The notes: a model not told the origin generated them from the sequence alone. A DNA stretch of 64,000 nucleotides from a virus (IMGVR_UViG_3300037297_000178:1-64000), one strand, 5' to 3'. Shown: positions 1 through 64,000, counted from the first letter of the stretch. Made by a program: numbers and translations.

Positions 1-42
1 CAACGCGCGATACAGGACGGCCTTCGTAAGCTGACCGAAGTT

Positions 43-318
43 ATGCCCAACATCAGCCACGAGCTTGCAGCGCTTCAGCGAGACCGGATGAGGCTCGCAG
101 TGCTCAGCACAAATCTGATGCTGTGCGGATATTTCAGAACGTGTCCGGCGTGTGGGGAACCGCAGGGGCTTCTCGCGTACATTTCGGACATGGGTAGACT
201 GACAGTCCACTGCGACTGTGGTTTCGAGGTCGAACAGGTTGACATTTCGGAGGAGTTGTATACAATAGTGGATAGGATAGTACGAGGAAAGGAGAGCACA
301 AGTGAAGGTAACATTTGA
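43..318 (+). CDS. hypothetical small Cys-rich protein (zinc-ribbon-like)
   Basis: 91-aa ORF with Cys pairs CPAC ... CDC; first member of a tightly packed + strand gene train. Confidence 0.5.
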   Translation: MPNISHELAALQRDRMRLAVLSTNLMLCGYFRTCPACGEPQGLLAYISDMGRLTVHCDCGFEVEQVDISEELYTIVDRIVRGKESTSEGNI

Positions 319-835
319 CAGGGTAAAAATTACAGGCGAACAGGGCGAAGCGGTCTTCAGGACGAACGTCGGGATGTATAAGGTCGAGTGGACAGACGGC
401 GTGATTAACACGCGCAACTACGCGCCCCTTGCGTACAAGTACGACGCGCCCGAATGGGGGAAACCCCTCGAGGGCGCTGAATACCTCGAGGCCGTGACGG
501 GCCTCACCTGGGACCAGTTTCTCACGCTGGCTGAAGACTTCGAACATGACGCGACCCACTTCAAGCTCATTCGCGTCGCCTACCCGGGCGGTCGGCTTGT
601 GTGCTCGTTTTCATGGGGACGAGTCGGCATGTATCAGGTTGAGGAGAAGCCGGGCGGGAAGTGGGCCATTCAGGAGTTCGTCAAGAACAAGTGGACCAAT
701 TTCAACGGAGACGCGACCCGCGCCGAAGTCGAGAAAATCATGCCGGTGTCAATCGGCACGCTTCGGCATATGGCCCGGTCACACCATAACGCGTTTTATC
801 GAGGTTGCGCCGTAGGTGAGGCGAACGCGAAATGA
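302..835 (+). CDS. hypothetical protein
   Basis: 177-aa ORF; GTG start preceded by AAAGGAGAG. Confidence 0.55.
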   Translation: MKVTFDRVKITGEQGEAVFRTNVGMYKVEWTDGVINTRNYAPLAYKYDAPEWGKPLEGAEYLEAVTGLTWDQFLTLAEDFEHDATHFKLIRVAYPGGRLVCSFSWGRVGMYQVEEKPGGKWAIQEFVKNKWTNFNGDATRAEVEKIMPVSIGTLRHMARSHHNAFYRGCAVGEANAK

Positions 836-1029
836 ACGCTGTTCGGGTGCTGGTTTACGCGATAGCCATTATAGGGATTGTTTTCTTCGTTGGAAGCGGT
901 GTGTACCTTGCGTTCGCGCCTGATGGTGAGGTCGAGGTACACGTCGACGACCTCCCTAACGGGTGGCAGGTACGCTGTTACGAGAGTGGGCGAAACCTCT
1001 CGTGTGTAGTCATAGAAAAAGGAGACTGA
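832..1029 (+). CDS. small membrane protein
   Basis: 65 aa; hydrophobic stretch VLVYAIAIIGIVFFVGSGVYLAF; ATGA start/stop overlap with the upstream ORF. Confidence 0.5.
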   Translation: MNAVRVLVYAIAIIGIVFFVGSGVYLAFAPDGEVEVHVDDLPNGWQVRCYESGRNLSCVVIEKGD

Positions 1030-1030
1030 C

Positions 1031-1579
1031 ATGTGGGCAGCAGTTACGGTAACAGTAGCGAAAGACGGGCGATATTCGGCGAAGCACTTTGACCCGCACA
1101 CAAACAGGCGGGTATATCACGCCGGGCACATCGACACCTCGGGCAGACCGATTGAGTTCCGGCGTCGGCTTGCGCTTGACGTTCACCGCACGATACACAC
1201 AATCGTGGGCCGTCACGAACCACACGAGCTTGAGGGCGAAACGCTCGAGGTGCTCGTGAACGTTAAGGCGCAGGCGTCAAGGCCGTCCCCTTACTGTTTC
1301 AAGGAATGGGACCCGTTCATAAAGGTGATGAACTCAGGGACGTGGTATTCGCCCTGTAACATCGACATCATCGGGGACGGGGACGAGGACGGCATGGGCG
1401 AACCGACGCTGACCGTCGCAGTGAACTCGTTCACACCCGCCTCGTGGTATCTGACACTCAAACACGTCAGGGACGATATGTATGAGGTGAGCGCGACTGA
1501 CGGTTACAGTGGCGTCTTTAGCGCTAAGGACATAGTGAAAAAAATCAGGGAGGTGGCTTATGCCAAGATTATCGAATGA
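1031..1579 (+). CDS. hypothetical protein
   Basis: 182-aa ORF; AAAAAGGAGA upstream of the ATG. Confidence 0.55.
   Translation: MWAAVTVTVAKDGRYSAKHFDPHTNRRVYHAGHIDTSGRPIEFRRRLALDVHRTIHTIVGRHEPHELEGETLEVLVNVKAQASRPSPYCFKEWDPFIKVMNSGTWYSPCNIDIIGDGDEDGMGEPTLTVAVNSFTPASWYLTLKHVRDDMYEVSATDGYSGVFSAKDIVKKIREVAYAKIIE
1518..1527. repeat. TTAGCGCTAA palindrome, copy 1 of 10
   Basis: Inside CDS 1031..1579, read TTT AGC GCT AAG (FSAK). Confidence 0.95.
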
Positions 1580-1820
1580 GCACCCGTTTGTTGAGGAATG
1601 GTTTGGGCACAAGTTCAATCACGACAATCCGGGTGACACAGGACCGGTCGACGTGTGCCTTGACTGCGCGAGGTTAATACAGAGCGAGTGGGCGTCTTCG
1701 CCCGTCTTTGACGGCGAAGCGATAGAAGAGTACGAGCACCCCCCATTCGAGGATACAGACTATGTCTGTGACGAGTGCGGGGCCGAACTCACGTCGGCTG
1801 ACAACTGGACGGAAGAGTGA
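1560..1820 (+). CDS. hypothetical zinc-ribbon protein
   Basis: 86 aa; CLDC ... CDEC cysteine pairs; GGGAGGTGG upstream. Confidence 0.5.
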   Translation: MPRLSNEHPFVEEWFGHKFNHDNPGDTGPVDVCLDCARLIQSEWASSPVFDGEAIEEYEHPPFEDTDYVCDECGAELTSADNWTEE

Positions 1821-2224
1821 TGGACGTAAGACGCCCGTCTGCGAACGAGATACGCGCTATGGCTACGGCCTCCCTGAAAAGGCTCAAGGACGACTGGTGG
1901 AACGAGGGGAAGAGAAGGGGGATACGTGACCTTTTGTTCGGCGTTGTCGAGGATGGGAAATCAGCAGTCACGCTCTTCGGCCTCGAGGTGGTCGGAGGGG
2001 ACGAGTCGCTCGTCGTGTGGAGTGGGGAGGGGGGCTTCCGGGCATACTACAACGGAAACCTCGTTTATAGCGAAGCCCGGAAGCTGTTTGTCCCGGGCGA
2101 TTGGACAAACTACCTCGTGTCGTTCGTGCTTCCGCCTTACCAGCAGGCTGCGCGAGGTGAGCTTCACGACGTGTCGGAGCGCGAAAGACTGATACAGGAG
2201 CTAACGTGCGGAAAGTGCTGCTAG
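1820..2224 (+). CDS. hypothetical protein
   Basis: ORF-track ORF 1817..2224; ATG at 1820 overlaps the upstream TGA. Confidence 0.5.
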   Translation: MDVRRPSANEIRAMATASLKRLKDDWWNEGKRRGIRDLLFGVVEDGKSAVTLFGLEVVGGDESLVVWSGEGGFRAYYNGNLVYSEARKLFVPGDWTNYLVSFVLPPYQQAARGELHDVSERERLIQELTCGKCC

Positions 2225-2430
2225 TCGACGCCGTCCCGACCGTATATTTCGTGACACGCCATGAGGGGAAGTCGTTTTTCAGGGCGTCGTGCTTCGGTAC
2301 TCACGACCGCTTTTTCAGGCATGAGGAGGTGCTTCTAAATGGTCTCGACCCGCTCCAGTTACCTTCACCGGTACGAGCGCACGTGCTCGGGAAAATAGCG
2401 AGCACGTGCGTCTTCTGGTGGGTACGATGA
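2206..2430 (+). CDS. hypothetical protein
   Basis: 74-aa ORF; GTG start with ACAGGAG upstream; fills an otherwise non-coding gap. Confidence 0.35.
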   Translation: MRKVLLVDAVPTVYFVTRHEGKSFFRASCFGTHDRFFRHEEVLLNGLDPLQLPSPVRAHVLGKIASTCVFWWVR

Positions 2431-3053
2431 ACAGCATAGCGCTTTTCCCGCGCGTGGTCAGGAACATCGAGCATGTGTCGGTTGTGAGGCGACTCCTCGA
2501 TGGTGGACCGAACACCTGGGTCGGGGGCCGCTTGTGGGGGGACGCCCCCTTCTCGAAGTTCGTGTCATTCGAGCCGGACACGGGCGTACTCGTGTACAAT
2601 CTTCAGGGCACACCGAAACCGAGCCGAATCCTCTGCACATACGGGAAGAGAGGCGACCTGCTCGCTGTGCGAGAGCGCCTCGTGATAGAAGACGACGTGC
2701 TGTTGTACGAGGCCGACAGGACACCGGTGAAGGTGCCGGTGAAAGTGCCACGCCGTGAGGTGAAGTGGCTCAAGGACTTGAACTCGCTCGGATACATAAC
2801 GGAAGGGTTTGTCCCCGTCTGGTCGGCCCGCTATTTCCTTCGCGTGCTTGACCTCTACTTTGAGCGCTTCGAGGACTCGACCGACTACGCGGCTGAGGGC
2901 ATAGTGTCGAAGGGGATAACGCAGTACGAAGGGAAGGAGCGAGAGGAGTACGTGCGCTGGTGGAACGAGGCCCACGCGCCTCTCGGCTTCCCTGCTGAGA
3001 CAAACCCGTTCGTGTGGAAGCTGACGGTCGAGGTAGAACGTGGAAAAGATTGA
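2427..3053 (+). CDS. ASCH/PUA-like domain protein (tentative)
   Basis: ATGA overlap start. Motifs GKRGDLLAVRERL, PVWSARYFLRV..FERFED...AEGI and NPFVWKL resemble phage ASCH-like proteins. Confidence 0.45.
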   Translation: MNSIALFPRVVRNIEHVSVVRRLLDGGPNTWVGGRLWGDAPFSKFVSFEPDTGVLVYNLQGTPKPSRILCTYGKRGDLLAVRERLVIEDDVLLYEADRTPVKVPVKVPRREVKWLKDLNSLGYITEGFVPVWSARYFLRVLDLYFERFEDSTDYAAEGIVSKGITQYEGKEREEYVRWWNEAHAPLGFPAETNPFVWKLTVEVERGKD

Positions 3054-3498
3054 GAGCGCCTCACTAGTTGCAGAACCGCCGTCGCTCAAGTGGACGGTGC
3101 GAAGTAAGGCGAACGGACGCATTATAGCTCACCTCGAGGCGTATGAACTCGATAGCGAACTGACGCGCATCATCGTGACGATAGTCACGCCTGCCCCATT
3201 TTCGACAGCCTTCAAGCCGGTCGAGTTCGTGTGGAAAGAAACTCTCACTCAGGCTCGAGACTTGGCTATCAAAAGGGTGCTTGAAGAAATCGAGGCTGGT
3301 GAAGTGTATGCTGACCTGATAGGTGAGTATGAGGAAAAGTGTCGCGTCGCGGGCGCGGTCTTCAGCCAACTCGACTATTTGAAGAGACGGGCGAACGGCG
3401 ACGACCTTAGCTACCTGTATCAAATGGTCGAATGGCTAAAAGACAGGGTGTGGTTGAAAACGTGGTACAAGGAGAGAGAACATGGTGAGTGGACTTAA
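3040..3498 (+). CDS. hypothetical protein, paralog family A member 1
   Basis: 152 aa; aligns by eye with the next two ORFs (SLVA.PP..W......, F.W, G.VYADLI.E.E.KC). Confidence 0.55.
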   Translation: MEKIESASLVAEPPSLKWTVRSKANGRIIAHLEAYELDSELTRIIVTIVTPAPFSTAFKPVEFVWKETLTQARDLAIKRVLEEIEAGEVYADLIGEYEEKCRVAGAVFSQLDYLKRRANGDDLSYLYQMVEWLKDRVWLKTWYKEREHGEWT

Positions 3499-3886
3499 AT
3501 ATAGGGTTATACCGCCCCCTCAGGCGCATAAGATTCAGCGCATCGAGGACGACGTGACGGTCGGCTTAATATCGATGGATGCAACCCCAACGGCATACGT
3601 CGAGTGGTCGGTCGAGGTGATTGTCACGCTTCACATCGGAGACGACGTGTTCACGTGGAAGAACACCATTAAAAAGCCGGTCGAGAATATCCCTGGTATA
3701 GTCATCGAGTTGCTCGAGAAGGGCCACATTTACAAAGACCTTGAGAACGCCTGGGAACATCGATGTATAGAGATTGGCCTTACGACCCAGGACCTCGTTC
3801 GTATTCGTAGGCGGTGCGATGGGATTGAGGAATACCTTTGTCAACTGAAGGGGTTGTATAAGGGGGCGCTCTGTGAGGCGGATTAG
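3482..3886 (+). CDS. hypothetical protein, paralog family A member 2
   Basis: 134 aa; shares the F.WK ... G.IYKDLE..WEHRC pattern with its neighbours. Confidence 0.55.
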   Translation: MVSGLKYRVIPPPQAHKIQRIEDDVTVGLISMDATPTAYVEWSVEVIVTLHIGDDVFTWKNTIKKPVENIPGIVIELLEKGHIYKDLENAWEHRCIEIGLTTQDLVRIRRRCDGIEEYLCQLKGLYKGALCEAD

Positions 3887-4325
3887 GGTCGGTTCGCTCG
3901 TTGCAATCCCGCCCGACAGCGAGTGGAACATTGTCACCGATAAAGGCGCGTATGTCGCAGACATGACGGCGTGCGAGTGCGCGTACCTCGAGAACGGGGA
4001 AATTCGTTACAGTACGCTGGTGGTGATAAAGTTCGACATAGGCCCGCACGAGTTCAAGTGGGTCCAGACCATTTTCGAAGGACGCTGCGAGGCGGTCGAG
4101 GTTGTGCTCAGGATGTTCGAGAACGGGACGGTGTACGCCGACCTCATAGTCGAGCACGAGAAGAAGTGCTTCGAGGCGGGCATGAGTAGCGGGACGCTTC
4201 GGGCGTTGAGAGAACGCCTCGAACCGGGTCTTCCGGTCGAGAAATCATATCTGTTTCGAATGGCTGAGGCCATAGGAGGGACTAATGCTGACGTGGCTCG
4301 TGGTTTATGTCATACTGGTGATTGA
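3873..4325 (+). CDS. hypothetical protein, paralog family A member 3
   Basis: 150 aa; GTG start; GSLVAIPPDSEW, EFKWVQ and GTVYADLIVEHEKKC match member 1. Confidence 0.55.
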   Translation: MRRIRVGSLVAIPPDSEWNIVTDKGAYVADMTACECAYLENGEIRYSTLVVIKFDIGPHEFKWVQTIFEGRCEAVEVVLRMFENGTVYADLIVEHEKKCFEAGMSSGTLRALRERLEPGLPVEKSYLFRMAEAIGGTNADVARGLCHTGD

Positions 4326-4467
4326 GGCGTATGCTATAGCGTTCGTGTGTGACGCCGTCGAGTTCGTGTGGCGTGACCTGTGGTTGGGCGCGTACTACGA
4401 CGGCGATTTTTACCTGTACGTGTGTCTCTTCCCGATGCTCGTTATACGGATACAGGTGAAGCGGTGA
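4285..4467 (+). CDS. small membrane protein
   Basis: 60 aa; strong ATAGGAGGG RBS; hydrophobic N-terminus LTWLVVYVILVIEAYAIAFV. Confidence 0.45.
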   Translation: MLTWLVVYVILVIEAYAIAFVCDAVEFVWRDLWLGAYYDGDFYLYVCLFPMLVIRIQVKR

Positions 4468-4946
4468 ACGTCGAGGAGCTAATCAAAGAGCACGCTGGTC
4501 GGAAGGCAAAGAAGCGGGCGAAGGTCGAGGCCGAATGGGAAGAGAAACGGCCCGAAGTTATCGCGTGGTTTAAGGAAACGCTCGCTGAGCAGGGCGTAAG
4601 GTTTGACCCGGAAGACCGTCTCGAGGTGTGGTGGCTCACTCAGTCACCCGGCTTCTGCCGGGTCGAGCTAACACCTGACGGGCAGGACTTCATAATCAAA
4701 AGCCCGACCATCGACTATCGGATTATGGCTTTCGTTGACGACACGTGGGCCATACCTGATATGATATGGAAAGACATATCGCACATAAGGGGCGTGTCTG
4801 TCAAGGGCGGGCGCTTCGACAGCTTCATCGAGGCGCTCGAATACGGTTATTCGATGTTCCCTCGAGGCGAGCTTGTGGGCTGTGAGGAACAATCAGAGCA
4901 ACATCCTGTGTTCAAAGCGTTGAGGGAGGCGCTACAGAGATTATGA
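4464..4946 (+). CDS. hypothetical protein, paralog family B member 1
   Basis: GTGA overlap start; RP.V..WFKETL ... LEVWW ... SP.ID shared with the next ORF. Confidence 0.5.
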   Translation: MNVEELIKEHAGRKAKKRAKVEAEWEEKRPEVIAWFKETLAEQGVRFDPEDRLEVWWLTQSPGFCRVELTPDGQDFIIKSPTIDYRIMAFVDDTWAIPDMIWKDISHIRGVSVKGGRFDSFIEALEYGYSMFPRGELVGCEEQSEQHPVFKALREALQRL

Positions 4947-5356
4947 ACATACAAGAGTTATATGACAGGCATGTGGAATTGCGACAGAACCGAGCCGAAA
5001 AGATTGAGGCCCGTCGGAATGAGTTGAGGCCGAAGGTGCTCGAGTGGTTTAAGGAGACGCTCGAGGTCGAGTACGAGGCCCACTTCGACGAGGGGGACGA
5101 CCTCGAGGTTTGGTGGATTCAGACCATCCTTGACGAGCGTCTTTGCTTCGTGCGTGTCTTTCCCGAAGGGTGTTCGTTTTATATTGATAGCCCGAACATT
5201 GACGTGGAAGGCTTCGGGTGGTTTGGGGAACTGTGGAAGGTTCCCGACCCCGTGAGTGGCGTTGAGTCGACACACAAGAACTTCGTCGACGCACTCGCTC
5301 ACGCCGTCGAGGTGTTCCCGTCGACACAAGTTGAGAGGAGAGACGATGGACTATAG
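4943..5356 (+). CDS. hypothetical protein, paralog family B member 2
   Basis: 137 aa; ATGA overlap; clear similarity to the preceding ORF. Confidence 0.55.
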   Translation: MNIQELYDRHVELRQNRAEKIEARRNELRPKVLEWFKETLEVEYEAHFDEGDDLEVWWIQTILDERLCFVRVFPEGCSFYIDSPNIDVEGFGWFGELWKVPDPVSGVESTHKNFVDALAHAVEVFPSTQVERRDDGL

Positions 5357-5786
5357 CAAATTGATTGAAAAGACGTTTGACAGGCTCGAGGACGTGAGCA
5401 TACTGTTCCCATACGAGGAGGCTTCTTGCGAACGGGTCGGCGTACACTACGTGACCCGTTGTGAGGGGCCTTCGGTGAAGCTCACGGAGGTCGACGAGCC
5501 GGACGACGGAGACTTGAAATCCCTGGGCCTCACGAAGTTCGAAATGGCCTGCCTTCTTGCGCTTCACGGTCTGACGGCCCGCTTGAGCGGTGTTCTTCTG
5601 TACGCGCTCCGAAAGAAACAGGGACTTCACGTTATCGAACCAACAAGCTATCAAAGAAGCACAGAGTATGTGGTGCGCGACTTCCCGTTCCCGCTGGTGG
5701 TCAAGATGTACACCGACGACGAGACTGTTACGCCGATACTCGAGATATGGTACAGGTTCGTGCGTATCAGGGAGGGTGAACTGTGA
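5346..5786 (+). CDS. hypothetical protein
   Basis: ATG at 5346 (MDYSKLIEK) after GAGGAGAGA; the upstream part of the track ORF overlaps the previous gene. Confidence 0.5.
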   Translation: MDYSKLIEKTFDRLEDVSILFPYEEASCERVGVHYVTRCEGPSVKLTEVDEPDDGDLKSLGLTKFEMACLLALHGLTARLSGVLLYALRKKQGLHVIEPTSYQRSTEYVVRDFPFPLVVKMYTDDETVTPILEIWYRFVRIREGEL

Positions 5787-6196
5787 TAGCAGAGAAGGTA
5801 GCTGATGTACTGAGCACGCTGACGGCGAAGGAATACCCTGCCCGTAAGAGCGTGTCACGGATAACCCCGCCGATAATCGTGCGCGACATGGAAGACGAGA
5901 AACTTTATCCCGGTTCGACGTGGTTACGTGACGAGATGTGGCTCACACTCGAGGCGTTGAATATGGCCGTAGGCGTTGAGCTTGTGCGGGCGGCTGAGGC
6001 AGGATACCTCGTGACATTCGAGAGACCCGAGATTGAGAACACCACGAGACTATTCGTGTATCCTATGGGGGGAATCCCTGTGATAGTCGAACTCGAAGTG
6101 AGTAACGAAGACGCGGTCCCAGGTGGTATCCTCGTGGTGTGCCTGACGGTCAGTATGAGGTTTACTAAAGGCGATGACTCGAATAGCGGTTCTTGA
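5783..6196 (+). CDS. hypothetical protein, paralog family C member 1
   Basis: 137 aa; GTGA overlap; VGVELVRAAEAGY ... VIVELEV ... VVCLTV resembles ORF 7523..7942. Confidence 0.5.
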   Translation: MIAEKVADVLSTLTAKEYPARKSVSRITPPIIVRDMEDEKLYPGSTWLRDEMWLTLEALNMAVGVELVRAAEAGYLVTFERPEIENTTRLFVYPMGGIPVIVELEVSNEDAVPGGILVVCLTVSMRFTKGDDSNSGS

Positions 6197-6476
6197 GGTC
6201 GACCCGGCCCGCCTTCGCCTCTGCGTCAAGCGGGCCGGTCAGTGGTTTGAGCTTGACGCGAGAGTCTTGGGCGTTGAGCGCTTTGGTATCGAGTTCGAGA
6301 GCGCGAACGACATCACGCTACGCGACGGTGACGAGGTGTGGGTTGCAGCGAAGGACGGGAAAGAAGCGGACGCATCCTCGTTGCGCTTCGGTATTCGGAA
6401 GCCTGAGCTTATGAAGTTCCCGCAGGGGGACGTGTACGTGGTTGTCGGAGAGGTTGACTCTTTCCTTGACATTTGA
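6174..6476 (+). CDS. hypothetical protein
   Basis: 100-aa ORF in the same gene train. Confidence 0.45.
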   Translation: MTRIAVLEVDPARLRLCVKRAGQWFELDARVLGVERFGIEFESANDITLRDGDEVWVAAKDGKEADASSLRFGIRKPELMKFPQGDVYVVVGEVDSFLDI

Positions 6477-6493
6477 ACCCTCTGTGGTATAAT
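6466..6493 (+). promoter_or_regulatory. sigma70-type promoter (TTGACA-16-TGgTATAAT)
   Basis: TTGACA at 6466..6471 and TATAAT at 6488..6493 with an extended -10 TG; lies over the stop of the upstream ORF and ahead of ORF 6511. Confidence 0.6.
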
Positions 6494-6510
6494 TGCTCTG
6501 AGGTGATGGA

Positions 6511-6894
6511 ATGGGGAAAATGAATGTACAACTAAGTATAATGTTCGAGGCTGACAGGGACGACTTTGTTGTCTGCGTGCGAAAGAAGGGGGGACACCTT
6601 AAGTTCGAGCCGTCCCTGAAAGTGATGGAGATTCGGCACGACGAGAACATTGTCAATCTGTACGAATGGCCGACCTCACATCCTTTTTCACCCGAAGGAG
6701 TTGTTGAGGTGCTTGTTGAGTACAGGACTGGCCCTGAGGGCTGTATTCGATTCAGACAGGACGATGTAGCCTGCTTCGGATTCCCGAGTGGTGAAGGCGG
6801 GACCGACTATATGTGCCGGGGCGTGATAGCCACAGAGGCACGCGGGCATATAAAGGTCGAGTCAGAGTCGCACGGGAATATACGGGTCGACTGA
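6511..6894 (+). CDS. hypothetical protein
   Basis: 127-aa ORF; GAGGTG RBS; first gene after the promoter. Confidence 0.5.
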   Translation: MGKMNVQLSIMFEADRDDFVVCVRKKGGHLKFEPSLKVMEIRHDENIVNLYEWPTSHPFSPEGVVEVLVEYRTGPEGCIRFRQDDVACFGFPSGEGGTDYMCRGVIATEARGHIKVESESHGNIRVD

Positions 6895-6895
6895 C

Positions 6896-7261
6896 ATGGG
6901 CGCATTTGGACACGGCATAATGGACAACGACGAGGCCCTCGACCTGTGCGGATGGGTCGACGATATGGGCTGCGGTTCGTACATACTTGAAAACATCGAC
7001 GCAGAAGCCTTAGCGCTAAAGGGGCAGGAATTACTTGACGTACTGACTGACAGGAACACGAGTGACCACGAGTGGCTTGCGTTCGGTCAGATTTTCGTAG
7101 AGGCAGGCGTCCCGTTTCCGGGCGTGCTCCGGCAGGTGCTTTTTCACGCTATCGGGCGCGAGATGAAAATGTCGTTCACGTGGCGTGACCCTGCCGAGAG
7201 GGAGCGCGAGCTTACTGAATTTCGAGAGGTGGTCGAGAGACATGGCAAAGATATGGACTGA
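6896..7261 (+). CDS. DUF4259-like protein
   Basis: N-terminus MGAFGHGIMDNDEALD matches the GxWGxGxFDNDxAxD signature of DUF4259. Confidence 0.5.
   Translation: MGAFGHGIMDNDEALDLCGWVDDMGCGSYILENIDAEALALKGQELLDVLTDRNTSDHEWLAFGQIFVEAGVPFPGVLRQVLFHAIGREMKMSFTWRDPAERERELTEFREVVERHGKDMD
7010..7019. repeat. TTAGCGCTAA palindrome, copy 2 of 10
   Basis: Inside CDS 6896..7261, read TTA GCG CTA AAG (LALK). Confidence 0.95.
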
Positions 7262-7535
7262 GGAGGAGGTGAGCGTCGAGGCGTTCACGCTCCAGATAGA
7301 TACAGGGGAAGGGTTGAAGGACTTCCCTGACGCAAGAGTCACGGCCTTCAACACGAACGGATACGAGCTATCGTTCTGGTCGGCTGAGGACATCGACCCG
7401 GAATCCATTTCGGAGGTGGTGATGCTGTTTGAGGGTGAACTGGTCTTTCGCTTCACTGACGTGTGGTGTCACCGTTATGAGCACGACCAGGGCGGTTTCG
7501 ACTATCGGTGCTTGGCGGTGAAATGGACGAGATAA
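7242..7535 (+). CDS. hypothetical protein
   Basis: ATG at 7242 (MAKIWTEEE) within track ORF 7185..7535. Confidence 0.45.
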   Translation: MAKIWTEEEVSVEAFTLQIDTGEGLKDFPDARVTAFNTNGYELSFWSAEDIDPESISEVVMLFEGELVFRFTDVWCHRYEHDQGGFDYRCLAVKWTR

Positions 7536-7942
7536 AGGGGAAGGTCAACACGCACCTTCATAAGTGGCTCGACCGCACATTTGGCCTCAGTCCGTTCACC
7601 TTTAAGGTGTCGACAAGGCGGATGGGTTGGGAAGCTATGGACGAACCCGGCGAACACTCTCACACGACCCTATTCGACGACGAGATTCGGGACGCAGTAC
7701 ACCGGCTGACTGAGACGGTCGGAGTGAGAACGGTCCAGGCTCGCGCAGCCGGGTACAGGTTACGCCTGTGTAAACCAGAACCGAGTCAAAGCGAGTTCGG
7801 GTACGTGGAACGCTTTGGGGACATCGACGTGCTCGTGAGTATCAGGACGGCGGCTGCGTCACCTGGGCGCGGGTACGTGACCGTCTCGCTGACAGTGGTC
7901 GGCGTATTCGAGAAAATAAAAAAGGAGTGGCGAAGGGTATGA
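7523..7942 (+). CDS. hypothetical protein, paralog family C member 2
   Basis: ATG at 7523; VGVRTVQARAAGY ... VLVSIRT ... VTVSLTV parallels ORF 5783..6196. Confidence 0.5.
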   Translation: MDEIKGKVNTHLHKWLDRTFGLSPFTFKVSTRRMGWEAMDEPGEHSHTTLFDDEIRDAVHRLTETVGVRTVQARAAGYRLRLCKPEPSQSEFGYVERFGDIDVLVSIRTAAASPGRGYVTVSLTVVGVFEKIKKEWRRV

Positions 7943-8223
7943 CACAGTTTTTCAGGGAATTACTTCTGTTGTTCTATGATGCAAACTGGTGTAGTGTCGA
8001 GTTTGACGGCGTACTAAGTGACCAGGGAGTGAAAGCGAGGAAATACGGCCTCGAGGTGTTCGTGGGCTTGAGTAGGCCGGGCCTTCACGAAGACCGCCCT
8101 TCCCGATTGTGGGTTACGGTAAAGTCAGAAAAGCACACCGTCGATGAGCAATGGGAGGTCGACCCATCCGACATGGCAGTCGACCTCGAGAAGGTGAAGG
8201 TGCTTATAGCGCCGGTGATGTGA
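7939..8223 (+). CDS. hypothetical protein
   Basis: ATGA overlap start 11 nt after AAAGGAG. Confidence 0.5.
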   Translation: MTQFFRELLLLFYDANWCSVEFDGVLSDQGVKARKYGLEVFVGLSRPGLHEDRPSRLWVTVKSEKHTVDEQWEVDPSDMAVDLEKVKVLIAPVM

Positions 8224-8492
8224 TGGGTCGACGCTGTAAGCACCTCAACTGTACCATCCTCGAGGAGTTCATCACGTGTTCAGCTCACGTGATGGAGGAT
8301 GGTGGGTGTACGAGTCACGACAACAGCGTTGAGGGGGACTATACGGGGAAGGTCGAGATTCAGTGTCACGACTGTGGACGGGTGTTCGTTTTCAATTACC
8401 TCGGCAGGCGTATGCCGAAGTGGGCACAAGAGCGCCTTGAGGCAGCCGAAATTGCGCCAATAGCTCAGACTGGTAGAGCACGGGATTTTTAA
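8223..8492 (+). CDS. hypothetical Cys/His-rich protein
   Basis: 89 aa; CKHLNC ... CSAH ... CHDC. The 3' 39 nt run into the tRNA, so the true end and expression are uncertain. Confidence 0.4.
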   Translation: MGRRCKHLNCTILEEFITCSAHVMEDGGCTSHDNSVEGDYTGKVEIQCHDCGRVFVFNYLGRRMPKWAQERLEAAEIAPIAQTGRARDF

Positions 8493-8527
8493 TCCCGGTG
8501 TCGAGGGTTCAAGCCCCTCTTGGCGCT
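8454..8527 (+). tRNA. tRNA-Lys: tRNA-Lys (anticodon UUU), no encoded CCA
   Basis: Hand-folded 74-nt cloverleaf. Acceptor GCGCCAA/TTGGCGC, D arm GCTC-AGACTGGTA-GAGC, anticodon arm CGGGA-TTTTTAA-TCCCG, T arm GAGGG-TTCAAGC-CCCTC. Followed by TGA, not CCA. Confidence 0.85.
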
Positions 8528-8555
8528 TGACAGAGACGGCGAAGCAGGGTATAAT
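8527..8555 (+). promoter_or_regulatory. consensus sigma70 promoter (TTGACA-17-TATAAT)
   Basis: Perfect hexamers at 8527..8532 and 8550..8555; the -35 starts on the last nt of the tRNA. Confidence 0.65.
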
Positions 8556-8590
8556 GGGGGTGTAAGTGCCTCCTTAATACTCGATGCTTT

Positions 8591-8616
8591 GAAGCCCCGG
8601 CGAAAGTCGGGGCTTC
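8591..8616 (+). terminator. GC-rich hairpin, possible terminator or attenuator
   Basis: GAAGCCCCG-8 nt loop-CGGGGCTTC followed by GCCTTTGAG, which is only a short U tract. Confidence 0.35.
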
Positions 8617-8627
8617 GCCTTTGAGTC

Positions 8628-8656
8628 TTGACAAGCCCCCCTCAGGGGTGTATAAT
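8628..8656 (+). promoter_or_regulatory. consensus sigma70 promoter (TTGACA-17-TATAAT)
   Basis: Perfect hexamers at 8628..8633 and 8651..8656, directly upstream of AAGGAGG and the ATG at 8676. Confidence 0.65.
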
Positions 8657-8675
8657 AGGACAAGGAGGTACGAAT

Positions 8676-9566
8676 ATGGATGTGAGCACAGCAATGAAAA
8701 TTCTAGGGGTTGAGACCATCGATGGGCACGAGTTCTTTTACCTCGATGGGCACGAGTGCGTACTTCTCGAGCTTACTGAGCCTGAGTATGGGGGTAAGTA
8801 CGTACAATTCGTTCACGAGCCTGACAGTCCGTTGTGCTGGTACAATTACGTGAACGAGAACGACCATCGTCGGCTCGTGAGCGCGACCGTCGAATACACG
8901 AAGGTGAACGGAGTCCTCGTGCGTGCGGACGGCTTGCCGTTTTGCGACTTCCCGCTCCTCGAACCGATTGAGGGGGTCGGCATACACGACCCCGTTTACG
9001 TTGTGAAGCGCAGGGCGTTGACGTATGGGGACGGTCGACCCGGTTACACCCGGACGTTTGACATCGTAACGTCAAACGTCCCTCACCTCGTGACGTACCA
9101 CAGTCCGACCGGCTTCGAGTTTGGGTATCGGGGGTCAGGCCCCGCAGACCTGTCGTTGAACATAGTCGAGGACACCGCAAGGCGCATGGGCTTTCACCGC
9201 TCGCATTATATGAGCGACGAGTCGGAGCCGATAACATACGAGGCGGTGTACACATACGGAGAGTTCAAGGATAAGTACGTCGCGTCCGTAGGCGACGTAC
9301 TCGTGATTCGGCACGCACAGGTTGAGGCGTTCATCCTTGACGCGATACAGCGGTATGCGTCGGAGCGTTGCGCGGGCCTGAGGGGGCACGACCGCGCCCC
9401 GGGTAATGTGAAGGCGACCTGGGACGGGACTGAATGGGAAATGTCGAACGAGCCTCAGAAAACGGGTAGTAAAGCCTGTCCCTTCCCGACCTACACCGTA
9501 AGAGACAAGCACTTCCGAGAGGCGCTCGAGGGACTAACAGATAAGTACAAGGAGTTTTGGGAATGA
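8676..9566 (+). CDS. hypothetical protein
   Basis: 296 aa; ATG at 8676 7 nt after AAGGAGG; contains a FEFGYRGSGPADLSLNI motif. Confidence 0.6.
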   Translation: MDVSTAMKILGVETIDGHEFFYLDGHECVLLELTEPEYGGKYVQFVHEPDSPLCWYNYVNENDHRRLVSATVEYTKVNGVLVRADGLPFCDFPLLEPIEGVGIHDPVYVVKRRALTYGDGRPGYTRTFDIVTSNVPHLVTYHSPTGFEFGYRGSGPADLSLNIVEDTARRMGFHRSHYMSDESEPITYEAVYTYGEFKDKYVASVGDVLVIRHAQVEAFILDAIQRYASERCAGLRGHDRAPGNVKATWDGTEWEMSNEPQKTGSKACPFPTYTVRDKHFREALEGLTDKYKEFWE

Positions 9567-10228
9567 ATCTAATTACGCTAAAGGCGTTCCTCGACTTGGC
9601 GGAAATCCTTGACGAGAGGGGAATGCTCAGCCGACGCGAGGCGGCGTTTGTTCAAGCGCTTGGCGGGAAGAGCCTTCGCTGGTTACTCGAACAACTCGAG
9701 CAACTCGAGAGGGCGCTCCCTCAGCAGGGCCTCGAGGCGATACTATATCGGATGGGCACTGAGGGCTATGAAATCGACGAGCTTCACGAGGGTTCGTGGC
9801 TCACGACCATCCGAAACGGGGACGAAAAATACGAGGGGGTCGGTTTCACGGAGGAAATGTCAATCGCTCGCGCAATGGCTGAGGCCGGTATTGACGTTTC
9901 CTTAGCGCTAAAGAACGAACTGACTGAAGCAATGCGCGAGGAGCGTGAGCTTCCGGGCGGTTTCCATATCGCTGGCTTTTGGGTCGGTCCGATGTTTGAG
10001 GCCGACCCGACCGACGATACGAAGTCGATTATAGTGACAATGGCACACGTCACCATTCGGCGGATTGACGCGACGTATGCAGAGTGGTTTATGTATGCCG
10101 GTTACGGCGAAATCGACGCGCTCCTCGGGGTGCTCGATTGCGTGAGAGGGGAAGCAGAACCATTCGCTACGGGCCTTACCGGCGGTGTATTCAGGAACGG
10201 CGAACCCATTGAGGAGGACGAGACGTGA
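9563..10228 (+). CDS. hypothetical protein
   Basis: ATGA overlap start after AAGGAG. Confidence 0.55.
   Translation: MNLITLKAFLDLAEILDERGMLSRREAAFVQALGGKSLRWLLEQLEQLERALPQQGLEAILYRMGTEGYEIDELHEGSWLTTIRNGDEKYEGVGFTEEMSIARAMAEAGIDVSLALKNELTEAMREERELPGGFHIAGFWVGPMFEADPTDDTKSIIVTMAHVTIRRIDATYAEWFMYAGYGEIDALLGVLDCVRGEAEPFATGLTGGVFRNGEPIEEDET
9902..9911. repeat. TTAGCGCTAA palindrome, copy 3 of 10
   Basis: Inside CDS 9563..10228, read TTA GCG CTA AAG (LALK). Confidence 0.95.
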
Positions 10229-10737
10229 TTTACGACCACAGGGACGAGTATGAGTTGACCGTTCGGAAGCAGGCCCGAAGAGACGCTGAGGCGGGCGCGT
10301 ACACAGGGAGCGAGGCCGACCTCATGCTAAATGGAGTTCGAGCAATCGAGCACCTCAAGAGTTTTCAGAAAGTTTTCGAAAAGGACGGCGAACTGATACA
10401 TTTCAACGCACAAGAAGAACTCTGCGTACTTCTCAAGGGTTACGTGGAAGAGTGGCGCGAGCACGCCGGTCTCTTAGAAGTGATGGAGTATGTGTATAGG
10501 CTCGACGAGCGCACGGTTATACTCTTACCCCCTTACCGAAGTGAAGCCTACTTCAACCCGCTTCATTTCGAGTGGGCGTCGAGACACCTCGGGCAGGCCG
10601 TGTGGTGTGAAGGTGTTAGCAACCACGCAGTTCGGTTCGTGTTCCACGAACCATTCGACGCGCCAGACCTGGGGAAGCTCAGGGACATCATGCTCGAGAA
10701 CTGTACTATGTCAAGGCGTGGCGTGAGGAGGGATTGA
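10225..10737 (+). CDS. hypothetical protein
   Basis: 170 aa; GTGA overlap; GAGGAGGA upstream. Confidence 0.55.
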   Translation: MIYDHRDEYELTVRKQARRDAEAGAYTGSEADLMLNGVRAIEHLKSFQKVFEKDGELIHFNAQEELCVLLKGYVEEWREHAGLLEVMEYVYRLDERTVILLPPYRSEAYFNPLHFEWASRHLGQAVWCEGVSNHAVRFVFHEPFDAPDLGKLRDIMLENCTMSRRGVRRD

Positions 10738-11268
10738 ATGTTCAAATGGAATAACGTTCCCGACATATCACAGCCTGACGAGGGGGACGGTCTCCCCTCA
10801 GCCCAGAGCATTGCTCACACCTCGTATCAGCAAAACCTCGTCCTGAGAGGCTCAATCGAACCGGACGTGTCGAGGGCAGTGTGGGTGTGGGCGGTCGACC
10901 TCGAAATATGGACAGGCGAGCACATACGCGTCACAGGCACAACTTCGGCGATGCGTCCGATTGAGGATATGAAAAGGGAAGTCGAGAGGTACACGCGTGT
11001 GCTATTCGAGCGCGTCGTTCGAGCCTTTGAGCAGGATTCGGAGGTCGACCGAATCCGGGGCGGGTTACTGAGACTAGAGAAGCGCTATTTTGCAAGCATC
11101 AGACAGGTACACGAGCTTGTGTGTGCATTGAGGCAATTAAGAGAACAGAAGGAGAGACAGGAGCGCGAGTTTTTCGAGGCGCGTCACCATCACACGAGCA
11201 ATCGCGTCGGCCTCCTTCTCGTGCTGATACTCGCGCTTATCGTCGCGCTCGTGCGGGTGACGGTATGA
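10738..11268 (+). CDS. hypothetical protein with C-terminal membrane anchor
   Basis: 176 aa; C-terminal VGLLLVLILALIVALVRV. Confidence 0.5.
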   Translation: MFKWNNVPDISQPDEGDGLPSAQSIAHTSYQQNLVLRGSIEPDVSRAVWVWAVDLEIWTGEHIRVTGTTSAMRPIEDMKREVERYTRVLFERVVRAFEQDSEVDRIRGGLLRLEKRYFASIRQVHELVCALRQLREQKERQEREFFEARHHHTSNRVGLLLVLILALIVALVRVTV

Positions 11269-12227
11269 TAGTCGAGGGGAACGGTCCCTGGGACCTCGGG
11301 CAGGTGCGAAACAGGATAATACACGGGAACGCGCTTCGGGTTCTTGACGGCCTCCCTGAAGCTGTCGCCGACCTCGTGTTCCTCGACCCGCCCTACTTCT
11401 TGCAGCTTCCGAAGGGGAAGCGCGTGAGTAGGTGGAACAACACGTGGGTCGAGCCGGTCGACGACCAGTGGGACCAGTTCGTCGACTTTGACGACTACGA
11501 CAGTTTTCTCGCATACCTGTTGACTAAGGTCAGGCGGGTGATGAAGCCGAACGCGACCATATGGGCCATGTCGACGTATCACAGCCTGTTCCGCCTGGGG
11601 CGCGTGATGCAAGACCTCGGCTTCTGGCTCTTGAACGACGTGGTGTGGCTGAAGACAAACCCCATGCCGAACTTCCGGGGTGCTCGCTTCACGAACGCCA
11701 CGGAGACGCTGATATGGGCGGCGAAGTCAAAAAAGAGTAGGGCATACCACGACCACGACGCAGCGAAGGAGTTCGGGGTCGGGAAGGTCGGCGCAAACGT
11801 GTGGGTGTTCCCGATATGTCAGGGGCGCGAACGGTTGAAGGGCGGTGACGGGAAGAAACTTCACTCGACGCAGAAACCGGGCGAATTGCTGAGGCGCGTG
11901 ATACTCACGTCGACGCGAGAAGGCGACCTTGTGCTCGACCCGTTAGCCGGTACAGGTACGACGGGACACGTCGCAAAGGCGCTCGACCGCGACTTCATAC
12001 TGATTGAGCGCGAGTGGCGGTACGTCGAGGGAGCTGCGAAGCGGTTTGAAATTCAGTATGCCCCTCGTGTGCAGAAGGACGAGAAGGTAATTGAATACTT
12101 ACGTCACGAGTGGTACGAGGATGGGCAGCCGTGTGGACATCCGGGTTGTGTACAGCATGTAACACATCCGTGTGAGGGGTGCGGGCGTATAGCCGGAAGG
12201 AGTTGGACCGATGTTAGTGACGATTAA
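11265..12227 (+). CDS. beta-class DNA methyltransferase (N6-adenine or N4-cytosine) with C-terminal Cys cluster
   Basis: VFLDPPY (motif IV), HSTQKP, LDPLAGTGTTG (motif I); C-terminus CGHPGC...HPCEGCG; ATGA overlap start. Confidence 0.8.
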   Translation: MIVEGNGPWDLGQVRNRIIHGNALRVLDGLPEAVADLVFLDPPYFLQLPKGKRVSRWNNTWVEPVDDQWDQFVDFDDYDSFLAYLLTKVRRVMKPNATIWAMSTYHSLFRLGRVMQDLGFWLLNDVVWLKTNPMPNFRGARFTNATETLIWAAKSKKSRAYHDHDAAKEFGVGKVGANVWVFPICQGRERLKGGDGKKLHSTQKPGELLRRVILTSTREGDLVLDPLAGTGTTGHVAKALDRDFILIEREWRYVEGAAKRFEIQYAPRVQKDEKVIEYLRHEWYEDGQPCGHPGCVQHVTHPCEGCGRIAGRSWTDVSDD

Positions 12228-12558
12228 GTTCGACTTCTTACAGAAGCGACCGGCGCTAATCAAGCGCGTGTTGAGGGAGGCGACGGTTATAGGGCTGGTT
12301 AGCCTCCCTGGTGGTGAGTTTACGCTCGAGGTCGGGCTGATACGATACAAGGGTGAAGAGTGGGCTGTTATCAGTCACCCGGACGGCTTCTTCCGCCTGT
12401 GTGTCGGTGACACGAACGTGTACAAGGCGTTTGGTACTCAGATGATTCATAGTGAGGACTGGAACCATTACGGGTTGACGCTCGACGACGAGCATCCTCT
12501 GTTTTACAGGGAAGGACCGACGTACTATGAGGTGAGGCGTGAATTGTCGAACGTGTAA
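12211..12558 (+). CDS. hypothetical protein
   Basis: 115 aa; GGAAGGAG RBS. Confidence 0.5.
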   Translation: MLVTIKFDFLQKRPALIKRVLREATVIGLVSLPGGEFTLEVGLIRYKGEEWAVISHPDGFFRLCVGDTNVYKAFGTQMIHSEDWNHYGLTLDDEHPLFYREGPTYYEVRRELSNV

Positions 12559-12721
12559 GCATCGGAGGGCGGGCTTCTGTTTCGAAGGCGGGGTCGAGCG
12601 CAGGCCCCCGACCGGCGCTAAAATCAGGGTAAAGAGTGTCTCGACCCCTGCCGGGTATAAGGTGCTACAATACCCTTTTCGAATACGACTTGACTGGTGG
12701 TGTGAGAAATATGAACAATAG
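12539..12721 (+). CDS. small Cys-rich protein (CxxC ... DWxC family)
   Basis: 60 aa; MNCRTCKH...GFC ... LDWWCEKYE; pattern shared with ORF 12940. Confidence 0.45.
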   Translation: MNCRTCKHRRAGFCFEGGVERRPPTGAKIRVKSVSTPAGYKVLQYPFRIRLDWWCEKYEQ

Positions 12722-12730
12722 AGGGAATAA

Positions 12731-12940
12731 ATGAGCGCTCTGTTTGTCGGTCTAGTCTGTGTCACCGGCGGGGTAATTCTCGTGTGCGTGATGGGCCTCA
12801 TAATCGTACAGTGTATGTTCAACCCTTTGATGAAGTTGAAAGAACTCACGATTGTTCTATTTATTGTTGGGGTTGTGCTGTGGCAGTTAGGGATGGTGCT
12901 AATGTCGGCTGGTGCTGACGCGATGGTGAGCGGTTACTGA
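12731..12940 (+). CDS. small membrane protein (two hydrophobic segments)
   Basis: 69 aa; LFVGLVCVTGGVILVCVMGLIIV and IVLFIVGVVLWQLGMVLM. Confidence 0.5.
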   Translation: MSALFVGLVCVTGGVILVCVMGLIIVQCMFNPLMKLKELTIVLFIVGVVLWQLGMVLMSAGADAMVSGY

Positions 12941-13179
12941 TGGGGTGCTGTATGAACTGTATGCACAACCTGGGCGGAAAGTGTCACCCACCGGCACCAG
13001 TCAGTTTCGTTTATATGCGAGCGCCCGTTTCGTCGTACCTGTCTTTTGGACCGGTGTACGACGAAACGGGGCGTTTGAGGTGCTTACTTTCAAAGACCCC
13101 CGTGTTTGATGTACAGCTAGACTGGAGATGTAAACACCATCAGTATGTGCCTGTACTCAGTCAGGTGTTAGAAACATGA
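12940..13179 (+). CDS. small Cys-rich protein (CxxC ... DWxC family)
   Basis: 79 aa; CMNCMH..GGKC ... LDWRCKHHQ. Confidence 0.45.
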   Translation: MGCCMNCMHNLGGKCHPPAPVSFVYMRAPVSSYLSFGPVYDETGRLRCLLSKTPVFDVQLDWRCKHHQYVPVLSQVLET

Positions 13180-13421
13180 AAACCTGCGCGACCTGTATGT
13201 TCTATTTGACACGAGCACAGTTAGGGTGTACAATGCTTGTCAAGCGACAACGGGTATTTGAACGGGCAGTTATTGTCGTGTCGGAGGCACTCGGTATTGA
13301 CGACGACACGGCTGCTAAGTGGATACGTGAGGTGTGCTCAAGAAGCACCCTCACGGTCGAAGCTGTTATATCGGAGGTGGTGAGTGGACGAAAAAGCGAT
13401 TTTGATAAGCGTCGACTTTGA
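13176..13421 (+). CDS. hypothetical protein
   Basis: 81 aa; ATGA overlap; N-terminal CATC. Confidence 0.45.
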   Translation: MKTCATCMFYLTRAQLGCTMLVKRQRVFERAVIVVSEALGIDDDTAAKWIREVCSRSTLTVEAVISEVVSGRKSDFDKRRL

Positions 13422-13653
13422 CGCAGAAGAGGTTATATGGACGTGGTTTGAGGGGAAGCGGGCACTACAAGAGGCCCGGAAGGCGAAGGTAGCGCTCGAG
13501 AAGGCACAGGACTTCCCGACCCACAGGCACACAGTAGTCGGGAACGAGCTTGCAGTGGCGGTCGAGAGAGTGTTCCGGCTCGAGGAGTTCTGCGGGACCG
13601 AGCGAGATGTGACACAGCACGCCCGCGCCGAAGTTGAGAGGTTACGGAAATGA
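13384..13653 (+). CDS. hypothetical protein
   Basis: 89-aa ORF; GTG start; overlaps the previous ORF by 38 nt, so the start is uncertain. Confidence 0.4.
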   Translation: MDEKAILISVDFDAEEVIWTWFEGKRALQEARKAKVALEKAQDFPTHRHTVVGNELAVAVERVFRLEEFCGTERDVTQHARAEVERLRK

Positions 13654-13964
13654 TAATCTATTATGTCGATTGTTACCAGGAGGTTGTTGCGGTCTTCACC
13701 GACCCGGACAAGTTAGTCGAGTGGTTCAAGAAGGCACAGGCTGAGGGGGCATACGACATACGCGAGTTGACCGTGTCTGTGTTACCGGCTGACCCTTCGA
13801 CGACCCTCTTCGCCTACTCGTGGTTTGACGACCTGGGGCTACAAGGTGAACTGATGGACACGAGCGGTGTCGTTCACCCGAGTGCGGAAGCGACTGACGT
13901 TCCGTTCGCAGCAGAGGTTGAGAAGGCGGCTGAGGCACTCGTACAGAAGTTGTCGGAATTGTAA
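13650..13964 (+). CDS. hypothetical protein
   Basis: 104 aa; ATGA overlap. Confidence 0.5.
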   Translation: MIIYYVDCYQEVVAVFTDPDKLVEWFKKAQAEGAYDIRELTVSVLPADPSTTLFAYSWFDDLGLQGELMDTSGVVHPSAEATDVPFAAEVEKAAEALVQKLSEL

Positions 13965-13984
13965 ACTAGAAAGCGAGGAAACAG

Positions 13985-14524
13985 ATGGACTTTGCAACAC
14001 GACTGATTTACCGGCTCATAATCGGGAACAGGCTCATACTCGACGAGGCGAGCGAGAGGGCACGACACGACTACGAGGAAAGCGTGAAGCTGAATGTCCC
14101 GTTGACTGTACGCGATGCGTTCGACCTTGCGTTGCGCTCGCGCCTTCAGGACATACGACATTACGCGACCGAAGAGCAGGACGAAATCATCAGGGCAGTG
14201 CTCGAGCAGGCGAGCAATTGTAAGCTCGTCGACGCGCTCATTGAGGAGGCCCCGTTCTTTCAGGACGAGGTATTCATAATCGGGCTGATTACTGAGTTCA
14301 ACGAGGATGAAGACGACGACGGCATACTGCTTACGGTCGAGGCCCGACCCGACACGCTCTTGTTCCGTTACGGGCGGGCACGGCTCGAGTTCGCCGTCAA
14401 GGGGGGCGTGTACACTCCTCTATTTGCGCTTGGCCTCGACTTCGTGATGGGTGAAGACCAGCTCGACTTCGAAGACTTAGTCACGCTCTTGACACACGTA
14501 GTGAGGGGTGTACGTTATGCTTGA
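13985..14524 (+). CDS. hypothetical protein
   Basis: 179 aa; GCGAGGAAACAG upstream. Confidence 0.5.
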   Translation: MDFATRLIYRLIIGNRLILDEASERARHDYEESVKLNVPLTVRDAFDLALRSRLQDIRHYATEEQDEIIRAVLEQASNCKLVDALIEEAPFFQDEVFIIGLITEFNEDEDDDGILLTVEARPDTLLFRYGRARLEFAVKGGVYTPLFALGLDFVMGEDQLDFEDLVTLLTHVVRGVRYA

Positions 14525-14858
14525 AAAACTTGCTGCAACCGCACACGACCTGTGGTCGAACTGGATGAGGTACATCTTCAAGGTCGGCACGATAAACGAG
14601 CGAGGCGACCTCGTGATTCCGTCACGATATGTCGAGCGGTGGACCCGACAAATGAACACAGAACACAGTGACCTGTCGGAGGCGGAACAGGCGAGCGACG
14701 TCCGTCAGGCACGGAAAATCCTGACCAAAATTGAGCCGAACCTCAAGCGCCTCTGTTTCTGCTATGACGGTTCGAGGAGGACGTGTGACAACCGTCAACG
14801 GGAAGACCAGCCGTGTGACGTTTTCAACTGTCCGCTATTGGAGGCTAACGATGAATGA
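14517..14858 (+). CDS. hypothetical protein, weak RyR-domain-like pattern
   Basis: LAATAHDLWSNW ... HSDLSEAEQASDVRQARKIL loosely resembles bacterial and phage RyR domains. Confidence 0.4.
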   Translation: MLEKLAATAHDLWSNWMRYIFKVGTINERGDLVIPSRYVERWTRQMNTEHSDLSEAEQASDVRQARKILTKIEPNLKRLCFCYDGSRRTCDNRQREDQPCDVFNCPLLEANDE

Positions 14859-15624
14859 GTTTTCGAGGAGACGAAGGGACGAAATCAGGGCGCGTCTGTC
14901 GCCTTACTGGTGGAAGGTATGGGGACGGTATAGGTGGCAGGCTCCCGGTATGCTCGTACACGAGTACAGGCGTCGATTGAGCGCGTGGTGTCAAAAGACG
15001 CGAATGTCTTTTGACTTCCGCCCTCGAGGGTATTCAAGTGTCCGCACGGTGTTATGGTCAGGGGGCGGGTACGAACTGATTCACTGTCCGGTATGCGAGT
15101 CTCAGGCCGTGTCCGCAGGCGAGCGCCTTCTGTGTATGTGGTGCGGGTCGAGATTTACCCTATGGTCACATCCATATGACGGGGCGCAGGCATATACGTC
15201 TGCGCTTGACCACAGGGGCGGTGACGTTCGGCTTCCGGCGATGGGCGTGCTAATAGACGAGACGATTCACCTGGGCATAGCTCGTGAGGCCCCCTGGTAT
15301 CATGAGCGTGTGCCGGTATGGGGATACACCGGACAGTACAACGTAGAGCATCACCTCTACGTGTGCCTGTTCCTCCTCAGGAACGAGGTCGTCGGTTACG
15401 ACCTCGTTCAAGCACCGACACCGAAGTTCGTTCACGAGCTTGCAAAAGCCGACGTCCCTCACAACGACTACGAGATAAAGAACGCCTCCTCCCTCGACCG
15501 TGAGGCTATCGAGGCGTGGCTTCGCCCATTCGACGTCGACGAGTACAGGCACGTGTGGGGGAACGAACCGCTGGTCGACCGGCTACTCAAGGACCTCGAG
15601 GGGGCATTGTGCCCTACACAATAA
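14851..15624 (+). CDS. hypothetical protein with zinc-ribbon (CPVC ... CMWC)
   Basis: ATG at 14851 (MNEFSRRRRD) within track ORF 14731..15624. Confidence 0.5.
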   Translation: MNEFSRRRRDEIRARLSPYWWKVWGRYRWQAPGMLVHEYRRRLSAWCQKTRMSFDFRPRGYSSVRTVLWSGGGYELIHCPVCESQAVSAGERLLCMWCGSRFTLWSHPYDGAQAYTSALDHRGGDVRLPAMGVLIDETIHLGIAREAPWYHERVPVWGYTGQYNVEHHLYVCLFLLRNEVVGYDLVQAPTPKFVHELAKADVPHNDYEIKNASSLDREAIEAWLRPFDVDEYRHVWGNEPLVDRLLKDLEGALCPTQ

Positions 15625-15842
15625 CGAAACTGACAAAGGTTGAGGTTAGCACCGTCAGGCTCAACTTCTCGAGCGCCCCTGCGATAAAGCGCATCAGGCG
15701 ACAGACGTGGTGCTGGTACTGTGACGGTCCGCTCGTTGACCCGGCCCTCTTGTTCGCTAAGGGCGGGAACAAGATAGTGTGTGGGGAATGTGGGCGATAC
15801 ATCGGCGGTCTTCCGGGTGTCGAACTGTACGAAGGAAAATGA
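15609..15842 (+). CDS. hypothetical zinc-ribbon protein
   Basis: GTG at 15609; CWYC ... CGEC. Confidence 0.4.
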   Translation: MPYTITKLTKVEVSTVRLNFSSAPAIKRIRRQTWCWYCDGPLVDPALLFAKGGNKIVCGECGRYIGGLPGVELYEGK

Positions 15843-15843
15843 C

Positions 15844-15872
15844 TTGACAAGGGGGCGAAGGGGGTGTACAAT
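15844..15872 (+). promoter_or_regulatory. sigma70-type promoter (TTGACA-17-TACAAT)
   Basis: Hexamers at 15844..15849 and 15867..15872, in the gap before ORF 15893. Confidence 0.55.
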
Positions 15873-15892
15873 AAGGGCGAAGGGAGTGACAC

Positions 15893-16087
15893 ATGGACGA
15901 ACACGAGCGAGACGAATTGAGGGCGTTACAAGACGCCCTCCTTGAACATGTGGGGCATTATCCGCCCGACACGCAGGTGTCGGTGAATATGCCCGGTGTT
16001 ACTGTCAAGGAGTTACGTAAGTTCTTGTGGCCTCAGTACAGGCACGAGATACGCGCGATGTTGAAGGGATACAGAGGTAATAAATGA
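15893..16087 (+). CDS. hypothetical protein
   Basis: 64 aa; GAAGGGAG RBS. Confidence 0.5.
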   Translation: MDEHERDELRALQDALLEHVGHYPPDTQVSVNMPGVTVKELRKFLWPQYRHEIRAMLKGYRGNK

Positions 16088-16434
16088 AAGCAAGTCAATT
16101 TATTGAGCTTGACGTTGAGGCGAACGGAAGGACACAGCGAGTTCTCTTCCGGCAGGTAACGGAGACGACATACCGTTCTGCCCAGGCCGTCGCCTTACAG
16201 GACAGCAAACCTGTTCACATCGAGTGTACACTCGATGTGAAACCGAAGGACGCCGTATTGATAGACCTCTCTCTTGACCAGCTTGTACGTCAGATAACAC
16301 AGGCGACCGGTCAGTCTATTCACTCGTGCTTCAAGGGAAACCTGTGTTATGTGCGGGCGGGCCGGAACGTGGTGAAGGGCCTGACCTTTTTCGAGGCCCT
16401 TCTTTCGCTTCACTCAAAGGTGTGCGATGAATGA
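16084..16434 (+). CDS. hypothetical protein
   Basis: 116 aa; ATGA overlap. Confidence 0.5.
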   Translation: MKASQFIELDVEANGRTQRVLFRQVTETTYRSAQAVALQDSKPVHIECTLDVKPKDAVLIDLSLDQLVRQITQATGQSIHSCFKGNLCYVRAGRNVVKGLTFFEALLSLHSKVCDE

Positions 16435-16660
16435 CATTGCAGCAGCCCTCGAGCGGGTTCTTAAAAGCGCAGAAGTAGGTTACGACGGTGACACGATAGT
16501 TGTCACCGTCAATTATAGACAGTGGCGAATCACCACGATTGAAGGATGGGCCGACGAGGGAGGGGTGCGCGTAAAAGGTCCTGGTTGTTCGGTGACACTC
16601 AATTACCGAAGCCCGCGCGACCTTGCGCGTCGCTTCCGCCTACTCGTAACAATACTGTGA
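16427..16660 (+). CDS. hypothetical protein
   Basis: 77 aa; overlaps the upstream stop. Confidence 0.5.
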   Translation: MNDIAAALERVLKSAEVGYDGDTIVVTVNYRQWRITTIEGWADEGGVRVKGPGCSVTLNYRSPRDLARRFRLLVTIL

Positions 16661-16670
16661 AAGAAAACTC

Positions 16671-16700
16671 TTGACAAGCCCGGCCTCCCTATGGTATAAT
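16671..16700 (+). promoter_or_regulatory. sigma70-type promoter (TTGACA-18-TGgTATAAT)
   Basis: Hexamers at 16671..16676 and 16695..16700; followed by AAGGAGG and the ATG at 16720. Confidence 0.6.
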
Positions 16701-16719
16701 TCAGTACAAGGAGGCCGGA

Positions 16720-17229
16720 ATGGCTATAAGGATTGAGACCCGAGAAGCACCTAAAAGAATACCTGAGAGTTTCGAGGGCGGTATTCGGATATGTGCCGAA
16801 ATCGAGGCTCACGGTCACGCGGCCTTCATAGCAGGCGGGGCGATACGCGACTGGATAAGAGGGGAAGCGCCTCACGACATCGACATAGCGACTTCGGCGT
16901 CGGCCTCTGAAATCAGGCGTATGTTCCCTGACTGTATCGACGCGGGCGGGGCGAAGCACGGGACCTGTATCATTATCCGGGACGGCGAAACCTTCGAGAT
17001 AACCACCTTCAGGGGTGCGTCAATCGAGAGGGACATTGAGGGGCGCGACATGACCATATGCGCGTTTATGTTCCGGTCTGCGACCGGCGAGATTTTCGCG
17101 CCCGAAGGCGCATTTGACGACATCGAGGCGGGCATTATCCGGTTCACCGAAGATGCTGCCGCCCGTATTGAAGAAGACCCCGCCCGTATTTTCAGGGCGA
17201 TGAGGATGGAAGCGAAATTCGGGGAATGA
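16720..17229 (+). CDS. tRNA nucleotidyltransferase (CCA-adding / poly(A) polymerase family), N-terminal head-domain half
   Basis: GGAIRDWIRG, HDIDIAT (DxD), RDGETFEITTFRG, ERDIEGRDMTICAF, EDPARIFRAMRMEAKFG. 169 aa with no L, V, N, Q or Y. Confidence 0.75.
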   Translation: MAIRIETREAPKRIPESFEGGIRICAEIEAHGHAAFIAGGAIRDWIRGEAPHDIDIATSASASEIRRMFPDCIDAGGAKHGTCIIIRDGETFEITTFRGASIERDIEGRDMTICAFMFRSATGEIFAPEGAFDDIEAGIIRFTEDAAARIEEDPARIFRAMRMEAKFGE

Positions 17230-17242
17230 CAAGGAGGCTACT

Positions 17243-17383
17243 ATGAAGCTGAATTTTCTCGAGCGCCTCGTGTACGAGGCAGTGTTAGGAATGCTGACGG
17301 CGTGGTTTACCTTCCCGCGCCCGTCTGAGTGGTTACAAATAAGGACGCCGATTCGCGTGGCGGTCTTAATATCTATAGCATAA
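17243..17383 (+). CDS. small hypothetical protein (46 aa)
   Basis: Not in the ORF track (<60 aa). ATG 6 nt after AAGGAGG; MKLNFLERLVYEAVLGMLTAWF...; its TAA overlaps the AAGGAG RBS of the next gene. Confidence 0.4.
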   Translation: MKLNFLERLVYEAVLGMLTAWFTFPRPSEWLQIRTPIRVAVLISIA

Positions 17384-17392
17384 GGAGTTGAC

Positions 17393-17635
17393 ATGGGTGA
17401 AAACACGCAAGAAGGACCGAAGGGGTTCGGTGAAACTTACTTTGAAGCTATCAGTGCGCTGCTTGACGAGGTGAAGGCATGGGAATGGCTTGCGGGCGAG
17501 TACGACGAGTCCGACTACCCGGAAGAGTTGACGTTCGTGGTCAAGCCGACCGACGAATATGAGGAGTACGCATTTGTGGCGACGCTCAAAGACCCCGACG
17601 CGCTCCCTTACGAAACGAGGTCTCGCGATGAGTGA
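17393..17635 (+). CDS. small acidic hypothetical protein
   Basis: 80 aa; AAGGAG RBS; C-terminal AFVATLKDPDALPYE resembles LYHATLEKPHELPLK in the next ORF. Confidence 0.5.
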   Translation: MGENTQEGPKGFGETYFEAISALLDEVKAWEWLAGEYDESDYPEELTFVVKPTDEYEEYAFVATLKDPDALPYETRSRDE

Positions 17636-17879
17636 GCACCCTGGGCCGACAGGAATCGGGAAGACGCCCGCACAGGCGGCACGCGCATTGTTCAAGCTGG
17701 TGTCGAGCGTCGAAGGCGAGTACGAGACACCAGCGCCCACGAGGCTGACGGTGAAGCTCGAGTTCTCAGACGGTCTGTATCACGCGACCCTCGAAAAACC
17801 GCATGAGCTTCCGCTCAAATACTATCAGATTCGGATGATTGACGCGCGACCGCGCGAGGAGGCCGAAAATGTCATTTGA
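17628..17879 (+). CDS. hypothetical protein
   Basis: ATG at 17628 (MSEHPGPTG). Confidence 0.45.
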   Translation: MSEHPGPTGIGKTPAQAARALFKLVSSVEGEYETPAPTRLTVKLEFSDGLYHATLEKPHELPLKYYQIRMIDARPREEAENVI

Positions 17880-18351
17880 CATGAGTTGTAACGGTTACGA
17901 AGTAAACTGGTTTAGGAACCCGTTCTCGCTCGAGGCGTTCCTGAGAGTGAACTGTGCTCAGGTAGAGGACGAGACGGGCGCGAACATCTACTTACATACG
18001 AGGCCCGTCGCTCGAGGCGAGGTCGACTTTGACCGGGGCGGTTTCCTGTCTCTGTGCGAGAAGTACGCTGAGGCAGTCGAAGCGCTCGAAGAGGCGTACA
18101 TCAGGATTGACCTGCCCGCCTACCTCGACTACATGGACGGGAAGCGATTCCCGCGCCAGAAGGGATTCCGCGAGCGCATCAAGGGTGCGAAGTTTGACGA
18201 GCGGGGTGCGATGCTCGTCCCGGTCGAACTGTTCGCGCCCCACTATAGCGAGGTCTCGCTTAAGATGTACAAGGAGTGGATGCTCGAGCTTCTCGAGCTT
18301 GCACAATACGTAGCCGATAACCCGGACGAACCGGTGCGTATCAGCGTATGA
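17869..18351 (+). CDS. hypothetical protein
   Basis: ATG at 17869 (MSFDMSCNGYE). Confidence 0.5.
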   Translation: MSFDMSCNGYEVNWFRNPFSLEAFLRVNCAQVEDETGANIYLHTRPVARGEVDFDRGGFLSLCEKYAEAVEALEEAYIRIDLPAYLDYMDGKRFPRQKGFRERIKGAKFDERGAMLVPVELFAPHYSEVSLKMYKEWMLELLELAQYVADNPDEPVRISV

Positions 18352-18809
18352 GCGAGACGATAGTTCTGGCGGTCTTTGAGGGGGAAGGCGACCCATACGA
18401 CATCGTCACGGAGGTGAGGGACGCTATACAGTGCGTCACTCACAACGAGTGGGCCGAATACAGAGGCCCACTCGTGAAGGGGGTAACACGACGCCCGCCG
18501 GTCGGGCAGGTGCTTGACCGGCTCGAGGCCGACTTCAAGCTCCCTGAAGGCTGGCCTCGAGCGTTCGCATACGACACCGACGAGGTCACACATCAGCTTG
18601 CAGTCGCCTTGATGTGCCAGCTTGACGTACTGTTTGAGCACCTTCTCGCACGTGACCTGAATACGGAACCGGTAAAGCGCGAGGTTGCAGTTTTGTGGCA
18701 CACACACAATCTCGATAACTACATCGAGGTGCTTGTAACAAAACTGGTAGAAAATGATGCCTCCAGGCGCGAAATATTGCTTGACAAATACCTCCTCGGC
18801 GTGGTATAA
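18348..18809 (+). CDS. hypothetical protein
   Basis: 153 aa; ATGA overlap. Confidence 0.5.
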   Translation: MSETIVLAVFEGEGDPYDIVTEVRDAIQCVTHNEWAEYRGPLVKGVTRRPPVGQVLDRLEADFKLPEGWPRAFAYDTDEVTHQLAVALMCQLDVLFEHLLARDLNTEPVKREVAVLWHTHNLDNYIEVLVTKLVENDASRREILLDKYLLGVV

Positions 18810-18810
18810 T
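18781..18810 (+). promoter_or_regulatory. sigma70-type promoter (TTGACA-18-TGgTATAAT)
   Basis: Hexamers at 18781..18786 and 18805..18810; the -10 contains the TAA stop of ORF 18348..18809. Confidence 0.6.
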
Positions 18811-18837
18811 TCAATCATCAGAGTTAAGGAAAAACAG

Positions 18838-18855
18838 CTAACGAGTAAAGGAGAC
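18838..18855 (+). promoter_or_regulatory. conserved 5' UTR element CTAACGAGTAAAGGAGAC, copy 1
   Basis: Identical 18-mer, including the RBS, also at 22919..22936; each ends 4 nt before an ATG. Confidence 0.5.
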
Positions 18856-18859
18856 GGAA

Positions 18860-19159
18860 ATGCAACTGACGATTGAGAGTGGCGAGAACAGGTTTATGAG
18901 TGGGGCGTCGGAACAACTACGTGAGCGCATAGCAGAGGCGCTGCGGGAAGGCGAAGACATAATCGTTGAGTTCAACAGCCTGGGCCATTTCGCTCACGGT
19001 TTTATGGACGAGGTGTTCGGGAAGCTCTTGAGGGAGTTCGAGGTCGAGACGCTCCGAACCATCAAGTTCGAGTTTAACGGTCGGACAGACCTGAAAGCCC
19101 TAATTAAAATGGCTATCAATCACCGAAAACGAGCGATGGCCGAAGGTAAAATAACATAA
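18860..19159 (+). CDS. STAS-like (DUF4325-like) protein
   Basis: 99 aa; SGASEQLRERIAEALREGEDIIVEFNSLGHFAHGFMDEVFGKLL fits the DUF4325 pattern. Confidence 0.45.
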   Translation: MQLTIESGENRFMSGASEQLRERIAEALREGEDIIVEFNSLGHFAHGFMDEVFGKLLREFEVETLRTIKFEFNGRTDLKALIKMAINHRKRAMAEGKIT

Positions 19160-19183
19160 CGGGCGGAAGCCCGAATTTTTTTT
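19160..19183 (+). terminator. intrinsic terminator
   Basis: CGGGC-GGAA-GCCCG hairpin followed by AATTTTTTTT directly after the stop of ORF 18860. Confidence 0.6.
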
Positions 19184-19191
19184 AGCGCTAA
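19182..19191. repeat. TTAGCGCTAA palindrome, copy 4 of 10
   Basis: Intergenic; fuses the terminator T-run to the AAGGAGG RBS of ORF 19203. Confidence 0.95.
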
Positions 19192-19202
19192 GGAGGCGTG
19201 AT

Positions 19203-19334
19203 ATGACAAACTTCACAGAGGCGATACTCACCCTGGCGATAGTAGGGGCAGTTTCGTTTGTCGCTTTGTTAATGGCCCTCACGAGGCCCGAGTTTGTTGA
19301 CGGTGTCGTTCGAATAATCGAGGCATGGCGATGA
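19203..19334 (+). CDS. small membrane protein (43 aa)
   Basis: Not in the ORF track. AAGGAGG 6 nt upstream; MTNFTEAILTLAIVGAVSFVALLMAL...; its TGA overlaps the ATG at 19331. Confidence 0.45.
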   Translation: MTNFTEAILTLAIVGAVSFVALLMALTRPEFVDGVVRIIEAWR

Positions 19335-20191
19335 TTGTAAACTACACGTTGTTAAGGGTAAGGGTCAGCTTCCCGTTCGAGGTGACGGGTGCGTGTGACC
19401 TTGCAGAGACCGTCGAGTCATCCTTCAATGGCTCGGGCGGTTTTACGCCCTATTTTAACGCGACGGTCGTGAACATGTGGACGGTTGAGGCGACCCCCGT
19501 CCCGCTTGCAGAAGGCGAGTACACGGCTGTGCTGTTCCGGGCACAGCGACCCTCACACGAGGGGAAACGGAACAAACTGTATTTCGTCGCCTTACTCTCG
19601 AGTGACGTGGAATGGAACCGCTACAAACCCGACGCGCCCGCGTTCGTGTACACGTCGGAGGCGCTAAAGGCGGCTTCGGAAATTGACGAATGGTGGTTCG
19701 AGAAGGACGGCCTTTTCTACCTCAGGCTCGCACAGCTTGACGGGCTGACTGCGCTGTTGAGCGACGCACTCGAGAAGCTCGGCGATTGGAAGCCGGTAAA
19801 CCTGCGTGACCGCGACTTTTTCTTTATCCCGCACACCTCGTTCAAGAAGGACGGCCTTGTCGTGTATCAGCGGGACGGTTCTTTGTTCACGACGATGAGG
19901 GGGTTCGTCCGATGGGTGTATGAGGGAGCGTACACCGGCCCGAACGGGCGTTACGAAATCGCCCTTCAAGCACTCTCCGAATACCACCATGTGATGGACA
20001 CTCCCTGGGGCAACTACTACGCCGACGAGCGAGTATACATCACGAATGGGCAAGAGGTCGGCGAAGGGGAAGGCGTCGAGGTGACGCGCTCCGTGTGGAA
20101 AGCACATCGAGCATTTGCAGACGAAATGCTCGACCCACTCGAGGGGACCGTCACGCTCGATGAAATAGGGGAATGGATATGCTCACGATAA
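19331..20191 (+). CDS. hypothetical protein, paralog family D member 1
   Basis: About 286 aa; similar along its length to ORF 20426..21283 (VVN.W...A.P.P.A.G.Y.AVL.R; W.AH..FA.EM..P; I.EWI). Confidence 0.55.
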   Translation: MIVNYTLLRVRVSFPFEVTGACDLAETVESSFNGSGGFTPYFNATVVNMWTVEATPVPLAEGEYTAVLFRAQRPSHEGKRNKLYFVALLSSDVEWNRYKPDAPAFVYTSEALKAASEIDEWWFEKDGLFYLRLAQLDGLTALLSDALEKLGDWKPVNLRDRDFFFIPHTSFKKDGLVVYQRDGSLFTTMRGFVRWVYEGAYTGPNGRYEIALQALSEYHHVMDTPWGNYYADERVYITNGQEVGEGEGVEVTRSVWKAHRAFADEMLDPLEGTVTLDEIGEWICSR

Positions 20192-20418
20192 CTATTCCTG
20201 AGGGCGCAGAAATGACGCTCCGGCAGGAACCCGGTCTGTACATCGACGCGACGGTAAGGTCGGTCAGTGGAAAAGAGGGTGTGTATAGCTTTGACATATG
20301 TGAACCGCGCCCGATAGTGATAAAGGCGGAAGGAATCCCGGTCCCAGGCTGGAGCCTGGGGACTGTTACGACACACGAGAACATAATTCGCGGTCTCGAG
20401 TATGCCGCAGAACAGTGA
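20173..20418 (+). CDS. hypothetical protein
   Basis: 81-aa ORF between the two family D genes. Confidence 0.45.
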   Translation: MDMLTITIPEGAEMTLRQEPGLYIDATVRSVSGKEGVYSFDICEPRPIVIKAEGIPVPGWSLGTVTTHENIIRGLEYAAEQ

Positions 20419-20425
20419 GGAGACG

Positions 20426-21283
20426 ATGAAAGCATCTATATTGAAAGACACCATAGCGACGGCACGAGTTGACATACCATTTCGAGTTGCAGCGAACTCG
20501 AAACTAAGTGAGAAGGCCGGTTTCCATGCCCTGTCGCGCCCTGAAGTGGTGAATGTGTGGCACATAAAAACTGCACCGGCCCCCTGGGCAGCAGGCGACT
20601 ACATGGCGGTACTGTGGCGCGTGTCGTACAGGAACGACACCGGCTTCTTTTTCTCGCTTATGTCCGAAGAGGCCGGTTGGGAAAGTTACAACACCCACAA
20701 AACTGCGTGGCTTCACCGGCTCGAGGGGATTGACGCGCGAGACGTTCGCGCTAACGAGAACTGGACACAGACCGACCGACACGGTTTCCCGGTCGTTCGT
20801 GAGTATGCACTCACAGGCTTAACACGAGTGCTTACAGACACGCTTGAGGATGGGAGATGGTATCCGGTGCGGCTCGACAGTACGTATGTCAAGCACTTTC
20901 GGATTCCGTTCACCACGTGGCGTGAGGGTCTTACCGTCAGGTACGACGACGACGGGAACATGTTCACGAACGTGATGCTCAATTACCGGACGTACAGAGG
21001 CGACTTCACAGACCTGCCGCATGGCCCGCACCTTCTCGCCTTGAACGTGCTCGAGGAAATTCATTACCGCCGCCGCGACACGGCCTGGGGTGTCATGAAC
21101 TTTGACGAGGTGGTACATGTAGACGATGGTGACATTGTCGAAGGCGAACACGGCGAAGAGGTATCTCGCAACGCCTGGGAAGCACACCTCTCCTTCGCCA
21201 ACGAAATGATTGAGCCGAACGCAGAACTTACCATCAGCGTGTCGGATATAGTCGAATGGATAAACGAGAGGGAGGAAAAATGA
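20426..21283 (+). CDS. hypothetical protein, paralog family D member 2
   Basis: ATG at 20426 after GAGGAG; paralog of ORF 19331..20191. Confidence 0.55.
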   Translation: MKASILKDTIATARVDIPFRVAANSKLSEKAGFHALSRPEVVNVWHIKTAPAPWAAGDYMAVLWRVSYRNDTGFFFSLMSEEAGWESYNTHKTAWLHRLEGIDARDVRANENWTQTDRHGFPVVREYALTGLTRVLTDTLEDGRWYPVRLDSTYVKHFRIPFTTWREGLTVRYDDDGNMFTNVMLNYRTYRGDFTDLPHGPHLLALNVLEEIHYRRRDTAWGVMNFDEVVHVDDGDIVEGEHGEEVSRNAWEAHLSFANEMIEPNAELTISVSDIVEWINEREEK

Positions 21284-21699
21284 AATACCTATGGAGTGAC
21301 GATTCCCTTAGAATGATTGTCGACATACGGGACATAAAGTCTGTCGCAACGGTGAAGGACGGCCTGACATACTATCTTCAGGTACTTCACACCGAAGGCG
21401 GTGTCAGTTCGTTCGGTCCTGCTGAGTTCAAAGTCGTTGAAAGCGCATACAAGGCGCTCCGAGGTCGGCTCGATGCGTTCGAGGAAAAGAGGTTCTTTTT
21501 CGGGGGCTGCGGAACCGTCAGGCTCACAGACATCAAAACTGTGAGCTACGGCGTTGAACGCCCCGACCCTCTCTGCGGCGGCGAAAAACAGTACATCCTC
21601 GTGGTCACAACGTTTGACGGGCAAAAGCTCAGGGTAACGTCAACCGACGACAAAGAGCACTGCGAGAGGGTGTTTAAGAAACTCAACGAACTGTTATGA
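21280..21699 (+). CDS. hypothetical protein
   Basis: ATGA overlap; GAGGGAGG RBS; 139 aa. Confidence 0.5.
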   Translation: MKYLWSDDSLRMIVDIRDIKSVATVKDGLTYYLQVLHTEGGVSSFGPAEFKVVESAYKALRGRLDAFEEKRFFFGGCGTVRLTDIKTVSYGVERPDPLCGGEKQYILVVTTFDGQKLRVTSTDDKEHCERVFKKLNELL

Positions 21700-21707
21700 A
21701 AAATTTC

Positions 21708-21736
21708 TTGACAAACCGGGGGCGTCATGGTATACT
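21708..21736 (+). promoter_or_regulatory. sigma70-type promoter (TTGACA-17-TGgTATACT)
   Basis: Hexamers at 21708..21713 and 21731..21736; followed by AAGGAG and the ATG at 21759. Confidence 0.6.
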
Positions 21737-21758
21737 TTTGTCAAGGAGATTGAAAGTA

Positions 21759-22604
21759 ATGATACACCGTGACAGTGAACGAGCGATGCGAAAAGCGATA
21801 GCGAGAGGGGCACATATGAGCATTGCACCCGAGCGCATACGGGACGAAATCATCAAGATGATGGAGACCCCGTCCGCTTCCCGGGCCATGAGCATATGGG
21901 CCGAGTTCGGCATATTCGCCGACATAGCGCCTGAAATCACTGAGTGTATCGGGCACAAGCAGTGTGCCCATCACGGGGAAACCGACATTTTCGACCACAC
22001 CTGTGAGGCGATGGAGGCGATACGAGCGACCGCCTCGACCCCCCGGTCGATAATGAGGATAGCGGCGATGTTCCACGACGCAGGGAAGCCCGCCTGTGCA
22101 GAGCCTCGAGCGGACGGCGAAGGCTTCACCTTTTTCGGGCACGAGGCCGAGTCTGAGAAAATAGCGCGTCGGTTCTGCGAGCGCTTCCGTTTCTCGAAGG
22201 CTGACACCGAAATGATATGTGCGATAGCACGCGAGCACATGGGCATACCTGCCCGGGGCGCAAAGGCGAAAACCATTCGCCGCTTCATTCGCCGGACCCA
22301 CTTCTCGCGCATCGAGACCGGTCGAGCCTCGATATTCGACGAGATTATGGAAATGCACAGGGCCGACCGTATAGCACGCGACCCCGACATCGACGAGCAC
22401 ATCGAGCACATACGCTCGATAAAGGCCGAAATGGAAGCGACCGCGCCCCGTATGCCCATCGACGGGCACGACATAATGGAAGCGACCGGCGCGACTGGCC
22501 CCGACATCGGGCGCATCAAGAGGGCGATGGAAGAGCGTTTCGATGCTGACCCCTCGATGACCCGCGAGGCGATGATTGAGATAATGAGGGCCGAACATGC
22601 GTGA
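21759..22604 (+). CDS. tRNA nucleotidyltransferase (CCA-adding family), C-terminal body plus HD-domain half
   Basis: ERIRDEIIKMM, HKQCAHHGETDIFDHT, AAMFHDAGKP (HD), FFGHE. 281 aa with no L, V, N or Y and one Q. Start chosen downstream of the promoter. Confidence 0.7.
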   Translation: MIHRDSERAMRKAIARGAHMSIAPERIRDEIIKMMETPSASRAMSIWAEFGIFADIAPEITECIGHKQCAHHGETDIFDHTCEAMEAIRATASTPRSIMRIAAMFHDAGKPACAEPRADGEGFTFFGHEAESEKIARRFCERFRFSKADTEMICAIAREHMGIPARGAKAKTIRRFIRRTHFSRIETGRASIFDEIMEMHRADRIARDPDIDEHIEHIRSIKAEMEATAPRMPIDGHDIMEATGATGPDIGRIKRAMEERFDADPSMTREAMIEIMRAEHA

Positions 22605-22869
22605 GGCATACAACAAGTGGCTTCGTGACACAGGACGAGAGAACTGTGTCACGAGCTTCTTTGACTGGTACATCGAGCACAATCAGACACGCCCGACGTT
22701 TCACCGTCCGTATTCGACGGCTACCCTCGTAAGGGCGAAAAGGCTTCGCGCTCAGGGAACCGTCGAAGTCGAGCACGCCTGGGGGGACACTCGATGGTCT
22801 GATGCAGCCGTCGTGGGGTTTGTTGAGGGGATTTACGAATATCTCGAAACTGAGAGAAAAAACCCTTGA
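22597..22869 (+). CDS. hypothetical protein
   Basis: 90 aa; overlaps the upstream stop. Confidence 0.5.
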   Translation: MREAYNKWLRDTGRENCVTSFFDWYIEHNQTRPTFHRPYSTATLVRAKRLRAQGTVEVEHAWGDTRWSDAAVVGFVEGIYEYLETERKNP

Positions 22870-22894
22870 CAAGTCAGGCGAGCAGGTGTATAAT
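22866..22894 (+). promoter_or_regulatory. consensus sigma70 promoter (TTGACA-17-TATAAT)
   Basis: Hexamers at 22866..22871 and 22889..22894; the -35 contains the TGA stop of ORF 22597. Confidence 0.65.
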
Positions 22895-22918
22895 TTAAGC
22901 ATCGGAAATGGAAATCGA

Positions 22919-22936
22919 CTAACGAGTAAAGGAGAC
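22919..22936 (+). promoter_or_regulatory. conserved 5' UTR element CTAACGAGTAAAGGAGAC, copy 2
   Basis: Identical to 18838..18855. Confidence 0.5.
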
Positions 22937-22940
22937 AGAA

Positions 22941-23324
22941 ATGACGGTTTTAGACAGTGTGAAGGGAAGAGAGGAAAAAGCTCTCGAAGCGGCGAAGGCG
23001 GCGAAGGGCGTGATAGAAGGCGAGCAGTGGGTTTACACAGTGCCCGGTTCGAAGGGTGATTACAAAGTGGCCCTCAAGCAGTTCGGGAATCTCGCGGTCG
23101 TGAGCTGCGCCGACGCCGACACCGGCGAGCAGTGCCCGGGGAACGGCCCGAACACGAGGCGGCTCGAAACCATATGCTACCACGCCTTAGCGGCTGTGGC
23201 GAAGCATTTCGGCCTCGTTGAGTTTATCACCGAAGAAGAGGCCGAAGGAAACCCCTACACGGTCGAGATACTCAACGCCGACAACGGGGCGCAGGTGTGG
23301 GGCCGAGCAGGGGTGTTCAACTAA
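22941..23324 (+). CDS. hypothetical protein, possible SWIM-like zinc finger
   Basis: 127 aa; VSCADADTGEQCPGN...ICYHALAAV. Confidence 0.4.
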   Translation: MTVLDSVKGREEKALEAAKAAKGVIEGEQWVYTVPGSKGDYKVALKQFGNLAVVSCADADTGEQCPGNGPNTRRLETICYHALAAVAKHFGLVEFITEEEAEGNPYTVEILNADNGAQVWGRAGVFN

Positions 23325-23843
23325 ATGGGTTTTCAACACCTTACGGCGGAACGAAGGCGCGAGATAGCGGCGAAGGGGGGCCGCGCTCGCGCCTCTTTGC
23401 CCGACTTCCACGAGCACCAGGTACGAGCCGGGAAAGCTCGCGCAGCCGACCGCACCGAAATGAGTCGTATCGGTCGGCTCGGCTATCAGGCTACGATGAG
23501 CCGTTACGGGCGCGAGTACGTACTCGAACGCATGGCCTCGTGGCGGCGGCGAAACCCCTCTTGTCACGAGCAGGCGGTTGCGAAGGCGCTCGACAAAGAG
23601 GGGGTCGAGTACGAGCGCGAGGTGGTGCTCGACAGGTACGTGGTCGACTTTGTCGTCGGGAACACCATCATCGAGGTGAACGGAGAGGTACACGACGACC
23701 CGGTCGTTTTCGGGAAGTCGCCTGAGTACGAGGCGAAGCGACTCCTCGACCTCGAAAGTATGGGATACAGGGTACTTGTGATTCACTGGTCGGACATAGT
23801 AAACTTCGGATACAGGGAGGCGCTCTGTGGACCAGTGGATTGA
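23325..23843 (+). CDS. KGG-repeat motif fused to a DUF559/Vsr-like endonuclease domain
   Basis: N-terminus GFQHLTAERRREIAAKGGRA. C-terminus VEYEREVVLDRYVVDFVVGNTIIEVNGEVH ... GYRVLVIHWSDI fits the DUF559 endonuclease fold. Confidence 0.55.
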   Translation: MGFQHLTAERRREIAAKGGRARASLPDFHEHQVRAGKARAADRTEMSRIGRLGYQATMSRYGREYVLERMASWRRRNPSCHEQAVAKALDKEGVEYEREVVLDRYVVDFVVGNTIIEVNGEVHDDPVVFGKSPEYEAKRLLDLESMGYRVLVIHWSDIVNFGYREALCGPVD

Positions 23844-24096
23844 CGATTTACTTGACACGTACTATGTGAAACACGAGAAATGGACGTCGCTTGAGGAACT
23901 CGCTGAATACGCCCGCGAGCAGTTTTACGGAAACGGCGTCATAAAGGCGAGCGAATGGGAAGACTACCCCGACTTGCTCAAGCGTATGAGGCAAGAGGGC
24001 ATCGGTCCCTTGTCATACAAGATAGAATGTGCCATTATGGCACGAGGAGAGGTGAAAATTGGACGACGAAAGATACGAAGTAACGGTAAAGGCTAA
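23827..24096 (+). CDS. hypothetical protein
   Basis: 89 aa; GTG start. Confidence 0.4.
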   Translation: MDQWIDDLLDTYYVKHEKWTSLEELAEYAREQFYGNGVIKASEWEDYPDLLKRMRQEGIGPLSYKIECAIMARGEVKIGRRKIRSNGKG

Positions 24097-24448
24097 GGCC
24101 GAGACGTTCCTGCCCATACCCGGTTTCCCGGGATATGAGGTCGGTTCGCACGGAACCGTATGGTCGAAGAAACGAAACCGGCCCATCGGAGACGGCGCGA
24201 GAGTGACACTTCACGGAACGAATGGGAACGAGACGGTGAACATACGCTCGCTCGTGAGAGACGTTCACGGGATTGAGCTTCCCGCCCCGAAGGGGAAGAC
24301 CGGTCCGAATCTAACAGACGAGGACAAGGCCCGAATCCGTGACCTGTACGAGAAGCAGAAGGCGACCGACAAAGTCAACTACGCCCAAATCGGGCGCGAG
24401 GTCGGGCGTCACTACTCGACCATCTATCGGGTGATACACGGTCGATGA
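24059..24448 (+). CDS. NUMOD4-motif DNA-binding protein (homing-endonuclease-related, no nuclease domain seen)
   Basis: IPGFPGYEVGSHGTVWS (NUMOD4); C-terminal HTH-like YAQIGREVGRHYSTIYRVIHG; TTG start. Confidence 0.5.
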   Translation: MDDERYEVTVKAKAETFLPIPGFPGYEVGSHGTVWSKKRNRPIGDGARVTLHGTNGNETVNIRSLVRDVHGIELPAPKGKTGPNLTDEDKARIRDLYEKQKATDKVNYAQIGREVGRHYSTIYRVIHGR

Positions 24449-24675
24449 ACTTCCGAATCACGAGGGATGGAATGAAAGTTGACCCGGTCGATGGTGAACG
24501 CGAACCGAACGCCGAAGAAGAGGCGGCCCGCGCGTCTGCAACCCCGTCGACTCCATACGAGGTCAAGCCGGGCCTGCTCTACGTAGGCCCGGCTAACGAG
24601 GCGAGGCGCGTCTGCTGGCCTGACGGGTCGGAGGACATCACCGACGCGCATATGGTAAGGCGATGGAGTGGCTAA
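24445..24675 (+). CDS. hypothetical protein
   Basis: 76 aa; ATGA overlap. Confidence 0.45.
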   Translation: MNFRITRDGMKVDPVDGEREPNAEEEAARASATPSTPYEVKPGLLYVGPANEARRVCWPDGSEDITDAHMVRRWSG

Positions 24676-25001
24676 AAGGGGAAGGCGATGAATGGTGGCT
24701 CGAGGAGGCCGTCGTACTGAGTGACGGCCTCCCTTCGATTCACTTTTTTGTCAGAGCGGACGAATCAGACAGTGGGGGGTTCTGGCTCGTCGAGGGGGCG
24801 CTTCTCGACGAGCATACCTGCGACGACGTATTCCTTAATGGGGTACTTGTACGAAACTACGCCGTCGCGTGTGACGAGAGCGCAGACGCGCTCCTCACAA
24901 CGGCTCGCTCTTGCGCCGAAGACCTGTTCTCAGACCGCCCCGACTGGCTTGAGCCTCTTTTTCTCGCTGAATTAGACGAGATACGTTGTGATAAGCTGTG
25001 A
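24663..25001 (+). CDS. hypothetical acidic protein
   Basis: 112 aa; last gene of the + strand early block; its 3' end overlaps the convergent radical SAM gene by 107 nt. Confidence 0.45.
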   Translation: MEWLKGEGDEWWLEEAVVLSDGLPSIHFFVRADESDSGGFWLVEGALLDEHTCDDVFLNGVLVRNYAVACDESADALLTTARSCAEDLFSDRPDWLEPLFLAELDEIRCDKL

Positions 25002-26502
25002 GACGACGGTGCTCGCCTTTTTCGCTAATGGCCGGGAACATCGACCAGGGAAGGCGCGAGTCGACCGGCCATTCGGCTAACAACAAGTCAGGCTCGAGGC
25101 CGACCTTCTTTAAGACCCCCTTGACACGCCTGACCCCCCTTCCGACGTTCCTGTCGGCCTGCAAATTACCGAAGGCCCCCTTCGACATGGCCCAAACGAA
25201 CTGCGCCGTGTTCCTGTTCCCGCACTGGAGCGCTATGTCAATAAGCCATGACGCGTAGCGCCTCGACGGCGTGACATAAAGTAAGGATTCTTCAGAGGCC
25301 CGCTTACGACGGCGGGCCTCTTCTCGTAGAGACTTGACTATCATTTCCGACGCGCTGTTGTACTCGTGCGCTGCCCACTGAAGGGGGGTGTGAGGTTGAC
25401 GCGTCAACGGGGTGAATTGAGCCTCGACCGCCGCCCCGGCCTCCTCGAGCTTCTTGTATGTCGGCCAGAACCACTTGAAAAACTCGTTCCAGTCGTTGTC
25501 GTTCTCAGTCGGGACGCCTCGAATGAACATCAGCTTCAGGCGTCTACAACCGCCTGCGAGTGCCTTTTCGATTGCCTCGTCTACGAGTGCCGTCTTTATC
25601 GGCTTCCCGAGTATTTTCCGAAGGCGCTCCGAAATCCCCTCAATACCAAACTCGAGAGTTCGACCCTCGAACTCTGTACCCGTCTCAATCGGCGGGACCT
25701 TCCGCACGAAGTCGTCGACGCGCATGTCCCCGACCCCCCAAAACGAACCGCCGATAAGCTCGCTCACATAACTGATACCCCCGAAATTTGTCGAGGTGAG
25801 CATCACCTCAGGATACATTTGTATTGTTTCAAACACCTCTTCTTTCGGACGCTCCCTGTAAGGGACCTGCCACGCTATCGAGCAGAAGTGACACGTCCCC
25901 CGACAGCCGTGTGTCAGTATCAGTTCGTCGGACGACTCAGCCTTGTGAAGGATGGGCGGGAACGTGTCACATACGGCAGGAACAATGGGCCGGTCTTCGC
26001 CCAAAATGTCTTTAATGAAAAAGCCCGTGTCGTCATACACCACCTTCCGACGATGAGGCACGTAAGCCCCAGGCAGTTCGGAGAGGGCGTCAATGCGAGC
26101 CTGACGCCCCTTAGCGCTAAGGGCCTCGAGCATACTGCGAGCGAAATCGTCCCCGTCCCCGACACATATAACGTCAACGAACGGAGCGACGGGTTCGGGG
26201 TTGAAGCACGCCCCGCCCCCTACAATAACAATCGGGTGTGCGTCGGTCCGGTCAGAGGCGAGGTATGGTATTCGCGCCTTCTTTAGCGAGTCGAATATGG
26301 CCTGAAAGTGGCGAGCTGCAAGGAACGACATCATAAAGACCTCGTCCCCCAGGGCAGAAACAATTTCGCTCCGATGCGTCAGGACGGCTGCCCCCTCGAG
26401 GAGTTCGTGTATAATCAATGCCCCCGGGTTTATCCGCCGCGAGTTTGGTATTCGCGTGTTGTAGTAGCAAAGCTGGCCTATTTTTTCCCGAGACGTGTCC
26501 AT
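24895..26502 (-). CDS. B12-binding-domain radical SAM protein
   Basis: CRGTCHFC (CxxxCxxC); upstream IVIVGGGACFNPEPVAPFVDVICVGDGDD B12-like domain; GGGAG RBS. Confidence 0.75.
   Translation of the reverse strand: MDTSREKIGQLCYYNTRIPNSRRINPGALIIHELLEGAAVLTHRSEIVSALGDEVFMMSFLAARHFQAIFDSLKKARIPYLASDRTDAHPIVIVGGGACFNPEPVAPFVDVICVGDGDDFARSMLEALSAKGRQARIDALSELPGAYVPHRRKVVYDDTGFFIKDILGEDRPIVPAVCDTFPPILHKAESSDELILTHGCRGTCHFCSIAWQVPYRERPKEEVFETIQMYPEVMLTSTNFGGISYVSELIGGSFWGVGDMRVDDFVRKVPPIETGTEFEGRTLEFGIEGISERLRKILGKPIKTALVDEAIEKALAGGCRRLKLMFIRGVPTENDNDWNEFFKWFWPTYKKLEEAGAAVEAQFTPLTRQPHTPLQWAAHEYNSASEMIVKSLREEARRRKRASEESLLYVTPSRRYASWLIDIALQCGNRNTAQFVWAMSKGAFGNLQADRNVGRGVRRVKGVLKKVGLEPDLLLAEWPVDSRLPWSMFPAISEKGEHRRLTAYHNVSRLIQREKEAQASRGGLRTGLRRKSEPL
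26111..26120. repeat. TTAGCGCTAA palindrome, copy 5 of 10
   Basis: Inside the radical SAM CDS (-), read CTT AGC GCT AAG (LSAK). Confidence 0.95.
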
Positions 26503-27068
26503 TTCACTCCCTTCTTACCGAGGTTGTTGAGGTGGTTCATAAGCACCGTCGCTGTTCTGTCGTTTGGCGCAACGACACGGAGGGTAATTACATCGTCGTC
26601 AACGAACTCGAGTTCGGGAATGTCGAACTCGTCCCCCAGGAACATATTCTCGACCGCCTCGTGAAACTCCCTCATGTCAGGAGCCTCGAACTCGAACGAC
26701 TCGATTAACGCCTGAAACTTGTCAACGTCTGTCTCTGCAAAGTAGGTTGAGGCGTCAAGTAGCGTGAGCACCTTCACCTCCTCCTCAGGCGTCCATTCCC
26801 CGATAAGAACCGGGACTTGTGTGTCGGGCTGCGCGAGCGCTATCTTCTGCCGGAGGTGTCCGTTGAGGCACACAAACCCTTCGGTTGCCCAACCGTTAGC
26901 CTGAAGTCGGCGATTGACGGTCAGTGTTTCCGCCCAGCCGACCCCCTCTTCCCCATAAATAAAACCCTCAACCGCCGTCGCTTGTTCGTCGGGGTGTATG
27001 CGCCAGTTGTCGACGTGGGCGTCGAAGTCACCAGCGCTCATAAATGTCAGTTCGGGCTTTTTCTTCAT
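26478..27068 (-). CDS. hypothetical acidic protein, co-transcribed with the radical SAM gene
   Basis: ATG at 27068 (MKKKPELTF) lies 6 nt after a TATAAT; overlaps the radical SAM start by 25 nt. Confidence 0.5.
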   Translation of the reverse strand: MKKKPELTFMSAGDFDAHVDNWRIHPDEQATAVEGFIYGEEGVGWAETLTVNRRLQANGWATEGFVCLNGHLRQKIALAQPDTQVPVLIGEWTPEEEVKVLTLLDASTYFAETDVDKFQALIESFEFEAPDMREFHEAVENMFLGDEFDIPELEFVDDDVITLRVVAPNDRTATVLMNHLNNLGKKGVKWTRLGKK

Positions 27069-27074
27069 ATGCAC

Positions 27075-27103
27075 ATTATACCACAGGTTTCCCGGATGTG
27101 CAA
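27075..27103 (-). promoter_or_regulatory. promoter TTGCAC-17-TGgTATAAT, -10 box 6 nt from the ATG (leaderless layout)
   Basis: Reverse complement of 27075..27103 reads TTGCAC atccgggaaacctgtgg TATAAT, then GTGCAT ATG. Confidence 0.55.
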
Positions 27104-27127
27104 AACCTGTTATGTGGAGTACAAATA

Positions 27128-27136
27128 TGTTAAAAT
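27128..27136 (+). promoter_or_regulatory. extended -10 promoter TGtTAAAAT, 6 nt from the terS ATG
   Basis: TGTTAAAAT then AGAGGC then ATG at 27143; weak -35; divergent from the - strand promoter. Confidence 0.4.
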
Positions 27137-27142
27137 AGAGGC

Positions 27143-27601
27143 ATGGGGAAAATCGGAAGGCCGACAAAGCTCACGCCTGAGCTAATCGAGAAGCTCTGCG
27201 CTGATATACGAAATGGTGAACGATACGAGGCGGTCTGCGCTCGAAACATGATTGCATACACCACGTATCGCTCGTGGATGCGTAAAGGCGAGAAACTCCT
27301 TCTGTTTCTCGAACTCGACCCGGGCTACGAAGTGCCCGAAAACGAGCAGATTTTCATTGACCTTGTGCTCGAGGTTGAGGCTGCGAACGCAGGCATTGAA
27401 GGGAAGATGGTCAAAACGTGGATTTACCACAGTAAGCACGACTGGAGGGCCGCGCTCGAGTGGCTATCTCGTCGGCTCCCTGACGTTTACGGTGCTAACA
27501 GTAAGGTCAGGCTCGAGGTCGAGCAGGTTGACGACGAGATAGAGGAATTGCTCGACAAGCTGAGGGAAGCGGGCCTCGACATGTCGGGCCTGTTTCAATG
27601 A
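27143..27601 (+). CDS. terS: terminase small subunit
   Basis: MGKIGRPTKLTPELIEKLCADIRNG...YTTYRSWMRKGE is a typical TerS HTH N-terminus; sits directly upstream of TerL. Confidence 0.7.
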   Translation: MGKIGRPTKLTPELIEKLCADIRNGERYEAVCARNMIAYTTYRSWMRKGEKLLLFLELDPGYEVPENEQIFIDLVLEVEAANAGIEGKMVKTWIYHSKHDWRAALEWLSRRLPDVYGANSKVRLEVEQVDDEIEELLDKLREAGLDMSGLFQ

Positions 27602-29070
27602 GTTGGCGGAAATTCCCTCTCGAGCAGAAGAAGCGGTTTCGTGACGAGCTTCTGTTCCTGTTGGGCGGGGACGCGTACCAGCAATTTCAGCGAAAATACT
27701 TCCACGACCCGGCAGGGTTTATGCGCGACTGCGTCATATGGCCGACCGGGACAGGACCGTTCCCTTACCAGACAAACGTGCTTGACGCTATTCCCGAACA
27801 TCATCGTGTATGCGTTCGGAGCGGGCGTGGGGCCGGTAAGACCGCCACGATAGCAGTAGGTATTCTGTGGTTTTCTCTGACGCGAGACGGCCTCGACTGG
27901 AAAGTTGTAGCGACGGCGGCGGTCGGGCGTCAACTCCAGAAATATCTCTGGCCTGAGGTACACAAGTGGGCGGCCCGCCTTCGATGGGATGTTATCGGTC
28001 GACCGCCGTTCTCGAAGGACGAACTCTTAACAGAGCACATACACCTCAACACAGGGCAGGCGTTCGGCGTTGTGTCGAAAAACCACGCCCACGTCGAGGG
28101 AGCGCACGCCGAAAACCTGCTGTGGATTTTCGATGAGGCGAAAACCATCGAGGAGGCCATGTGGGATGCAGCAGAGGGGGCCATGAACGTAGGCGACTGC
28201 TACGCGCTCGCGTTTAGCACGCCCGAACTGCCGGTCGGGCGTTTCTTTGACATTCAGTCGGGGCGCGACGGTTATCGAGACTGGTGGACGCGCCGAATAA
28301 CGCTCGAGGAAATCCTCGAGACCGGAAAGATTAACGAGGCGTGGATACGTGACCGCCGCGAGCAGTGGGGTCCGAAAAGTCAGCTTTACCAGAATCAGGT
28401 ATTAGGTGAGTTCGCGTCAGGCGACGAGGACGGGGTTATCCCGCTCGCCTGGGTCGAAGAAGCTATGGGCCGATGGGAAGACGACCCGCCTGAGTGGGGG
28501 CGCTGCGACTACATCGGCGTCGACATCGCCCGCACCGGTTCGGACAAAACCGTGTTCGCGTTCTTGAGGGGGCGCGACATAGTCGAGATACGAGAGTACA
28601 CGAAGTCGGACACGATGGAAACGACGGGCCTGATAGTGAGGGCCTATGAGGAGACGGGCGGTATACCAGTCGTTGACGCAATCGGGATGGGCGGTCCGAT
28701 AGTCGACCGCCTGAGTGAACTTAGGATACCTGTCATTTCATTCGTGGCATCGGAGGGGACGAGTTACGTCGACAAAACCGGGAAGGTGAAGTTTGCAAAC
28801 CTTCGAGCCGCCGCATGGTGGTTTATGCGCGAGCTTCTAAACCCGTTCAACGAGGAGGGCGTCAGGCTTCCGCCTGACTATAAGCTAAAAGGGGACTTCA
28901 CGAAACCGCGCTATAAGACGCAGAGCGGCGGGCGCGTGCTCGTTGAGGCGAAGGCCGACATACGGAAGCGCCTCAAACGAAGCTCAGACTACGCCGACGC
29001 GGTTATTCAGGCATTTGCGGCAGAAGAGATTATCGGGGGTCTAGTGGAAATCGGAGTTGTTACGTTTTGA
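27598..29070 (+). CDS. terL: terminase large subunit
   Basis: Walker A SGRGAGKTAT, Walker B LLWIFDEA, nuclease region GVDIARTGSDKTVFAF; ATGA overlap with terS. Confidence 0.85.
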   Translation: MSWRKFPLEQKKRFRDELLFLLGGDAYQQFQRKYFHDPAGFMRDCVIWPTGTGPFPYQTNVLDAIPEHHRVCVRSGRGAGKTATIAVGILWFSLTRDGLDWKVVATAAVGRQLQKYLWPEVHKWAARLRWDVIGRPPFSKDELLTEHIHLNTGQAFGVVSKNHAHVEGAHAENLLWIFDEAKTIEEAMWDAAEGAMNVGDCYALAFSTPELPVGRFFDIQSGRDGYRDWWTRRITLEEILETGKINEAWIRDRREQWGPKSQLYQNQVLGEFASGDEDGVIPLAWVEEAMGRWEDDPPEWGRCDYIGVDIARTGSDKTVFAFLRGRDIVEIREYTKSDTMETTGLIVRAYEETGGIPVVDAIGMGGPIVDRLSELRIPVISFVASEGTSYVDKTGKVKFANLRAAAWWFMRELLNPFNEEGVRLPPDYKLKGDFTKPRYKTQSGGRVLVEAKADIRKRLKRSSDYADAVIQAFAAEEIIGGLVEIGVVTF

Positions 29071-31280
29071 GCGACAACATAAAAGACCAGGAAAAGTATA
29101 CAGTACAGGAACACGTCAAGGACGAGCCGGTCGACGAGGAGACTTCCGACATCTTCTCCGTTCTCGTGAGCGCTCGCTCCGACATACCAGCGTGGTGGTC
29201 ACAGGAGCGGGATGAGAAGCTACTCGACTTTGCTCGCGGGAACGACTATATTCAGTTAGCACTCACGGCCCTCGAGGAGTTCGCAACTACAACTGAGTGG
29301 CGCTTCGTGGCGCGAGACTCCACGATACGGTCTCACGTCGAACAGGCGGCAAGCCTGACGCGAGAGGTGAAAGCGAACGCAGACTTCGGGAAGGGGTACG
29401 CGACCTGGGTCAGCAGGTTCGTACAGTCATACACAGGACAGGACAACGGCTCGTTCACGGAGGTCATAGGACGGGGGCGGAAGAGCGGACCGTTAATCGG
29501 GACGCCGATTAACGTCGCCTCCCTCGACAGCCGCCGTTGTACAAGAACGTCAAACCCCATATACCCCGTCGTGTATATGGACGACGGGGGTTCGAGGCGC
29601 AAACTTCACTACACGCGCGTGATGTGCCCGGCACAAATGCCGTCGTCAACCCTCGAGATGAACGGCGTCGGTTACTGTGCCGTGTCTCGTTGCCTGAATA
29701 CGGCGCAGGTGCTCGGGGACATACTCACGTACAAACAGGAAAAAATGGGGTCAAGGCCGATGCGAGCTATCCTCGTTGCGGAAGGTATCGACTTGCGCGA
29801 GCTTCAGGACACGCTCGCTATGGACGACTCCATCATGGACGCAGCCGGGTTCACGCGCTATTCGCGCGTACCGGCGATAGCATCCAAACACAAGAAAATT
29901 ACCATAACACTTGTACCCCTGTCTCAACTCCCTGACGGCTTCAACGAGGAGGTGAGCACCTCGTTGGGCGTTTACCTCATTTCGGGCGTGTATGGGCTTG
30001 ATGCACGCGAGATATGGCCCGCGACGTCGTCCGGCGCGACTAAGGCCGACGCAGAGACGCAACATATGAAGGCCCGAAAAAAAGGGAAAGGCCAGCTATT
30101 GCGCGTCATCAAGGACGAGTTCGAGCGCCGTTTCCTTCCGGCTTACCTTATGATGGTGTTCGACGCACAGGACGACGAACAGGACGCAGTCAGGGCCGAA
30201 CTTCAAAAGCTGAGGGCCGAACGCCGCGAGATTGACCTTCAACCGGACGACGAGGGACAGTCTTCAATCACCATTCGCGTGTCGCGCGAACTGATGCTTG
30301 CGGATGGTGACATCACGCAGTCTCAGTTCGACGAGATGGAATTGCGAGACGGGCGACTCCCTGACGGGTCGGATGTACTACTGCTGTTCCGCTCGCCTGA
30401 GTTCGAGCCATTCCTGGACCTCGCAGTCCCGTTCCAGACCGACCCGCTTGACGTTGAGGCGAACGACCCGGTACTGATACAGGCTTTAGCGCTAAGGAAA
30501 CTCAACGAGGTCGAGCAGGTTGTTATGAATGGGAAGACGGGCGGTGTACGACAGCGGGCGCGTCAGGCTGCGGCAGCATTGAACGCGCTTCTTGACCTGT
30601 ACGAACCGCCCCCCGTAAACCCGGTAGTTGCCGAAGAAGAGGCTGAGGCCGAAGAAGGGGAGTCCGTCGAAGGACCTGAGGTGGTTGAAGAAGTAGAGGA
30701 AAAGACCCTCACCTTTTACGAGCACTCGATACGCTCGCACGCTCGACGCCTCTGGACGGGCGCGATGGACGAGTACGAGTTTGTCGACAGCCTCACGAGC
30801 ATCATAATCACGCAGTATCGGAAAGCGTGGGCTGAAGGCATGGCCCAGGCGGGAATCGGGTTTGAAGCTATAAACGCCGAAGAGCGGGCGAAGCTCGACG
30901 AGCTTACGAACGCAGCGACAGACCGGGTAATTGACCTTGCGATTTTCATACTCGAGCAGAAGGAACAGGGGCGAGTGTTCGCCGACCTGTCGTACAGGTT
31001 ACGGTTGTGGACTCGTCAGTATGACACGGTCCGGCTTCAGGCCCTTGTCATGGCCGGACAGGACATCAAGCTCGAGTGGGTGCTCGGAGCGAGCGAGAAG
31101 CATTGCCCCTCGTGTATGAAGTTGGGCGGGAAGGTGAAGCGGGCTTCGGTGTGGGCTGCGGCAGGTGTGTATCCGAAGTCCCCGCCAAACCCGAAGCTCG
31201 AGTGTGAGGGATGGGGTGATTGTACGCTCGTCCCGACCGACAAGCCGTGCTCACGAGGCCCATTACCTAATTTACCATAG
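29067..31280 (+). CDS. portal protein fused to a MuF/SPP1 gp7-like head-morphogenesis domain
   Basis: 737 aa immediately after TerL. C-terminus HCPSCMKLGGKV ... PPNPKLECEGWGDCTLVP fits the Phage_Mu_F pattern. TTGA overlap start. Confidence 0.65.
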   Translation: MSDNIKDQEKYTVQEHVKDEPVDEETSDIFSVLVSARSDIPAWWSQERDEKLLDFARGNDYIQLALTALEEFATTTEWRFVARDSTIRSHVEQAASLTREVKANADFGKGYATWVSRFVQSYTGQDNGSFTEVIGRGRKSGPLIGTPINVASLDSRRCTRTSNPIYPVVYMDDGGSRRKLHYTRVMCPAQMPSSTLEMNGVGYCAVSRCLNTAQVLGDILTYKQEKMGSRPMRAILVAEGIDLRELQDTLAMDDSIMDAAGFTRYSRVPAIASKHKKITITLVPLSQLPDGFNEEVSTSLGVYLISGVYGLDAREIWPATSSGATKADAETQHMKARKKGKGQLLRVIKDEFERRFLPAYLMMVFDAQDDEQDAVRAELQKLRAERREIDLQPDDEGQSSITIRVSRELMLADGDITQSQFDEMELRDGRLPDGSDVLLLFRSPEFEPFLDLAVPFQTDPLDVEANDPVLIQALALRKLNEVEQVVMNGKTGGVRQRARQAAAALNALLDLYEPPPVNPVVAEEEAEAEEGESVEGPEVVEEVEEKTLTFYEHSIRSHARRLWTGAMDEYEFVDSLTSIIITQYRKAWAEGMAQAGIGFEAINAEERAKLDELTNAATDRVIDLAIFILEQKEQGRVFADLSYRLRLWTRQYDTVRLQALVMAGQDIKLEWVLGASEKHCPSCMKLGGKVKRASVWAAAGVYPKSPPNPKLECEGWGDCTLVPTDKPCSRGPLPNLP
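30486..30495. repeat. TTAGCGCTAA palindrome, copy 6 of 10
   Basis: Inside the portal CDS, read TTA GCG CTA AGG (LALR). Confidence 0.95.
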
Positions 31281-31287
31281 AGGTGAA

Positions 31288-31833
31288 ATGTCGAACGCGA
31301 ATTTAGTTGCGAGATTGACCACACAACAGAAGATAATACCGGTGTTGAACGCTGTGGCGATAGCCGCCCCGCTCGACAAGGCCGGTCGGTTAGCCGTTTC
31401 GTCGGACGAATATATCGCAGCCGAAGAAGGGCGCTCAATACGCCGCTGGTTGAACGAGAAAACCGGCGTTGACGGCGTCAACGTACTGACCGATGGGCCT
31501 TCGGGTGACAGCCCAGGCATATACTTCAACCTCAGTGAGGGTCAAGAGGTATATGTCACCAGGATGTGTTTTAGTCTAAACACCGTAAGTGATAGTTGTA
31601 GGTTTGAGATAGGTTACACAGACGCAGTCAATGGGGGCGGCAACTTTACACCCGTGACCCATTACTACTACTACAACACTGCTGCTGCCCTTGACGGTTA
31701 CGAAGGGGAGGAGATAGCTTTACCTGCCTCTCGTATTCGATGGGCGGATGGTGCGAAAAGCGTCACTTTTCGCGTCAATGCAAACGACGCAAACTGTTCA
31801 ATAATAGTAGCATGGTATGGTTATGCAATATAG
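31288..31833 (+). CDS. hypothetical head-module protein
   Basis: ATG at 31288 after AGAGGTG; 181 aa. Confidence 0.5.
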   Translation: MSNANLVARLTTQQKIIPVLNAVAIAAPLDKAGRLAVSSDEYIAAEEGRSIRRWLNEKTGVDGVNVLTDGPSGDSPGIYFNLSEGQEVYVTRMCFSLNTVSDSCRFEIGYTDAVNGGGNFTPVTHYYYYNTAAALDGYEGEEIALPASRIRWADGAKSVTFRVNANDANCSIIVAWYGYAI

Positions 31834-31844
31834 GAGGAGTACAT

Positions 31845-32366
31845 ATGGGTTTACGAGTTTTACCACCTGAAGTACAACGAGACTGGAACGCGAACCTCGA
31901 GGTCGCTGAGCCGACCGACAAAGGGAAGTGGTCGCTGGTCGAGGCGCGTCCGGGGAACGGCACAGCAGAGGAGTCGCAGCGTATAGTCGTGAGGCTTATC
32001 GACGAAAACGGCTACAACTACGACGGCGTCGTTGCGTTCGCGTTCACCACAGGCGAGAAACAGATAATTGTTACGAACGACTGGTTGTGGAACCCGCCCG
32101 CACAACCGAACAAGGCGCAACTCGTCACCTCTCGGGGCGGATACGCAGAACAGGTACAGGGAGGGGCGGTCAAAAAGGGCCAGCCTGGGGGCGTGACGGT
32201 GTACGTGTACGACCCCGAACTCGCGTCCGACGTGGTGAGGGGTGCCGGTATGCTCGCAGACCATACCGGCCTCGTACTCACGTTCAAGCGCATCCCCGCC
32301 GGGAAACAGACCATCGACGAACGCCTGGCTGCGCTCGAGGCTCGGGTGGCAGCGCTCGAGGGATAA
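31845..32366 (+). CDS. hypothetical head-module protein
   Basis: ATG at 31845 after AGGAGG; C-terminal coiled-coil-like ERLAALEARVAALEG. Confidence 0.5.
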   Translation: MGLRVLPPEVQRDWNANLEVAEPTDKGKWSLVEARPGNGTAEESQRIVVRLIDENGYNYDGVVAFAFTTGEKQIIVTNDWLWNPPAQPNKAQLVTSRGGYAEQVQGGAVKKGQPGGVTVYVYDPELASDVVRGAGMLADHTGLVLTFKRIPAGKQTIDERLAALEARVAALEG

Positions 32367-32857
32367 TGGTAGTCGGCGCAAAGGCTATCGTCCCGAAGAC
32401 GCTCGATTATCGGCGCATCACGAAAGAAGTCGAGAAGGAACTCGACTCGATAGCCAGGGGGGTCGAACGGGACTGGAACGACTTTGTAGCTCCGTTCGAC
32501 CCCCCCGCCGAAATCGTGAAGAGACGCCTGCGGGCGCGTGGAACATACGGATGGGAAGTCGGCACGGACGACAAGCGCGTGATGTACCTCGACGAGGGTA
32601 CTAAACCCCACACCATACGCGCGAAGCCCGGACGAACATTGCGCTTTAAGAGGAATTACAAGCGGAAAACCCGTAAAGGGCGCATCAAGAGTTCGTCCGG
32701 CGGCTCGAGTGGCGAGACACAGTACGCGAAAGAAGTACATCACCCGGGCACTGAGCCTCTTCACATAACAGAGACTATAGCTGAAAAGACCGAAAAACCG
32801 CTCAAGAACCGGGTTGACCGCGCAATCAGGCGCGGAAGTAAGCGTCAATTCCGCTAA
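32366..32857 (+). CDS. hypothetical head-module protein
   Basis: TAATG overlap start (MVVGAKAIVPK); DEGTKPHTI ... VHHPGTEP motif. Confidence 0.5.
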   Translation: MVVGAKAIVPKTLDYRRITKEVEKELDSIARGVERDWNDFVAPFDPPAEIVKRRLRARGTYGWEVGTDDKRVMYLDEGTKPHTIRAKPGRTLRFKRNYKRKTRKGRIKSSSGGSSGETQYAKEVHHPGTEPLHITETIAEKTEKPLKNRVDRAIRRGSKRQFR

Positions 32858-32905
32858 TACCTTGTTGTTACATAATATTTGTGTTATTCTTATTGTGAGG
32901 GAAAT

Positions 32906-34720
32906 ATGAGCGACAATATACCAGATGGAGTATTCTCAATCAAGGAACTTCACCGGTTGAGAAAACAGGAATCTGCCCTACGTGAGACGAATGCTCTCGT
33001 CTCTACATATCAAAAGCTCTATGCACAAATACGGGACGACGATTCTATACCGAACAAGGCCGACAAGATTCGTGAACTCACGGCTGAGTTCGTGTCTCTC
33101 GTGTCCGAAACTTTGGACGCAGACAACGTCGTGCGTGGTGTCATAGAACCTGAGGTCGAGGGAAAAGACGACTTCAGCCCGGAACCCGAACCGGAAATGG
33201 AGCTTGACGGGGACGAGTTCGACCTCGATGAGAAGGCGGAATGGACAACTGCCTACATCAACGACCTGCCGGACTCTGCTTTCCTGTGGATTGCTAAAGA
33301 AACGCCTGAGGGCACGCCTGCGAAAAAGGACGATGAGGGTAGAACGGTCCCCCGTTCCCTGCGCTACTTCCCTTACAAGGACGCACAGGGTAACATTGAC
33401 CTCCCTCACCTTCGGAACGCTATACAGCGTATCCCGCAAGCGAAGCACCCTGAGCTTACCGAAGCGCTTAAAGAGCGGCTTCAGACGAAGGCTCAGCGTA
33501 TCTTAGCAGACGAGACCGGTGACAAGTCGGCTGGCGAGGAGTCGGGCTTAGTCCCGAAATGGTTATTGAGGCTGTTCGGTCGACCGACCAGTCCCCCCAC
33601 GAAGGAACAGGGTGTTGTGTTAGTATCGGACGTACAAGAAGAATCTTCGTTCCAGTTGTTCAAGGACACGTCGGGTCGCTTCAGGTGGCTCGGCATTGTG
33701 TCGAACAACATAAGAGACCGGGAAGGCGAAATACTGTGTGAGACAGCCCATAAGGAGTTCGTGCGGGCGCTTGACGCGAAAGAGACCGAAATGCCTGAGC
33801 TGTGGCTGTGGCACACACCCGGTTCGGTATGGGGGAAGGCCGACACGGTCGACGTGGCGAACGGATTCCTGATTGCTTCCGGTTACGTGCTCGAGGGCTG
33901 CGAGGAAATAGCGGAAAATCTTGACGGCATGGAAGTCAAGATGAGTCACGGTATGCCGCGAGCGCTACTCGAGTACGACGCCGAAGACCCCTCGATAATC
34001 ACGAAGTACATATCGATTGAGTTTAGCGTGCTTCCCGCGAAGCACGCAGCAAACGCCCTGACGGGCTTCAGTGTTACGAAACTCTTGGAGGAGAGACAGA
34101 TGCAAGACGAGAAGCGTGAGTTCCTCATTGAGGCCGGGATGAAACCCGAAGTGGTTGACGGCCTCGTTGAAGGGACGAAACAGCTATCAGACCTTGCGGA
34201 CGTGCTCGGCCTCGACAAAAAAGAACTCGGGCTTGAGCCGACCGACGCACCCGAGGCTAAACCGGACGACAAACCGGTCTCCGAACCGGAACCGGAACCG
34301 GAACCGGAAGGTGACGCGGTAAAGGACGAGCCGGTTGTCGAGGGCGCAGTCACGCGTGAGGAGATAGCACGAGTAATAGCACCCATAATCAAGTCGCTGA
34401 GTGCCCACGAGGCGGCTCTCGTACAGGTAGGCGCGATGACCGGCCAGCTTGAGACAATCGCCAAGAACGTCGGCGCGTTGACCACAGTCGTGTCGCAGCT
34501 TCAGAAGGGAACCGAACAGCAGGTGAAGGACGCTATAACGGGCACACCGCCCGCCTCCCTCGAGGCGCTGATACAACAGGCGGTCACAGGCCCGGACGCA
34601 GCCGACACAGTCGTCCCCGACGACTCCCCGCTGGCGAAGGACGCCCCCGCCGCCCCTCAGCCCAAAGAAGAAGGACCGGGCGGCTTGTTCTTCACGAAGT
34701 TCCCCGAATACGGCGGGTAG
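32906..34720 (+). CDS. prohead protease - scaffold fusion protein
   Basis: DREGEIL ... PELWLWHTPGSVWG ... MSHGM ... ISIEFSVLPAKHAAN fits an HK97-type prohead serine protease. Acidic coiled-coil C-terminus; directly upstream of the capsid gene. Confidence 0.6.
   Translation: MSDNIPDGVFSIKELHRLRKQESALRETNALVSTYQKLYAQIRDDDSIPNKADKIRELTAEFVSLVSETLDADNVVRGVIEPEVEGKDDFSPEPEPEMELDGDEFDLDEKAEWTTAYINDLPDSAFLWIAKETPEGTPAKKDDEGRTVPRSLRYFPYKDAQGNIDLPHLRNAIQRIPQAKHPELTEALKERLQTKAQRILADETGDKSAGEESGLVPKWLLRLFGRPTSPPTKEQGVVLVSDVQEESSFQLFKDTSGRFRWLGIVSNNIRDREGEILCETAHKEFVRALDAKETEMPELWLWHTPGSVWGKADTVDVANGFLIASGYVLEGCEEIAENLDGMEVKMSHGMPRALLEYDAEDPSIITKYISIEFSVLPAKHAANALTGFSVTKLLEERQMQDEKREFLIEAGMKPEVVDGLVEGTKQLSDLADVLGLDKKELGLEPTDAPEAKPDDKPVSEPEPEPEPEGDAVKDEPVVEGAVTREEIARVIAPIIKSLSAHEAALVQVGAMTGQLETIAKNVGALTTVVSQLQKGTEQQVKDAITGTPPASLEALIQQAVTGPDAADTVVPDDSPLAKDAPAAPQPKEEGPGGLFFTKFPEYGG
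34283..34309 (+). repeat. (GAACCG)4 hexanucleotide tandem repeat
   Basis: Encodes the EPEPEPEPE linker inside the protease-scaffold gene. Confidence 0.9.
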
Positions 34721-34729
34721 GTGAGAGAA

Positions 34730-36226
34730 ATGAGCGACACACAAAAAATTCTCGAGATGCTGGCCGAAACGACCAGCAAGAACACGGAAATCCTTGAGCG
34801 TCTCGCGCTTGACGGGAAGAAGGGTTCACGACGGGGCTTCAACTGGAAGTCGGTTTACGACACAACCGGCGGTCAGACTGTAGCACCCCTTCACGGGCAC
34901 GGCGGTATACTGTCGGTGCTCGGGGCGGAACGCGACGTAATTTCCGCCCGCGTCAACCCGATGGGAATCGCGGCTGCGGTCCCCAAATTTCCCTCGACGG
35001 CAGACTACCCCTTCTACCCGTTCATCACGGGGTACACTGCTGCGGAGGGGACGAAACCGGACGAGGTTTGTGACGATGCGCCCACGAACAAGATGAAGAC
35101 ATGCTACCTCAGCACGAGGTGGGGCTTCGTCAGGTTCGACAGCGACGTCATTGACTTCACGCGCGTCATGAGGCGCATAAACAGAGGCGAACCGATGGAC
35201 CTGGTCCTACACGGCTCGCTGCTCGGCGATATGGGGCAGCTTCCCCCGGGCCTGTCACAGACCGACGTCCTCAACTACATCGTCATGTCGGAAATGGTGA
35301 AGACGGCTGCGGCGGCTGAGCTTGACCTGTATCAGCAGATATATCAGGGCACGGCGGCTGCGAATGAAATGGTAGGTCTCGATACGCAAATATCGGACGC
35401 TATCGTTGACGCGAAGACCGACGTGGCCTGCCCGGCGCTTAACTCCGACATAAAGGACTTCGCGTATGCGAACATCGACGGGTCGGACGGTCGCTCGATA
35501 GTGACCTATCTGGTATCGATGGTCGAGTATCTCAAGCATAACGCGAGGCGCATGGGCCTGTCCCCGGTGCAGTGGGTGCTCACAATGCCCCCGACACTGT
35601 GGGTGGAGTTGAGCGAAATATGGCCTTGTATCTACAATACGGGCCGGTGCGGTAACGGCCTGAGAGGCCAGAACGACAACGTGTTCCTTGACGGGCGCGA
35701 GAACACCGCCGAGCGCGACGCCATGCGCGAGGGTATGTACATCGACATTGGCGGCATGAGATTCCCGGTTATCACGGACGACGGAATCCACGTCCACACA
35801 GGCGACGACAACGCGAACCTCGTTGACGGCGAATTTGCGTCAAGCATCTACATGCTTCCCGTCACCATCCAGAACGGCTTCCCCGTTCTGTACATGGAAT
35901 ACCTCAACTATCAGGACGCAGTCGCGCGTGAGAACATCGCACTCCTTCGCGGTATGCAGACCTTCTGGTCAGACAGGGGCATCTACTCCTGGGCCGTCGA
36001 CATACGGAGGTGGTGTTTCCAGTTGTCCCTCGTCTCGCATCAGCGAATGGTGCTTCGCGCACCGCAGCTTGCAGGACGCATCCAGAACATCAAGTTCACC
36101 TCGATGCAATACCTGAGAGACCCCTACCCCGACCATCCGTATAACCTCGACGGTGGTGTCTATAACGAGCGCGAAGACCCCTGGGAAGCCTTCGACGGTG
36201 AGGACCCCTGGGAACACGGGCGCTAG
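34730..36226 (+). CDS. major capsid protein (by position and size)
   Basis: 498 aa directly after the protease-scaffold gene and followed by a strong terminator; ATG at 34730 after GGTGAGAG. Confidence 0.6.
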   Translation: MSDTQKILEMLAETTSKNTEILERLALDGKKGSRRGFNWKSVYDTTGGQTVAPLHGHGGILSVLGAERDVISARVNPMGIAAAVPKFPSTADYPFYPFITGYTAAEGTKPDEVCDDAPTNKMKTCYLSTRWGFVRFDSDVIDFTRVMRRINRGEPMDLVLHGSLLGDMGQLPPGLSQTDVLNYIVMSEMVKTAAAAELDLYQQIYQGTAAANEMVGLDTQISDAIVDAKTDVACPALNSDIKDFAYANIDGSDGRSIVTYLVSMVEYLKHNARRMGLSPVQWVLTMPPTLWVELSEIWPCIYNTGRCGNGLRGQNDNVFLDGRENTAERDAMREGMYIDIGGMRFPVITDDGIHVHTGDDNANLVDGEFASSIYMLPVTIQNGFPVLYMEYLNYQDAVARENIALLRGMQTFWSDRGIYSWAVDIRRWCFQLSLVSHQRMVLRAPQLAGRIQNIKFTSMQYLRDPYPDHPYNLDGGVYNEREDPWEAFDGEDPWEHGR

Positions 36227-36244
36227 TTTCCACCTGAGACTCAA

Positions 36245-36275
36245 AGAGGCAACCTTCACGGGTTGCCTCTTTTTT
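36245..36275 (+). terminator. intrinsic terminator
   Basis: AGAGGCAACC-TTCACG-GGTTGCCTCT followed by TTTTT. Confidence 0.75.
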
Positions 36276-36291
36276 GTTACTATGGTATAAT
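36263..36291 (+). promoter_or_regulatory. promoter TTGCCT-17-TGgTATAAT, -10 box 6 nt from the ATG (leaderless layout)
   Basis: The -35 is embedded in the terminator stem; TATAAT at 36286..36291, then CGCTCT, then ATG at 36298. Confidence 0.5.
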
Positions 36292-36297
36292 CGCTCT

Positions 36298-37215
36298 ATG
36301 AAAACTTACAAGTATAAGGAAATGACGCGTTTTCAGGTCGGGCAGGCCGTCGCGTGGGCGAAGTTCCTCGAGGACGGCGTTTTCTCGATAGAAACGCCAG
36401 CCGGTAAGAGTCGGGTGTTCTACCCAGGTCGCCTCACAAAACCACAAGAGAACGCGCTGTACAGCCGCTTCATCATCGGCTCAATGGTCAAGTTCGCGCT
36501 CTCACAATGGAAGGAAATTTATAAGACGCGCCTCGTGGGCGTCCCCATAATGACTGAGGGAGGCGGGTACGCTTTCTTTCACGGGATACTTGACATATTA
36601 CACAACGAATACGACGTGTGGCTCGCGTACATGTGGGCACGCCGCGAGCGTATTCGAACACGGAACGGAGACGAAGCCTTCGACCCGTTCAAGGCTGCGC
36701 CTGTGGCGGGAAACCTCGAAATCTTTAGCGCTAAGGCCGACGACGTGTCGGTGTTCCTGTTCGACATAATAGCGACGGGAACAACCGGCGTCGCTGTTAT
36801 ATCGTACCTCAAAGAACACCTGGGACCGCGTCTCAAGCACATCGTTTACGGGAGTCCGTGTGGCTCGATGGTCGGAGCGCGGGCCATACGCGAGGCGGCA
36901 GGCGACACCCCCTGTATGTGCCTGTTGTCAGAAGGGGCCTTCGGCCTGTACGAGAACGGGACGTACCTTTCGCTTCAGCTTGAGGGGGCGTACACGAGTG
37001 AGGCTAACCTCGAAATGTCCCGGACGGTGTATCCTGACCCGCGCTTCTGCCACATCGGGGCCGGGGGACGGGCGGCTGCAAGTTATCGGCTGTATCGGGA
37101 CGAGCTTGAAGAAGAAAAACTTGACCTGGGCCTAAAAGGCCCTGCGGTCAAGTTACATTCACCAAAGGAATGGGAAACGGCCTGGGAAACGGGCGTTTTC
37201 GCCTGTTACCGTTGA
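36298..37215 (+). CDS. uracil phosphoribosyltransferase-like (PRTase fold) protein
   Basis: VGVPIMTEGGG (cf. VPILRAGLG), VFLFDIIATGTTG (cf. PRPP motif DPMLATGGS), VISYLKEHLG, HIGAGGRAA (cf. PGLGDAGDR). Confidence 0.45.
   Translation: MKTYKYKEMTRFQVGQAVAWAKFLEDGVFSIETPAGKSRVFYPGRLTKPQENALYSRFIIGSMVKFALSQWKEIYKTRLVGVPIMTEGGGYAFFHGILDILHNEYDVWLAYMWARRERIRTRNGDEAFDPFKAAPVAGNLEIFSAKADDVSVFLFDIIATGTTGVAVISYLKEHLGPRLKHIVYGSPCGSMVGARAIREAAGDTPCMCLLSEGAFGLYENGTYLSLQLEGAYTSEANLEMSRTVYPDPRFCHIGAGGRAAASYRLYRDELEEEKLDLGLKGPAVKLHSPKEWETAWETGVFACYR
36725..36734. repeat. TTAGCGCTAA palindrome, copy 7 of 10
   Basis: Inside the PRTase-like CDS, read TTT AGC GCT AAG (FSAK). Confidence 0.95.
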
Positions 37216-37421
37216 CCGGTGTACTTGTCGATGTAGTTCTGTATCACCGCCCGGTTAAGGGACGGTGTGGGCTGCGGTGAGTCGCCCGTCTCTTCGCCTG
37301 TCGGCTCGTAAGGTGCGTCACAGCCTACACAGACCGAGACTGCCACGAGCACAATCGAGACAATCACGAGCCATATCAGGGCTGTTCGTGCTATCTGTGT
37401 TACTTTCGATAATTCGTACAT
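37206..37421 (-). CDS. small membrane-anchored protein (last gene of the tail operon)
   Basis: 71 aa; N-terminal TALIWLVIVSIVLVAVSVCVGC followed by a Pro/Thr-rich tail. Confidence 0.5.
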   Translation of the reverse strand: MYELSKVTQIARTALIWLVIVSIVLVAVSVCVGCDAPYEPTGEETGDSPQPTPSLNRAVIQNYIDKYTGQR

Positions 37422-37425
37422 GTCA

Positions 37426-38034
37426 CTACCTCCTTACTGATATTTTATCACAGATTTGTTCTGGTGTCAATATCGTCAACGCATCGTAAACGCGCTTGTA
37501 TTCGGTGTACACGCTCGCGTCTCCAACGACGCGAGCAATACTTTGAGCACCCATTGTGCAGCCCAGGAACAGGTTAATCCACGCAGGCTGATACACGAGA
37601 TTCCCTAAAAAACCGCGCCAATTGTCCCAGGTAGACGCCTTACTATCATACACCCGAATGAGTTGAACGAGCGGGTTGTCATTTAGAGCTAAGAGCCGTG
37701 CCGTCGTGTCGGCTACGTTCGCGTAACGCTCCGACACAGTGTGGCTTGTGTATGACACCTCGAGCAAGAAGCCCTCTTCGGCGGTGCTCGTGAACGAGGG
37801 TGTAAATTCAAGCCCAAGCACCATTGCTTCCGCCTGTTGTACGATAATGGGTGCAAGCACCGCCCAGGTCTCAAGAAGCGCTTCTTCAGTCGGCTTCTCA
37901 GTTACGGGGTCGGCCCACGAGAGGGACACGTATTCGTTTGGAGGACCCACGAGGTCCCACAGTGTGCCCGGAACGAGCACGTGTACACAGAGAGGAAAGT
38001 CAATCATCAGTATGACTCCAATTGATAAACCCAT
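37426..38034 (-). CDS. hypothetical tail-module protein
   Basis: 202-aa ORF. Confidence 0.5.
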   Translation of the reverse strand: MGLSIGVILMIDFPLCVHVLVPGTLWDLVGPPNEYVSLSWADPVTEKPTEEALLETWAVLAPIIVQQAEAMVLGLEFTPSFTSTAEEGFLLEVSYTSHTVSERYANVADTTARLLALNDNPLVQLIRVYDSKASTWDNWRGFLGNLVYQPAWINLFLGCTMGAQSIARVVGDASVYTEYKRVYDALTILTPEQICDKISVRR

Positions 38035-38531
38035 ATACCGCCGAACACGTTCGTCCCAAACTGACTATCGACCCCGAGGCCGTATGTAGCGGCTGTTACC
38101 TGACATCGATAGTATAACCTAACGTATCGGGTCGCGTTAAGCGACATGAGGGCATGACCAATTGATATAGCCTCGTTGTACGCCGTCGACACGGCGTAAG
38201 GGTAGCGAGAAACACCATATCGTACAAGCCCGTCTTGTGAGTTCCATAGGTATGTCTGGAAACGACTGACATAATAGCCGACGGCCCACCAATTCACGGC
38301 ATAGACGCCCATTTTGAGATACAGGTTATTTGACCCGATGGTTGCACCGCACGTGTTATCCCATAAGGCGTTAAGCGGGTATTGCCGCCATGCCCCACTC
38401 GTTGCAGTGCCCCCATTCCCGCCTGTGTAATACACAGCCTGGGCCGTTCCGAGGGCCGACTGAAAGTCGCCTTTGAGCATTTGTGTCATTTCGGGGTTTC
38501 GGACGTTAGGCATATGTGCCCCCCAGGCCAA
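38007..38531 (-). CDS. hypothetical tail fibre or tip protein
   Basis: 174 aa, Gly/Tyr/Trp-rich; the start may be the internal Met at 38513. Confidence 0.45.
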   Translation of the reverse strand: MAWGAHMPNVRNPEMTQMLKGDFQSALGTAQAVYYTGGNGGTATSGAWRQYPLNALWDNTCGATIGSNNLYLKMGVYAVNWWAVGYYVSRFQTYLWNSQDGLVRYGVSRYPYAVSTAYNEAISIGHALMSLNATRYVRLYYRCQVTAATYGLGVDSQFGTNVFGGIWVYQLESY

Positions 38532-39705
38532 GTCGGTTGAGTTGTTGTCTTACTTGCGAGTGTTTCGAGGCGGTGATTGACACAGACGCAGGTATTGAAT
38601 AGTCTATTTTTTCGATGAAAAGGAACGTCGGGTCGTCAGAGGTCCCCTCTGACACCTGACCAGGGAGTAGGTCAACCGTCTTTAACCATTTCCCGGGTCT
38701 GATGTCCCAAAGCGGAAGCGGTTTCCCGTATTTATTCCTGACACGCTGCCCCACGTCCGAAAGATACTGAAGATACTCGACTGAGGTCCGTGCGGGTGCA
38801 ACCTCGTAGTAAAGCACCTGACCATCGTACACTCCGACCACATATCGGTTATTCGAATTGTCTCCGAGTTGAACGAGGTTTTTGAGGAGGCCGAGTGCCT
38901 CTTGTTCAGAGTATGCGCCGTCAGGAATAGCGAAGGCGTTTGTCGCTATGTTCAAGAAGTCAGTGCTTATAACGCTGTTCGGTTGTGCGTTCACTATGTC
39001 CTGTATTTGAGTGCTAATGCCGACCGTCCCGGTCGCGTTGTTGACGTAAGTATATGTGCTAAACCAGTGGAAGTAGCCGAGGCAGGTGAGGGTCATGTTG
39101 AAGCTCCCTGACGACACATTTATTTTCTGTGTCGTCTCGGGGTATGCGTGCTCTTGAAGGTACATAGTTACTATTTGATTTGCCTGTGCTGATGTCACCT
39201 GCCCACATTGAACAGTTGTCAGAAAATAGCCGAACAGTCCTTGACTGACTGAGTCGGAGACAGGGGTTGCATATGTGGTCGGGCTTCGGTAAGGCGGGCT
39301 AACACTCGTGTCGTGGTTTGTGTACGTGCCTTGTATATAGTTCGACACGTCGAGGAGAGGTCCCCTCTGAAGGCTCAATGTCCCGAGGTTTGCCTTCACC
39401 TCGTTGACAAACCCTTCCCAAACACCGACCCCTTCGGGACTGTAAAGAGCGATGTGTCGCCCCAGGCCGTTAGCAATCCAGTCGTCTATAACGGCCTGAC
39501 AGTCGTTTATCTGTATTCCCATCCCGTCGTATCCCCCGAACGAGGACAGGCTATATTTCGCCGACTGTATTTCTGACGCAAAAGAGCGCTTGAATTGTCC
39601 TTCGGGCACATACGTTATGTAAGGCGGACCGCCCCCGGGTACAGTGATGGTCGGGTTCCACGCGTTAAGCGTAAATGTTCCGAGGCGTCTATACGAGGGG
39701 AACAT
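38506..39705 (-). CDS. hypothetical tail/baseplate protein
   Basis: 399 aa, immediately downstream of the 1002-aa tail protein. Confidence 0.5.
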   Translation of the reverse strand: MFPSYRRLGTFTLNAWNPTITVPGGGPPYITYVPEGQFKRSFASEIQSAKYSLSSFGGYDGMGIQINDCQAVIDDWIANGLGRHIALYSPEGVGVWEGFVNEVKANLGTLSLQRGPLLDVSNYIQGTYTNHDTSVSPPYRSPTTYATPVSDSVSQGLFGYFLTTVQCGQVTSAQANQIVTMYLQEHAYPETTQKINVSSGSFNMTLTCLGYFHWFSTYTYVNNATGTVGISTQIQDIVNAQPNSVISTDFLNIATNAFAIPDGAYSEQEALGLLKNLVQLGDNSNNRYVVGVYDGQVLYYEVAPARTSVEYLQYLSDVGQRVRNKYGKPLPLWDIRPGKWLKTVDLLPGQVSEGTSDDPTFLFIEKIDYSIPASVSITASKHSQVRQQLNRLGLGGTYA

Positions 39706-42700
39706 TTACGCTTCCCTGTAAGGTGTCATGTAGCGCGAGACTTTTTCGGCCTGCACACTGTATGACTGCTGAAGCTGTGACACCCACACCTCGTAGGTCG
39801 AATCCCATCTCATCCCCAAAAACCACACGCGCTGATTAGCGTTAGCCTGAAGTTTAGCCGGTCCGGTTCGGGGTTCGAGCGGTATTTCAATGCTGTTGTC
39901 GATGTAAAATTCGTTTTGTGGATAGATTGTTCGTGAGCTTGCAACGAGCCTGTTTGATGGGTCGCTTATTGAGTCGATGTCGAAATACTCGGCGTAGTAC
40001 GTGTCGTCGGCCTTACTCAACACGTCGACAAAGCATTCGTCGACGTCGAATATACACAGGTCGTACAGTCTAAGAGCTGGTGTGCCGTTTGCAGCGTCCC
40101 CCCTAACATCAAGTGTGAGATTGTTCACGCGCGTGTTTTTGGGGATGGCAATCGGTAATATGTCAATCACGCCGAGGTCAATCACAAGAGCGACGCTTTC
40201 AGCGACACCGGCTACCTGAGTGATATTAGCGACTTTTGAGTCGATGTATGCACTCCCCGTATTTACTCTTAGCCACACCTTTAACCAGTTCGCGTCGGAC
40301 ACGCTTTCGGCATATACTCTCAAGAAGGCCCTGTATCGCCCGAGGTAGTCGGTTTGAACGCCCGGTATGAAGCGAGTTGTCACAAGTGTCGCCTCACCTC
40401 CGGCAGAAGGTTGCCAATAGGCATACTGACCGGCGGGAACAGAAGGTGACGCGACAAACGACATGTCGCCTGTGTTCCCGTAAATGGGGTACACGCCCGG
40501 TCGGTTGTTTTCCTGTGCAAGGTTAATGAACGGACTGAAAACCTCTCCTCGTTCTGTCGAACGTGACGAGATAATCATTCGGTGTGGATAATAGGTATTA
40601 TCCACAACGCCGTCAGGGTACACTTTGAAGTGCGTATAACAGGGAATGTCACCTGGCACATCCTCATCGTCAACCTCGACATGTGCCCAGGTGACAGTAT
40701 AAATGTCACTGTCAATCTCAGGGACCGTGTACAAGGCATTGACGGTTGTGACACGAAGCCTGACCCACCATCCGGTGACGCCGTTCACCGCCGTTGTTGC
40801 AAAATCGGACGGCGGGATGAAAAAGTGCCCTTTGTGCTCGCGTATCAGCATATCGACGGTGTTCGGCGGGTTTGCGAATACGTTGTCACGCGCTGTCGAG
40901 TTGTAGCCCGATAACGCCGCCCACGCCGCCCCGTTCCAGTATTCGCGCGTGAAGAACAAACCCCTTGACGAGGTACACAGAGGGAGTATGAAATTATTGA
41001 ACGCCCCGTCGTCACGCAGGACGGAGTCCTCAATACATATGTAAATTGCATCATTTACTTGAGGGGGGAGTCCCGTTATAAGAGGTTGAGGCGTTGAACT
41101 TATCGGGTATAGCGATGTGTACGTTCCTGCGCTCGTGTCGTAAAAGTAGGCGTGTGTTATCTGTTTGTTTGTCTCTGAGTTCGTAACGAAGACCTTCTCA
41201 GTCGTTTCGCGGTCAATTGACCGCCTCGTGGTCGGGAATTGATACAAGTTCCCGTCTGACCCGTAAATGTACAGGAATCCGGTTGTGCCAGGGAAATAGT
41301 ACAATTCTCTAGGCTTGACGGTTTCTTTTGTCATAATGAGCGCGAGTTTAGTCAGTTGGTCTTCTTCGGCCTGTTCTGTTAGCCAATAGGCCGTTGTGTC
41401 AATGTATGACGCATTGTCGCGCTCCGTCCAACGTAGACCGTTCACATACAACTTCTTTGCATCTGTGTCGTACTCGAGCCAATTGAGCCATATGTAATAG
41501 TTCTGAGCACACGAGTGTATTTTATCGGACGAGAAGACACCATTTTCTACGTTGAGCTTATACACGCCTGAGTTCACCGAATAGCCTGCGGTGTACATAT
41601 AGTCTCCAATTTCCAGGAACGGTCCTGAGAACGAATCGTTTCCGAAAAGACCGCTCGGGAGCCACGTTGTACCATCTTCCGAATAGATTATTTCGGGTGT
41701 TGTAGTGTTGTAAGCTGTGTAGCAATACAAGCACCCTTGCGTTGAGTGATAGCCGAGTACACCGTAAATGTTACTCGCTGATGTCTGAAATACAAGCGCC
41801 CACGCACCGCCGTTTGACCTATATATGCCGTGCGTTCCTGTCACCTCACCATATACGTACATGTACGTCCCATCATTTGTCATTAGCGGGAAGTAGTTCG
41901 CGCTGTTGGCTATCGGGGTTGCAGAGAAAAGGGCGAAGTTCGCGCCGCCGTCGTTCGAGCGGAAGACACCGTTTGCGGTGAAGGCGTACAGGTATCCCCC
42001 GAATATTGTCCATCCCCTCACGTGTGCCGTTGGAGGCGTCGCGCTCACGACCCAGGCCGTGCCGTTGACGCTGTATCTGACGGTCGGGACACCCGAATCG
42101 GATACGAACAGGGTATCGCTTGCACAGCCACATTGACCGGCAGGAACGTAGAAACAGTGATTCCCCGTCGTAACGGCTGTCCAGTCCCGAATCAGGGCTT
42201 CTTGTCTGTTTGACAGGTTAAGCACCTCTCCTGTCCCAGGAGGGGAAGAAAACCATTCGGTGTGCTCAATCTTGAAGTCGAGGTCGTCGAATACGCTCGG
42301 TTTTTGAGCAAACGGCTGGTCGAACGGGCCTCCGACCTGCGGACTGTTCCACAGCCCAACGAGCGCGTAAGACGGCACAGACTCACATTTCGCCTGCTTG
42401 ATGATGTACACCGGGTTGGGGTTGACGCCGGTCCAATAGTCGATAGCCTTCATTAAAAGCGTCAACAAGCGACGGTACTCACGTATGAGGTCAAGGGGGG
42501 CAGTGTCACGTACTGCGAGCGACAGTCGGTCGGTTATACTCTCGAAGCGTGTGTGAACGATGGTTCGGCCTGGGGCAGTCGGAGACTCCTGAAAAATGCC
42601 GTCAATCGGAAGCACTGACGGTTTCCAGTCTTTCAATAGGAAACCAGCCTTTAGCGCTAAGAGGTTTACCTCGTCCGTGCCGTCTGTTATCTTGAATATG

Positions 42701-42714
42701 ACATATCCACTCAT
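39706..42714 (-). CDS. large distal tail protein with BNR/Asp-box repeats
   Basis: 1002 aa directly after the tape measure; Asp-box-like YSVNGTAW, SNDGGANF, YSEDGTTW. Confidence 0.6.
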   Translation of the reverse strand: MSGYVIFKITDGTDEVNLLALKAGFLLKDWKPSVLPIDGIFQESPTAPGRTIVHTRFESITDRLSLAVRDTAPLDLIREYRRLLTLLMKAIDYWTGVNPNPVYIIKQAKCESVPSYALVGLWNSPQVGGPFDQPFAQKPSVFDDLDFKIEHTEWFSSPPGTGEVLNLSNRQEALIRDWTAVTTGNHCFYVPAGQCGCASDTLFVSDSGVPTVRYSVNGTAWVVSATPPTAHVRGWTIFGGYLYAFTANGVFRSNDGGANFALFSATPIANSANYFPLMTNDGTYMYVYGEVTGTHGIYRSNGGAWALVFQTSASNIYGVLGYHSTQGCLYCYTAYNTTTPEIIYSEDGTTWLPSGLFGNDSFSGPFLEIGDYMYTAGYSVNSGVYKLNVENGVFSSDKIHSCAQNYYIWLNWLEYDTDAKKLYVNGLRWTERDNASYIDTTAYWLTEQAEEDQLTKLALIMTKETVKPRELYYFPGTTGFLYIYGSDGNLYQFPTTRRSIDRETTEKVFVTNSETNKQITHAYFYDTSAGTYTSLYPISSTPQPLITGLPPQVNDAIYICIEDSVLRDDGAFNNFILPLCTSSRGLFFTREYWNGAAWAALSGYNSTARDNVFANPPNTVDMLIREHKGHFFIPPSDFATTAVNGVTGWWVRLRVTTVNALYTVPEIDSDIYTVTWAHVEVDDEDVPGDIPCYTHFKVYPDGVVDNTYYPHRMIISSRSTERGEVFSPFINLAQENNRPGVYPIYGNTGDMSFVASPSVPAGQYAYWQPSAGGEATLVTTRFIPGVQTDYLGRYRAFLRVYAESVSDANWLKVWLRVNTGSAYIDSKVANITQVAGVAESVALVIDLGVIDILPIAIPKNTRVNNLTLDVRGDAANGTPALRLYDLCIFDVDECFVDVLSKADDTYYAEYFDIDSISDPSNRLVASSRTIYPQNEFYIDNSIEIPLEPRTGPAKLQANANQRVWFLGMRWDSTYEVWVSQLQQSYSVQAEKVSRYMTPYREA
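42651..42660. repeat. TTAGCGCTAA palindrome, copy 8 of 10
   Basis: Inside the 1002-aa tail protein CDS (-), read TTA GCG CTA AAG (LALK). Confidence 0.95.
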
Positions 42715-45700
42715 TGACCGACTCCTATAGCGTCCGAAATTTCCTGTCGTACCATGAGCCTCATTGTGTCAAGGTCACGGTCGTTCCTGACGGTCGGATT
42801 ATTTATGTTTACCTCAATCATATTTGTCGTTCCGCCTCCGACCCCCTGCTGTGATGGTGTTCTTACGATGACCTCTTCACCTGAGGTAAGGAACACAGGA
42901 CCGAAGCTGTCGTTTGGATAACCAGGGGGAACGATAAAATGAGCACCGTGCTGAAGGCCGACGTTGTCTTTCGCGCCTTCCACGTCAGCGCCGGTACTGA
43001 GAACGCCTGCCGTCACGTTACGGGCTGCACGCGCAGCAGCTTCAAGCTGCTCGATAAGTTCGTCAACGGCCTCAATCAGCACCTTAATCTCGTCGGTGAC
43101 GTGCTCGAACGACTCGACCATCGTCTCAGTTACCGACACGGTTGTCGACTTTAATGTCATTAGCACTTGAAGGGTGATGGTAAGCGCCCCAACTACTTTT
43201 GATAAAATGAACGTCGTCAGGGTCGTAAGCTGTTGAATTGCGATAGTGGCAAATGTTGAGAACGCTTCTGTCAACAAAACGAGTGTCTCTGTGGCTATCA
43301 AGAGCAGAGTCGTTTGAAACAGCAAAATGGCCTCTTGAACCGGCGTCCACAATTCGAGAAACACTTCACCGAAGGTCGCAAATGCTTCAGGGAGGGTAGT
43401 TTCGAGGGCCTCGACAATTGCAGTTGAGTCAAAACCCCCGAGGAGAGCGCCCCCTTCCATCCCTCCCTCTGCGCCGTCAACAGGCGCTTCCTCTTCACCA
43501 CCTCCGAATATAGCGCCAATTCCTGGTATGCTCGTCACGAGGTCGCCAATCGTGCCGAAGGCGTCTGTGACCGTGCTGATTATCGTTTCGAATACGCCGG
43601 TTATAGGGTCGATTAGCATTTCAAACCAGCCTATGATTCCCGTCACGAGGTCGGGTATGATGGAGTTCCCGACGAGCGTGTCGTACAGTGTTTGAAAATA
43701 CTCGATGATTCCCGTAACAAACCCCTGAATGAATCCTATGACACCGGCCAGGGCAGCCGTTATAATGCCTGCGACAACCCCTATTATGCCGACAAGGGTT
43801 TGTACGATACCCTCGAACAGTTGAACGAGGCCCTCACCTATCATCGTGAAGTCGCCTTCGAGTATGCCCGCTATTATCGTGCCGATACCTGAGACGATGT
43901 TTATTATACCTTCGACTGCAAGTTGTACAGCCGACACGAGCAGTATCCACACCTCCGACACGTAGGTGAGGGCCTGCGCGAAACCGGTTGCGAACGCAGT
44001 TATGACGCCGATGATTGTCGCTATTATGCCGAGTATGACGACGCCTGCTGCAATGAGGACCGTCTTTATCCCTTCCCATACGTCCCCCCACGAGACACCC
44101 GTTTGAGAGAAGGCTTCTTGAAGATTTGCGAACGCTGTTTGAAATGCCGGAATCACGCTTGCGGTTATGACGCTCACGGCTGTCATTATAGCGTCCCGTA
44201 TGACGGTCCACACGGTCAGAGCGACGGCAGCGAGGATGGGCCAGTTTTCGGTCCACCATTGACTGAGTGTAGCGAGCGCAGCGGGTATGTTTGTCGAGAG
44301 CCACGTCCACAGTTCGACGAGCATCGGTTGTATCGCTTCCCAGGCCCCCATGACGATGTCCTGTATGCCGAACCAGTTCCCGGCCCACGCCGCCCCGAGG
44401 AGGGCAGCCGCTCCGATTATAAGCGTCATGGGTGTGGCGAGCGCAGCGATAGCCGTGCCGATAGCAGTGAGGACGGCGAAAATGGCCGACCCTGCGAGCA
44501 CAGCTCCGACGCCTGCTATTGCCCCGACGATTTCGCTCCAGTGCTCTTCCCCGAACGCCTGAAAGAACGTGAACGCCTCTTGCCCCAAGGTAACGAGGTC
44601 GCTCGTTATCTGTGCTATTTGAAGGGCGATGTCGGGGTCGAGGCCGAGTCCTTCAAACGCAGCCATAAGACCGCCAAGACCAACGTCAATTTGAAAAGCG
44701 TCCTTGTCGATAAGACCGACAAAAAGGTCTTTCAGCCCCTTCGCCGCTTCTTTTAGGTAGTAAACCTTTTCGGTGACGTTGACGATGGTGTTCGCAAGCC
44801 CTTCAGGGAGGCCGAGTCCTTTAAGGGCCTCTCGTATGTCTTGAAAACCGCCTTTAATGAGGTCGAACTCACCTGTATTAAAGCCTTGCCACACAGTCTT
44901 GAAACCCTGCCACGCACTCTTCACGTCCTCGATGTAGCCCGGTAACTTCTTCCCGAACTCAAGCGCGAAGTCGGACGCAGCAGCGAGCGCGTTATTGAAG
45001 GCGGGAAGCAATGTATCACCGATGGTTATTCCTATGTCACGAACCTGATTTTTGAGGAGTTGTATCCTGCTCGCAGTTGTGGCGAAGCGCTGTTCGGCCT
45101 CTTTAGCGAGCGCGTTCCCGTTCTCGAACTCGTTGTTTGCAAGCTCGAGCGAGCTTGTCAGGATGTCAGAGTTATTGGAAAGAGACAGGAACGAGCGAAT
45201 GAGGCGCTGGTCAGACAGGCCGAGGTCTTCGAGCGTGTTAATCGCCTCGTCCCCCTGAGCACCCAGGCCCGTCACAAACGCCTCGAACGCCTTCGACGAG
45301 TCCTCTTTCCATAGTGTTTGAAAGTCGTCAGCGGTCATGCCTGCGACTTCGGCGAACTTTGTGAGTTGGCCTGGGTCAATCGGCTTCCCTTGCGAGGCGC
45401 GAAGGTCTTCGAGAGCAGCCTCAGTCTCCTTCACGCTCTTGATTGTGTTGAAAAGCTGGTTTCTGTTCGTGTCTCCGAGTTGACGGCCCCAATCTTCAGC
45501 CGCGCCGCCTGCATCGAGAAACGCCTGATACTGTGCCCACAGCGCGTCCCCTGACATGCCGGTGCGGGCCTCGAGCGTAACGAGCTTCGCGTTGTACCCT
45601 GAGAGCCGGTCGACGTTGTCGGTTATGGCCGCTGAATTGTCAACGAACCCGGTCGTGCTTCCTGCGACGGCCTGCTGCATGGCGAGAAGAACCTTCTGCG

Positions 45701-46451
45701 TCGCTGTACCACCAGCTTCCGCCTCAATGCCGACCGAACTGAATGAGGCGGCGATACCTAGCACCTGCGCCTCAGTAAGGCCCGCTATTTTACCAGCACC
45801 CGCTATTCGCTGAGCAAAATTGACAATCTGAGATTCGGTCGTCGCGCTGTTGTTACCGAGCGCGACTATCACGTTACCTATTGACCCGATGGAGTCTTGC
45901 GACGAACCCATGATGTTCATTAGCTGAGCAAGCGAGGTTGCAGCAGCTTCCGATGTGAGGTCGGTCGTCACCCCGAGTTGAGCGATTGTTTTCGTGAAGT
46001 TCAAGAGGTTATCCTCTTGAACGCCCAACTGACCGCCCAACTCACCTATACCCATGAGTTCCTCGACTGCGACGGGTATCTCGAGGGCCAAGTCCTGAAA
46101 ACCCCTTTTCAGGTTTTCACCAGCTTCGCTAAGTTCACCCGTCGCGGTCGTGAGACCGTTCACGGTCTTTGTGACGCCCGCAAACGCGCTCTGTACAGAT
46201 ATTGAGGTATTGACGGCTGTTACGCCGAGGGTCGCTACGCCGGTCGTGAACGCCCCCAGGCCTGCGAGAGCGACGCCCCCGAGGAGAGCGCCCCCCTTGA
46301 GCACCCCCTTCCCGAACGAGTTTATGTCAGAAGCGAGGCCCTTTGACGCCTTCCCGGTGTCGGTTATGCTTTTTTGAGCGCTTTTCAGGGCCGATTGAAA
46401 AGAGGCGAGTCCTCTCGCCTCCAGTATCACGCCCGTTGTAGTGAAGGCCAT
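42711..46451 (-). CDS. tail tape measure protein
   Basis: 1246 aa, Ala/Gly/Leu/Ile-rich. AGKIAGLTEAQVLGIAASFSSVGIEAEAGGTATQKVL core typical of tape measures; preceded by chaperone ORFs. Confidence 0.85.
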   Translation of the reverse strand: MAFTTTGVILEARGLASFQSALKSAQKSITDTGKASKGLASDINSFGKGVLKGGALLGGVALAGLGAFTTGVATLGVTAVNTSISVQSAFAGVTKTVNGLTTATGELSEAGENLKRGFQDLALEIPVAVEELMGIGELGGQLGVQEDNLLNFTKTIAQLGVTTDLTSEAAATSLAQLMNIMGSSQDSIGSIGNVIVALGNNSATTESQIVNFAQRIAGAGKIAGLTEAQVLGIAASFSSVGIEAEAGGTATQKVLLAMQQAVAGSTTGFVDNSAAITDNVDRLSGYNAKLVTLEARTGMSGDALWAQYQAFLDAGGAAEDWGRQLGDTNRNQLFNTIKSVKETEAALEDLRASQGKPIDPGQLTKFAEVAGMTADDFQTLWKEDSSKAFEAFVTGLGAQGDEAINTLEDLGLSDQRLIRSFLSLSNNSDILTSSLELANNEFENGNALAKEAEQRFATTASRIQLLKNQVRDIGITIGDTLLPAFNNALAAASDFALEFGKKLPGYIEDVKSAWQGFKTVWQGFNTGEFDLIKGGFQDIREALKGLGLPEGLANTIVNVTEKVYYLKEAAKGLKDLFVGLIDKDAFQIDVGLGGLMAAFEGLGLDPDIALQIAQITSDLVTLGQEAFTFFQAFGEEHWSEIVGAIAGVGAVLAGSAIFAVLTAIGTAIAALATPMTLIIGAAALLGAAWAGNWFGIQDIVMGAWEAIQPMLVELWTWLSTNIPAALATLSQWWTENWPILAAVALTVWTVIRDAIMTAVSVITASVIPAFQTAFANLQEAFSQTGVSWGDVWEGIKTVLIAAGVVILGIIATIIGVITAFATGFAQALTYVSEVWILLVSAVQLAVEGIINIVSGIGTIIAGILEGDFTMIGEGLVQLFEGIVQTLVGIIGVVAGIITAALAGVIGFIQGFVTGIIEYFQTLYDTLVGNSIIPDLVTGIIGWFEMLIDPITGVFETIISTVTDAFGTIGDLVTSIPGIGAIFGGGEEEAPVDGAEGGMEGGALLGGFDSTAIVEALETTLPEAFATFGEVFLELWTPVQEAILLFQTTLLLIATETLVLLTEAFSTFATIAIQQLTTLTTFILSKVVGALTITLQVLMTLKSTTVSVTETMVESFEHVTDEIKVLIEAVDELIEQLEAAARAARNVTAGVLSTGADVEGAKDNVGLQHGAHFIVPPGYPNDSFGPVFLTSGEEVIVRTPSQQGVGGGTTNMIEVNINNPTVRNDRDLDTMRLMVRQEISDAIGVGQ

Positions 46452-46454
46452 TCG

Positions 46455-46769
46455 TCACCTTTTCTTTCGCTTTCGCTTCGCTTTCCGAGACTGTTTCTCG
46501 TGATGTAGCGATACAACGTCGTCGACGTGCGCTTTTATTCGTTTTTTGAGGCGATACCACGCGACAACGGTCGTGACAAACCACGAGGGGTATTCGCCCT
46601 GTTCCCATCTAAAGAGTTCGTCGAGCGACGCGCCTGCTTCGACGGCTGCGTCGAAGCGGTCGAAGAATATGCTTGTGGTGATGTTCGTAGGGATTGAGGG
46701 TCCCCAGAACGGGTGCTGAGTTATCGGGATGCCGTTTCGCTTAACGCCGAAACGTCTCCTCTTTACTTG
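46455..46769 (-). CDS. start-less open frame: putative +1 frameshift extension of the tail assembly chaperone (gpGT-like)
   Basis: The frame is open from 46769 to TGA 46457..46455 and has no ATG, GTG or TTG codon. It is +1 relative to ORF 46741..47271 and ends 3 nt before the tape measure ATG. Confidence 0.5.
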   Translation of the reverse strand, partial: QVKRRRFGVKRNGIPITQHPFWGPSIPTNITTSIFFDRFDAAVEAGASLDELFRWEQGEYPSWFVTTVVAWYRLKKRIKAHVDDVVSLHHEKQSRKAKRKRKKR

Positions 46770-47271
46770 TTATTTCCGCCTCGTCGAAGCCCATCACCCT
46801 CGAGATGGTTTTTATGTCACGGTTTGTCACGACGATGAATTTCATGTAGTAGAACTCGAGAACGCGGGCGGGAAGACCGCGTTCGACCTCGTCGAAGCCC
46901 AACTCTTGAAGGTCGTCAATCCACGAGTCGTCCTCAGGGAGACCGTCAATGAGGCGAACGCCCATTCGGATAGCGGCATTTGTCGAGGCGATTACCTTCT
47001 GAGCTTCGTAACGCTGCATGGCTGCAACGTAGGTTGGGTCTTGGTAGTTCGGCTCCTCCCTGTCCTTCTTGTCATTCCACACAATCGGGACTTTCGGCTC
47101 CTGTACGCGGCTGATTGCCTCCGTAATGAGCATACCGGGGACGGGCGTGATTTTCACTTTGAAGCCACGCTCGAGGGTGACGATTTCTTCGGCGTCAACC
47201 TTGATTTCGTCACCTACCTCGAGCACGGCTTTAGTTGCTACTTGGTCGTCAGTCAGTTCTTTGTCGTCCAT
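46741..47271 (-). CDS. tail assembly chaperone (by position)
   Basis: 176-aa acidic ORF between the putative tail tube gene and the tape measure. Confidence 0.55.
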   Translation of the reverse strand: MDDKELTDDQVATKAVLEVGDEIKVDAEEIVTLERGFKVKITPVPGMLITEAISRVQEPKVPIVWNDKKDREEPNYQDPTYVAAMQRYEAQKVIASTNAAIRMGVRLIDGLPEDDSWIDDLQELGFDEVERGLPARVLEFYYMKFIVVTNRDIKTISRVMGFDEAEITSKEETFRR

Positions 47272-47288
47272 ATACCTCTCCTGTCAGG

Positions 47289-48782
47289 TTATGTCGTTGC
47301 GGGCTGAGCCGCGATTAGTATGCCGTCGCTACCATCACCGGCGAGACCGCCAGCGAGAGCAAGGTTCGGGTCTCTCCAGTACGAGTCGATGTCGTTGAGG
47401 CGGTCGTTTTCGGGTATGCTTCCCGTGCCTGTTGGGACGACAACCCAAGACCAGCCTGAGCTAATCGACTTGAGGATGCGCCCGCCCGTGCTGTGCGTTG
47501 CAGTAGCGAAGATTTCCGAGTCTGTACAGATTGATATGGCCGGGATTGAGGTGTATCCTGATACCTTCAGTTCCCAGGTTGTTCCGGCGTCGTAAGTGGC
47601 GTATATGTCACCGCCGTCCGTTCCCGCAAACCATTCGAGCTTGTTCTTGACGGCGATTGACACAACGTTGTCGGCTGAGGGAGCGTTCACAACGGTGAAG
47701 TCCTGCCCGTTCGACGTGTACATAACGATGCCGTTGTTCCCGCCTGCGACAACGAAATTATCAGAATACATGTCGACGCAGTTCAAGTCCTGCGTGGTCG
47801 TGCCTCCCTCGTCAATGGCCGTCGGTCCCAGGGTCGCGTCAGTTAACTTATACACGTACCCTGTGTCACCGACTATCCACGCGACGTTACCGCTTGAGGC
47901 GATTGCGTTCGGCTCGCCTCCGGCAACGTAGCCGTCTGTCACGAGCGGCCACGTCTCACCACCACCTGTGTCGATTTCCGACACAGCGAGGTAACAGTGA
48001 CCGGCAGCGCCGTTCGACGGCACAACGAGGTATTCGCCAAGGTGGTCGATGTCGGATGGGTCGTTGAGACCCAGTCCATCGATGTCGCTCGCGCCGAACG
48101 CGGCCCCTTTGTCGAGCGAGTATATACAGTCGGCTGTTGTGCCAACAGACCCGCCTTCCGCCTTCGTTACTGCAAACCATTTCTGGACCGGCAAGCACGC
48201 GTCTTCTTCACACGCGACGTGGTCCCACAGGTGTACGGCCAGTATCTCGTTCGTTATGAGCGTGTCGGCCTTCCGGGCCGGTCGGAGCGGGACTATCTCG
48301 TACAGCCATTTCGCCGAAAACTCGCCTGTCTCGGTTACTTCGGCCTGGTCTGCGTCGCTGAAGTCGCCCATTTCGTCAGCCGACCAGTTCACCTCGCGCA
48401 CGGCTTCAGCGACAAGCACCTTTGTGTAGCCGTAGTCGAAGTTACTAGGTACCCCGCACGTGCCGAAGTGTACTTGAACGTCGGCCTCGAGGTTGTTACG
48501 TCCGATTTCCAACAGCTTCGACAGGGTATTTAGGGAGTAACGCCCTATAACGGGAATGGTCGGGCGTTCCGTTTCGCCCTGATAGAAGCCGACCTCCTCG
48601 TACTGCCCGTACATATACGGGGACGGGCATTTTATGGGGGTTATGTCCCCGAACGCCCACTCGGGCGCTCCGATGCGAGCGCAACCCTGATAGTCGGGTT
48701 CCCTGTCCGCACGCGCTCGACATTCAATCAGGAATACCCTCGAATTACTGGTTTTCCCGGGTTCGATGTCTAGATTACCCAT
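47289..48782 (-). CDS. putative major tail protein with C-terminal BNR/Asp-box beta-propeller-like region
   Basis: 497 aa immediately upstream of the chaperone; YDAGTTW Asp-box and repeated G.....G..G..Y blades. Confidence 0.45.
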   Translation of the reverse strand: MGNLDIEPGKTSNSRVFLIECRARADREPDYQGCARIGAPEWAFGDITPIKCPSPYMYGQYEEVGFYQGETERPTIPVIGRYSLNTLSKLLEIGRNNLEADVQVHFGTCGVPSNFDYGYTKVLVAEAVREVNWSADEMGDFSDADQAEVTETGEFSAKWLYEIVPLRPARKADTLITNEILAVHLWDHVACEEDACLPVQKWFAVTKAEGGSVGTTADCIYSLDKGAAFGASDIDGLGLNDPSDIDHLGEYLVVPSNGAAGHCYLAVSEIDTGGGETWPLVTDGYVAGGEPNAIASSGNVAWIVGDTGYVYKLTDATLGPTAIDEGGTTTQDLNCVDMYSDNFVVAGGNNGIVMYTSNGQDFTVVNAPSADNVVSIAVKNKLEWFAGTDGGDIYATYDAGTTWELKVSGYTSIPAISICTDSEIFATATHSTGGRILKSISSGWSWVVVPTGTGSIPENDRLNDIDSYWRDPNLALAGGLAGDGSDGILIAAQPATT

Positions 48783-49102
48783 GTGTTTTCCTCCTGCTTG
48801 AATAGCCTGACAAGGGTGTTTGATAAGTGTCTCGCGTTCGTAGACAAACCGTGTCGCTCAACTACGAGGCGAGCTATCCCTAATGTCGCAGTCGGCCTTT
48901 TCTTCACGGCCTCGAACGACATGACGTCTCGCTCAATTAAAAGATTCCGAAGCTCGACCTGTGCTGCGTGCGGGATGTCGGGCACAACGGGAAGGTTTAC
49001 GCGAAGACCCTGTCGCGTCAGTTCAACCGGGTGCTCTTCCGGCACAATATACACCTGCCCCAAACCGGTGTCGTCTGTTACTGTCCTGTATACTAGGCTC
49101 AT
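48770..49102 (-). CDS. hypothetical tail-module protein
   Basis: 110-aa ORF. Confidence 0.45.
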   Translation of the reverse strand: MSLVYRTVTDDTGLGQVYIVPEEHPVELTRQGLRVNLPVVPDIPHAAQVELRNLLIERDVMSFEAVKKRPTATLGIARLVVERHGLSTNARHLSNTLVRLFKQEENTWVI

Positions 49103-49713
49103 ACCATACCTGTGTTATAGAAAATCGCGGCTGCAACTGCGAGTAAAAGTAACAGTAGTGTCTTAACAACCCGCAATTCGGTACTCATTTGAACAAGGGC
49201 CTCTTGAAGCGCAGCCTCACGTAACTCCTTTTGTTCCAGAAGCCGGTCTTTTTCAATGATGTCGGCGTACCTGTTGAGCACAGCCGTCAGGACTTCTACC
49301 TCGACCGGCTTCTGGAACGCGTGAAAAATCCCATACACGTACAGTTCGCGCAGCTTCGCAAGAGGAGCGACACCGCTCACGACGGCTACAGGCCCGTTAA
49401 CAGTGGTAAACCATTTGTCGAGCACGTCAGCGCCGTCCTTTTTGTCCCCATTCACCCGCCAGTCGAGTATCAAGATGTCAGGTTTGTCCCTCTCGATTAA
49501 GGCGATAGCTTCTTTTATCGTCGCAGCAGAAAGCGTCTCGAGGTTTACGGTGTGCGCGACGCGCCCGAACAGTTCCCTGATGTTGTCGTCGTCGTCGACT
49601 ATCAGTACGTGTATGGGTTCGAACACTATGGGCGGAAGCTCGATTTTCTGACCGAATGGGGACAGGACTTTTGCAAACTCGAAGAGTGTCTTTAGAATAT
49701 CAAGTACATTCAT
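49099..49713 (-). CDS. CheY-like receiver (REC) domain protein with C-terminal membrane anchor
   Basis: HVLIVDDDDNIRELF ... PDILILDWRV..KDGADVL ... VAVVSG ... FQKP. C-terminal VVKTLLLLLLAVAAAIFY. ATGA overlap start at 49713. Confidence 0.7.
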   Translation of the reverse strand: MNVLDILKTLFEFAKVLSPFGQKIELPPIVFEPIHVLIVDDDDNIRELFGRVAHTVNLETLSAATIKEAIALIERDKPDILILDWRVNGDKKDGADVLDKWFTTVNGPVAVVSGVAPLAKLRELYVYGIFHAFQKPVEVEVLTAVLNRYADIIEKDRLLEQKELREAALQEALVQMSTELRVVKTLLLLLLAVAAAIFYNTGMV

Positions 49714-50858
49714 ATGACTACACCTATGTAGCGTTTTGGGTGAATCTTGTCGATGTCCCGCCACGCGTCGATTTCTCCGCGACGGGTTCCGAACGGGTTG
49801 TCGAGGTCGCCCCAGGGGACGGTGTTCTCTCCAATAGCGAGGTCGGTCTGTAATTCCTTACACCATTCCTTTATGGTCGTACAGCTACACAGGGGTCGCT
49901 CGAGGCGTGCCACGGTGAGGTACATCAGCGCTCTTGCGAACGGCTGAAGCATCGGTTCGTAGACCAAACCGTCCCAAAAGCGCGGGTCGGCAAGGCCCGC
50001 ATAATACCACAGCCTCACGCCGACAAGCGTCCCGTAACAGGAAGGGGCCTCACACGAGATATGCCAGCCGTCGTCGTAAGTGCCTATGTAAGGCGTGATT
50101 TTCCCATATTTCGGGTCGTTGAGACCCATAAAACCCCACTGTGAAGGGGCGTTCTGGTAAACGAACTCGACCGAATACTCGCTGTTGTCCGTGTACTCGC
50201 GGTACACGTCGACGGTTTCCACGAGGTTGCTCGAGTTCGAAACGTCCACAGACACCATTCGAGGGAGCGTCGTGAATCTGTTTTTGACGGTCGGCTTAAT
50301 CATCATCCAAGCGAAGAACGTGACCGTCAGCGTCCCGCCCGACAAGGTCTTCGTGTTAGCTGGTCGAATTTCCCAGGCCGGGTCGCCCCCCTTCCCCTCA
50401 AAGTATATCTTAAGTTCGTAAATGTTTTCAACTTCTGTCGAGCACGTGATGGTTGCAGTCTCGGCAAAACCATCACCGTCCTCGTCGGTGTACGTCACGT
50501 CGACAGTATCGACGTATGTGCTGTTCCTCCGACCGGGTTGTATGATGCGTGCCCGGTCTGTCTGAATGTACTCGTGCCCCGTAAACGGGTGAAATTCCTC
50601 GACTTCCCATTTCGGGGCCGGACTGTACTCGAGGTAGTTCCCTACATCATCCTCACTTTTCGCTAATGTGCGGGCTATCTCCTCGAGGCCGACACAGCTC
50701 GCGCCCTGCCACCCCCACTGAGTTGTCAGGTCGTTGAGGCCCGTCTCAACCGGGAAGACTTCACCCGCTTCCGCTTGATTGAAGTGGCATGGGTTTGCGC
50801 CTAACTCCATCCCAAGCGTGTCGAGCGACAGTAACGTCGGCGTGTTCGCTCGCGCCAA
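49710..50858 (-). CDS. hypothetical virion protein
   Basis: 382-aa ORF in the tail/neck module. Confidence 0.5.
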   Translation of the reverse strand: MARANTPTLLSLDTLGMELGANPCHFNQAEAGEVFPVETGLNDLTTQWGWQGASCVGLEEIARTLAKSEDDVGNYLEYSPAPKWEVEEFHPFTGHEYIQTDRARIIQPGRRNSTYVDTVDVTYTDEDGDGFAETATITCSTEVENIYELKIYFEGKGGDPAWEIRPANTKTLSGGTLTVTFFAWMMIKPTVKNRFTTLPRMVSVDVSNSSNLVETVDVYREYTDNSEYSVEFVYQNAPSQWGFMGLNDPKYGKITPYIGTYDDGWHISCEAPSCYGTLVGVRLWYYAGLADPRFWDGLVYEPMLQPFARALMYLTVARLERPLCSCTTIKEWCKELQTDLAIGENTVPWGDLDNPFGTRRGEIDAWRDIDKIHPKRYIGVVI

Positions 50859-50859
50859 C

Positions 50860-51171
50860 TCACTCCTCTTCGAGGTACTTGTGTATGCTCGTTGTTGTCG
50901 ACAGAACGGCCTCTCCGACGCCTACGAACAGGCTGTACGCAAACGGAAGCGCGAGCAGGAACGCGACGCGAGCGTTCAACATGTAAAGGATGGTGAAAAG
51001 CAGGCCGACCCATACGGACAGACACCACGAACAGGTCAGAAGGATGTATAATTCCTCGCTCCCTGTCGACCAGTTACGTATTCGCCCGAATACGTTCCAG
51101 GGACCTGGTTCCTCGTTGAACATCACCGTTATACGCCACACCGCCATGCCGATAACAATGAAATAGCTCAT
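50860..51171 (-). CDS. DUF1360-like membrane protein
   Basis: FIVIGMAVWRITVMFNEEPGPW...LLTCSWCLSVWVGLLF matches the DUF1360 pattern. Confidence 0.5.
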   Translation of the reverse strand: MSYFIVIGMAVWRITVMFNEEPGPWNVFGRIRNWSTGSEELYILLTCSWCLSVWVGLLFTILYMLNARVAFLLALPFAYSLFVGVGEAVLSTTTSIHKYLEEE

Positions 51172-51845
51172 TCTATCACCTGCGGGGGGCCTTCTTCCAT
51201 CCCCTCTTGGAGCTTCTCGAGCACGCCCGGGTCGAGCTTCACCTCTGGTTGAGCCGGTGCTTCAACCTTAGCCTCCTCAGCCCGTCCGAGTTCTGCCGTA
51301 AGTAGCTCGATTATGGAAGCAGCCTTCGCGTCCCCGATGCCTTTAACTCTCTGGAGGCCCTCAACACCGAGACTCAGTACATCGTGCTTACTCGTTACGG
51401 CGAACGGGGGGGCAAGAAGCTGATTCGCCATGTTCGCCGTAACACCGGGTATCACCTGCGGGTCGAATGTCGATAGTGTTCGGACGGGCTGAGGTGCCGG
51501 TATGAAGTCCTCGAGTATGCTATCGTCCACACCTGGGGCAGCCCCTTGAGGGGCCACGACGGGGGGGCGGGCTTCTGACCGCGCTACAGGTGTGGCGACG
51601 CGCCTCACAGGGGACGCAGCTTGAGGTGTTACTCGCTGAAACAGGTGAGGCGCAGCAGCCACGTCCTTGTAATGGGCATACATTTTCTCGCCACGCCCGA
51701 CCGGTCCGTAAATGTGCCCGGTCGCCGGACCAGGAACTTTGTGCTGTCCCCTGTTTCCCCCGTTATAGACACAATATACCAAATCTTCTTTTTTGAGTTT
51801 CACTTTTCTACTCCCTGGTTTTTCGCAGCGTTTACACCCTGCCAT
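51168..51845 (-). CDS. hypothetical protein with helix-hairpin-helix motif
   Basis: 225 aa; LQRVKGIGDAKAASIIELL (HhH); first gene after the - strand promoter. Confidence 0.5.
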   Translation of the reverse strand: MAGCKRCEKPGSRKVKLKKEDLVYCVYNGGNRGQHKVPGPATGHIYGPVGRGEKMYAHYKDVAAAPHLFQRVTPQAASPVRRVATPVARSEARPPVVAPQGAAPGVDDSILEDFIPAPQPVRTLSTFDPQVIPGVTANMANQLLAPPFAVTSKHDVLSLGVEGLQRVKGIGDAKAASIIELLTAELGRAEEAKVEAPAQPEVKLDPGVLEKLQEGMEEGPPQVIE

Positions 51846-51871
51846 GTCCGACTCCGTTTTGTACTGTTTTC

Positions 51872-51899
51872 ATTATAAACTATTTGTGATGCTGTGCAA
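51872..51899 (-). promoter_or_regulatory. promoter TTGCAC-16-TATAAT
   Basis: Reverse complement reads TTGCAC agcatcacaaatagtt TATAAT, then a 26-nt leader with ACGGAG before the ATG at 51845. Confidence 0.55.
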
Positions 51900-51905
51900 A
51901 GGTTT

Positions 51906-54461
51906 TTACAGCCGCGTGAACATGTCCCCGCCCGCTTTGAGGTCTTCCGGGTAAACCCACACGATACAGCCCGGCGTCAACTGTCCGTATTCGTGGCGGG
52001 TCGCGCGTCCGACAACCCGCCTCATGGCCGTTCCGGGTACTGTAAATCTACACCTGATTTTGCCCGGTTCGTGGTCTGCAACGAGGGAGGCGACGTGTTT
52101 GTCGCGCGTCTTACTTGATGTTGCTATCTTCCGTCTCGTGCCCGACAACATGTTGTATATCATCAGCGGTTCCGGTATTCGCCGGAACCTATGGTCAGCC
52201 TTTGCAAGGCGTATGTACAGGTCGTAGTCCTCGAGCGTTTCCTGATTTTTGAAGCCCCCAACCCCCTCAAACCACAGGCGTGGAAGCCAAGTCGAAATGA
52301 GACACCACGTGTACGCAACCTTACCCTCACGCGGTTGCTGAATAGCACGCTCGTGGTCGTAGTCGGGCAGGGGGGTTTCTACGTACCCCCTTTGTAGCCT
52401 CTTCTCGTACCTGTGAAGGCGCGGTTTGGCGACTGCGTTCGGGTCGGGAAGGTGACAGTACGCGAGATAGTCGGTATACACGATGTGACCGTATTCGTTC
52501 CACGTCGTGAGCATCTTCGACAAACAGTGTGGGAGGAGTTCGTCGTCGGCGTCGAGGAAAACGAGAAAATCGGCGTCTGTCTTCGACGCACCGAGGTTTC
52601 GCGCGTTCCCAGGCCCATGCCCGCCGCCCATCAGGAAACGAGCATACGGGAAGCTCCGTTCGACACGTTTCATTTCGTTTGTCTTAGCGTCCGTGTCCCA
52701 AACGACAATCGCATCCCATTCACGGAATGTCTGTCGCTCGAGGGAGTCGAGCGCTGCACCGGCGTAGGCGACGTGGTGCGGACCGACGGGTATCACGGCT
52801 GATACAACCGGCGCGTCGTACTGATATACCCTGTGTGACATTCGCCCATCGAGAGGAGTCGCGTAAGACGGGAATGGGTGAAGGCCGTCCTTCACCCAGG
52901 GGTAGTCGCGCCAGTTCCGTTCTTTGTACCCCTTCGCCCCACTCACAAGGCCCGTCCCGAGGGAGTATTTGAAGAGCGGTTTCGGCGTCACCTTCTTAGC
53001 CGCCCATCCGTGAGCACCGCACAAGAGCCAGAAGTTCCCGTCCTCCGAACCTGCCCCTTCCATCGCATAGCGTCGCCTGTATCCGCCCACACGGCGGAAC
53101 ATTTCGGTTCTAAGGAGCGAGCACGTCGGTACCTGGTTAAACCCCTTGACCTGACGGTCGAAGCTCCACTCAGCCGGGGGCCATGCCGCTTTTCGCGTTT
53201 TACCGTCAGGTAAAACGTCTGTCGTGCCCGTGAACGTGATTCCCAGGGTCGGGTCGGACTCCTGTGCGTCGACGCACATCCTGACGTGCTCAGGTTCAAT
53301 AGCGTCGTCTGCGTCAAGTGGTAACAGGTACTTCGTGTGAAGATTCCACATCCCCTCGTTTCGCGTGTCTGCTACGTTCCCGAACTCGACCCTCATGTAC
53401 TGTATGCGCGGGTCGGTACACATGAGGTCTTTCACCACCTCGTGCGTGTTGTCGGTTGACGAGTCGTCCATTATCAAGATGTCGGTTATCTGGTCGTATG
53501 TCTGAGCCTGGACCGACTTTACGACGCGTTCGAGCTTGTCAGCGTAGTTATGGCAGGGTATCACGACACCAACGGTCGGCGGTTCCTGTACGTAACGGAG
53601 CGCAAGGTCGTAAGCCTGCGCAACCTTTTCGGCGCTCGCTTCCCAGGTGAACGCCTTCACCGTCTCGCGTGCGTTTTCCGAAAACATCCGCCAGTGCTTC
53701 AGTATGTGGCGAAGGCCCCTCTCGAGGTCGTCGAGGTTCCCGGGTTCTGCGAGGTATCCGTTCACGTTGTGCTGTACGAAGTCGAGTATGCCTCCCTCTC
53801 GCCAGCCGAGAACCGCCTTCCCGCTCGCCAATGCCTCGAGAGTGCCTATGCCGCCCGTCTCCTTAGCCGTGCTAAGGTACACAGCCGAGTCGTAAATGTG
53901 CTGCTTCATCCGGCTGTGTGCCATTATTCCGATTACCGTCACGTTCGAAGGGCATATTTTCGGCTTAAGTGTAGTTAAGAACTTGACTTTCGGGAAGCGC
54001 TCTGCAAGCTCGCCTACAACATGAGGCGAGCACACGTCACCGGCGCGGTTCTTGTTCCACAACACAACCGCGCCGGGCTTCGGGTTGACGGGCCATTCGG
54101 CGTAGTCAATGCCGTGAGTTATAACGACAGGATTCAGGCGAAGCTCACGCCTGATGGTGTGAGCAACCCACTCAGACGGCGCAGTAACAACGCGGGCCGT
54201 CCGAAGCCCGCGTATAACGTTCATATTCGCCTTAAAATGCCATGCCGTGCTAGAATAGTCACCGGTCCAGTAAAGACCATGCCAGTGCGCTACATCCATC
54301 CCCTCGAGGTAGCCCGCATGTACAGCGAGTATGTCGTGCTTCTCGCCGCGCTTCACCAGTTCGACACCGAATTTCGGAAGATGCTTGTACCACGCTTCGG
54401 TACAGCGAGCTATACCGTGAATCTCGTCCCCCTTCGGGGACGGTAACATTAGAACTTTCAT
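51906..54461 (-). CDS. three-domain glycosyltransferase (GT4-like plus two GT2-like domains)
   Basis: STAKETGGIGTLEALASGKAV (GT1/4), VGVVIPCHNYADKL...ILIMDDSSTDNT (GT2), VSAVIPVGPHH ... FLDADDELL (GT2). Confidence 0.75.
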   Translation of the reverse strand: MKVLMLPSPKGDEIHGIARCTEAWYKHLPKFGVELVKRGEKHDILAVHAGYLEGMDVAHWHGLYWTGDYSSTAWHFKANMNVIRGLRTARVVTAPSEWVAHTIRRELRLNPVVITHGIDYAEWPVNPKPGAVVLWNKNRAGDVCSPHVVGELAERFPKVKFLTTLKPKICPSNVTVIGIMAHSRMKQHIYDSAVYLSTAKETGGIGTLEALASGKAVLGWREGGILDFVQHNVNGYLAEPGNLDDLERGLRHILKHWRMFSENARETVKAFTWEASAEKVAQAYDLALRYVQEPPTVGVVIPCHNYADKLERVVKSVQAQTYDQITDILIMDDSSTDNTHEVVKDLMCTDPRIQYMRVEFGNVADTRNEGMWNLHTKYLLPLDADDAIEPEHVRMCVDAQESDPTLGITFTGTTDVLPDGKTRKAAWPPAEWSFDRQVKGFNQVPTCSLLRTEMFRRVGGYRRRYAMEGAGSEDGNFWLLCGAHGWAAKKVTPKPLFKYSLGTGLVSGAKGYKERNWRDYPWVKDGLHPFPSYATPLDGRMSHRVYQYDAPVVSAVIPVGPHHVAYAGAALDSLERQTFREWDAIVVWDTDAKTNEMKRVERSFPYARFLMGGGHGPGNARNLGASKTDADFLVFLDADDELLPHCLSKMLTTWNEYGHIVYTDYLAYCHLPDPNAVAKPRLHRYEKRLQRGYVETPLPDYDHERAIQQPREGKVAYTWCLISTWLPRLWFEGVGGFKNQETLEDYDLYIRLAKADHRFRRIPEPLMIYNMLSGTRRKIATSSKTRDKHVASLVADHEPGKIRCRFTVPGTAMRRVVGRATRHEYGQLTPGCIVWVYPEDLKAGGDMFTRL

Positions 54462-55567
54462 TCCCTCAACAGTTTTTCGGCTTCTTGTATCCCTTCAACG
54501 TATGAAATTCTCTGCCTGTCCGGGTATAGAATCAGTATTTGTAGAGGAGTTCCGAGGGGGGACGGGTAGTTCCTGAATTGCCACCCGGTAGGGGCGTCCG
54601 TATTGTACGTGCCCGTCTGTATGAGCCATATCTCGCCTCCGAGCACACACGGGCTTCCCGCCGCCTCGAGCACCAGCCGAAGTTCCGGCAGGAACTCGAC
54701 CTTCGCGTGAGCAGGCTTGTGGGTGTGGGCCGTTATGATGACATGGGCCGGAATCTTCATACGCGCGATTTTCATCGTCGCGTTTAGCGGGTTAATCGCC
54801 GAGCTTCCCGACGCCTTGTGCTCGAAATAAAACACGTAAATTCGACCGTTAAGGTCAAGAAGAAGAACGCCCTTGTTGTCGAATACCGGGACGGCGTTTT
54901 CCTCGAGCGTCTCTAGTAAATGAGTAACAGCCTCTAGAAACGCAGAGTCGCCCGTCTTGCGCAACGGGCGAAGGTCATGCTCTTCGCTGAATGAAACAGC
55001 GAGCAGCTTGTCGTTGTCCATCAGTTCCTTGAGGACGCCCGCAGCGATGCGCCTCTGCTGCGGGCCGTGAAGCGTCTCCTCCCTGACGGTCGCCTCCATC
55101 GTCCTGTGGTTCGTGGCGTTGTTAATCATGTCACCGTTTACCATCAGGTAGACTTGAGGGTGTTTGAGAATCCACTCGATGTGCTCGAGCCACAGGTCAA
55201 CATTCATCCCGAGGTGGCCCAAGTGCCAGTCGCTTGACACGACGATAGCTATCGGCTTGTTTATGCCGATAGCCTTCTTGTGAATGAACGTGAACGGGTT
55301 GTCGTATAGCATAAGACCCTGTACCTGCTGACTGACGCGAACACGGTCGCGCCAGTTGAGGTCAGGTTTCGAGAAGTCGATGAACTCGACACCCTCGAAC
55401 GGTTCGTCTTCGAGGATGTCGTCAAGCTCGTGTCTAATCGCCTTCTTTCGACACGCGTCAGGTGAGCGGTCGGGGAAGTGCCCTGCTATTGACTCCCACT
55501 GATACCCATGCTGCTGCACGAGCCTGTGAAGGAGTGCCGTCTCATCATCTGTCCAGAACCTAGACAT
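54458..55567 (-). CDS. SANT/Myb-like domain fused to a calcineurin-like metallophosphoesterase
   Basis: ATG at 55567 after GGAGAGGAGG. WTDDETALLHRLVQQHGYQWESIAGHF; VVSSDWHLGH, VNGDMINN, ITAHTHKP. Confidence 0.65.
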   Translation of the reverse strand: MSRFWTDDETALLHRLVQQHGYQWESIAGHFPDRSPDACRKKAIRHELDDILEDEPFEGVEFIDFSKPDLNWRDRVRVSQQVQGLMLYDNPFTFIHKKAIGINKPIAIVVSSDWHLGHLGMNVDLWLEHIEWILKHPQVYLMVNGDMINNATNHRTMEATVREETLHGPQQRRIAAGVLKELMDNDKLLAVSFSEEHDLRPLRKTGDSAFLEAVTHLLETLEENAVPVFDNKGVLLLDLNGRIYVFYFEHKASGSSAINPLNATMKIARMKIPAHVIITAHTHKPAHAKVEFLPELRLVLEAAGSPCVLGGEIWLIQTGTYNTDAPTGWQFRNYPSPLGTPLQILILYPDRQRISYVEGIQEAEKLLRE

Positions 55568-55589
55568 AGGTACGCTTACCTCCTCTCCG

Positions 55590-56264
55590 TCATATAGGGT
55601 AGTCGCTCGTGGGGTCCCACTCGCACGCCTCTTGTTTCGTTTTCGGGTCCCACGCCCCCTTGAACATCCGCCGTGTACCGGCTTTCCAGTGTGTCGCGTA
55701 GTCCCAAACGCGAACACCGCCCACTTTGTACCCCTTCGCATGAGCATCCTTCATGTTATCTATAATCGGAGCGCCGGTGTCGTTGAACGGCGCAAGAAGT
55801 TTGTACACCCTCATGTCGTACACGGCGAGTGACGGGTGAACGTAACGGTAAAGCGCAGCGAGGCCCACTCGCTGCGCCTCCTCCCTCGACGGTGCGACAC
55901 CTACGTCGTTCACGAAACGGAGCCAACCAACGGCATAAAGGCCGTTAGCCTTTATCTGACTGAGCATAAGCTCGACCACGCCCGGACTGTTAAGCTCAAC
56001 GTCGGAGTCCATCGTAAGTAAATACGGCGTCTTGCACATCCCCGCCGCCTGATGTAGCGCCGGACCGTGCCTGATGTTCTCTTTGTTGAATACCTTCTCG
56101 ACGTTGTCGTATGGTATCGCTTTTATGAACTCTGTGCTCGCGTCGTCCGAGCCGTTGTCAATCATTATAACGGGTAGTTTCGGGTAAAAGAAGCGAAGCG
56201 AGTGGTACGCAGCAGAGGTGAGGTACAGGGTCCGAAAATTCACGATTACAGCCGTTACGTTCAC
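55590..56264 (-). CDS. family 2 glycosyltransferase
   Basis: VTAVIVNFRT ... VIMIDNGSDD; GTGA overlap start. Confidence 0.7.
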   Translation of the reverse strand: MNVTAVIVNFRTLYLTSAAYHSLRFFYPKLPVIMIDNGSDDASTEFIKAIPYDNVEKVFNKENIRHGPALHQAAGMCKTPYLLTMDSDVELNSPGVVELMLSQIKANGLYAVGWLRFVNDVGVAPSREEAQRVGLAALYRYVHPSLAVYDMRVYKLLAPFNDTGAPIIDNMKDAHAKGYKVGGVRVWDYATHWKAGTRRMFKGAWDPKTKQEACEWDPTSDYPI

Positions 56265-56593
56265 TTGACGCCCCTCATTCGCTCAAAAAGGAACGGTAAC
56301 GGCCTGTTGAGGCTGACCTTCTCGCACAGCCAATACAGGAACGGCCACACGAGCGACGCGCTCACTTCTGGTATGGGGTAGTTGACGGTCACGATATGGT
56401 CGGAGTGGCAGTTCTCGCAGTGAACGATGAATTTACTGCCGACGCGAGAAGCGCTCGTGAGTATGCCCGTCCCCTTTGTCTCGTAGCTCGCATAAACCTC
56501 ACGAGCGTGAAACAGCCGTCCGATGAAGTCGATTCGAATACCGAACGTGTACTGTATCACCGCCCCGCACGGGCACTCAAGCTCTTGCTCCAT
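56261..56593 (-). CDS. hypothetical protein
   Basis: Start at the internal Met (MEQELECPCG) abutting the stop of the upstream gene; 110 aa. Confidence 0.4.
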   Translation of the reverse strand: MEQELECPCGAVIQYTFGIRIDFIGRLFHAREVYASYETKGTGILTSASRVGSKFIVHCENCHSDHIVTVNYPIPEVSASLVWPFLYWLCEKVSLNRPLPFLFERMRGVK

Positions 56594-57126
56594 TATTTCA
56601 CCCTCCGATAAGCACGCATGGACATTTCGTCCCCTACGCGTTCCCAACCGCTCGCGTCCGCAGCCCATTTGTCCACAGCAGGCCCCACGTCCTTGATGTT
56701 GTGCTTGAGGATATGACACTCGTGGTAGTTGTTCACGTCGTGGAAGGCGAGCACACCCCCGACCGGTACACGCGAAGACCAGATTCGCGCGTCGGCAAGT
56801 ACGTCGTCGAACTTGTGTGAACCGTCAACGAATACGAGGTGAACGGGCGCTTCAACCTTGACCTCTTTACTGTCTCCGACGATTATTTCGCAGTCGGAGA
56901 GCACGTGCCTCGTCTCCTCACCTGGGTCTTTGATGTCTATGCCGATGATTCGAGCCTTTTCAGAACCGGACCGAAGACACAACATAGTAGCGCCCATAAA
57001 CACGCCGATGTTCACAAAAATGGGGTCGTCAAACGCTGCGTCGACCCCTTCAGCGAGCGCCTTGAGGAACTCGCGCTCGCTTTCGGGCAGGGCTGCCCCG
57101 GGTCGCTTTAGATAATCGTTTGTCAT
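56593..57126 (-). CDS. class I SAM-dependent methyltransferase (Methyltransf_24-like)
   Basis: FVNIGVFMGATMLCL ... IIGIDI ... HLVFVDGSH. Confidence 0.6.
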   Translation of the reverse strand: MTNDYLKRPGAALPESEREFLKALAEGVDAAFDDPIFVNIGVFMGATMLCLRSGSEKARIIGIDIKDPGEETRHVLSDCEIIVGDSKEVKVEAPVHLVFVDGSHKFDDVLADARIWSSRVPVGGVLAFHDVNNYHECHILKHNIKDVGPAVDKWAADASGWERVGDEMSMRAYRRVK

Positions 57127-57132
57127 AACGCT

Positions 57133-57161
57133 ATTATATCACACATTACTATTCTGTGCAA
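57133..57161 (-). promoter_or_regulatory. promoter TTGCAC-17-TATAAT, -10 box 6 nt from the ATG (leaderless layout)
   Basis: Reverse complement reads TTGCAC agaatagtaatgtgtga TATAAT AGCGTT ATG (57126). Confidence 0.55.
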
Positions 57162-57163
57162 GT

Positions 57164-58120
57164 TCAGTATTTGTCGACAAACCATTCGAAGGTCGACTTC
57201 AGACCTTCGAGAAAGTCGACATGGAACGTGTATCCGGCGTCCTGTAGCTTCTCGTTTGACACGTGGAAGTATTCGGGGTCTTCCGGGTTCCTGGGCGCGT
57301 GATAGAAACCGTCTATCGGGCGGTCTGCAAGCTCGAGAATCCTTAGCGCTAATTCAAGCACGCTCACCTGTATCCCCGACACGACGTTGTACACCTCACC
57401 TATGGTGTTATCGTTATTCGAGCAGAAGATGTTCGCGCCCACGACGTCGTCGACGTGCGTGAACGAGCGAATCTGATTCCCGTCTCCGTGAACCTCGAGG
57501 TCAAGCCCCTGTATGGCCCTCCGGCAGAAGATACCACAAACCATGCCGTATTTGTCAACGGCGTTCTGATACGGACCGAAAACGTGGAAGTAGCGAAGAA
57601 TTGTCGGCTTTATGTCGTGCTCGCGGGCGTACATCGCCACGTATCTCTCGCCTGCGAGTTTCCCGACGCCGTAGTGTGATATGGGGTTGAGGGGGTGTTC
57701 CTCTGTTGTCGGGTGTTCGACGGTGCGGCCATAAACCGACCCTGTCGAGGCATGTATGATACGCTTTGTGTTGAACTTCTTCATTACCTGAAGAAGGTGA
57801 AGCGTGCCCCACGCGTTCACCTCGAGGTCACGGCGCGGGTCGAGAAGCGAGACGGTCTTTTTCGAGGCTGCGTTGTGGAAAACGCAGTCGAAACCGCCAG
57901 CCTCGACGAACACGCTTTCAAGGTCGGGTGTCGTTACGTCACAGCATACCTCGTGGAATCTGTGGTTACGGCGTGCCCCGTCGAGGTTGTCGTAGTCGCC
58001 TGTCGTGTAGTCGTCTACCCCCCACACCTCGCAGTTCCCCTGCCCTAAAAGCTGATTGACAAGGTTTGTCCCTATAAACCCGGCTGAGCCGGTCACTAAA
58101 ATCTTGTACATATCTTTCAC
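57164..58120 (-). CDS. NAD-dependent sugar-nucleotide epimerase/dehydratase (SDR family)
   Basis: ILVTGSAGFIGTNLV (GxxGxxG), YGVGKLAGE (YxxxK). Confidence 0.8.
   Translation of the reverse strand: MKDMYKILVTGSAGFIGTNLVNQLLGQGNCEVWGVDDYTTGDYDNLDGARRNHRFHEVCCDVTTPDLESVFVEAGGFDCVFHNAASKKTVSLLDPRRDLEVNAWGTLHLLQVMKKFNTKRIIHASTGSVYGRTVEHPTTEEHPLNPISHYGVGKLAGERYVAMYAREHDIKPTILRYFHVFGPYQNAVDKYGMVCGIFCRRAIQGLDLEVHGDGNQIRSFTHVDDVVGANIFCSNNDNTIGEVYNVVSGIQVSVLELALRILELADRPIDGFYHAPRNPEDPEYFHVSNEKLQDAGYTFHVDFLEGLKSTFEWFVDKY
57343..57352. repeat. TTAGCGCTAA palindrome, copy 9 of 10
   Basis: Inside the epimerase CDS (-), read TTA GCG CTA AGG (LALR). Confidence 0.95.
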
Positions 58121-58758
58121 CTTCTATGCCCTGTTAAGCTGATTAACGGGCTGTCGAACGGGTCGCCAGGGATGACTCCCCACTGATAGCCGGTTTTCCA
58201 TCGACAATAATCGAGAGCGAGCTGGTCGCGGTGCGAGCCACGCTGTACCTCGTACCACCACCTTCGCTCGAACTTCCGAAGCGCCTCCGAATGGTGTTTG
58301 ACTGCGAGCGTGTTCGCAGACAGGCCGAACTTTTTCGGAAGCCCCTCTTGATAGTAGCGCCTCATTTGTGCTATCACGGCGTCGTTTGGCGCTTTTTTTA
58401 GTTTCATAACGGCTTTCGCCTCCTCGTACACGCAGTCACGGTGCGGGTGTTTGAACAACGCCATGTCGTGCTCGAGGATGTAACGCAAGAGATAGTCGGG
58501 GTCGAGGAGTAGCACAGCGTTCCCCCCATGCATGATTGAATACTCATAAGACGGGAACTTGTCACAGGCCGTTATGAACCATTCCCGCGACTCGTATAAG
58601 GGGTCGCTTACCTGAATTATCCAGTCCTGCCACCCGTCGACGTTGCGCGGACGGTCTGTCACACATATGAAGTCCCAGGTCGGGTTTGGCACACGAACAG
58701 ACCTGAGTACATCATATTCGCCGAATAGAATTGAGAAGACTACCTTCTTGTTATGCAC
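58117..58758 (-). CDS. DUF616/TOD1-like putative glycosyltransferase
   Basis: SILFGEYDVL ... WDFICVTDRP ... pattern; GTG start. Confidence 0.4.
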   Translation of the reverse strand: MHNKKVVFSILFGEYDVLRSVRVPNPTWDFICVTDRPRNVDGWQDWIIQVSDPLYESREWFITACDKFPSYEYSIMHGGNAVLLLDPDYLLRYILEHDMALFKHPHRDCVYEEAKAVMKLKKAPNDAVIAQMRRYYQEGLPKKFGLSANTLAVKHHSEALRKFERRWWYEVQRGSHRDQLALDYCRWKTGYQWGVIPGDPFDSPLISLTGHRR

Positions 58759-60296
58759 TTCGCAGTCTCCATGAGTGTCTCAACGTCGTTCGTCCCGGCC
58801 TCGTTGAGCACGTTGCGCCAGAACGCCCACCTCCGTTTCCCGACGCTGATGTAGTCGGCCTCAAGCTCGCATACCGTGATGTGATGGAAGCCTGCAAGCA
58901 TTAGCGCGATAGCCTCCGTGAACACGCCCCCAAATGGCACAATGGCCCGAAGGGGGGCGTAGGCATCGGGCGGTTTCAACAGCGACGCACACCATAGCGC
59001 GAGTCGTAACGGCTTAATCGTCGGGTGCTTGTTTCGCCCACAGCCTGCGTCTCGTTCCCAACGCGGGGCCTTCGGCGTATAGTATACAGGGTCAGGGAAC
59101 ACGTCGAGAAAAAACCTGAGGGCCGAACCGGTGTCCTTCAGGCCCCCGGCATTGTGACTGAGTTCTGTCCCGAACGAGTACACGCGCCCGTCCCCTGACC
59201 CTACCCCGACCGTCAGGCCCCCACTGCTCGTCGTTATGCCCGACATTTCGGCAAGTGCCCGACCGGGGCAGTCAGGGTGACACGCCTCCTCTGTACACGC
59301 CGGATGGTGAAGCACCATGAGGTTCGCGGGCCAGCGACTACGCCCGCGCCTGTTTCGTATCCGACACCCCTCAATGTTCACCGTCCCTGCCCCCGTCGTC
59401 AGGATGTTTGCGAGCGGGCGCTCCGTTGTCCACTCTTTGAAGTCCGACTCGTCAACCGTCGCTATGAGCCTGGGCGCGTCGGTGTTTGTCGGGTCGACAA
59501 GTAGTACGAGCGTGTCGTTCTTGAGGCCCTTCCGAAGGGCCTGCCTCTTCACCGTCACCACGTTGTACTCGACATAGGCGGGCGGAATTGTTACTCCCTT
59601 CTGTTTCATTTTCAGGCGGAAGGCGGGCGTGTTCCTTACCTGACGGGGGGTGTGCCAGTGGTCCCACCCCGTCACCTCGTGTATCGTCTTACTCGATACC
59701 TTCCCGTATGGTCTTTGAGCGAATATCATAGGCTCGAGGGAGGGCTTTAACGCCTGAAGCCCATAGCGATGACCGGTCCAGGTTACACCCAACTGACCCT
59801 CTGGTACAGGCTCTTTGTATTCGCCCTTCCCCGCCCAGGCATGGTATCCCTGTTTCCCGCCTGCGTGATATTGTACATGCCCGTCTGCGTAAACTTTCGT
59901 GCGCTTCTTGTGCTGTATCACACCCCCCGCTTTCTCAGCAGGTATGCCGACCCTTGTCGCCTTCGGAAGGCCCGTCCCGTAGGCCCAACCGAACAGGAAC
60001 GGGTGAATCATAAAGCCTGCGTCCTCAATCGCTTTCGCCTGAAGGTGAAGGCCACGAGGCGACGCGAACGTCAAGAGGAACCCGCCAGGGAGGAGAGCAT
60101 CGTACATCGCTGCCCACGCCTTAGCGCTAAAGGCGACACCGCTCGCGTCCCAGGCGTGCCCCATAAACTTCATTTCATAGGGCGCGTCGCAGAACACAAC
60201 GTGAGCCTGTTCGCCCTCATGCTCGTACTCGTGTATATCACAGTGGTGAATTTCGAGGACCGTGTCGGGGGGCGTAACAAGAGGGAGTTGTCTCAT
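58740..60296 (-). CDS. DNA methyltransferase (beta-class, N6A/N4C type) with large insertion
   Basis: VVFCDAPY (DPPY-like motif IV) near the N-terminus; KHPTIKP near the C-terminus. Confidence 0.65.
   Translation of the reverse strand: MRQLPLVTPPDTVLEIHHCDIHEYEHEGEQAHVVFCDAPYEMKFMGHAWDASGVAFSAKAWAAMYDALLPGGFLLTFASPRGLHLQAKAIEDAGFMIHPFLFGWAYGTGLPKATRVGIPAEKAGGVIQHKKRTKVYADGHVQYHAGGKQGYHAWAGKGEYKEPVPEGQLGVTWTGHRYGLQALKPSLEPMIFAQRPYGKVSSKTIHEVTGWDHWHTPRQVRNTPAFRLKMKQKGVTIPPAYVEYNVVTVKRQALRKGLKNDTLVLLVDPTNTDAPRLIATVDESDFKEWTTERPLANILTTGAGTVNIEGCRIRNRRGRSRWPANLMVLHHPACTEEACHPDCPGRALAEMSGITTSSGGLTVGVGSGDGRVYSFGTELSHNAGGLKDTGSALRFFLDVFPDPVYYTPKAPRWERDAGCGRNKHPTIKPLRLALWCASLLKPPDAYAPLRAIVPFGGVFTEAIALMLAGFHHITVCELEADYISVGKRRWAFWRNVLNEAGTNDVETLMETAKCITRR
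60121..60130. repeat. TTAGCGCTAA palindrome, copy 10 of 10
   Basis: Inside the second DNA methyltransferase CDS (-), read TTT AGC GCT AAG (FSAK). Confidence 0.95.
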
Positions 60297-60541
60297 AGGG
60301 CGCGAAATTCGTCCTCGAGCACCGTCACGACGATTTGTTGAGTACGAAGGTTTCTGTTTTCGACGCTCGTTATTGTGTAAGGGATTTTCCCGTCTTCAAG
60401 GACTTCTTTCGAGATTATACCGTCCTTCGACACAGTCACCTCAAGCGTGACCACGTGACCGGGCGGTGTGTATTCTTTTGTCAGCAAGACTATCCCGACG
60501 CCTGCTGCAAAACCGAAAATTAAACCTATAAAAAACCACAT
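60293..60541 (-). CDS. small N-terminally anchored membrane protein
   Basis: 82 aa; MWFFIGLIFGFAAGVGIVLL. Confidence 0.5.
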   Translation of the reverse strand: MWFFIGLIFGFAAGVGIVLLTKEYTPPGHVVTLEVTVSKDGIISKEVLEDGKIPYTITSVENRNLRTQQIVVTVLEDEFRAL

Positions 60542-60547
60542 ATTACC

Positions 60548-60976
60548 TCAACATTCGCTAAAACCACACGTGTGACATTTCATGCAACCCTCTTCCCGTA
60601 TGAGGGTTGCCTGCCCACATTCGGGGCACAAGTCACCGACCAGTCGGTTCGCCTCAGCGCGTTCTTCCGGCTGCTCACCTGTGAGGTGGTCGGTTAAAAC
60701 TTCAGCAACGGCCTGGGGAAGGGTAGGTACTGCACCTGAGCGACTCGAGCCGAGGTCTTTGAGCTTCTCAATGAGCCTGTCAGGACCCTCGTGCTCGAGC
60801 GCAATGGACGCGAGCATACCGATAGTTTCAGACAGACAGTACGTCTCGTCACCCGCCTTCCCTACGTTCACTATAACTCGCGCTATTATCCCATCCGACA
60901 TACACACCGTTATGTATGCCGTTCCGAGGGTTGTTTGCTTCCGAACAGTTTTCGAGGGCATTTTCAAAGTCATCAT
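60548..60976 (-). CDS. stand-alone TSCPD-domain protein with C-terminal zinc ribbon
   Basis: TLGTAYITVCMSDG..VIVNVGKAGDE ... ASIALEHEGP ... CPECGQATLIREEGCMKCHTCGFSEC resembles the C-terminal region of class II RNR. Confidence 0.55.
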   Translation of the reverse strand: MMTLKMPSKTVRKQTTLGTAYITVCMSDGIIARVIVNVGKAGDETYCLSETIGMLASIALEHEGPDRLIEKLKDLGSSRSGAVPTLPQAVAEVLTDHLTGEQPEERAEANRLVGDLCPECGQATLIREEGCMKCHTCGFSEC

Positions 60977-61148
60977 TTACCTTTATTCTGAATGTTCGGT
61001 CCCCTAGTTGAATCTCGATTTCAGGCCCATCGGGGTCGTCCCGTTGTCTTTCGACCAACTCCTCGAGAGCCTTCAATAACCCCTCCTCTGTTATGACAAT
61101 ATTGTCCTGCGACGCTTTCCCTGACAACGTCGCTTTACCTATTAGCAT
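60849..61148 (-). CDS. hypothetical protein (doubtful 3' end)
   Basis: 99-aa ORF whose last 128 nt overlap the TSCPD gene out of frame. Confidence 0.3.
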   Translation of the reverse strand: MLIGKATLSGKASQDNIVITEEGLLKALEELVERQRDDPDGPEIEIQLGDRTFRIKVNDDFENALENCSEANNPRNGIHNGVYVGWDNSASYSERREGG

Positions 61149-61344
61149 TTTTCGCCTCGAGGTATGCCTCGAGTACGAGGTCGACGGTCAGCTTGTCGTA
61201 GTGACCGTCCTCAATCAGACCGTCAACTATCTCTCCCCACTCGCATACCTGCTCGCAGCCTGAGCAGACGGGGACGATACCCTTGTCGTCAAGCGCAAGA
61301 ATCAAAAACCCACTCTTACAGTGAGGGCATGTCGGCCTGTGCAT
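61135..61344 (-). CDS. small zinc-ribbon protein
   Basis: Start at MHRPTCPHCKSG (TAATG junction with the upstream gene); second pair CSGC. Confidence 0.45.
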   Translation of the reverse strand: MHRPTCPHCKSGFLILALDDKGIVPVCSGCEQVCEWGEIVDGLIEDGHYDKLTVDLVLEAYLEAKNANR

Positions 61345-62153
61345 TATCCCTTCCCGGCCCTGTCGTGAGGGCCTCCCTTCCACGACTTCCCTAGTTTGTC
61401 CGACACAGTTTCCATGTGGACGGTATAGCGTTCTATACCGTCTGCGAGACAGACGATTTCGGGACCCTGTACCTGCCTCACGCGGCGGTCAAATGCGAGT
61501 TCCATCGAGCCGAGGTCGCGGTTTGTCGGGAAGAGGCCGAAGCCGCCGTTCACCGGCTTCTGGAGGTCACTGTACGACAGGTCGCTAATGTCAGTAGGCG
61601 AATTTCCCAGGTGGAAGCGGACGTGCGTCACAGCCGACCGGTTCGAGTACACGTTCCAGTGACCTGACTGTGAAGGGTTGATTCTCATGTAGTCGACCAT
61701 ACCGAGCGGTGTCATTTGCTCTTTGACGGTAAGGTTGAGGCCCGAATGGCCCGACAGGCCGTCCATCCGCACGCGCCCTATGTGAGGAGCGCTTTCGATT
61801 AGCGCGACGGCAGGTGTGATGTCGATGCGCCGTCGCGCAAAATAATCGTCTTCAATCGTGAAAAAATGCCTGAGGTTATACCTTCTCATGCCCTCAAGCA
61901 TCGCCGTGTTTACGTTATGGCCCCAACCGCTGTTTTCCTTGTCAGTTACCGACAGGAAAAACCTGAGGTCAGGGTACTTTTCTGCAATGCTACGGGCGTA
62001 GGCATCGCTCCCTTTCGTCCGGTCGTCGGCTAAAATCCACTTCACCTTCCCGGCATACGAGAAAAACTTCAGCATCGAGTCGATACAGATTTGAATTTCC
62101 TCGAAGCGGTTCCACGTTATGACTATAATTCCAACGTTTGGAAGTTCCATCAC
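61344..62153 (-). CDS. family 2 glycosyltransferase
   Basis: VGIIVITWNRFEEIQICIDSML ... ILADDRT. Confidence 0.65.
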   Translation of the reverse strand: MMELPNVGIIVITWNRFEEIQICIDSMLKFFSYAGKVKWILADDRTKGSDAYARSIAEKYPDLRFFLSVTDKENSGWGHNVNTAMLEGMRRYNLRHFFTIEDDYFARRRIDITPAVALIESAPHIGRVRMDGLSGHSGLNLTVKEQMTPLGMVDYMRINPSQSGHWNVYSNRSAVTHVRFHLGNSPTDISDLSYSDLQKPVNGGFGLFPTNRDLGSMELAFDRRVRQVQGPEIVCLADGIERYTVHMETVSDKLGKSWKGGPHDRAGKG

Positions 62154-62647
62154 AGCTCCAGAGACGGCATACGGACACGTCTCACCTTGTTCATCGACTC
62201 AAACCATTCGACGATAGCGTCGCGCCCGAACATATCGGCTAAGTAGCGGGCGGACTCGTTAGTGGTTATCTTTTCGTGACACCAACGGTGAAGGACAAGC
62301 ACGTTGTACGAGTGCTGTGTCTGTACCTTGTACCACGACGGCGTCCCTACACAGTTCGATTTTGCAATGAGGGCGTGGTGAAGCTCGATGTGCCCCACAA
62401 GCTCTTCACCACAATACGGACACATCATGTTCTGATTAGCCAGCGCAGCCAGTCGGAGCGCGTTCTGCCATTCGAAAAGGGCCGTTTCCGGGTTGAGGTT
62501 TTCGAACACGTCAAAAAACGGGACAAGTACAATCACTTCCCGTTCCTCGTCAAACCACACGCCCGAAGCAGGTGCGCCAAACCCCTCATTTACCTCGAGG
62601 GAGGCGTTCCTCGTGAAGTTTTTTGTTTTTTGTGTAAAGTTACTCAT
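62150..62647 (-). CDS. HNH endonuclease-like protein
   Basis: CPYCGEELVGHIELHH ... NVLVLHRWCHE. Confidence 0.55.
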   Translation of the reverse strand: MSNFTQKTKNFTRNASLEVNEGFGAPASGVWFDEEREVIVLVPFFDVFENLNPETALFEWQNALRLAALANQNMMCPYCGEELVGHIELHHALIAKSNCVGTPSWYKVQTQHSYNVLVLHRWCHEKITTNESARYLADMFGRDAIVEWFESMNKVRRVRMPSLEL

Positions 62648-63401
62648 AATCTTGTCCCCAACACTGTCTGTAAAACGGGCAGACGAACTTTTTTGAGTAG
62701 TATTGTCTCACGCACGCGTCCGGGTACATAGCATAAATGTATCCGGCCTTAATCGCCTCGTGCGTGCTTTTCACGAGCGCCTCGAAACGCTGAATGTCAC
62801 GGAAGCTACGCTTTCCCTCAACAAGGGAGGCATAACCAGTTTTTTTATCCAACGTCACGAAGCCGACCCGTGATGGTATTATACCATATTTCAGCCACAT
62901 TAGCCAAGCGTAACACGTCGGTTGAAGGTTTGTCATAACGGCGTGAAGGTCGAACTCGAAATTCGTGGTCTTGTAGTCGAGTATCACTGAGTTACCGTCA
63001 AAGTCGACACCTGAGAGGTCAATTACCCCGCTGAAGTTGTGCCTGCGCGAGACAATGCGCTCCTCCGTTCGGAGCGCAAGCAAACGGCCCGTCACGGTGT
63101 ACAGTGTCCGTGACGGGTCGATTGTCTTTTTTACGAGTTCGGCCCCGTTGTCGACCATCGTCTCAGCGAGATACCTGAGTTTCTTCGGGTTGCTGTCGGG
63201 TATCACGTCGCGGTAGTCAAACGTGATACCTGCGAGCCATTCCTCTCGCGGTCGTTCCCATATGCGCTCGAGTGCCTTGTGAACGTCGCGCCCGAACAGG
63301 AACGCCTCATTCGGCGGTTCCTCGACCATGCCGAGCTTCCGGTGATACAGCAGCATCGGGCATTGCTGAAATGCTGCAATACTGCTGAAAGACAGGCGCA
63401 T
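62640..63401 (-). CDS. Cas4/RecB-like PD-(D/E)xK exonuclease with Cys cluster
   Basis: N-terminus SFSSIAAFQQCP; GVIDLS ... VILDYKT; QPTCYAW; C-terminus C...CPFYRQC. Confidence 0.7.
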   Translation of the reverse strand: MRLSFSSIAAFQQCPMLLYHRKLGMVEEPPNEAFLFGRDVHKALERIWERPREEWLAGITFDYRDVIPDSNPKKLRYLAETMVDNGAELVKKTIDPSRTLYTVTGRLLALRTEERIVSRRHNFSGVIDLSGVDFDGNSVILDYKTTNFEFDLHAVMTNLQPTCYAWLMWLKYGIIPSRVGFVTLDKKTGYASLVEGKRSFRDIQRFEALVKSTHEAIKAGYIYAMYPDACVRQYYSKKFVCPFYRQCWGQDYE

Positions 63402-63958
63402 CAGAAGAGCCTCATTTGGTGCTTGCTCTTTTTGGCGCTCTTGAATTTACGCCTCTTTTTCTTCTCGACTGCAACGAGCGCGTTCCACCTCTCGAACGAC
63501 GCAGTCGCGTGCTCAGACAGGAACGCCCGAAGGTCGGGGGGTAGGTCAAAGTCGGCACATTCGGAGAGCCGGACGAGTACGCCCCTATATGAGTTAGAGA
63601 ACACCTTCGTCTGCACGCCTGTGAGTATGCGCGAGTCGTCGTCGTCGTCAAACAGCGCGTCTGCGAGCGAGTCGAAAAGCGTTTTCGTGAAGGCGTCAAG
63701 GTCGTGGGCACAACCCACAACAGCGAGGTCGACCTTCACCCATATGTCCTGCGGGAAGTTGTCGACCTCCTCTCGAATCACCTGCTCGGCTTTCGACTGC
63801 CATGCCTTCACAGTCGATTCCTTGTAAAAGCGACACGAGTTCGAACCCCTGGGCTTCCCGCACGCATACGTCGCGTTAATGCCCGGGGGCGGGATGGGAA
63901 GCCACACGTAGTATATGCGCCCCTGTGGTTTTACGTCAAATATGGTGTCAAGTTTCAA
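63401..63958 (-). CDS. rusA: RusA-family Holliday junction resolvase
   Basis: CAHDLDAFTKTLFDSLADALFDDDDDSRI matches the RusA D.DN..K...D.L......DD..V motif. Confidence 0.6.
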   Translation of the reverse strand: MKLDTIFDVKPQGRIYYVWLPIPPPGINATYACGKPRGSNSCRFYKESTVKAWQSKAEQVIREEVDNFPQDIWVKVDLAVVGCAHDLDAFTKTLFDSLADALFDDDDDSRILTGVQTKVFSNSYRGVLVRLSECADFDLPPDLRAFLSEHATASFERWNALVAVEKKKRRKFKSAKKSKHQMRLF

Positions 63959-64000
63959 TTCCCCACTCCTCTGAAGCTATCTCATACATTTGTTCAAAGT

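What the first reader, a model, noticed from the sequence alone, without database searches (positions are those of the whole stretch)
1518..60130. Ten copies of the 10-bp palindrome TTAGCGCTAA dispersed through unrelated genes
I found exact copies at 1518, 7010, 9902, 19182, 26111, 30486, 36725, 42651, 57343 and 60121. A given 10-mer is expected about 0.06 times in 64 kb at uniform base composition. The flanks extend the symmetry to C-Y-TTAGCGCTAA-R-G in most copies. Nine copies lie inside unrelated coding sequences on both strands: portal, tail protein, radical SAM, epimerase, DNA MTase, PRTase-like and three early ORFs. They are read in two different frames, as L-A-L-K/R or F/L-S-A-K, so conservation is at the DNA level and not protein homology. 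The tenth copy bridges a terminator T-run and an RBS. Spacing is fairly even, between about 2.8 and 14.7 kb. Phages usually avoid palindromes, so a strongly enriched one suggests a binding site for a dimeric phage or host protein. Candidate roles are genome condensation, partition-like or packaging functions, a global regulator, or a modification or nicking target. The core AGCGCT could also be a methyltransferase target.
Basis: seen in the sequence. Interest (0 to 1): 0.75.

Follow-up and report, generated by a model that had tools for sequence, protein, structure and literature searches.

The report
Dispersed 14-bp palindrome in uncultured phage
An uncultured ~94-kb phage that has purged almost every short palindrome from its DNA nevertheless keeps at least 14 perfect, fairly evenly spaced copies of one 14-bp palindrome, mostly inside unrelated genes. 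This most likely marks recognition sites for a still unidentified symmetric DNA-binding protein or enzyme.

Summary
TTAGCGCTAA occurs 10 times in the window, against 0.04 expected from dinucleotide shuffles. Codon-preserving shuffles give about 0.05 new copies. Contigs identical to the window's ends add 4 more copies, making 14 in 78.9 kb.

The conserved unit is 14 bp, C-Y-TTAGCGCTAA-R-G, with no homology beyond it. There are no excess one-mismatch or half-site copies, and only the zero-spacer inverted arrangement occurs. Eleven copies lie in unrelated ORFs in the two stop-free frames, at poorly conserved protein positions, and six use both of the rarest Leu codons. The three intergenic copies are each fused to the same ribosome-binding cassette. 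Spacing is more regular than random (minimum gap P=0.003).

The background makes this stand out. GATC occurs 0 times and 25 of 64 hexamer palindromes are absent.

The same core recurs in three unrelated viral contig families: dispersed, in promoter spacers, and as a pair upstream of a small-terminase gene. Distant relatives of this phage lack it.

No ParB/KorB-, LacI- or repressor-type protein was found, so the reader of the motif is unknown. My best reading is a set of sites for a symmetric dimeric DNA-binding protein (about 0.45). The rivals are an enzyme target, an RNA-level element, a terminase site, and a by-product of biased DNA repair.

The parts
1516..1529 (.). Palindrome copy CTTTAGCGCTAAGG, inside ORF 1031-1579 (+), read as F-S-A-K.
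7008..7021 (.). Palindrome copy CCTTAGCGCTAAAG, inside ORF 6896-7261 (+), read as L-A-L-K.
9900..9913 (.). Palindrome copy CCTTAGCGCTAAAG, inside ORF 9557-10228 (+), read as L-A-L-K.
19180..19193 (.). Intergenic palindrome copy TTTTAGCGCTAAGG, lying between a terminator and a ribosome-binding site.
19160..19181 (+). Intrinsic-terminator-like hairpin CGGGCGGAAGCCCG plus a T-run, ending the one-gene unit 18781-19181 (perfect sigma-70 promoter, DUF4325 gene).
19192..19205 (+). GGAGGCGTGATATG: ribosome-binding site, spacer and start codon fused to the palindrome. The same cassette follows the two other intergenic copies, which lie outside the window at 71195 and 73261 on the - strand.
26109..26122 (.). 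Palindrome copy CCTTAGCGCTAAGG (perfect 14-mer), inside the radical SAM gene 24895-26502 (-), read as L-S-A-K.
30484..30497 (.). Palindrome copy CTTTAGCGCTAAGG, inside the putative portal gene 29067-31280 (+), read as L-A-L-R, in a segment that varies or is deleted in relatives.
36723..36736 (.). Palindrome copy CTTTAGCGCTAAGG, inside ORF 36274-37215 (+), read as F-S-A-K.
42649..42662 (.). Palindrome copy CTTTAGCGCTAAGA, 54 nt into the 1002-aa tail-region gene 39706-42714 (-), read as L-A-L-K.
57341..57354 (.). Palindrome copy CCTTAGCGCTAATT, inside the NAD-dependent epimerase gene 57164-58120 (-), read as L-A-L-R, in a helix that varies among solved homologues.
60119..60132 (.). Palindrome copy CCTTAGCGCTAAAG, inside the DNA methyltransferase gene 58740-60296 (-), read as F-S-A-K.

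Best explanation
The 14-bp palindrome C-Y-TTAGC|GCTAA-R-G is a high-specificity recognition site on duplex DNA for a symmetric, homodimeric sequence-specific protein. That protein is most likely phage-encoded and belongs to a family not recognisable by current profiles.

The sites are kept by selection at the nucleotide level all over the genome, about one per 5.6 kb and rarely close together.

Inferred mechanism: the protein occupies all sites. Three sites sit where occupancy would control expression of the gene immediately downstream. One of these is at about +6 to +15 of a promoter, and all three are immediately 5' of the ribosome-binding site. The 11 intragenic sites would act as genome-wide anchoring, loading or roadblock points. 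This resembles the 12 KorB operators spread over plasmid RK2, or centromere, nucleoid-occlusion and macrodomain sites on chromosomes.

What is shown: the enrichment, the symmetry, the DNA-level selection, the positions and the regular spacing.
For: - Enrichment is far beyond the dinucleotide and codon-preserving nulls. There are 14 copies in 78.9 kb.
- The whole palindrome is the selected unit. Outside the full motif, TTAGCGC/GCGCTAA occurs 6 times against 8.7 expected, and TTAGCGCT occurs 0 times against 1.7 expected. Only the inverted, zero-spacer arrangement of TTAGC is enriched. One-mismatch copies are not in excess.
- Both flanks are conserved symmetrically.
- The sites use the rarest Leu codons and fall in variable protein segments.
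- The genome otherwise purges palindromes. GATC is 0 against 159 expected, and 25 of 64 hexamer palindromes are absent against 74 of 4032 non-palindromic hexamers. Retention of this one therefore implies function.
- Three of three intergenic copies sit at regulatory positions and share a 24-nt cassette.
- In an unrelated viral contig family, TAGCGCTA sits in the -35/-10 spacer of two consensus promoters and just upstream of a -10-like hexamer at a third gene start, which is the classical operator position. In another family, two exact CCTTAGCGCTAAGG copies lie 37 bp apart in a non-coding, repeat-rich control region.
- A LacI-family factor (CceR) is known to bind GTTAGCGCTAAC (PMC4323418). This shows the core is a workable dimer operator.
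Against: - No candidate binding protein was found. Pfam and PHROG scans of essentially all ORFs in 79 kb found no ParB/KorB, LacI, Cro/CI-type or ribbon-helix-helix regulator.
- The only sequence-specific DNA-binding domains found are a NUMOD4+HTH_38 remnant of a homing endonuclease, a single Myb-like repeat in an orphan protein, and the small terminase.
- Perfect identity of all 14 cores with no weaker sites is more typical of enzymes than of most transcription-factor regulons.
- 11 of 14 sites are intragenic with no consistent relation to promoters.
- No integrase or partition genes were seen that would give a silencing or segregation system a purpose.
- No protein is shared with the other motif-bearing contigs.
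- About 15 kb of the genome could not be read.
Confidence: 0.45

Rival explanations
1. Enzyme target. The palindrome is the substrate site of a symmetric phage enzyme. The enzyme could be a site-specific nickase or endonuclease making programmed interruptions or breaks, for example to start recombination-dependent replication. It could also be a long-site DNA-modifying enzyme.
For: - All-or-none conservation of 10 bp with no degenerate copies looks enzyme-like.
- The copy number and dispersion match the localized nick sites of phage tf: 14 sites of TACT/RTGMC in a 46-kb genome that also has two convergent transcription arms. T5's major-nick consensus R/GCGCRGG shares A/GCGC with this motif (PMC3517423).
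- Spacing is regular.
- The phage encodes RecA, a PD-(D/E)XK nuclease and a UvrD-like helicase, a DUF559/Vsr-like nuclease and two DNA methyltransferases.
- It also encodes an orphan protein with a Myb-like DNA-binding repeat.
Against: - Known nick sites are asymmetric and confined to one strand. A palindrome would be cut on both strands, 4 bp apart, which amounts to a double-strand break.
- No enzyme is linked to the site.
- Both methyltransferases have the N6A/N4C-type fold. Being a methylation target gives no reason for enrichment.
- The phosphoesterase-like reading of the Myb protein has no profile or structural support (model pLDDT 37).
Confidence: 0.17
2. RNA-level element. Because the motif is a palindrome, every transcript carries 5'-UUAGCGCUAARG-3'. 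An RNA-binding translational repressor or a ribonuclease, or a small hairpin that masks UAAGG, would act on it. The main targets would be the three ribosome-binding sites fused to the motif.
For: - Three of three intergenic copies abut the ribosome-binding site with a 0-1 nt offset and share GGAGGCGTKATATG.
- Read in the mRNA sense, the 3' flank is R-G in 14 of 14 copies, while the 5' flank C-Y is complete in 9 of 14.
- The copy at 73261 lies in a strongly structured leader (z = -4.1) that carries an anti-Shine-Dalgarno stretch.
Against: - The 14-nt hairpin is weak (-2.5 kcal/mol, z = -1.6).
- The -1/+1 positions show no pairing covariation: 9 of 14 can pair.
- The flank asymmetry is not significant once codon constraints are considered.
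- Eleven copies lie deep inside ORFs, where a translational operator has no obvious role.
- Strict two-fold symmetry is unnecessary for single-strand recognition.
Confidence: 0.12
3. By-product of biased DNA repair, as proposed for cyanobacterial highly iterated palindromes (HIP1). A methyltransferase together with a Vsr-like mismatch endonuclease would convert near-cognate sequences into the palindrome, which would accumulate without having a function of its own.
For: - The HIP model links iterated palindromes to methyltransferases and a methylation-dependent mismatch repair system (PMC4390886).
- The phage has two methyltransferases and a DUF559/Vsr-like nuclease.
- The unrelated phage with dispersed TAGCGCTA also carries a NUMOD3 + PD-(D/E)XK nuclease. 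There the iterated unit is an 8-mer with loose flanks, which is HIP-like.
Against: - Here the unit is 14 bp and there is no cloud of one-off variants.
- The density is 178 per Mb, against 500-2500 per Mb for HIPs.
- Spacing is regular.
- Both methyltransferases are of the N6A/N4C type, not C5, so there is no T:G repair logic.
- Intergenic copies sit at precise regulatory positions.
Confidence: 0.08
4. Small-terminase recognition sites. The palindromes would be dispersed pac-like sites, so that packaging could start at many places on the concatemer.
For: - In the L225/L226/L230 contigs, two exact CCTTAGCGCTAAGG copies lie about 650 bp upstream of an Sf6-type small-terminase gene.
- The window phage also has an Sf6-type small terminase at 27143-27601.
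- Regular spacing would suit multi-site initiation.
Against: - The two small terminases show no detectable similarity to each other.
- From my own knowledge, pac and cosB sites are single clusters next to the terminase genes. Here the nearest copy is 1 kb away, inside another gene, and the copies are spread over the whole genome.
- The L226 region could equally be a divergent promoter or a replication origin.
Confidence: 0.07
5. Host-factor site. The palindrome would be bound by a host global regulator or chromosome-organising protein that the phage exploits. This would explain why unrelated phages share the core.
For: - The same 8-10-bp core is enriched in an unrelated phage with which no protein is shared in the 27 kb read.
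- Distant relatives of the window phage lack the motif, as expected if the motif tracks the host.
- A host-type LacI-family box, GTTAGCGCTAAC, exists.
Against: - The two phages have opposite GATC content (0 copies here against strong enrichment there), which suggests different hosts.
- None of the 120 genome stretches returned has the 8-mer iterated: 4 extra copies against 13.7 expected.
- The flanks differ from the CceR box at its critical G/C positions.
Confidence: 0.08

Closest known systems
KorB operators (OB) of IncP plasmids such as RK2, a ParB-family global repressor and partition protein
   Same: About a dozen near-identical palindromes are spread over a 60-kb mobile genome, roughly one per 5 kb. 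Some lie at promoters and some far from any promoter or inside genes. The half-site is almost identical: TTTAGC in OB and YTTAGC here. The OB sequence TTTAGC(G/C)GCTAAA is from my own knowledge.
   Different: OB has a central extra base (13 bp). Here the half-sites abut, and TTAGCNGCTAA occurs 0 times. No ParB/KorB-family protein and no partition genes were found in 79 kb.
Localized nick sites of phages tf, T5 and phiKMV
   Same: A short exact consensus occurs 4-14 times across the genome, including inside genes, and its function is unknown. Phage tf has 14 sites and two convergent transcription arms. The T5 consensus R/GCGCRGG shares A/GCGC with this motif (PMC3517423).
   Different: Those motifs are asymmetric and all lie on one strand. 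This one is a perfect palindrome. Physical nicks have not been tested here.
Stoperators of cluster A mycobacteriophages (L5, Bxb1)
   Same: Tens of repressor-binding sites are dispersed through a phage genome and act away from promoters as transcription roadblocks (my own knowledge).
   Different: Stoperators are asymmetric 13-mers, oriented with transcription and mostly in short intergenic gaps, in temperate phages that have an immunity repressor. Here the sites are palindromic, 11 of 14 are intragenic, and no repressor or integrase was seen.
Chromosomal organiser sites: parS, Noc-binding sites, SlmA-binding sites and matS
   Same: These are 12-16-bp highly conserved palindromes, dispersed and often intragenic, read by dimeric proteins (my own knowledge).
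   Different: The sequences differ. Those sites serve cellular chromosomes. No homologous reader protein is present in the phage.
Highly iterated palindromes (HIP1 and variants) of cyanobacteria
   Same: A single palindrome is strongly over-represented, mostly inside genes, and the phenomenon is linked to methyltransferases (PMC4390886).
   Different: HIPs are at most 8 bp, much denser, and accompanied by many near-cognate variants. Here the unit is 14 bp, sparse, evenly spaced and has no variants.
LacI-family operator of CceR (Rhodobacter), GTTAGCGCTAAC
   Same: It contains the identical 10-bp core TTAGCGCTAA with a central CG step (PMC4323418).
   Different: CceR needs G and C at the positions that are Y and R here. 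[quoted passage not shown] There is no LacI-family protein in the phage.

Membership tests
KorB-OB / ParB-type centromere-operator system | The site is a 13-bp palindrome, TTTAGC(G/C)GCTAAA, with a central base. | tested here: not met
   TTAGCNGCTAA and TTAGCNNGCTAA each occur 0 times. Only the zero-spacer form is present.
KorB-OB / ParB-type centromere-operator system | The same element encodes a ParB/KorB-family protein. | tested here: inconclusive
   No ParBc or KorB hit in Pfam or PHROG scans of ORFs across 79 kb. About 15 kb of the 94-kb contig could not be read.
KorB-OB / ParB-type centromere-operator system | Near-identical sites are dispersed over the whole element, some at promoters and some intragenic. 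| tested here: met
   14 perfect cores in 78.9 kb. One lies at about +6 to +15 of a promoter matching 10 of 12 consensus positions, and 11 are intragenic.
Stoperators (L5-type) | The site is asymmetric and has a fixed orientation relative to transcription. | tested here: not met
   The site is a perfect palindrome, and its flanks show no significant sense bias.
Stoperators (L5-type) | Sites lie mainly in short intergenic regions of a temperate phage that has an immunity repressor. | tested here: not met
   Only 3 of 14 sites are intergenic. No repressor or integrase was found.
Localized nick sites (T5, phiKMV, tf) | A short exact consensus is repeated about 4-14 times through the genome. | tested here: met
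   comparison with PMC3517423.
Localized nick sites (T5, phiKMV, tf) | All sites are on one strand, because the motif is asymmetric. | tested here: not met
   The motif is its own reverse complement.
Localized nick sites (T5, phiKMV, tf) | Virion DNA carries ligase-repairable nicks at the sites. | not testable with these tools
   This needs virion DNA or analysis of raw read ends.
Highly iterated palindromes (HIP) | A palindrome of 8 bp or less occurs at about 500-2500 per Mb, together with many one-off variants. | tested here: not met
   The unit is 14 bp at 178 per Mb. There are 2 one-mismatch variants in 64 kb, which is about chance (PMC4390886).
Highly iterated palindromes (HIP) | A cognate methyltransferase recognises the palindrome or its core. 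| not testable with these tools
   Two methyltransferases of the N6A/N4C type are present. Their specificity is unknown.
MITE or other longer repeated element | Homology extends well beyond the core. | tested here: not met
   Nothing is conserved from -15 to -4 of the half-site profile, and position -3 leans only weakly to T/C. Only the three intergenic copies share an extra 14 nt, the ribosome-binding site to the ATG.
Chi-like recombination hotspot | An asymmetric 5-8-mer is enriched on its own. | tested here: not met
   Sub-words outside the full palindrome occur at or below expectation.
LacI-family (CceR-type) operator | The box is YGTT-N6-AACR, lies upstream of regulated genes, and a LacI-family protein is present. 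| tested here: not met
   The position that is G/C in the CceR box is Y/R here. There is no LacI hit.
pac/cosB small-terminase binding sites | The sites form a single cluster next to or inside the terminase genes. | tested here: not met
   The copies are spread over 79 kb. The nearest (26111) lies 1 kb upstream of the small-terminase gene, inside the radical SAM gene.

The most novel reading that the evidence does not exclude
The palindromes are landmarks of an undescribed genome-wide phage system. An orphan-family symmetric protein would act at evenly spaced, exact intragenic sites. It could be a nuclease making programmed breaks that seed recombination-dependent replication or packaging, or a sliding or bridging organiser. 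The same TAGCGCTA-core recognition module would circulate among unrelated mobile elements.
Probability: 0.2. Interest if true: 0.8.

Novelty: new variant of a known kind. Interest (0 to 1): 0.6.

Why it matters
Dispersed, exact, intragenic protein-recognition sites are well understood for a few plasmids (KorB), temperate mycobacteriophages (stoperators) and chromosomes (parS, Noc-, SlmA- and MatP-binding sites). In phages, the comparable exact motifs, the nick sites, are still unexplained after decades.

Here such a motif sits in a genome whose other palindromes have been almost completely purged. Selection for it is therefore unusually clear, and the 14 or more sites are a ready-made probe. 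A 14-bp duplex could pull out its reader from an entirely uncharacterised phage lineage in which the early genes have almost no database matches.

The same core is used as an apparent operator, or is dispersed, in three unrelated viral contig families. This hints at a recurrent but undescribed DNA-recognition specificity among mobile elements.

Tried and rejected
- **Chance or codon artefact.** Rejected by dinucleotide shuffles and two codon-preserving shuffles.
- **MITE or longer repeat.** Rejected: no flank homology beyond the 14-mer.
- **Two overlapping inverted copies of an asymmetric signal (Chi-like).** Rejected: isolated 7-8-mers are not enriched.
- **Flexible half-site spacing.** Rejected.
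- **Conservation in relatives.** The nearest relatives by major capsid protein are only 45-51% identical. Four of their loci lack the motif. There is no DNA match in the phage collection. The capsid has no match in the phage or plasmid collections.
- **Motif scans of IMG/VR.** The first 14-mer scan gave only single hits in every contig.
- **Metagenome scan with an 18-mer.** It returned only unrelated single hits.
Pfam and PHROG scans found nothing suitable.
No proteins are shared.
- **Myb-like protein as candidate.** It has no homologues. The single-sequence model is unusable at pLDDT 37. There is no Pfam support for the phosphoesterase motifs I thought I saw by eye.
- **RNA hairpin.** It is weak and not significant. 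Rfam finds only a tRNA.

Full report
**1. The observation**

TTAGCGCTAA occurs exactly ten times in the window, at the coordinates given. Dinucleotide-preserving shuffles give 0.04 copies on average.

I built two codon-preserving nulls from 90 called ORFs covering 91% of the window. One shuffles synonymous codons within each gene; the other permutes codons within each gene. Both give a mean of about 1.0 and a maximum of 4. The mean of 1 is the intergenic copy, which is not shuffled.

All ten TAGCGCTA 8-mers lie inside the 10-mer, and only two one-mismatch variants exist.

**2. What the genome is**

The window has no DNA match among 50,697 phage records. Its large terminase is at most 45% identical to those of Streptomyces and Actinoplanes phages. 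Its major capsid protein has no match among isolated phages or plasmids. The best capsid match in 5.8 billion protein clusters is 49-51% identical.

Exact-protein look-ups place the window on a 94,318-bp JGI contig (sample 3300042731) and on Logan contigs of SRR12668987. The Logan contigs are 100% identical to the window where they overlap it. They extend the readable sequence to 78,868 bp.

The genome has two convergent arms.
- The + arm carries about 28 kb of small ORFs, almost none with a database match. The terminase, putative portal and capsid genes follow.
- The - arm starts with replication and recombination genes: UvrD-like helicase, RecA, primase and DnaB.
- It continues through a large glycosyltransferase, epimerase and methyltransferase cluster into the tail genes.

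**3. Anatomy of the motif**

The extended sequence holds 14 copies, at window coordinates -671, 1518, 7010, 9902, 19182, 26111, 30486, 36725, 42651, 57343, 60121, 66376, 71195 and 73261.

- **Half-site profile.** Treating each site as two half-sites, TTAGC is invariant (28 of 28). Position -1 is C or T in 27 of 28, and position -2 is C in 23 of 28. Nothing further out is conserved apart from a weak T/C preference at -3. The unit is therefore the 14-bp palindrome C-Y-TTAGC|GCTAA-R-G and not a longer repeat.
- **Unit of selection.** Outside the full motif, its sub-words occur at or below expectation. TTAGCGC/GCGCTAA occurs 6 times against 8.7 expected, and TTAGCGCT occurs 0 times against 1.7 expected.
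- **Half-site geometry.** Among all spacings and orientations of TTAGC half-sites, only the inverted, zero-spacer form is enriched.
- **Coding copies.** Eleven copies lie in eleven different ORFs, at relative positions from 0.02 to 0.92. Six read TTA-GCG-CTA-ARG and five read YTT-AGC-GCT-AAG. The third frame would give TAG and TAA stops.
- **Codon usage.** TTA and CTA are the two rarest Leu codons, 105 and 113 of 1,712.
- **Protein context.** In the putative portal, the motif-encoded residues ALALRK align with IVLEKI in one relative and are deleted in another. In the epimerase, LALR aligns with LFKL and LHSA in solved homologues.

Selection is therefore on the DNA, placed where the proteins tolerate it.

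**4. The three intergenic copies**

All three are directly fused to the same cassette, TTAGCGCTAA(A)GGAGGCGTKATATG. That 14-nt stretch from ribosome-binding site to ATG occurs only once more in 79 kb within one mismatch.

- The copy at 19182 follows an intrinsic terminator that closes a one-gene unit driven by a perfect sigma-70 promoter.
- The copy at 71195 starts 13 nt after the -10 hexamer of a TTGACG-17-TAGAAT promoter, at about +6 to +15.
- The copy at 73261 lies about 70 nt into a highly structured leader (z = -4.1) that contains an anti-Shine-Dalgarno stretch.

**5. Distribution**

The gaps range from 2,066 to 14,692 bp. Among 100,000 random placements, a minimum gap this large occurs with P = 0.003, and a coefficient of variation this low (0.58) occurs with P = 0.03. 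The copies avoid each other rather than clustering as ordinary operators do.

**6. Background composition**

This genome avoids palindromes to an extreme degree.
- GATC occurs 0 times. A Markov model expects 159, and codon shuffles give 129-147.
- 25 of the 64 hexamer palindromes are absent from 78.9 kb. Examples are GCGCGC (45 expected), AAGCTT (35), GGCGCC (31) and CGGCCG (28). Only 74 of 4,032 non-palindromic hexamers are absent.
- AGCGCT itself is not avoided: 43 observed against 46 expected.

Against this background, a 14-bp palindrome kept 14 times is clearly selected for.

**7. Elsewhere**

Four loci from the nearest relatives (capsid 44-49% identical) contain no copy and no equivalent palindrome. 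They also have normal GATC counts. One of them has its own dispersed, non-palindromic 8-mer, ATACTCGG, 14 times in 19 kb in both orientations.

Scans of IMG/VR with three 14-mers returned mostly single, background hits. Across 142 such loci, extra TAGCGCTA copies number 9 against 17.8 expected.

Three unrelated families stand out.
- **(i) IMGVR_UViG_3300009529_000016** (46-48% G+C, rich in GATC). It has 14 TAGCGCTA copies in 27.3 kb, mostly intragenic and with looser flanks. A relative with a 52%-identical capsid has none.
- **(ii) L248/L255/L262.** TAGCGCTA sits in the -35/-10 spacer of two TTGACA promoters and just upstream of a -10-like hexamer at a third gene start. In all three the start codon follows about 6 nt after the -10-like hexamer. 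Two of the genes encode IS1-like transposase parts.
- **(iii) L225/L226/L230.** Two exact CCTTAGCGCTAAGG copies lie 37 bp apart in a repeat-rich non-coding region of about 1 kb. The region lies about 650 bp upstream of an Sf6-type small-terminase gene.

None of these shares a detectable protein with the window phage.

The 8-mer is not iterated in any of the 120 returned stretches. A metagenome scan with the 18-mer that includes the ribosome-binding site found only unrelated singles.

**8. Who reads the motif?**

Pfam and PHROG scans of essentially all ORFs found no ParB/KorB, LacI, Cro/CI-type or ribbon-helix-helix regulator, and no partition or integration genes. The DNA-related proteins found are listed below.

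| Window coordinates | Protein |
|---|---|
| 11121-12227 | DNA methyltransferase (PF01555, N6A/N4C type) |
| 58740-60296 | DNA methyltransferase (phrog_67) |
| 23325-23843 | DUF559/Vsr-like nuclease |
| 24059-24448 | NUMOD4 + HTH_38 remnant of a homing endonuclease |
| 27143-27601 | Sf6-type small terminase |
| 54458-55567 | Orphan protein with one Myb-like repeat |

The Myb-like protein has no homologue in the database. Its single-sequence model is unusable (pLDDT 37). The phosphoesterase motifs I thought I saw in its C-terminal part have no profile support. The reader of the motif remains unidentified, and about 15 kb of the genome could not be read.

**9. Interpretation**

The motif has strict two-fold symmetry, fixed geometry and symmetric flanks, and only the whole site is selected. 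These features point to recognition of duplex DNA by a symmetric dimer.

The closest functional analogue is KorB with its operators on RK2. From my own knowledge, there are 12 copies of TTTAGC(G/C)GCTAAA over 60 kb, some at promoters and some intragenic. The half-site is nearly the same, but the spacing differs by one base and no ParB-family protein is present. The phage may work like KorB, but it is not a member of that family.

Stoperators, parS, Noc-binding, SlmA-binding and matS sites are looser analogues.

The perfect conservation and the copy number also recall the unexplained nick sites of phages tf and T5. Phage tf has 14 sites, and the T5 consensus is R/GCGCRGG (PMC3517423). Those sites are asymmetric and on one strand only.

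An RNA-level role is suggested only by the three copies fused to ribosome-binding sites. It is weakened by the weak hairpin and by the eleven copies deep inside ORFs.

A HIP-like origin by biased repair (PMC4390886) fits the second phage better than this one.

I give the binding-site reading about 0.45 and enzyme target 0.17. I give an RNA element 0.12, a host-factor site 0.08, a HIP-like by-product 0.08 and terminase sites 0.07.

**10. Verdict**

The finding is real, statistically robust and wider than reported. Its function cannot be settled in silico because the lineage has no close relatives and its regulators have no recognisable families.

I classify it as a new variant of a known kind: dispersed, exact recognition palindromes on a mobile genome. 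Interest is moderately high.

Noticed in passing
whole window (and the 78.9-kb extended sequence): Palindrome avoidance is extreme. GATC occurs 0 times against about 130-160 expected. 25 of 64 hexamer palindromes are absent, including GCGCGC, AAGCTT, GGCGCC, CGGCCG, GGGCCC, CGTACG, GCCGGC, GAGCTC, GAATTC and CCATGG. Only 74 of 4032 non-palindromic hexamers are absent. Four distant relatives have normal GATC counts. This suggests a host with a very large restriction arsenal.
   Followed up: partly
window 6466, 8527, 8628, 16671, 18781, 22866 (+); outside the window at -5027, -4449, -1134 (+) and 72975 (-): Ten perfect 12-of-12 sigma-70 consensus promoters (TTGACA, 16-18 nt, TATAAT), plus several 11-of-12 ones. 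Most are in front of the small ORFs of unknown function on the + arm.
   Followed up: partly
window 16720-17229 and 21696-22604: A CCA-adding-enzyme-like protein appears split into two genes 4.5 kb apart. One carries the PolyA_pol head domain. The other carries the PolyA_pol RNA-binding domain plus an HD domain. A tRNA-Lys(UUU) gene lies at 8454-8527.
   Followed up: no
window 54458-55567 (-): An orphan protein with a eukaryote-like single Myb/SANT repeat (best PDB match Myb21, E = 5e-9), embedded in the glycosyltransferase cluster. It has no homologue in 5.8 billion protein clusters. Its C-terminal 260 residues have no family hit.
   Followed up: partly
window 49099-49764 (-): A protein with a response-regulator receiver domain is encoded among the tail-region genes.
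   Followed up: no
window 51168-62153 (-): A large sugar-modification cluster. It includes an 851-aa protein with one GT1-family and two GT2-family glycosyltransferase domains, a protein with a weak helix-hairpin-helix match (HHH_5, E = 0.003, below Pfam's cut-off), DUF1360, and Methyltransf_24. It also includes an epimerase, a TOD1/MUCI70-like glycosyltransferase, a further GT2 glycosyltransferase and a TSCPD protein. Similar clusters occur in the distant relatives. In one relative the helix-hairpin-helix domain is fused to the large glycosyltransferase.
   Followed up: no
window 23325-24448 (+): Two homing-endonuclease-like genes lie in tandem upstream of the packaging genes. One is a DUF559/Vsr-like nuclease with basic N-terminal repeats. 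The other has NUMOD4 plus HTH_38 and no nuclease domain.
   Followed up: no
window 3040-4325 and 19325-21283 (+): Tandem paralogues: three adjacent ORFs (3040-3498, 3482-3886, 3873-4325), and the pair 19325-20191 / 20402-21283, which are 34% identical. The pair is the first sizeable coding unit after the motif copy at 19182.
   Followed up: no
outside the window, L082:60-160 (window coordinates about 73240-73340, - strand): A structured 5' leader of about 100 nt (-48 kcal/mol, z = -4.1). It has a G7/C8 hairpin and an anti-Shine-Dalgarno stretch, CACCTCCTT, that pairs with the ribosome-binding site fused to the motif. It precedes the first gene of the - arm and lies downstream of a TTGACA-17-TATGCT promoter.
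   Followed up: partly
L077:480-18812 (relative; capsid 48% identical): This relative has its own dispersed exact 8-mer, ATACTCGG, 14 times in 19 kb. Six copies are on the + strand and eight on the - strand, all in a region of + strand genes. The cause is unknown.
   Followed up: partly
L204/L212 (IMGVR_UViG_3300009529_000016), L032:11275-11700: This unrelated phage has TAGCGCTA 14 times in 27 kb. It also has a tight cluster of eight TGTACGTACA copies. Five lie inside a gene for a ribbon-helix-helix-like protein, where they encode VRTK repeats. Three lie in that gene's upstream region, 27-28 bp apart. A NUMOD3 + PD-(D/E)XK endonuclease gene follows a Mu F-like gene. Both products end in the same peptide, CRTEPIVVFK.
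   Followed up: partly
L226:11300-11900; L248:1400-3760: CCTTAGCGCTAAGG occurs twice, 37 bp apart, in a repeat-rich non-coding region upstream of an Sf6-type small-terminase gene. In L248, TAGCGCTA lies in the -35/-10 spacer of two promoters and just upstream of a -10-like hexamer at a third gene start, in front of apparently leaderless genes. Two of those genes encode IS1-like transposase parts.
   Followed up: partly
window 24895-27167 (-): A radical SAM gene (Radical_SAM_N2 + Radical_SAM, 535 aa) and the ORF after it are the only - strand genes in my ORF calls on the + arm. They sit just before the terminase genes.
   Followed up: no
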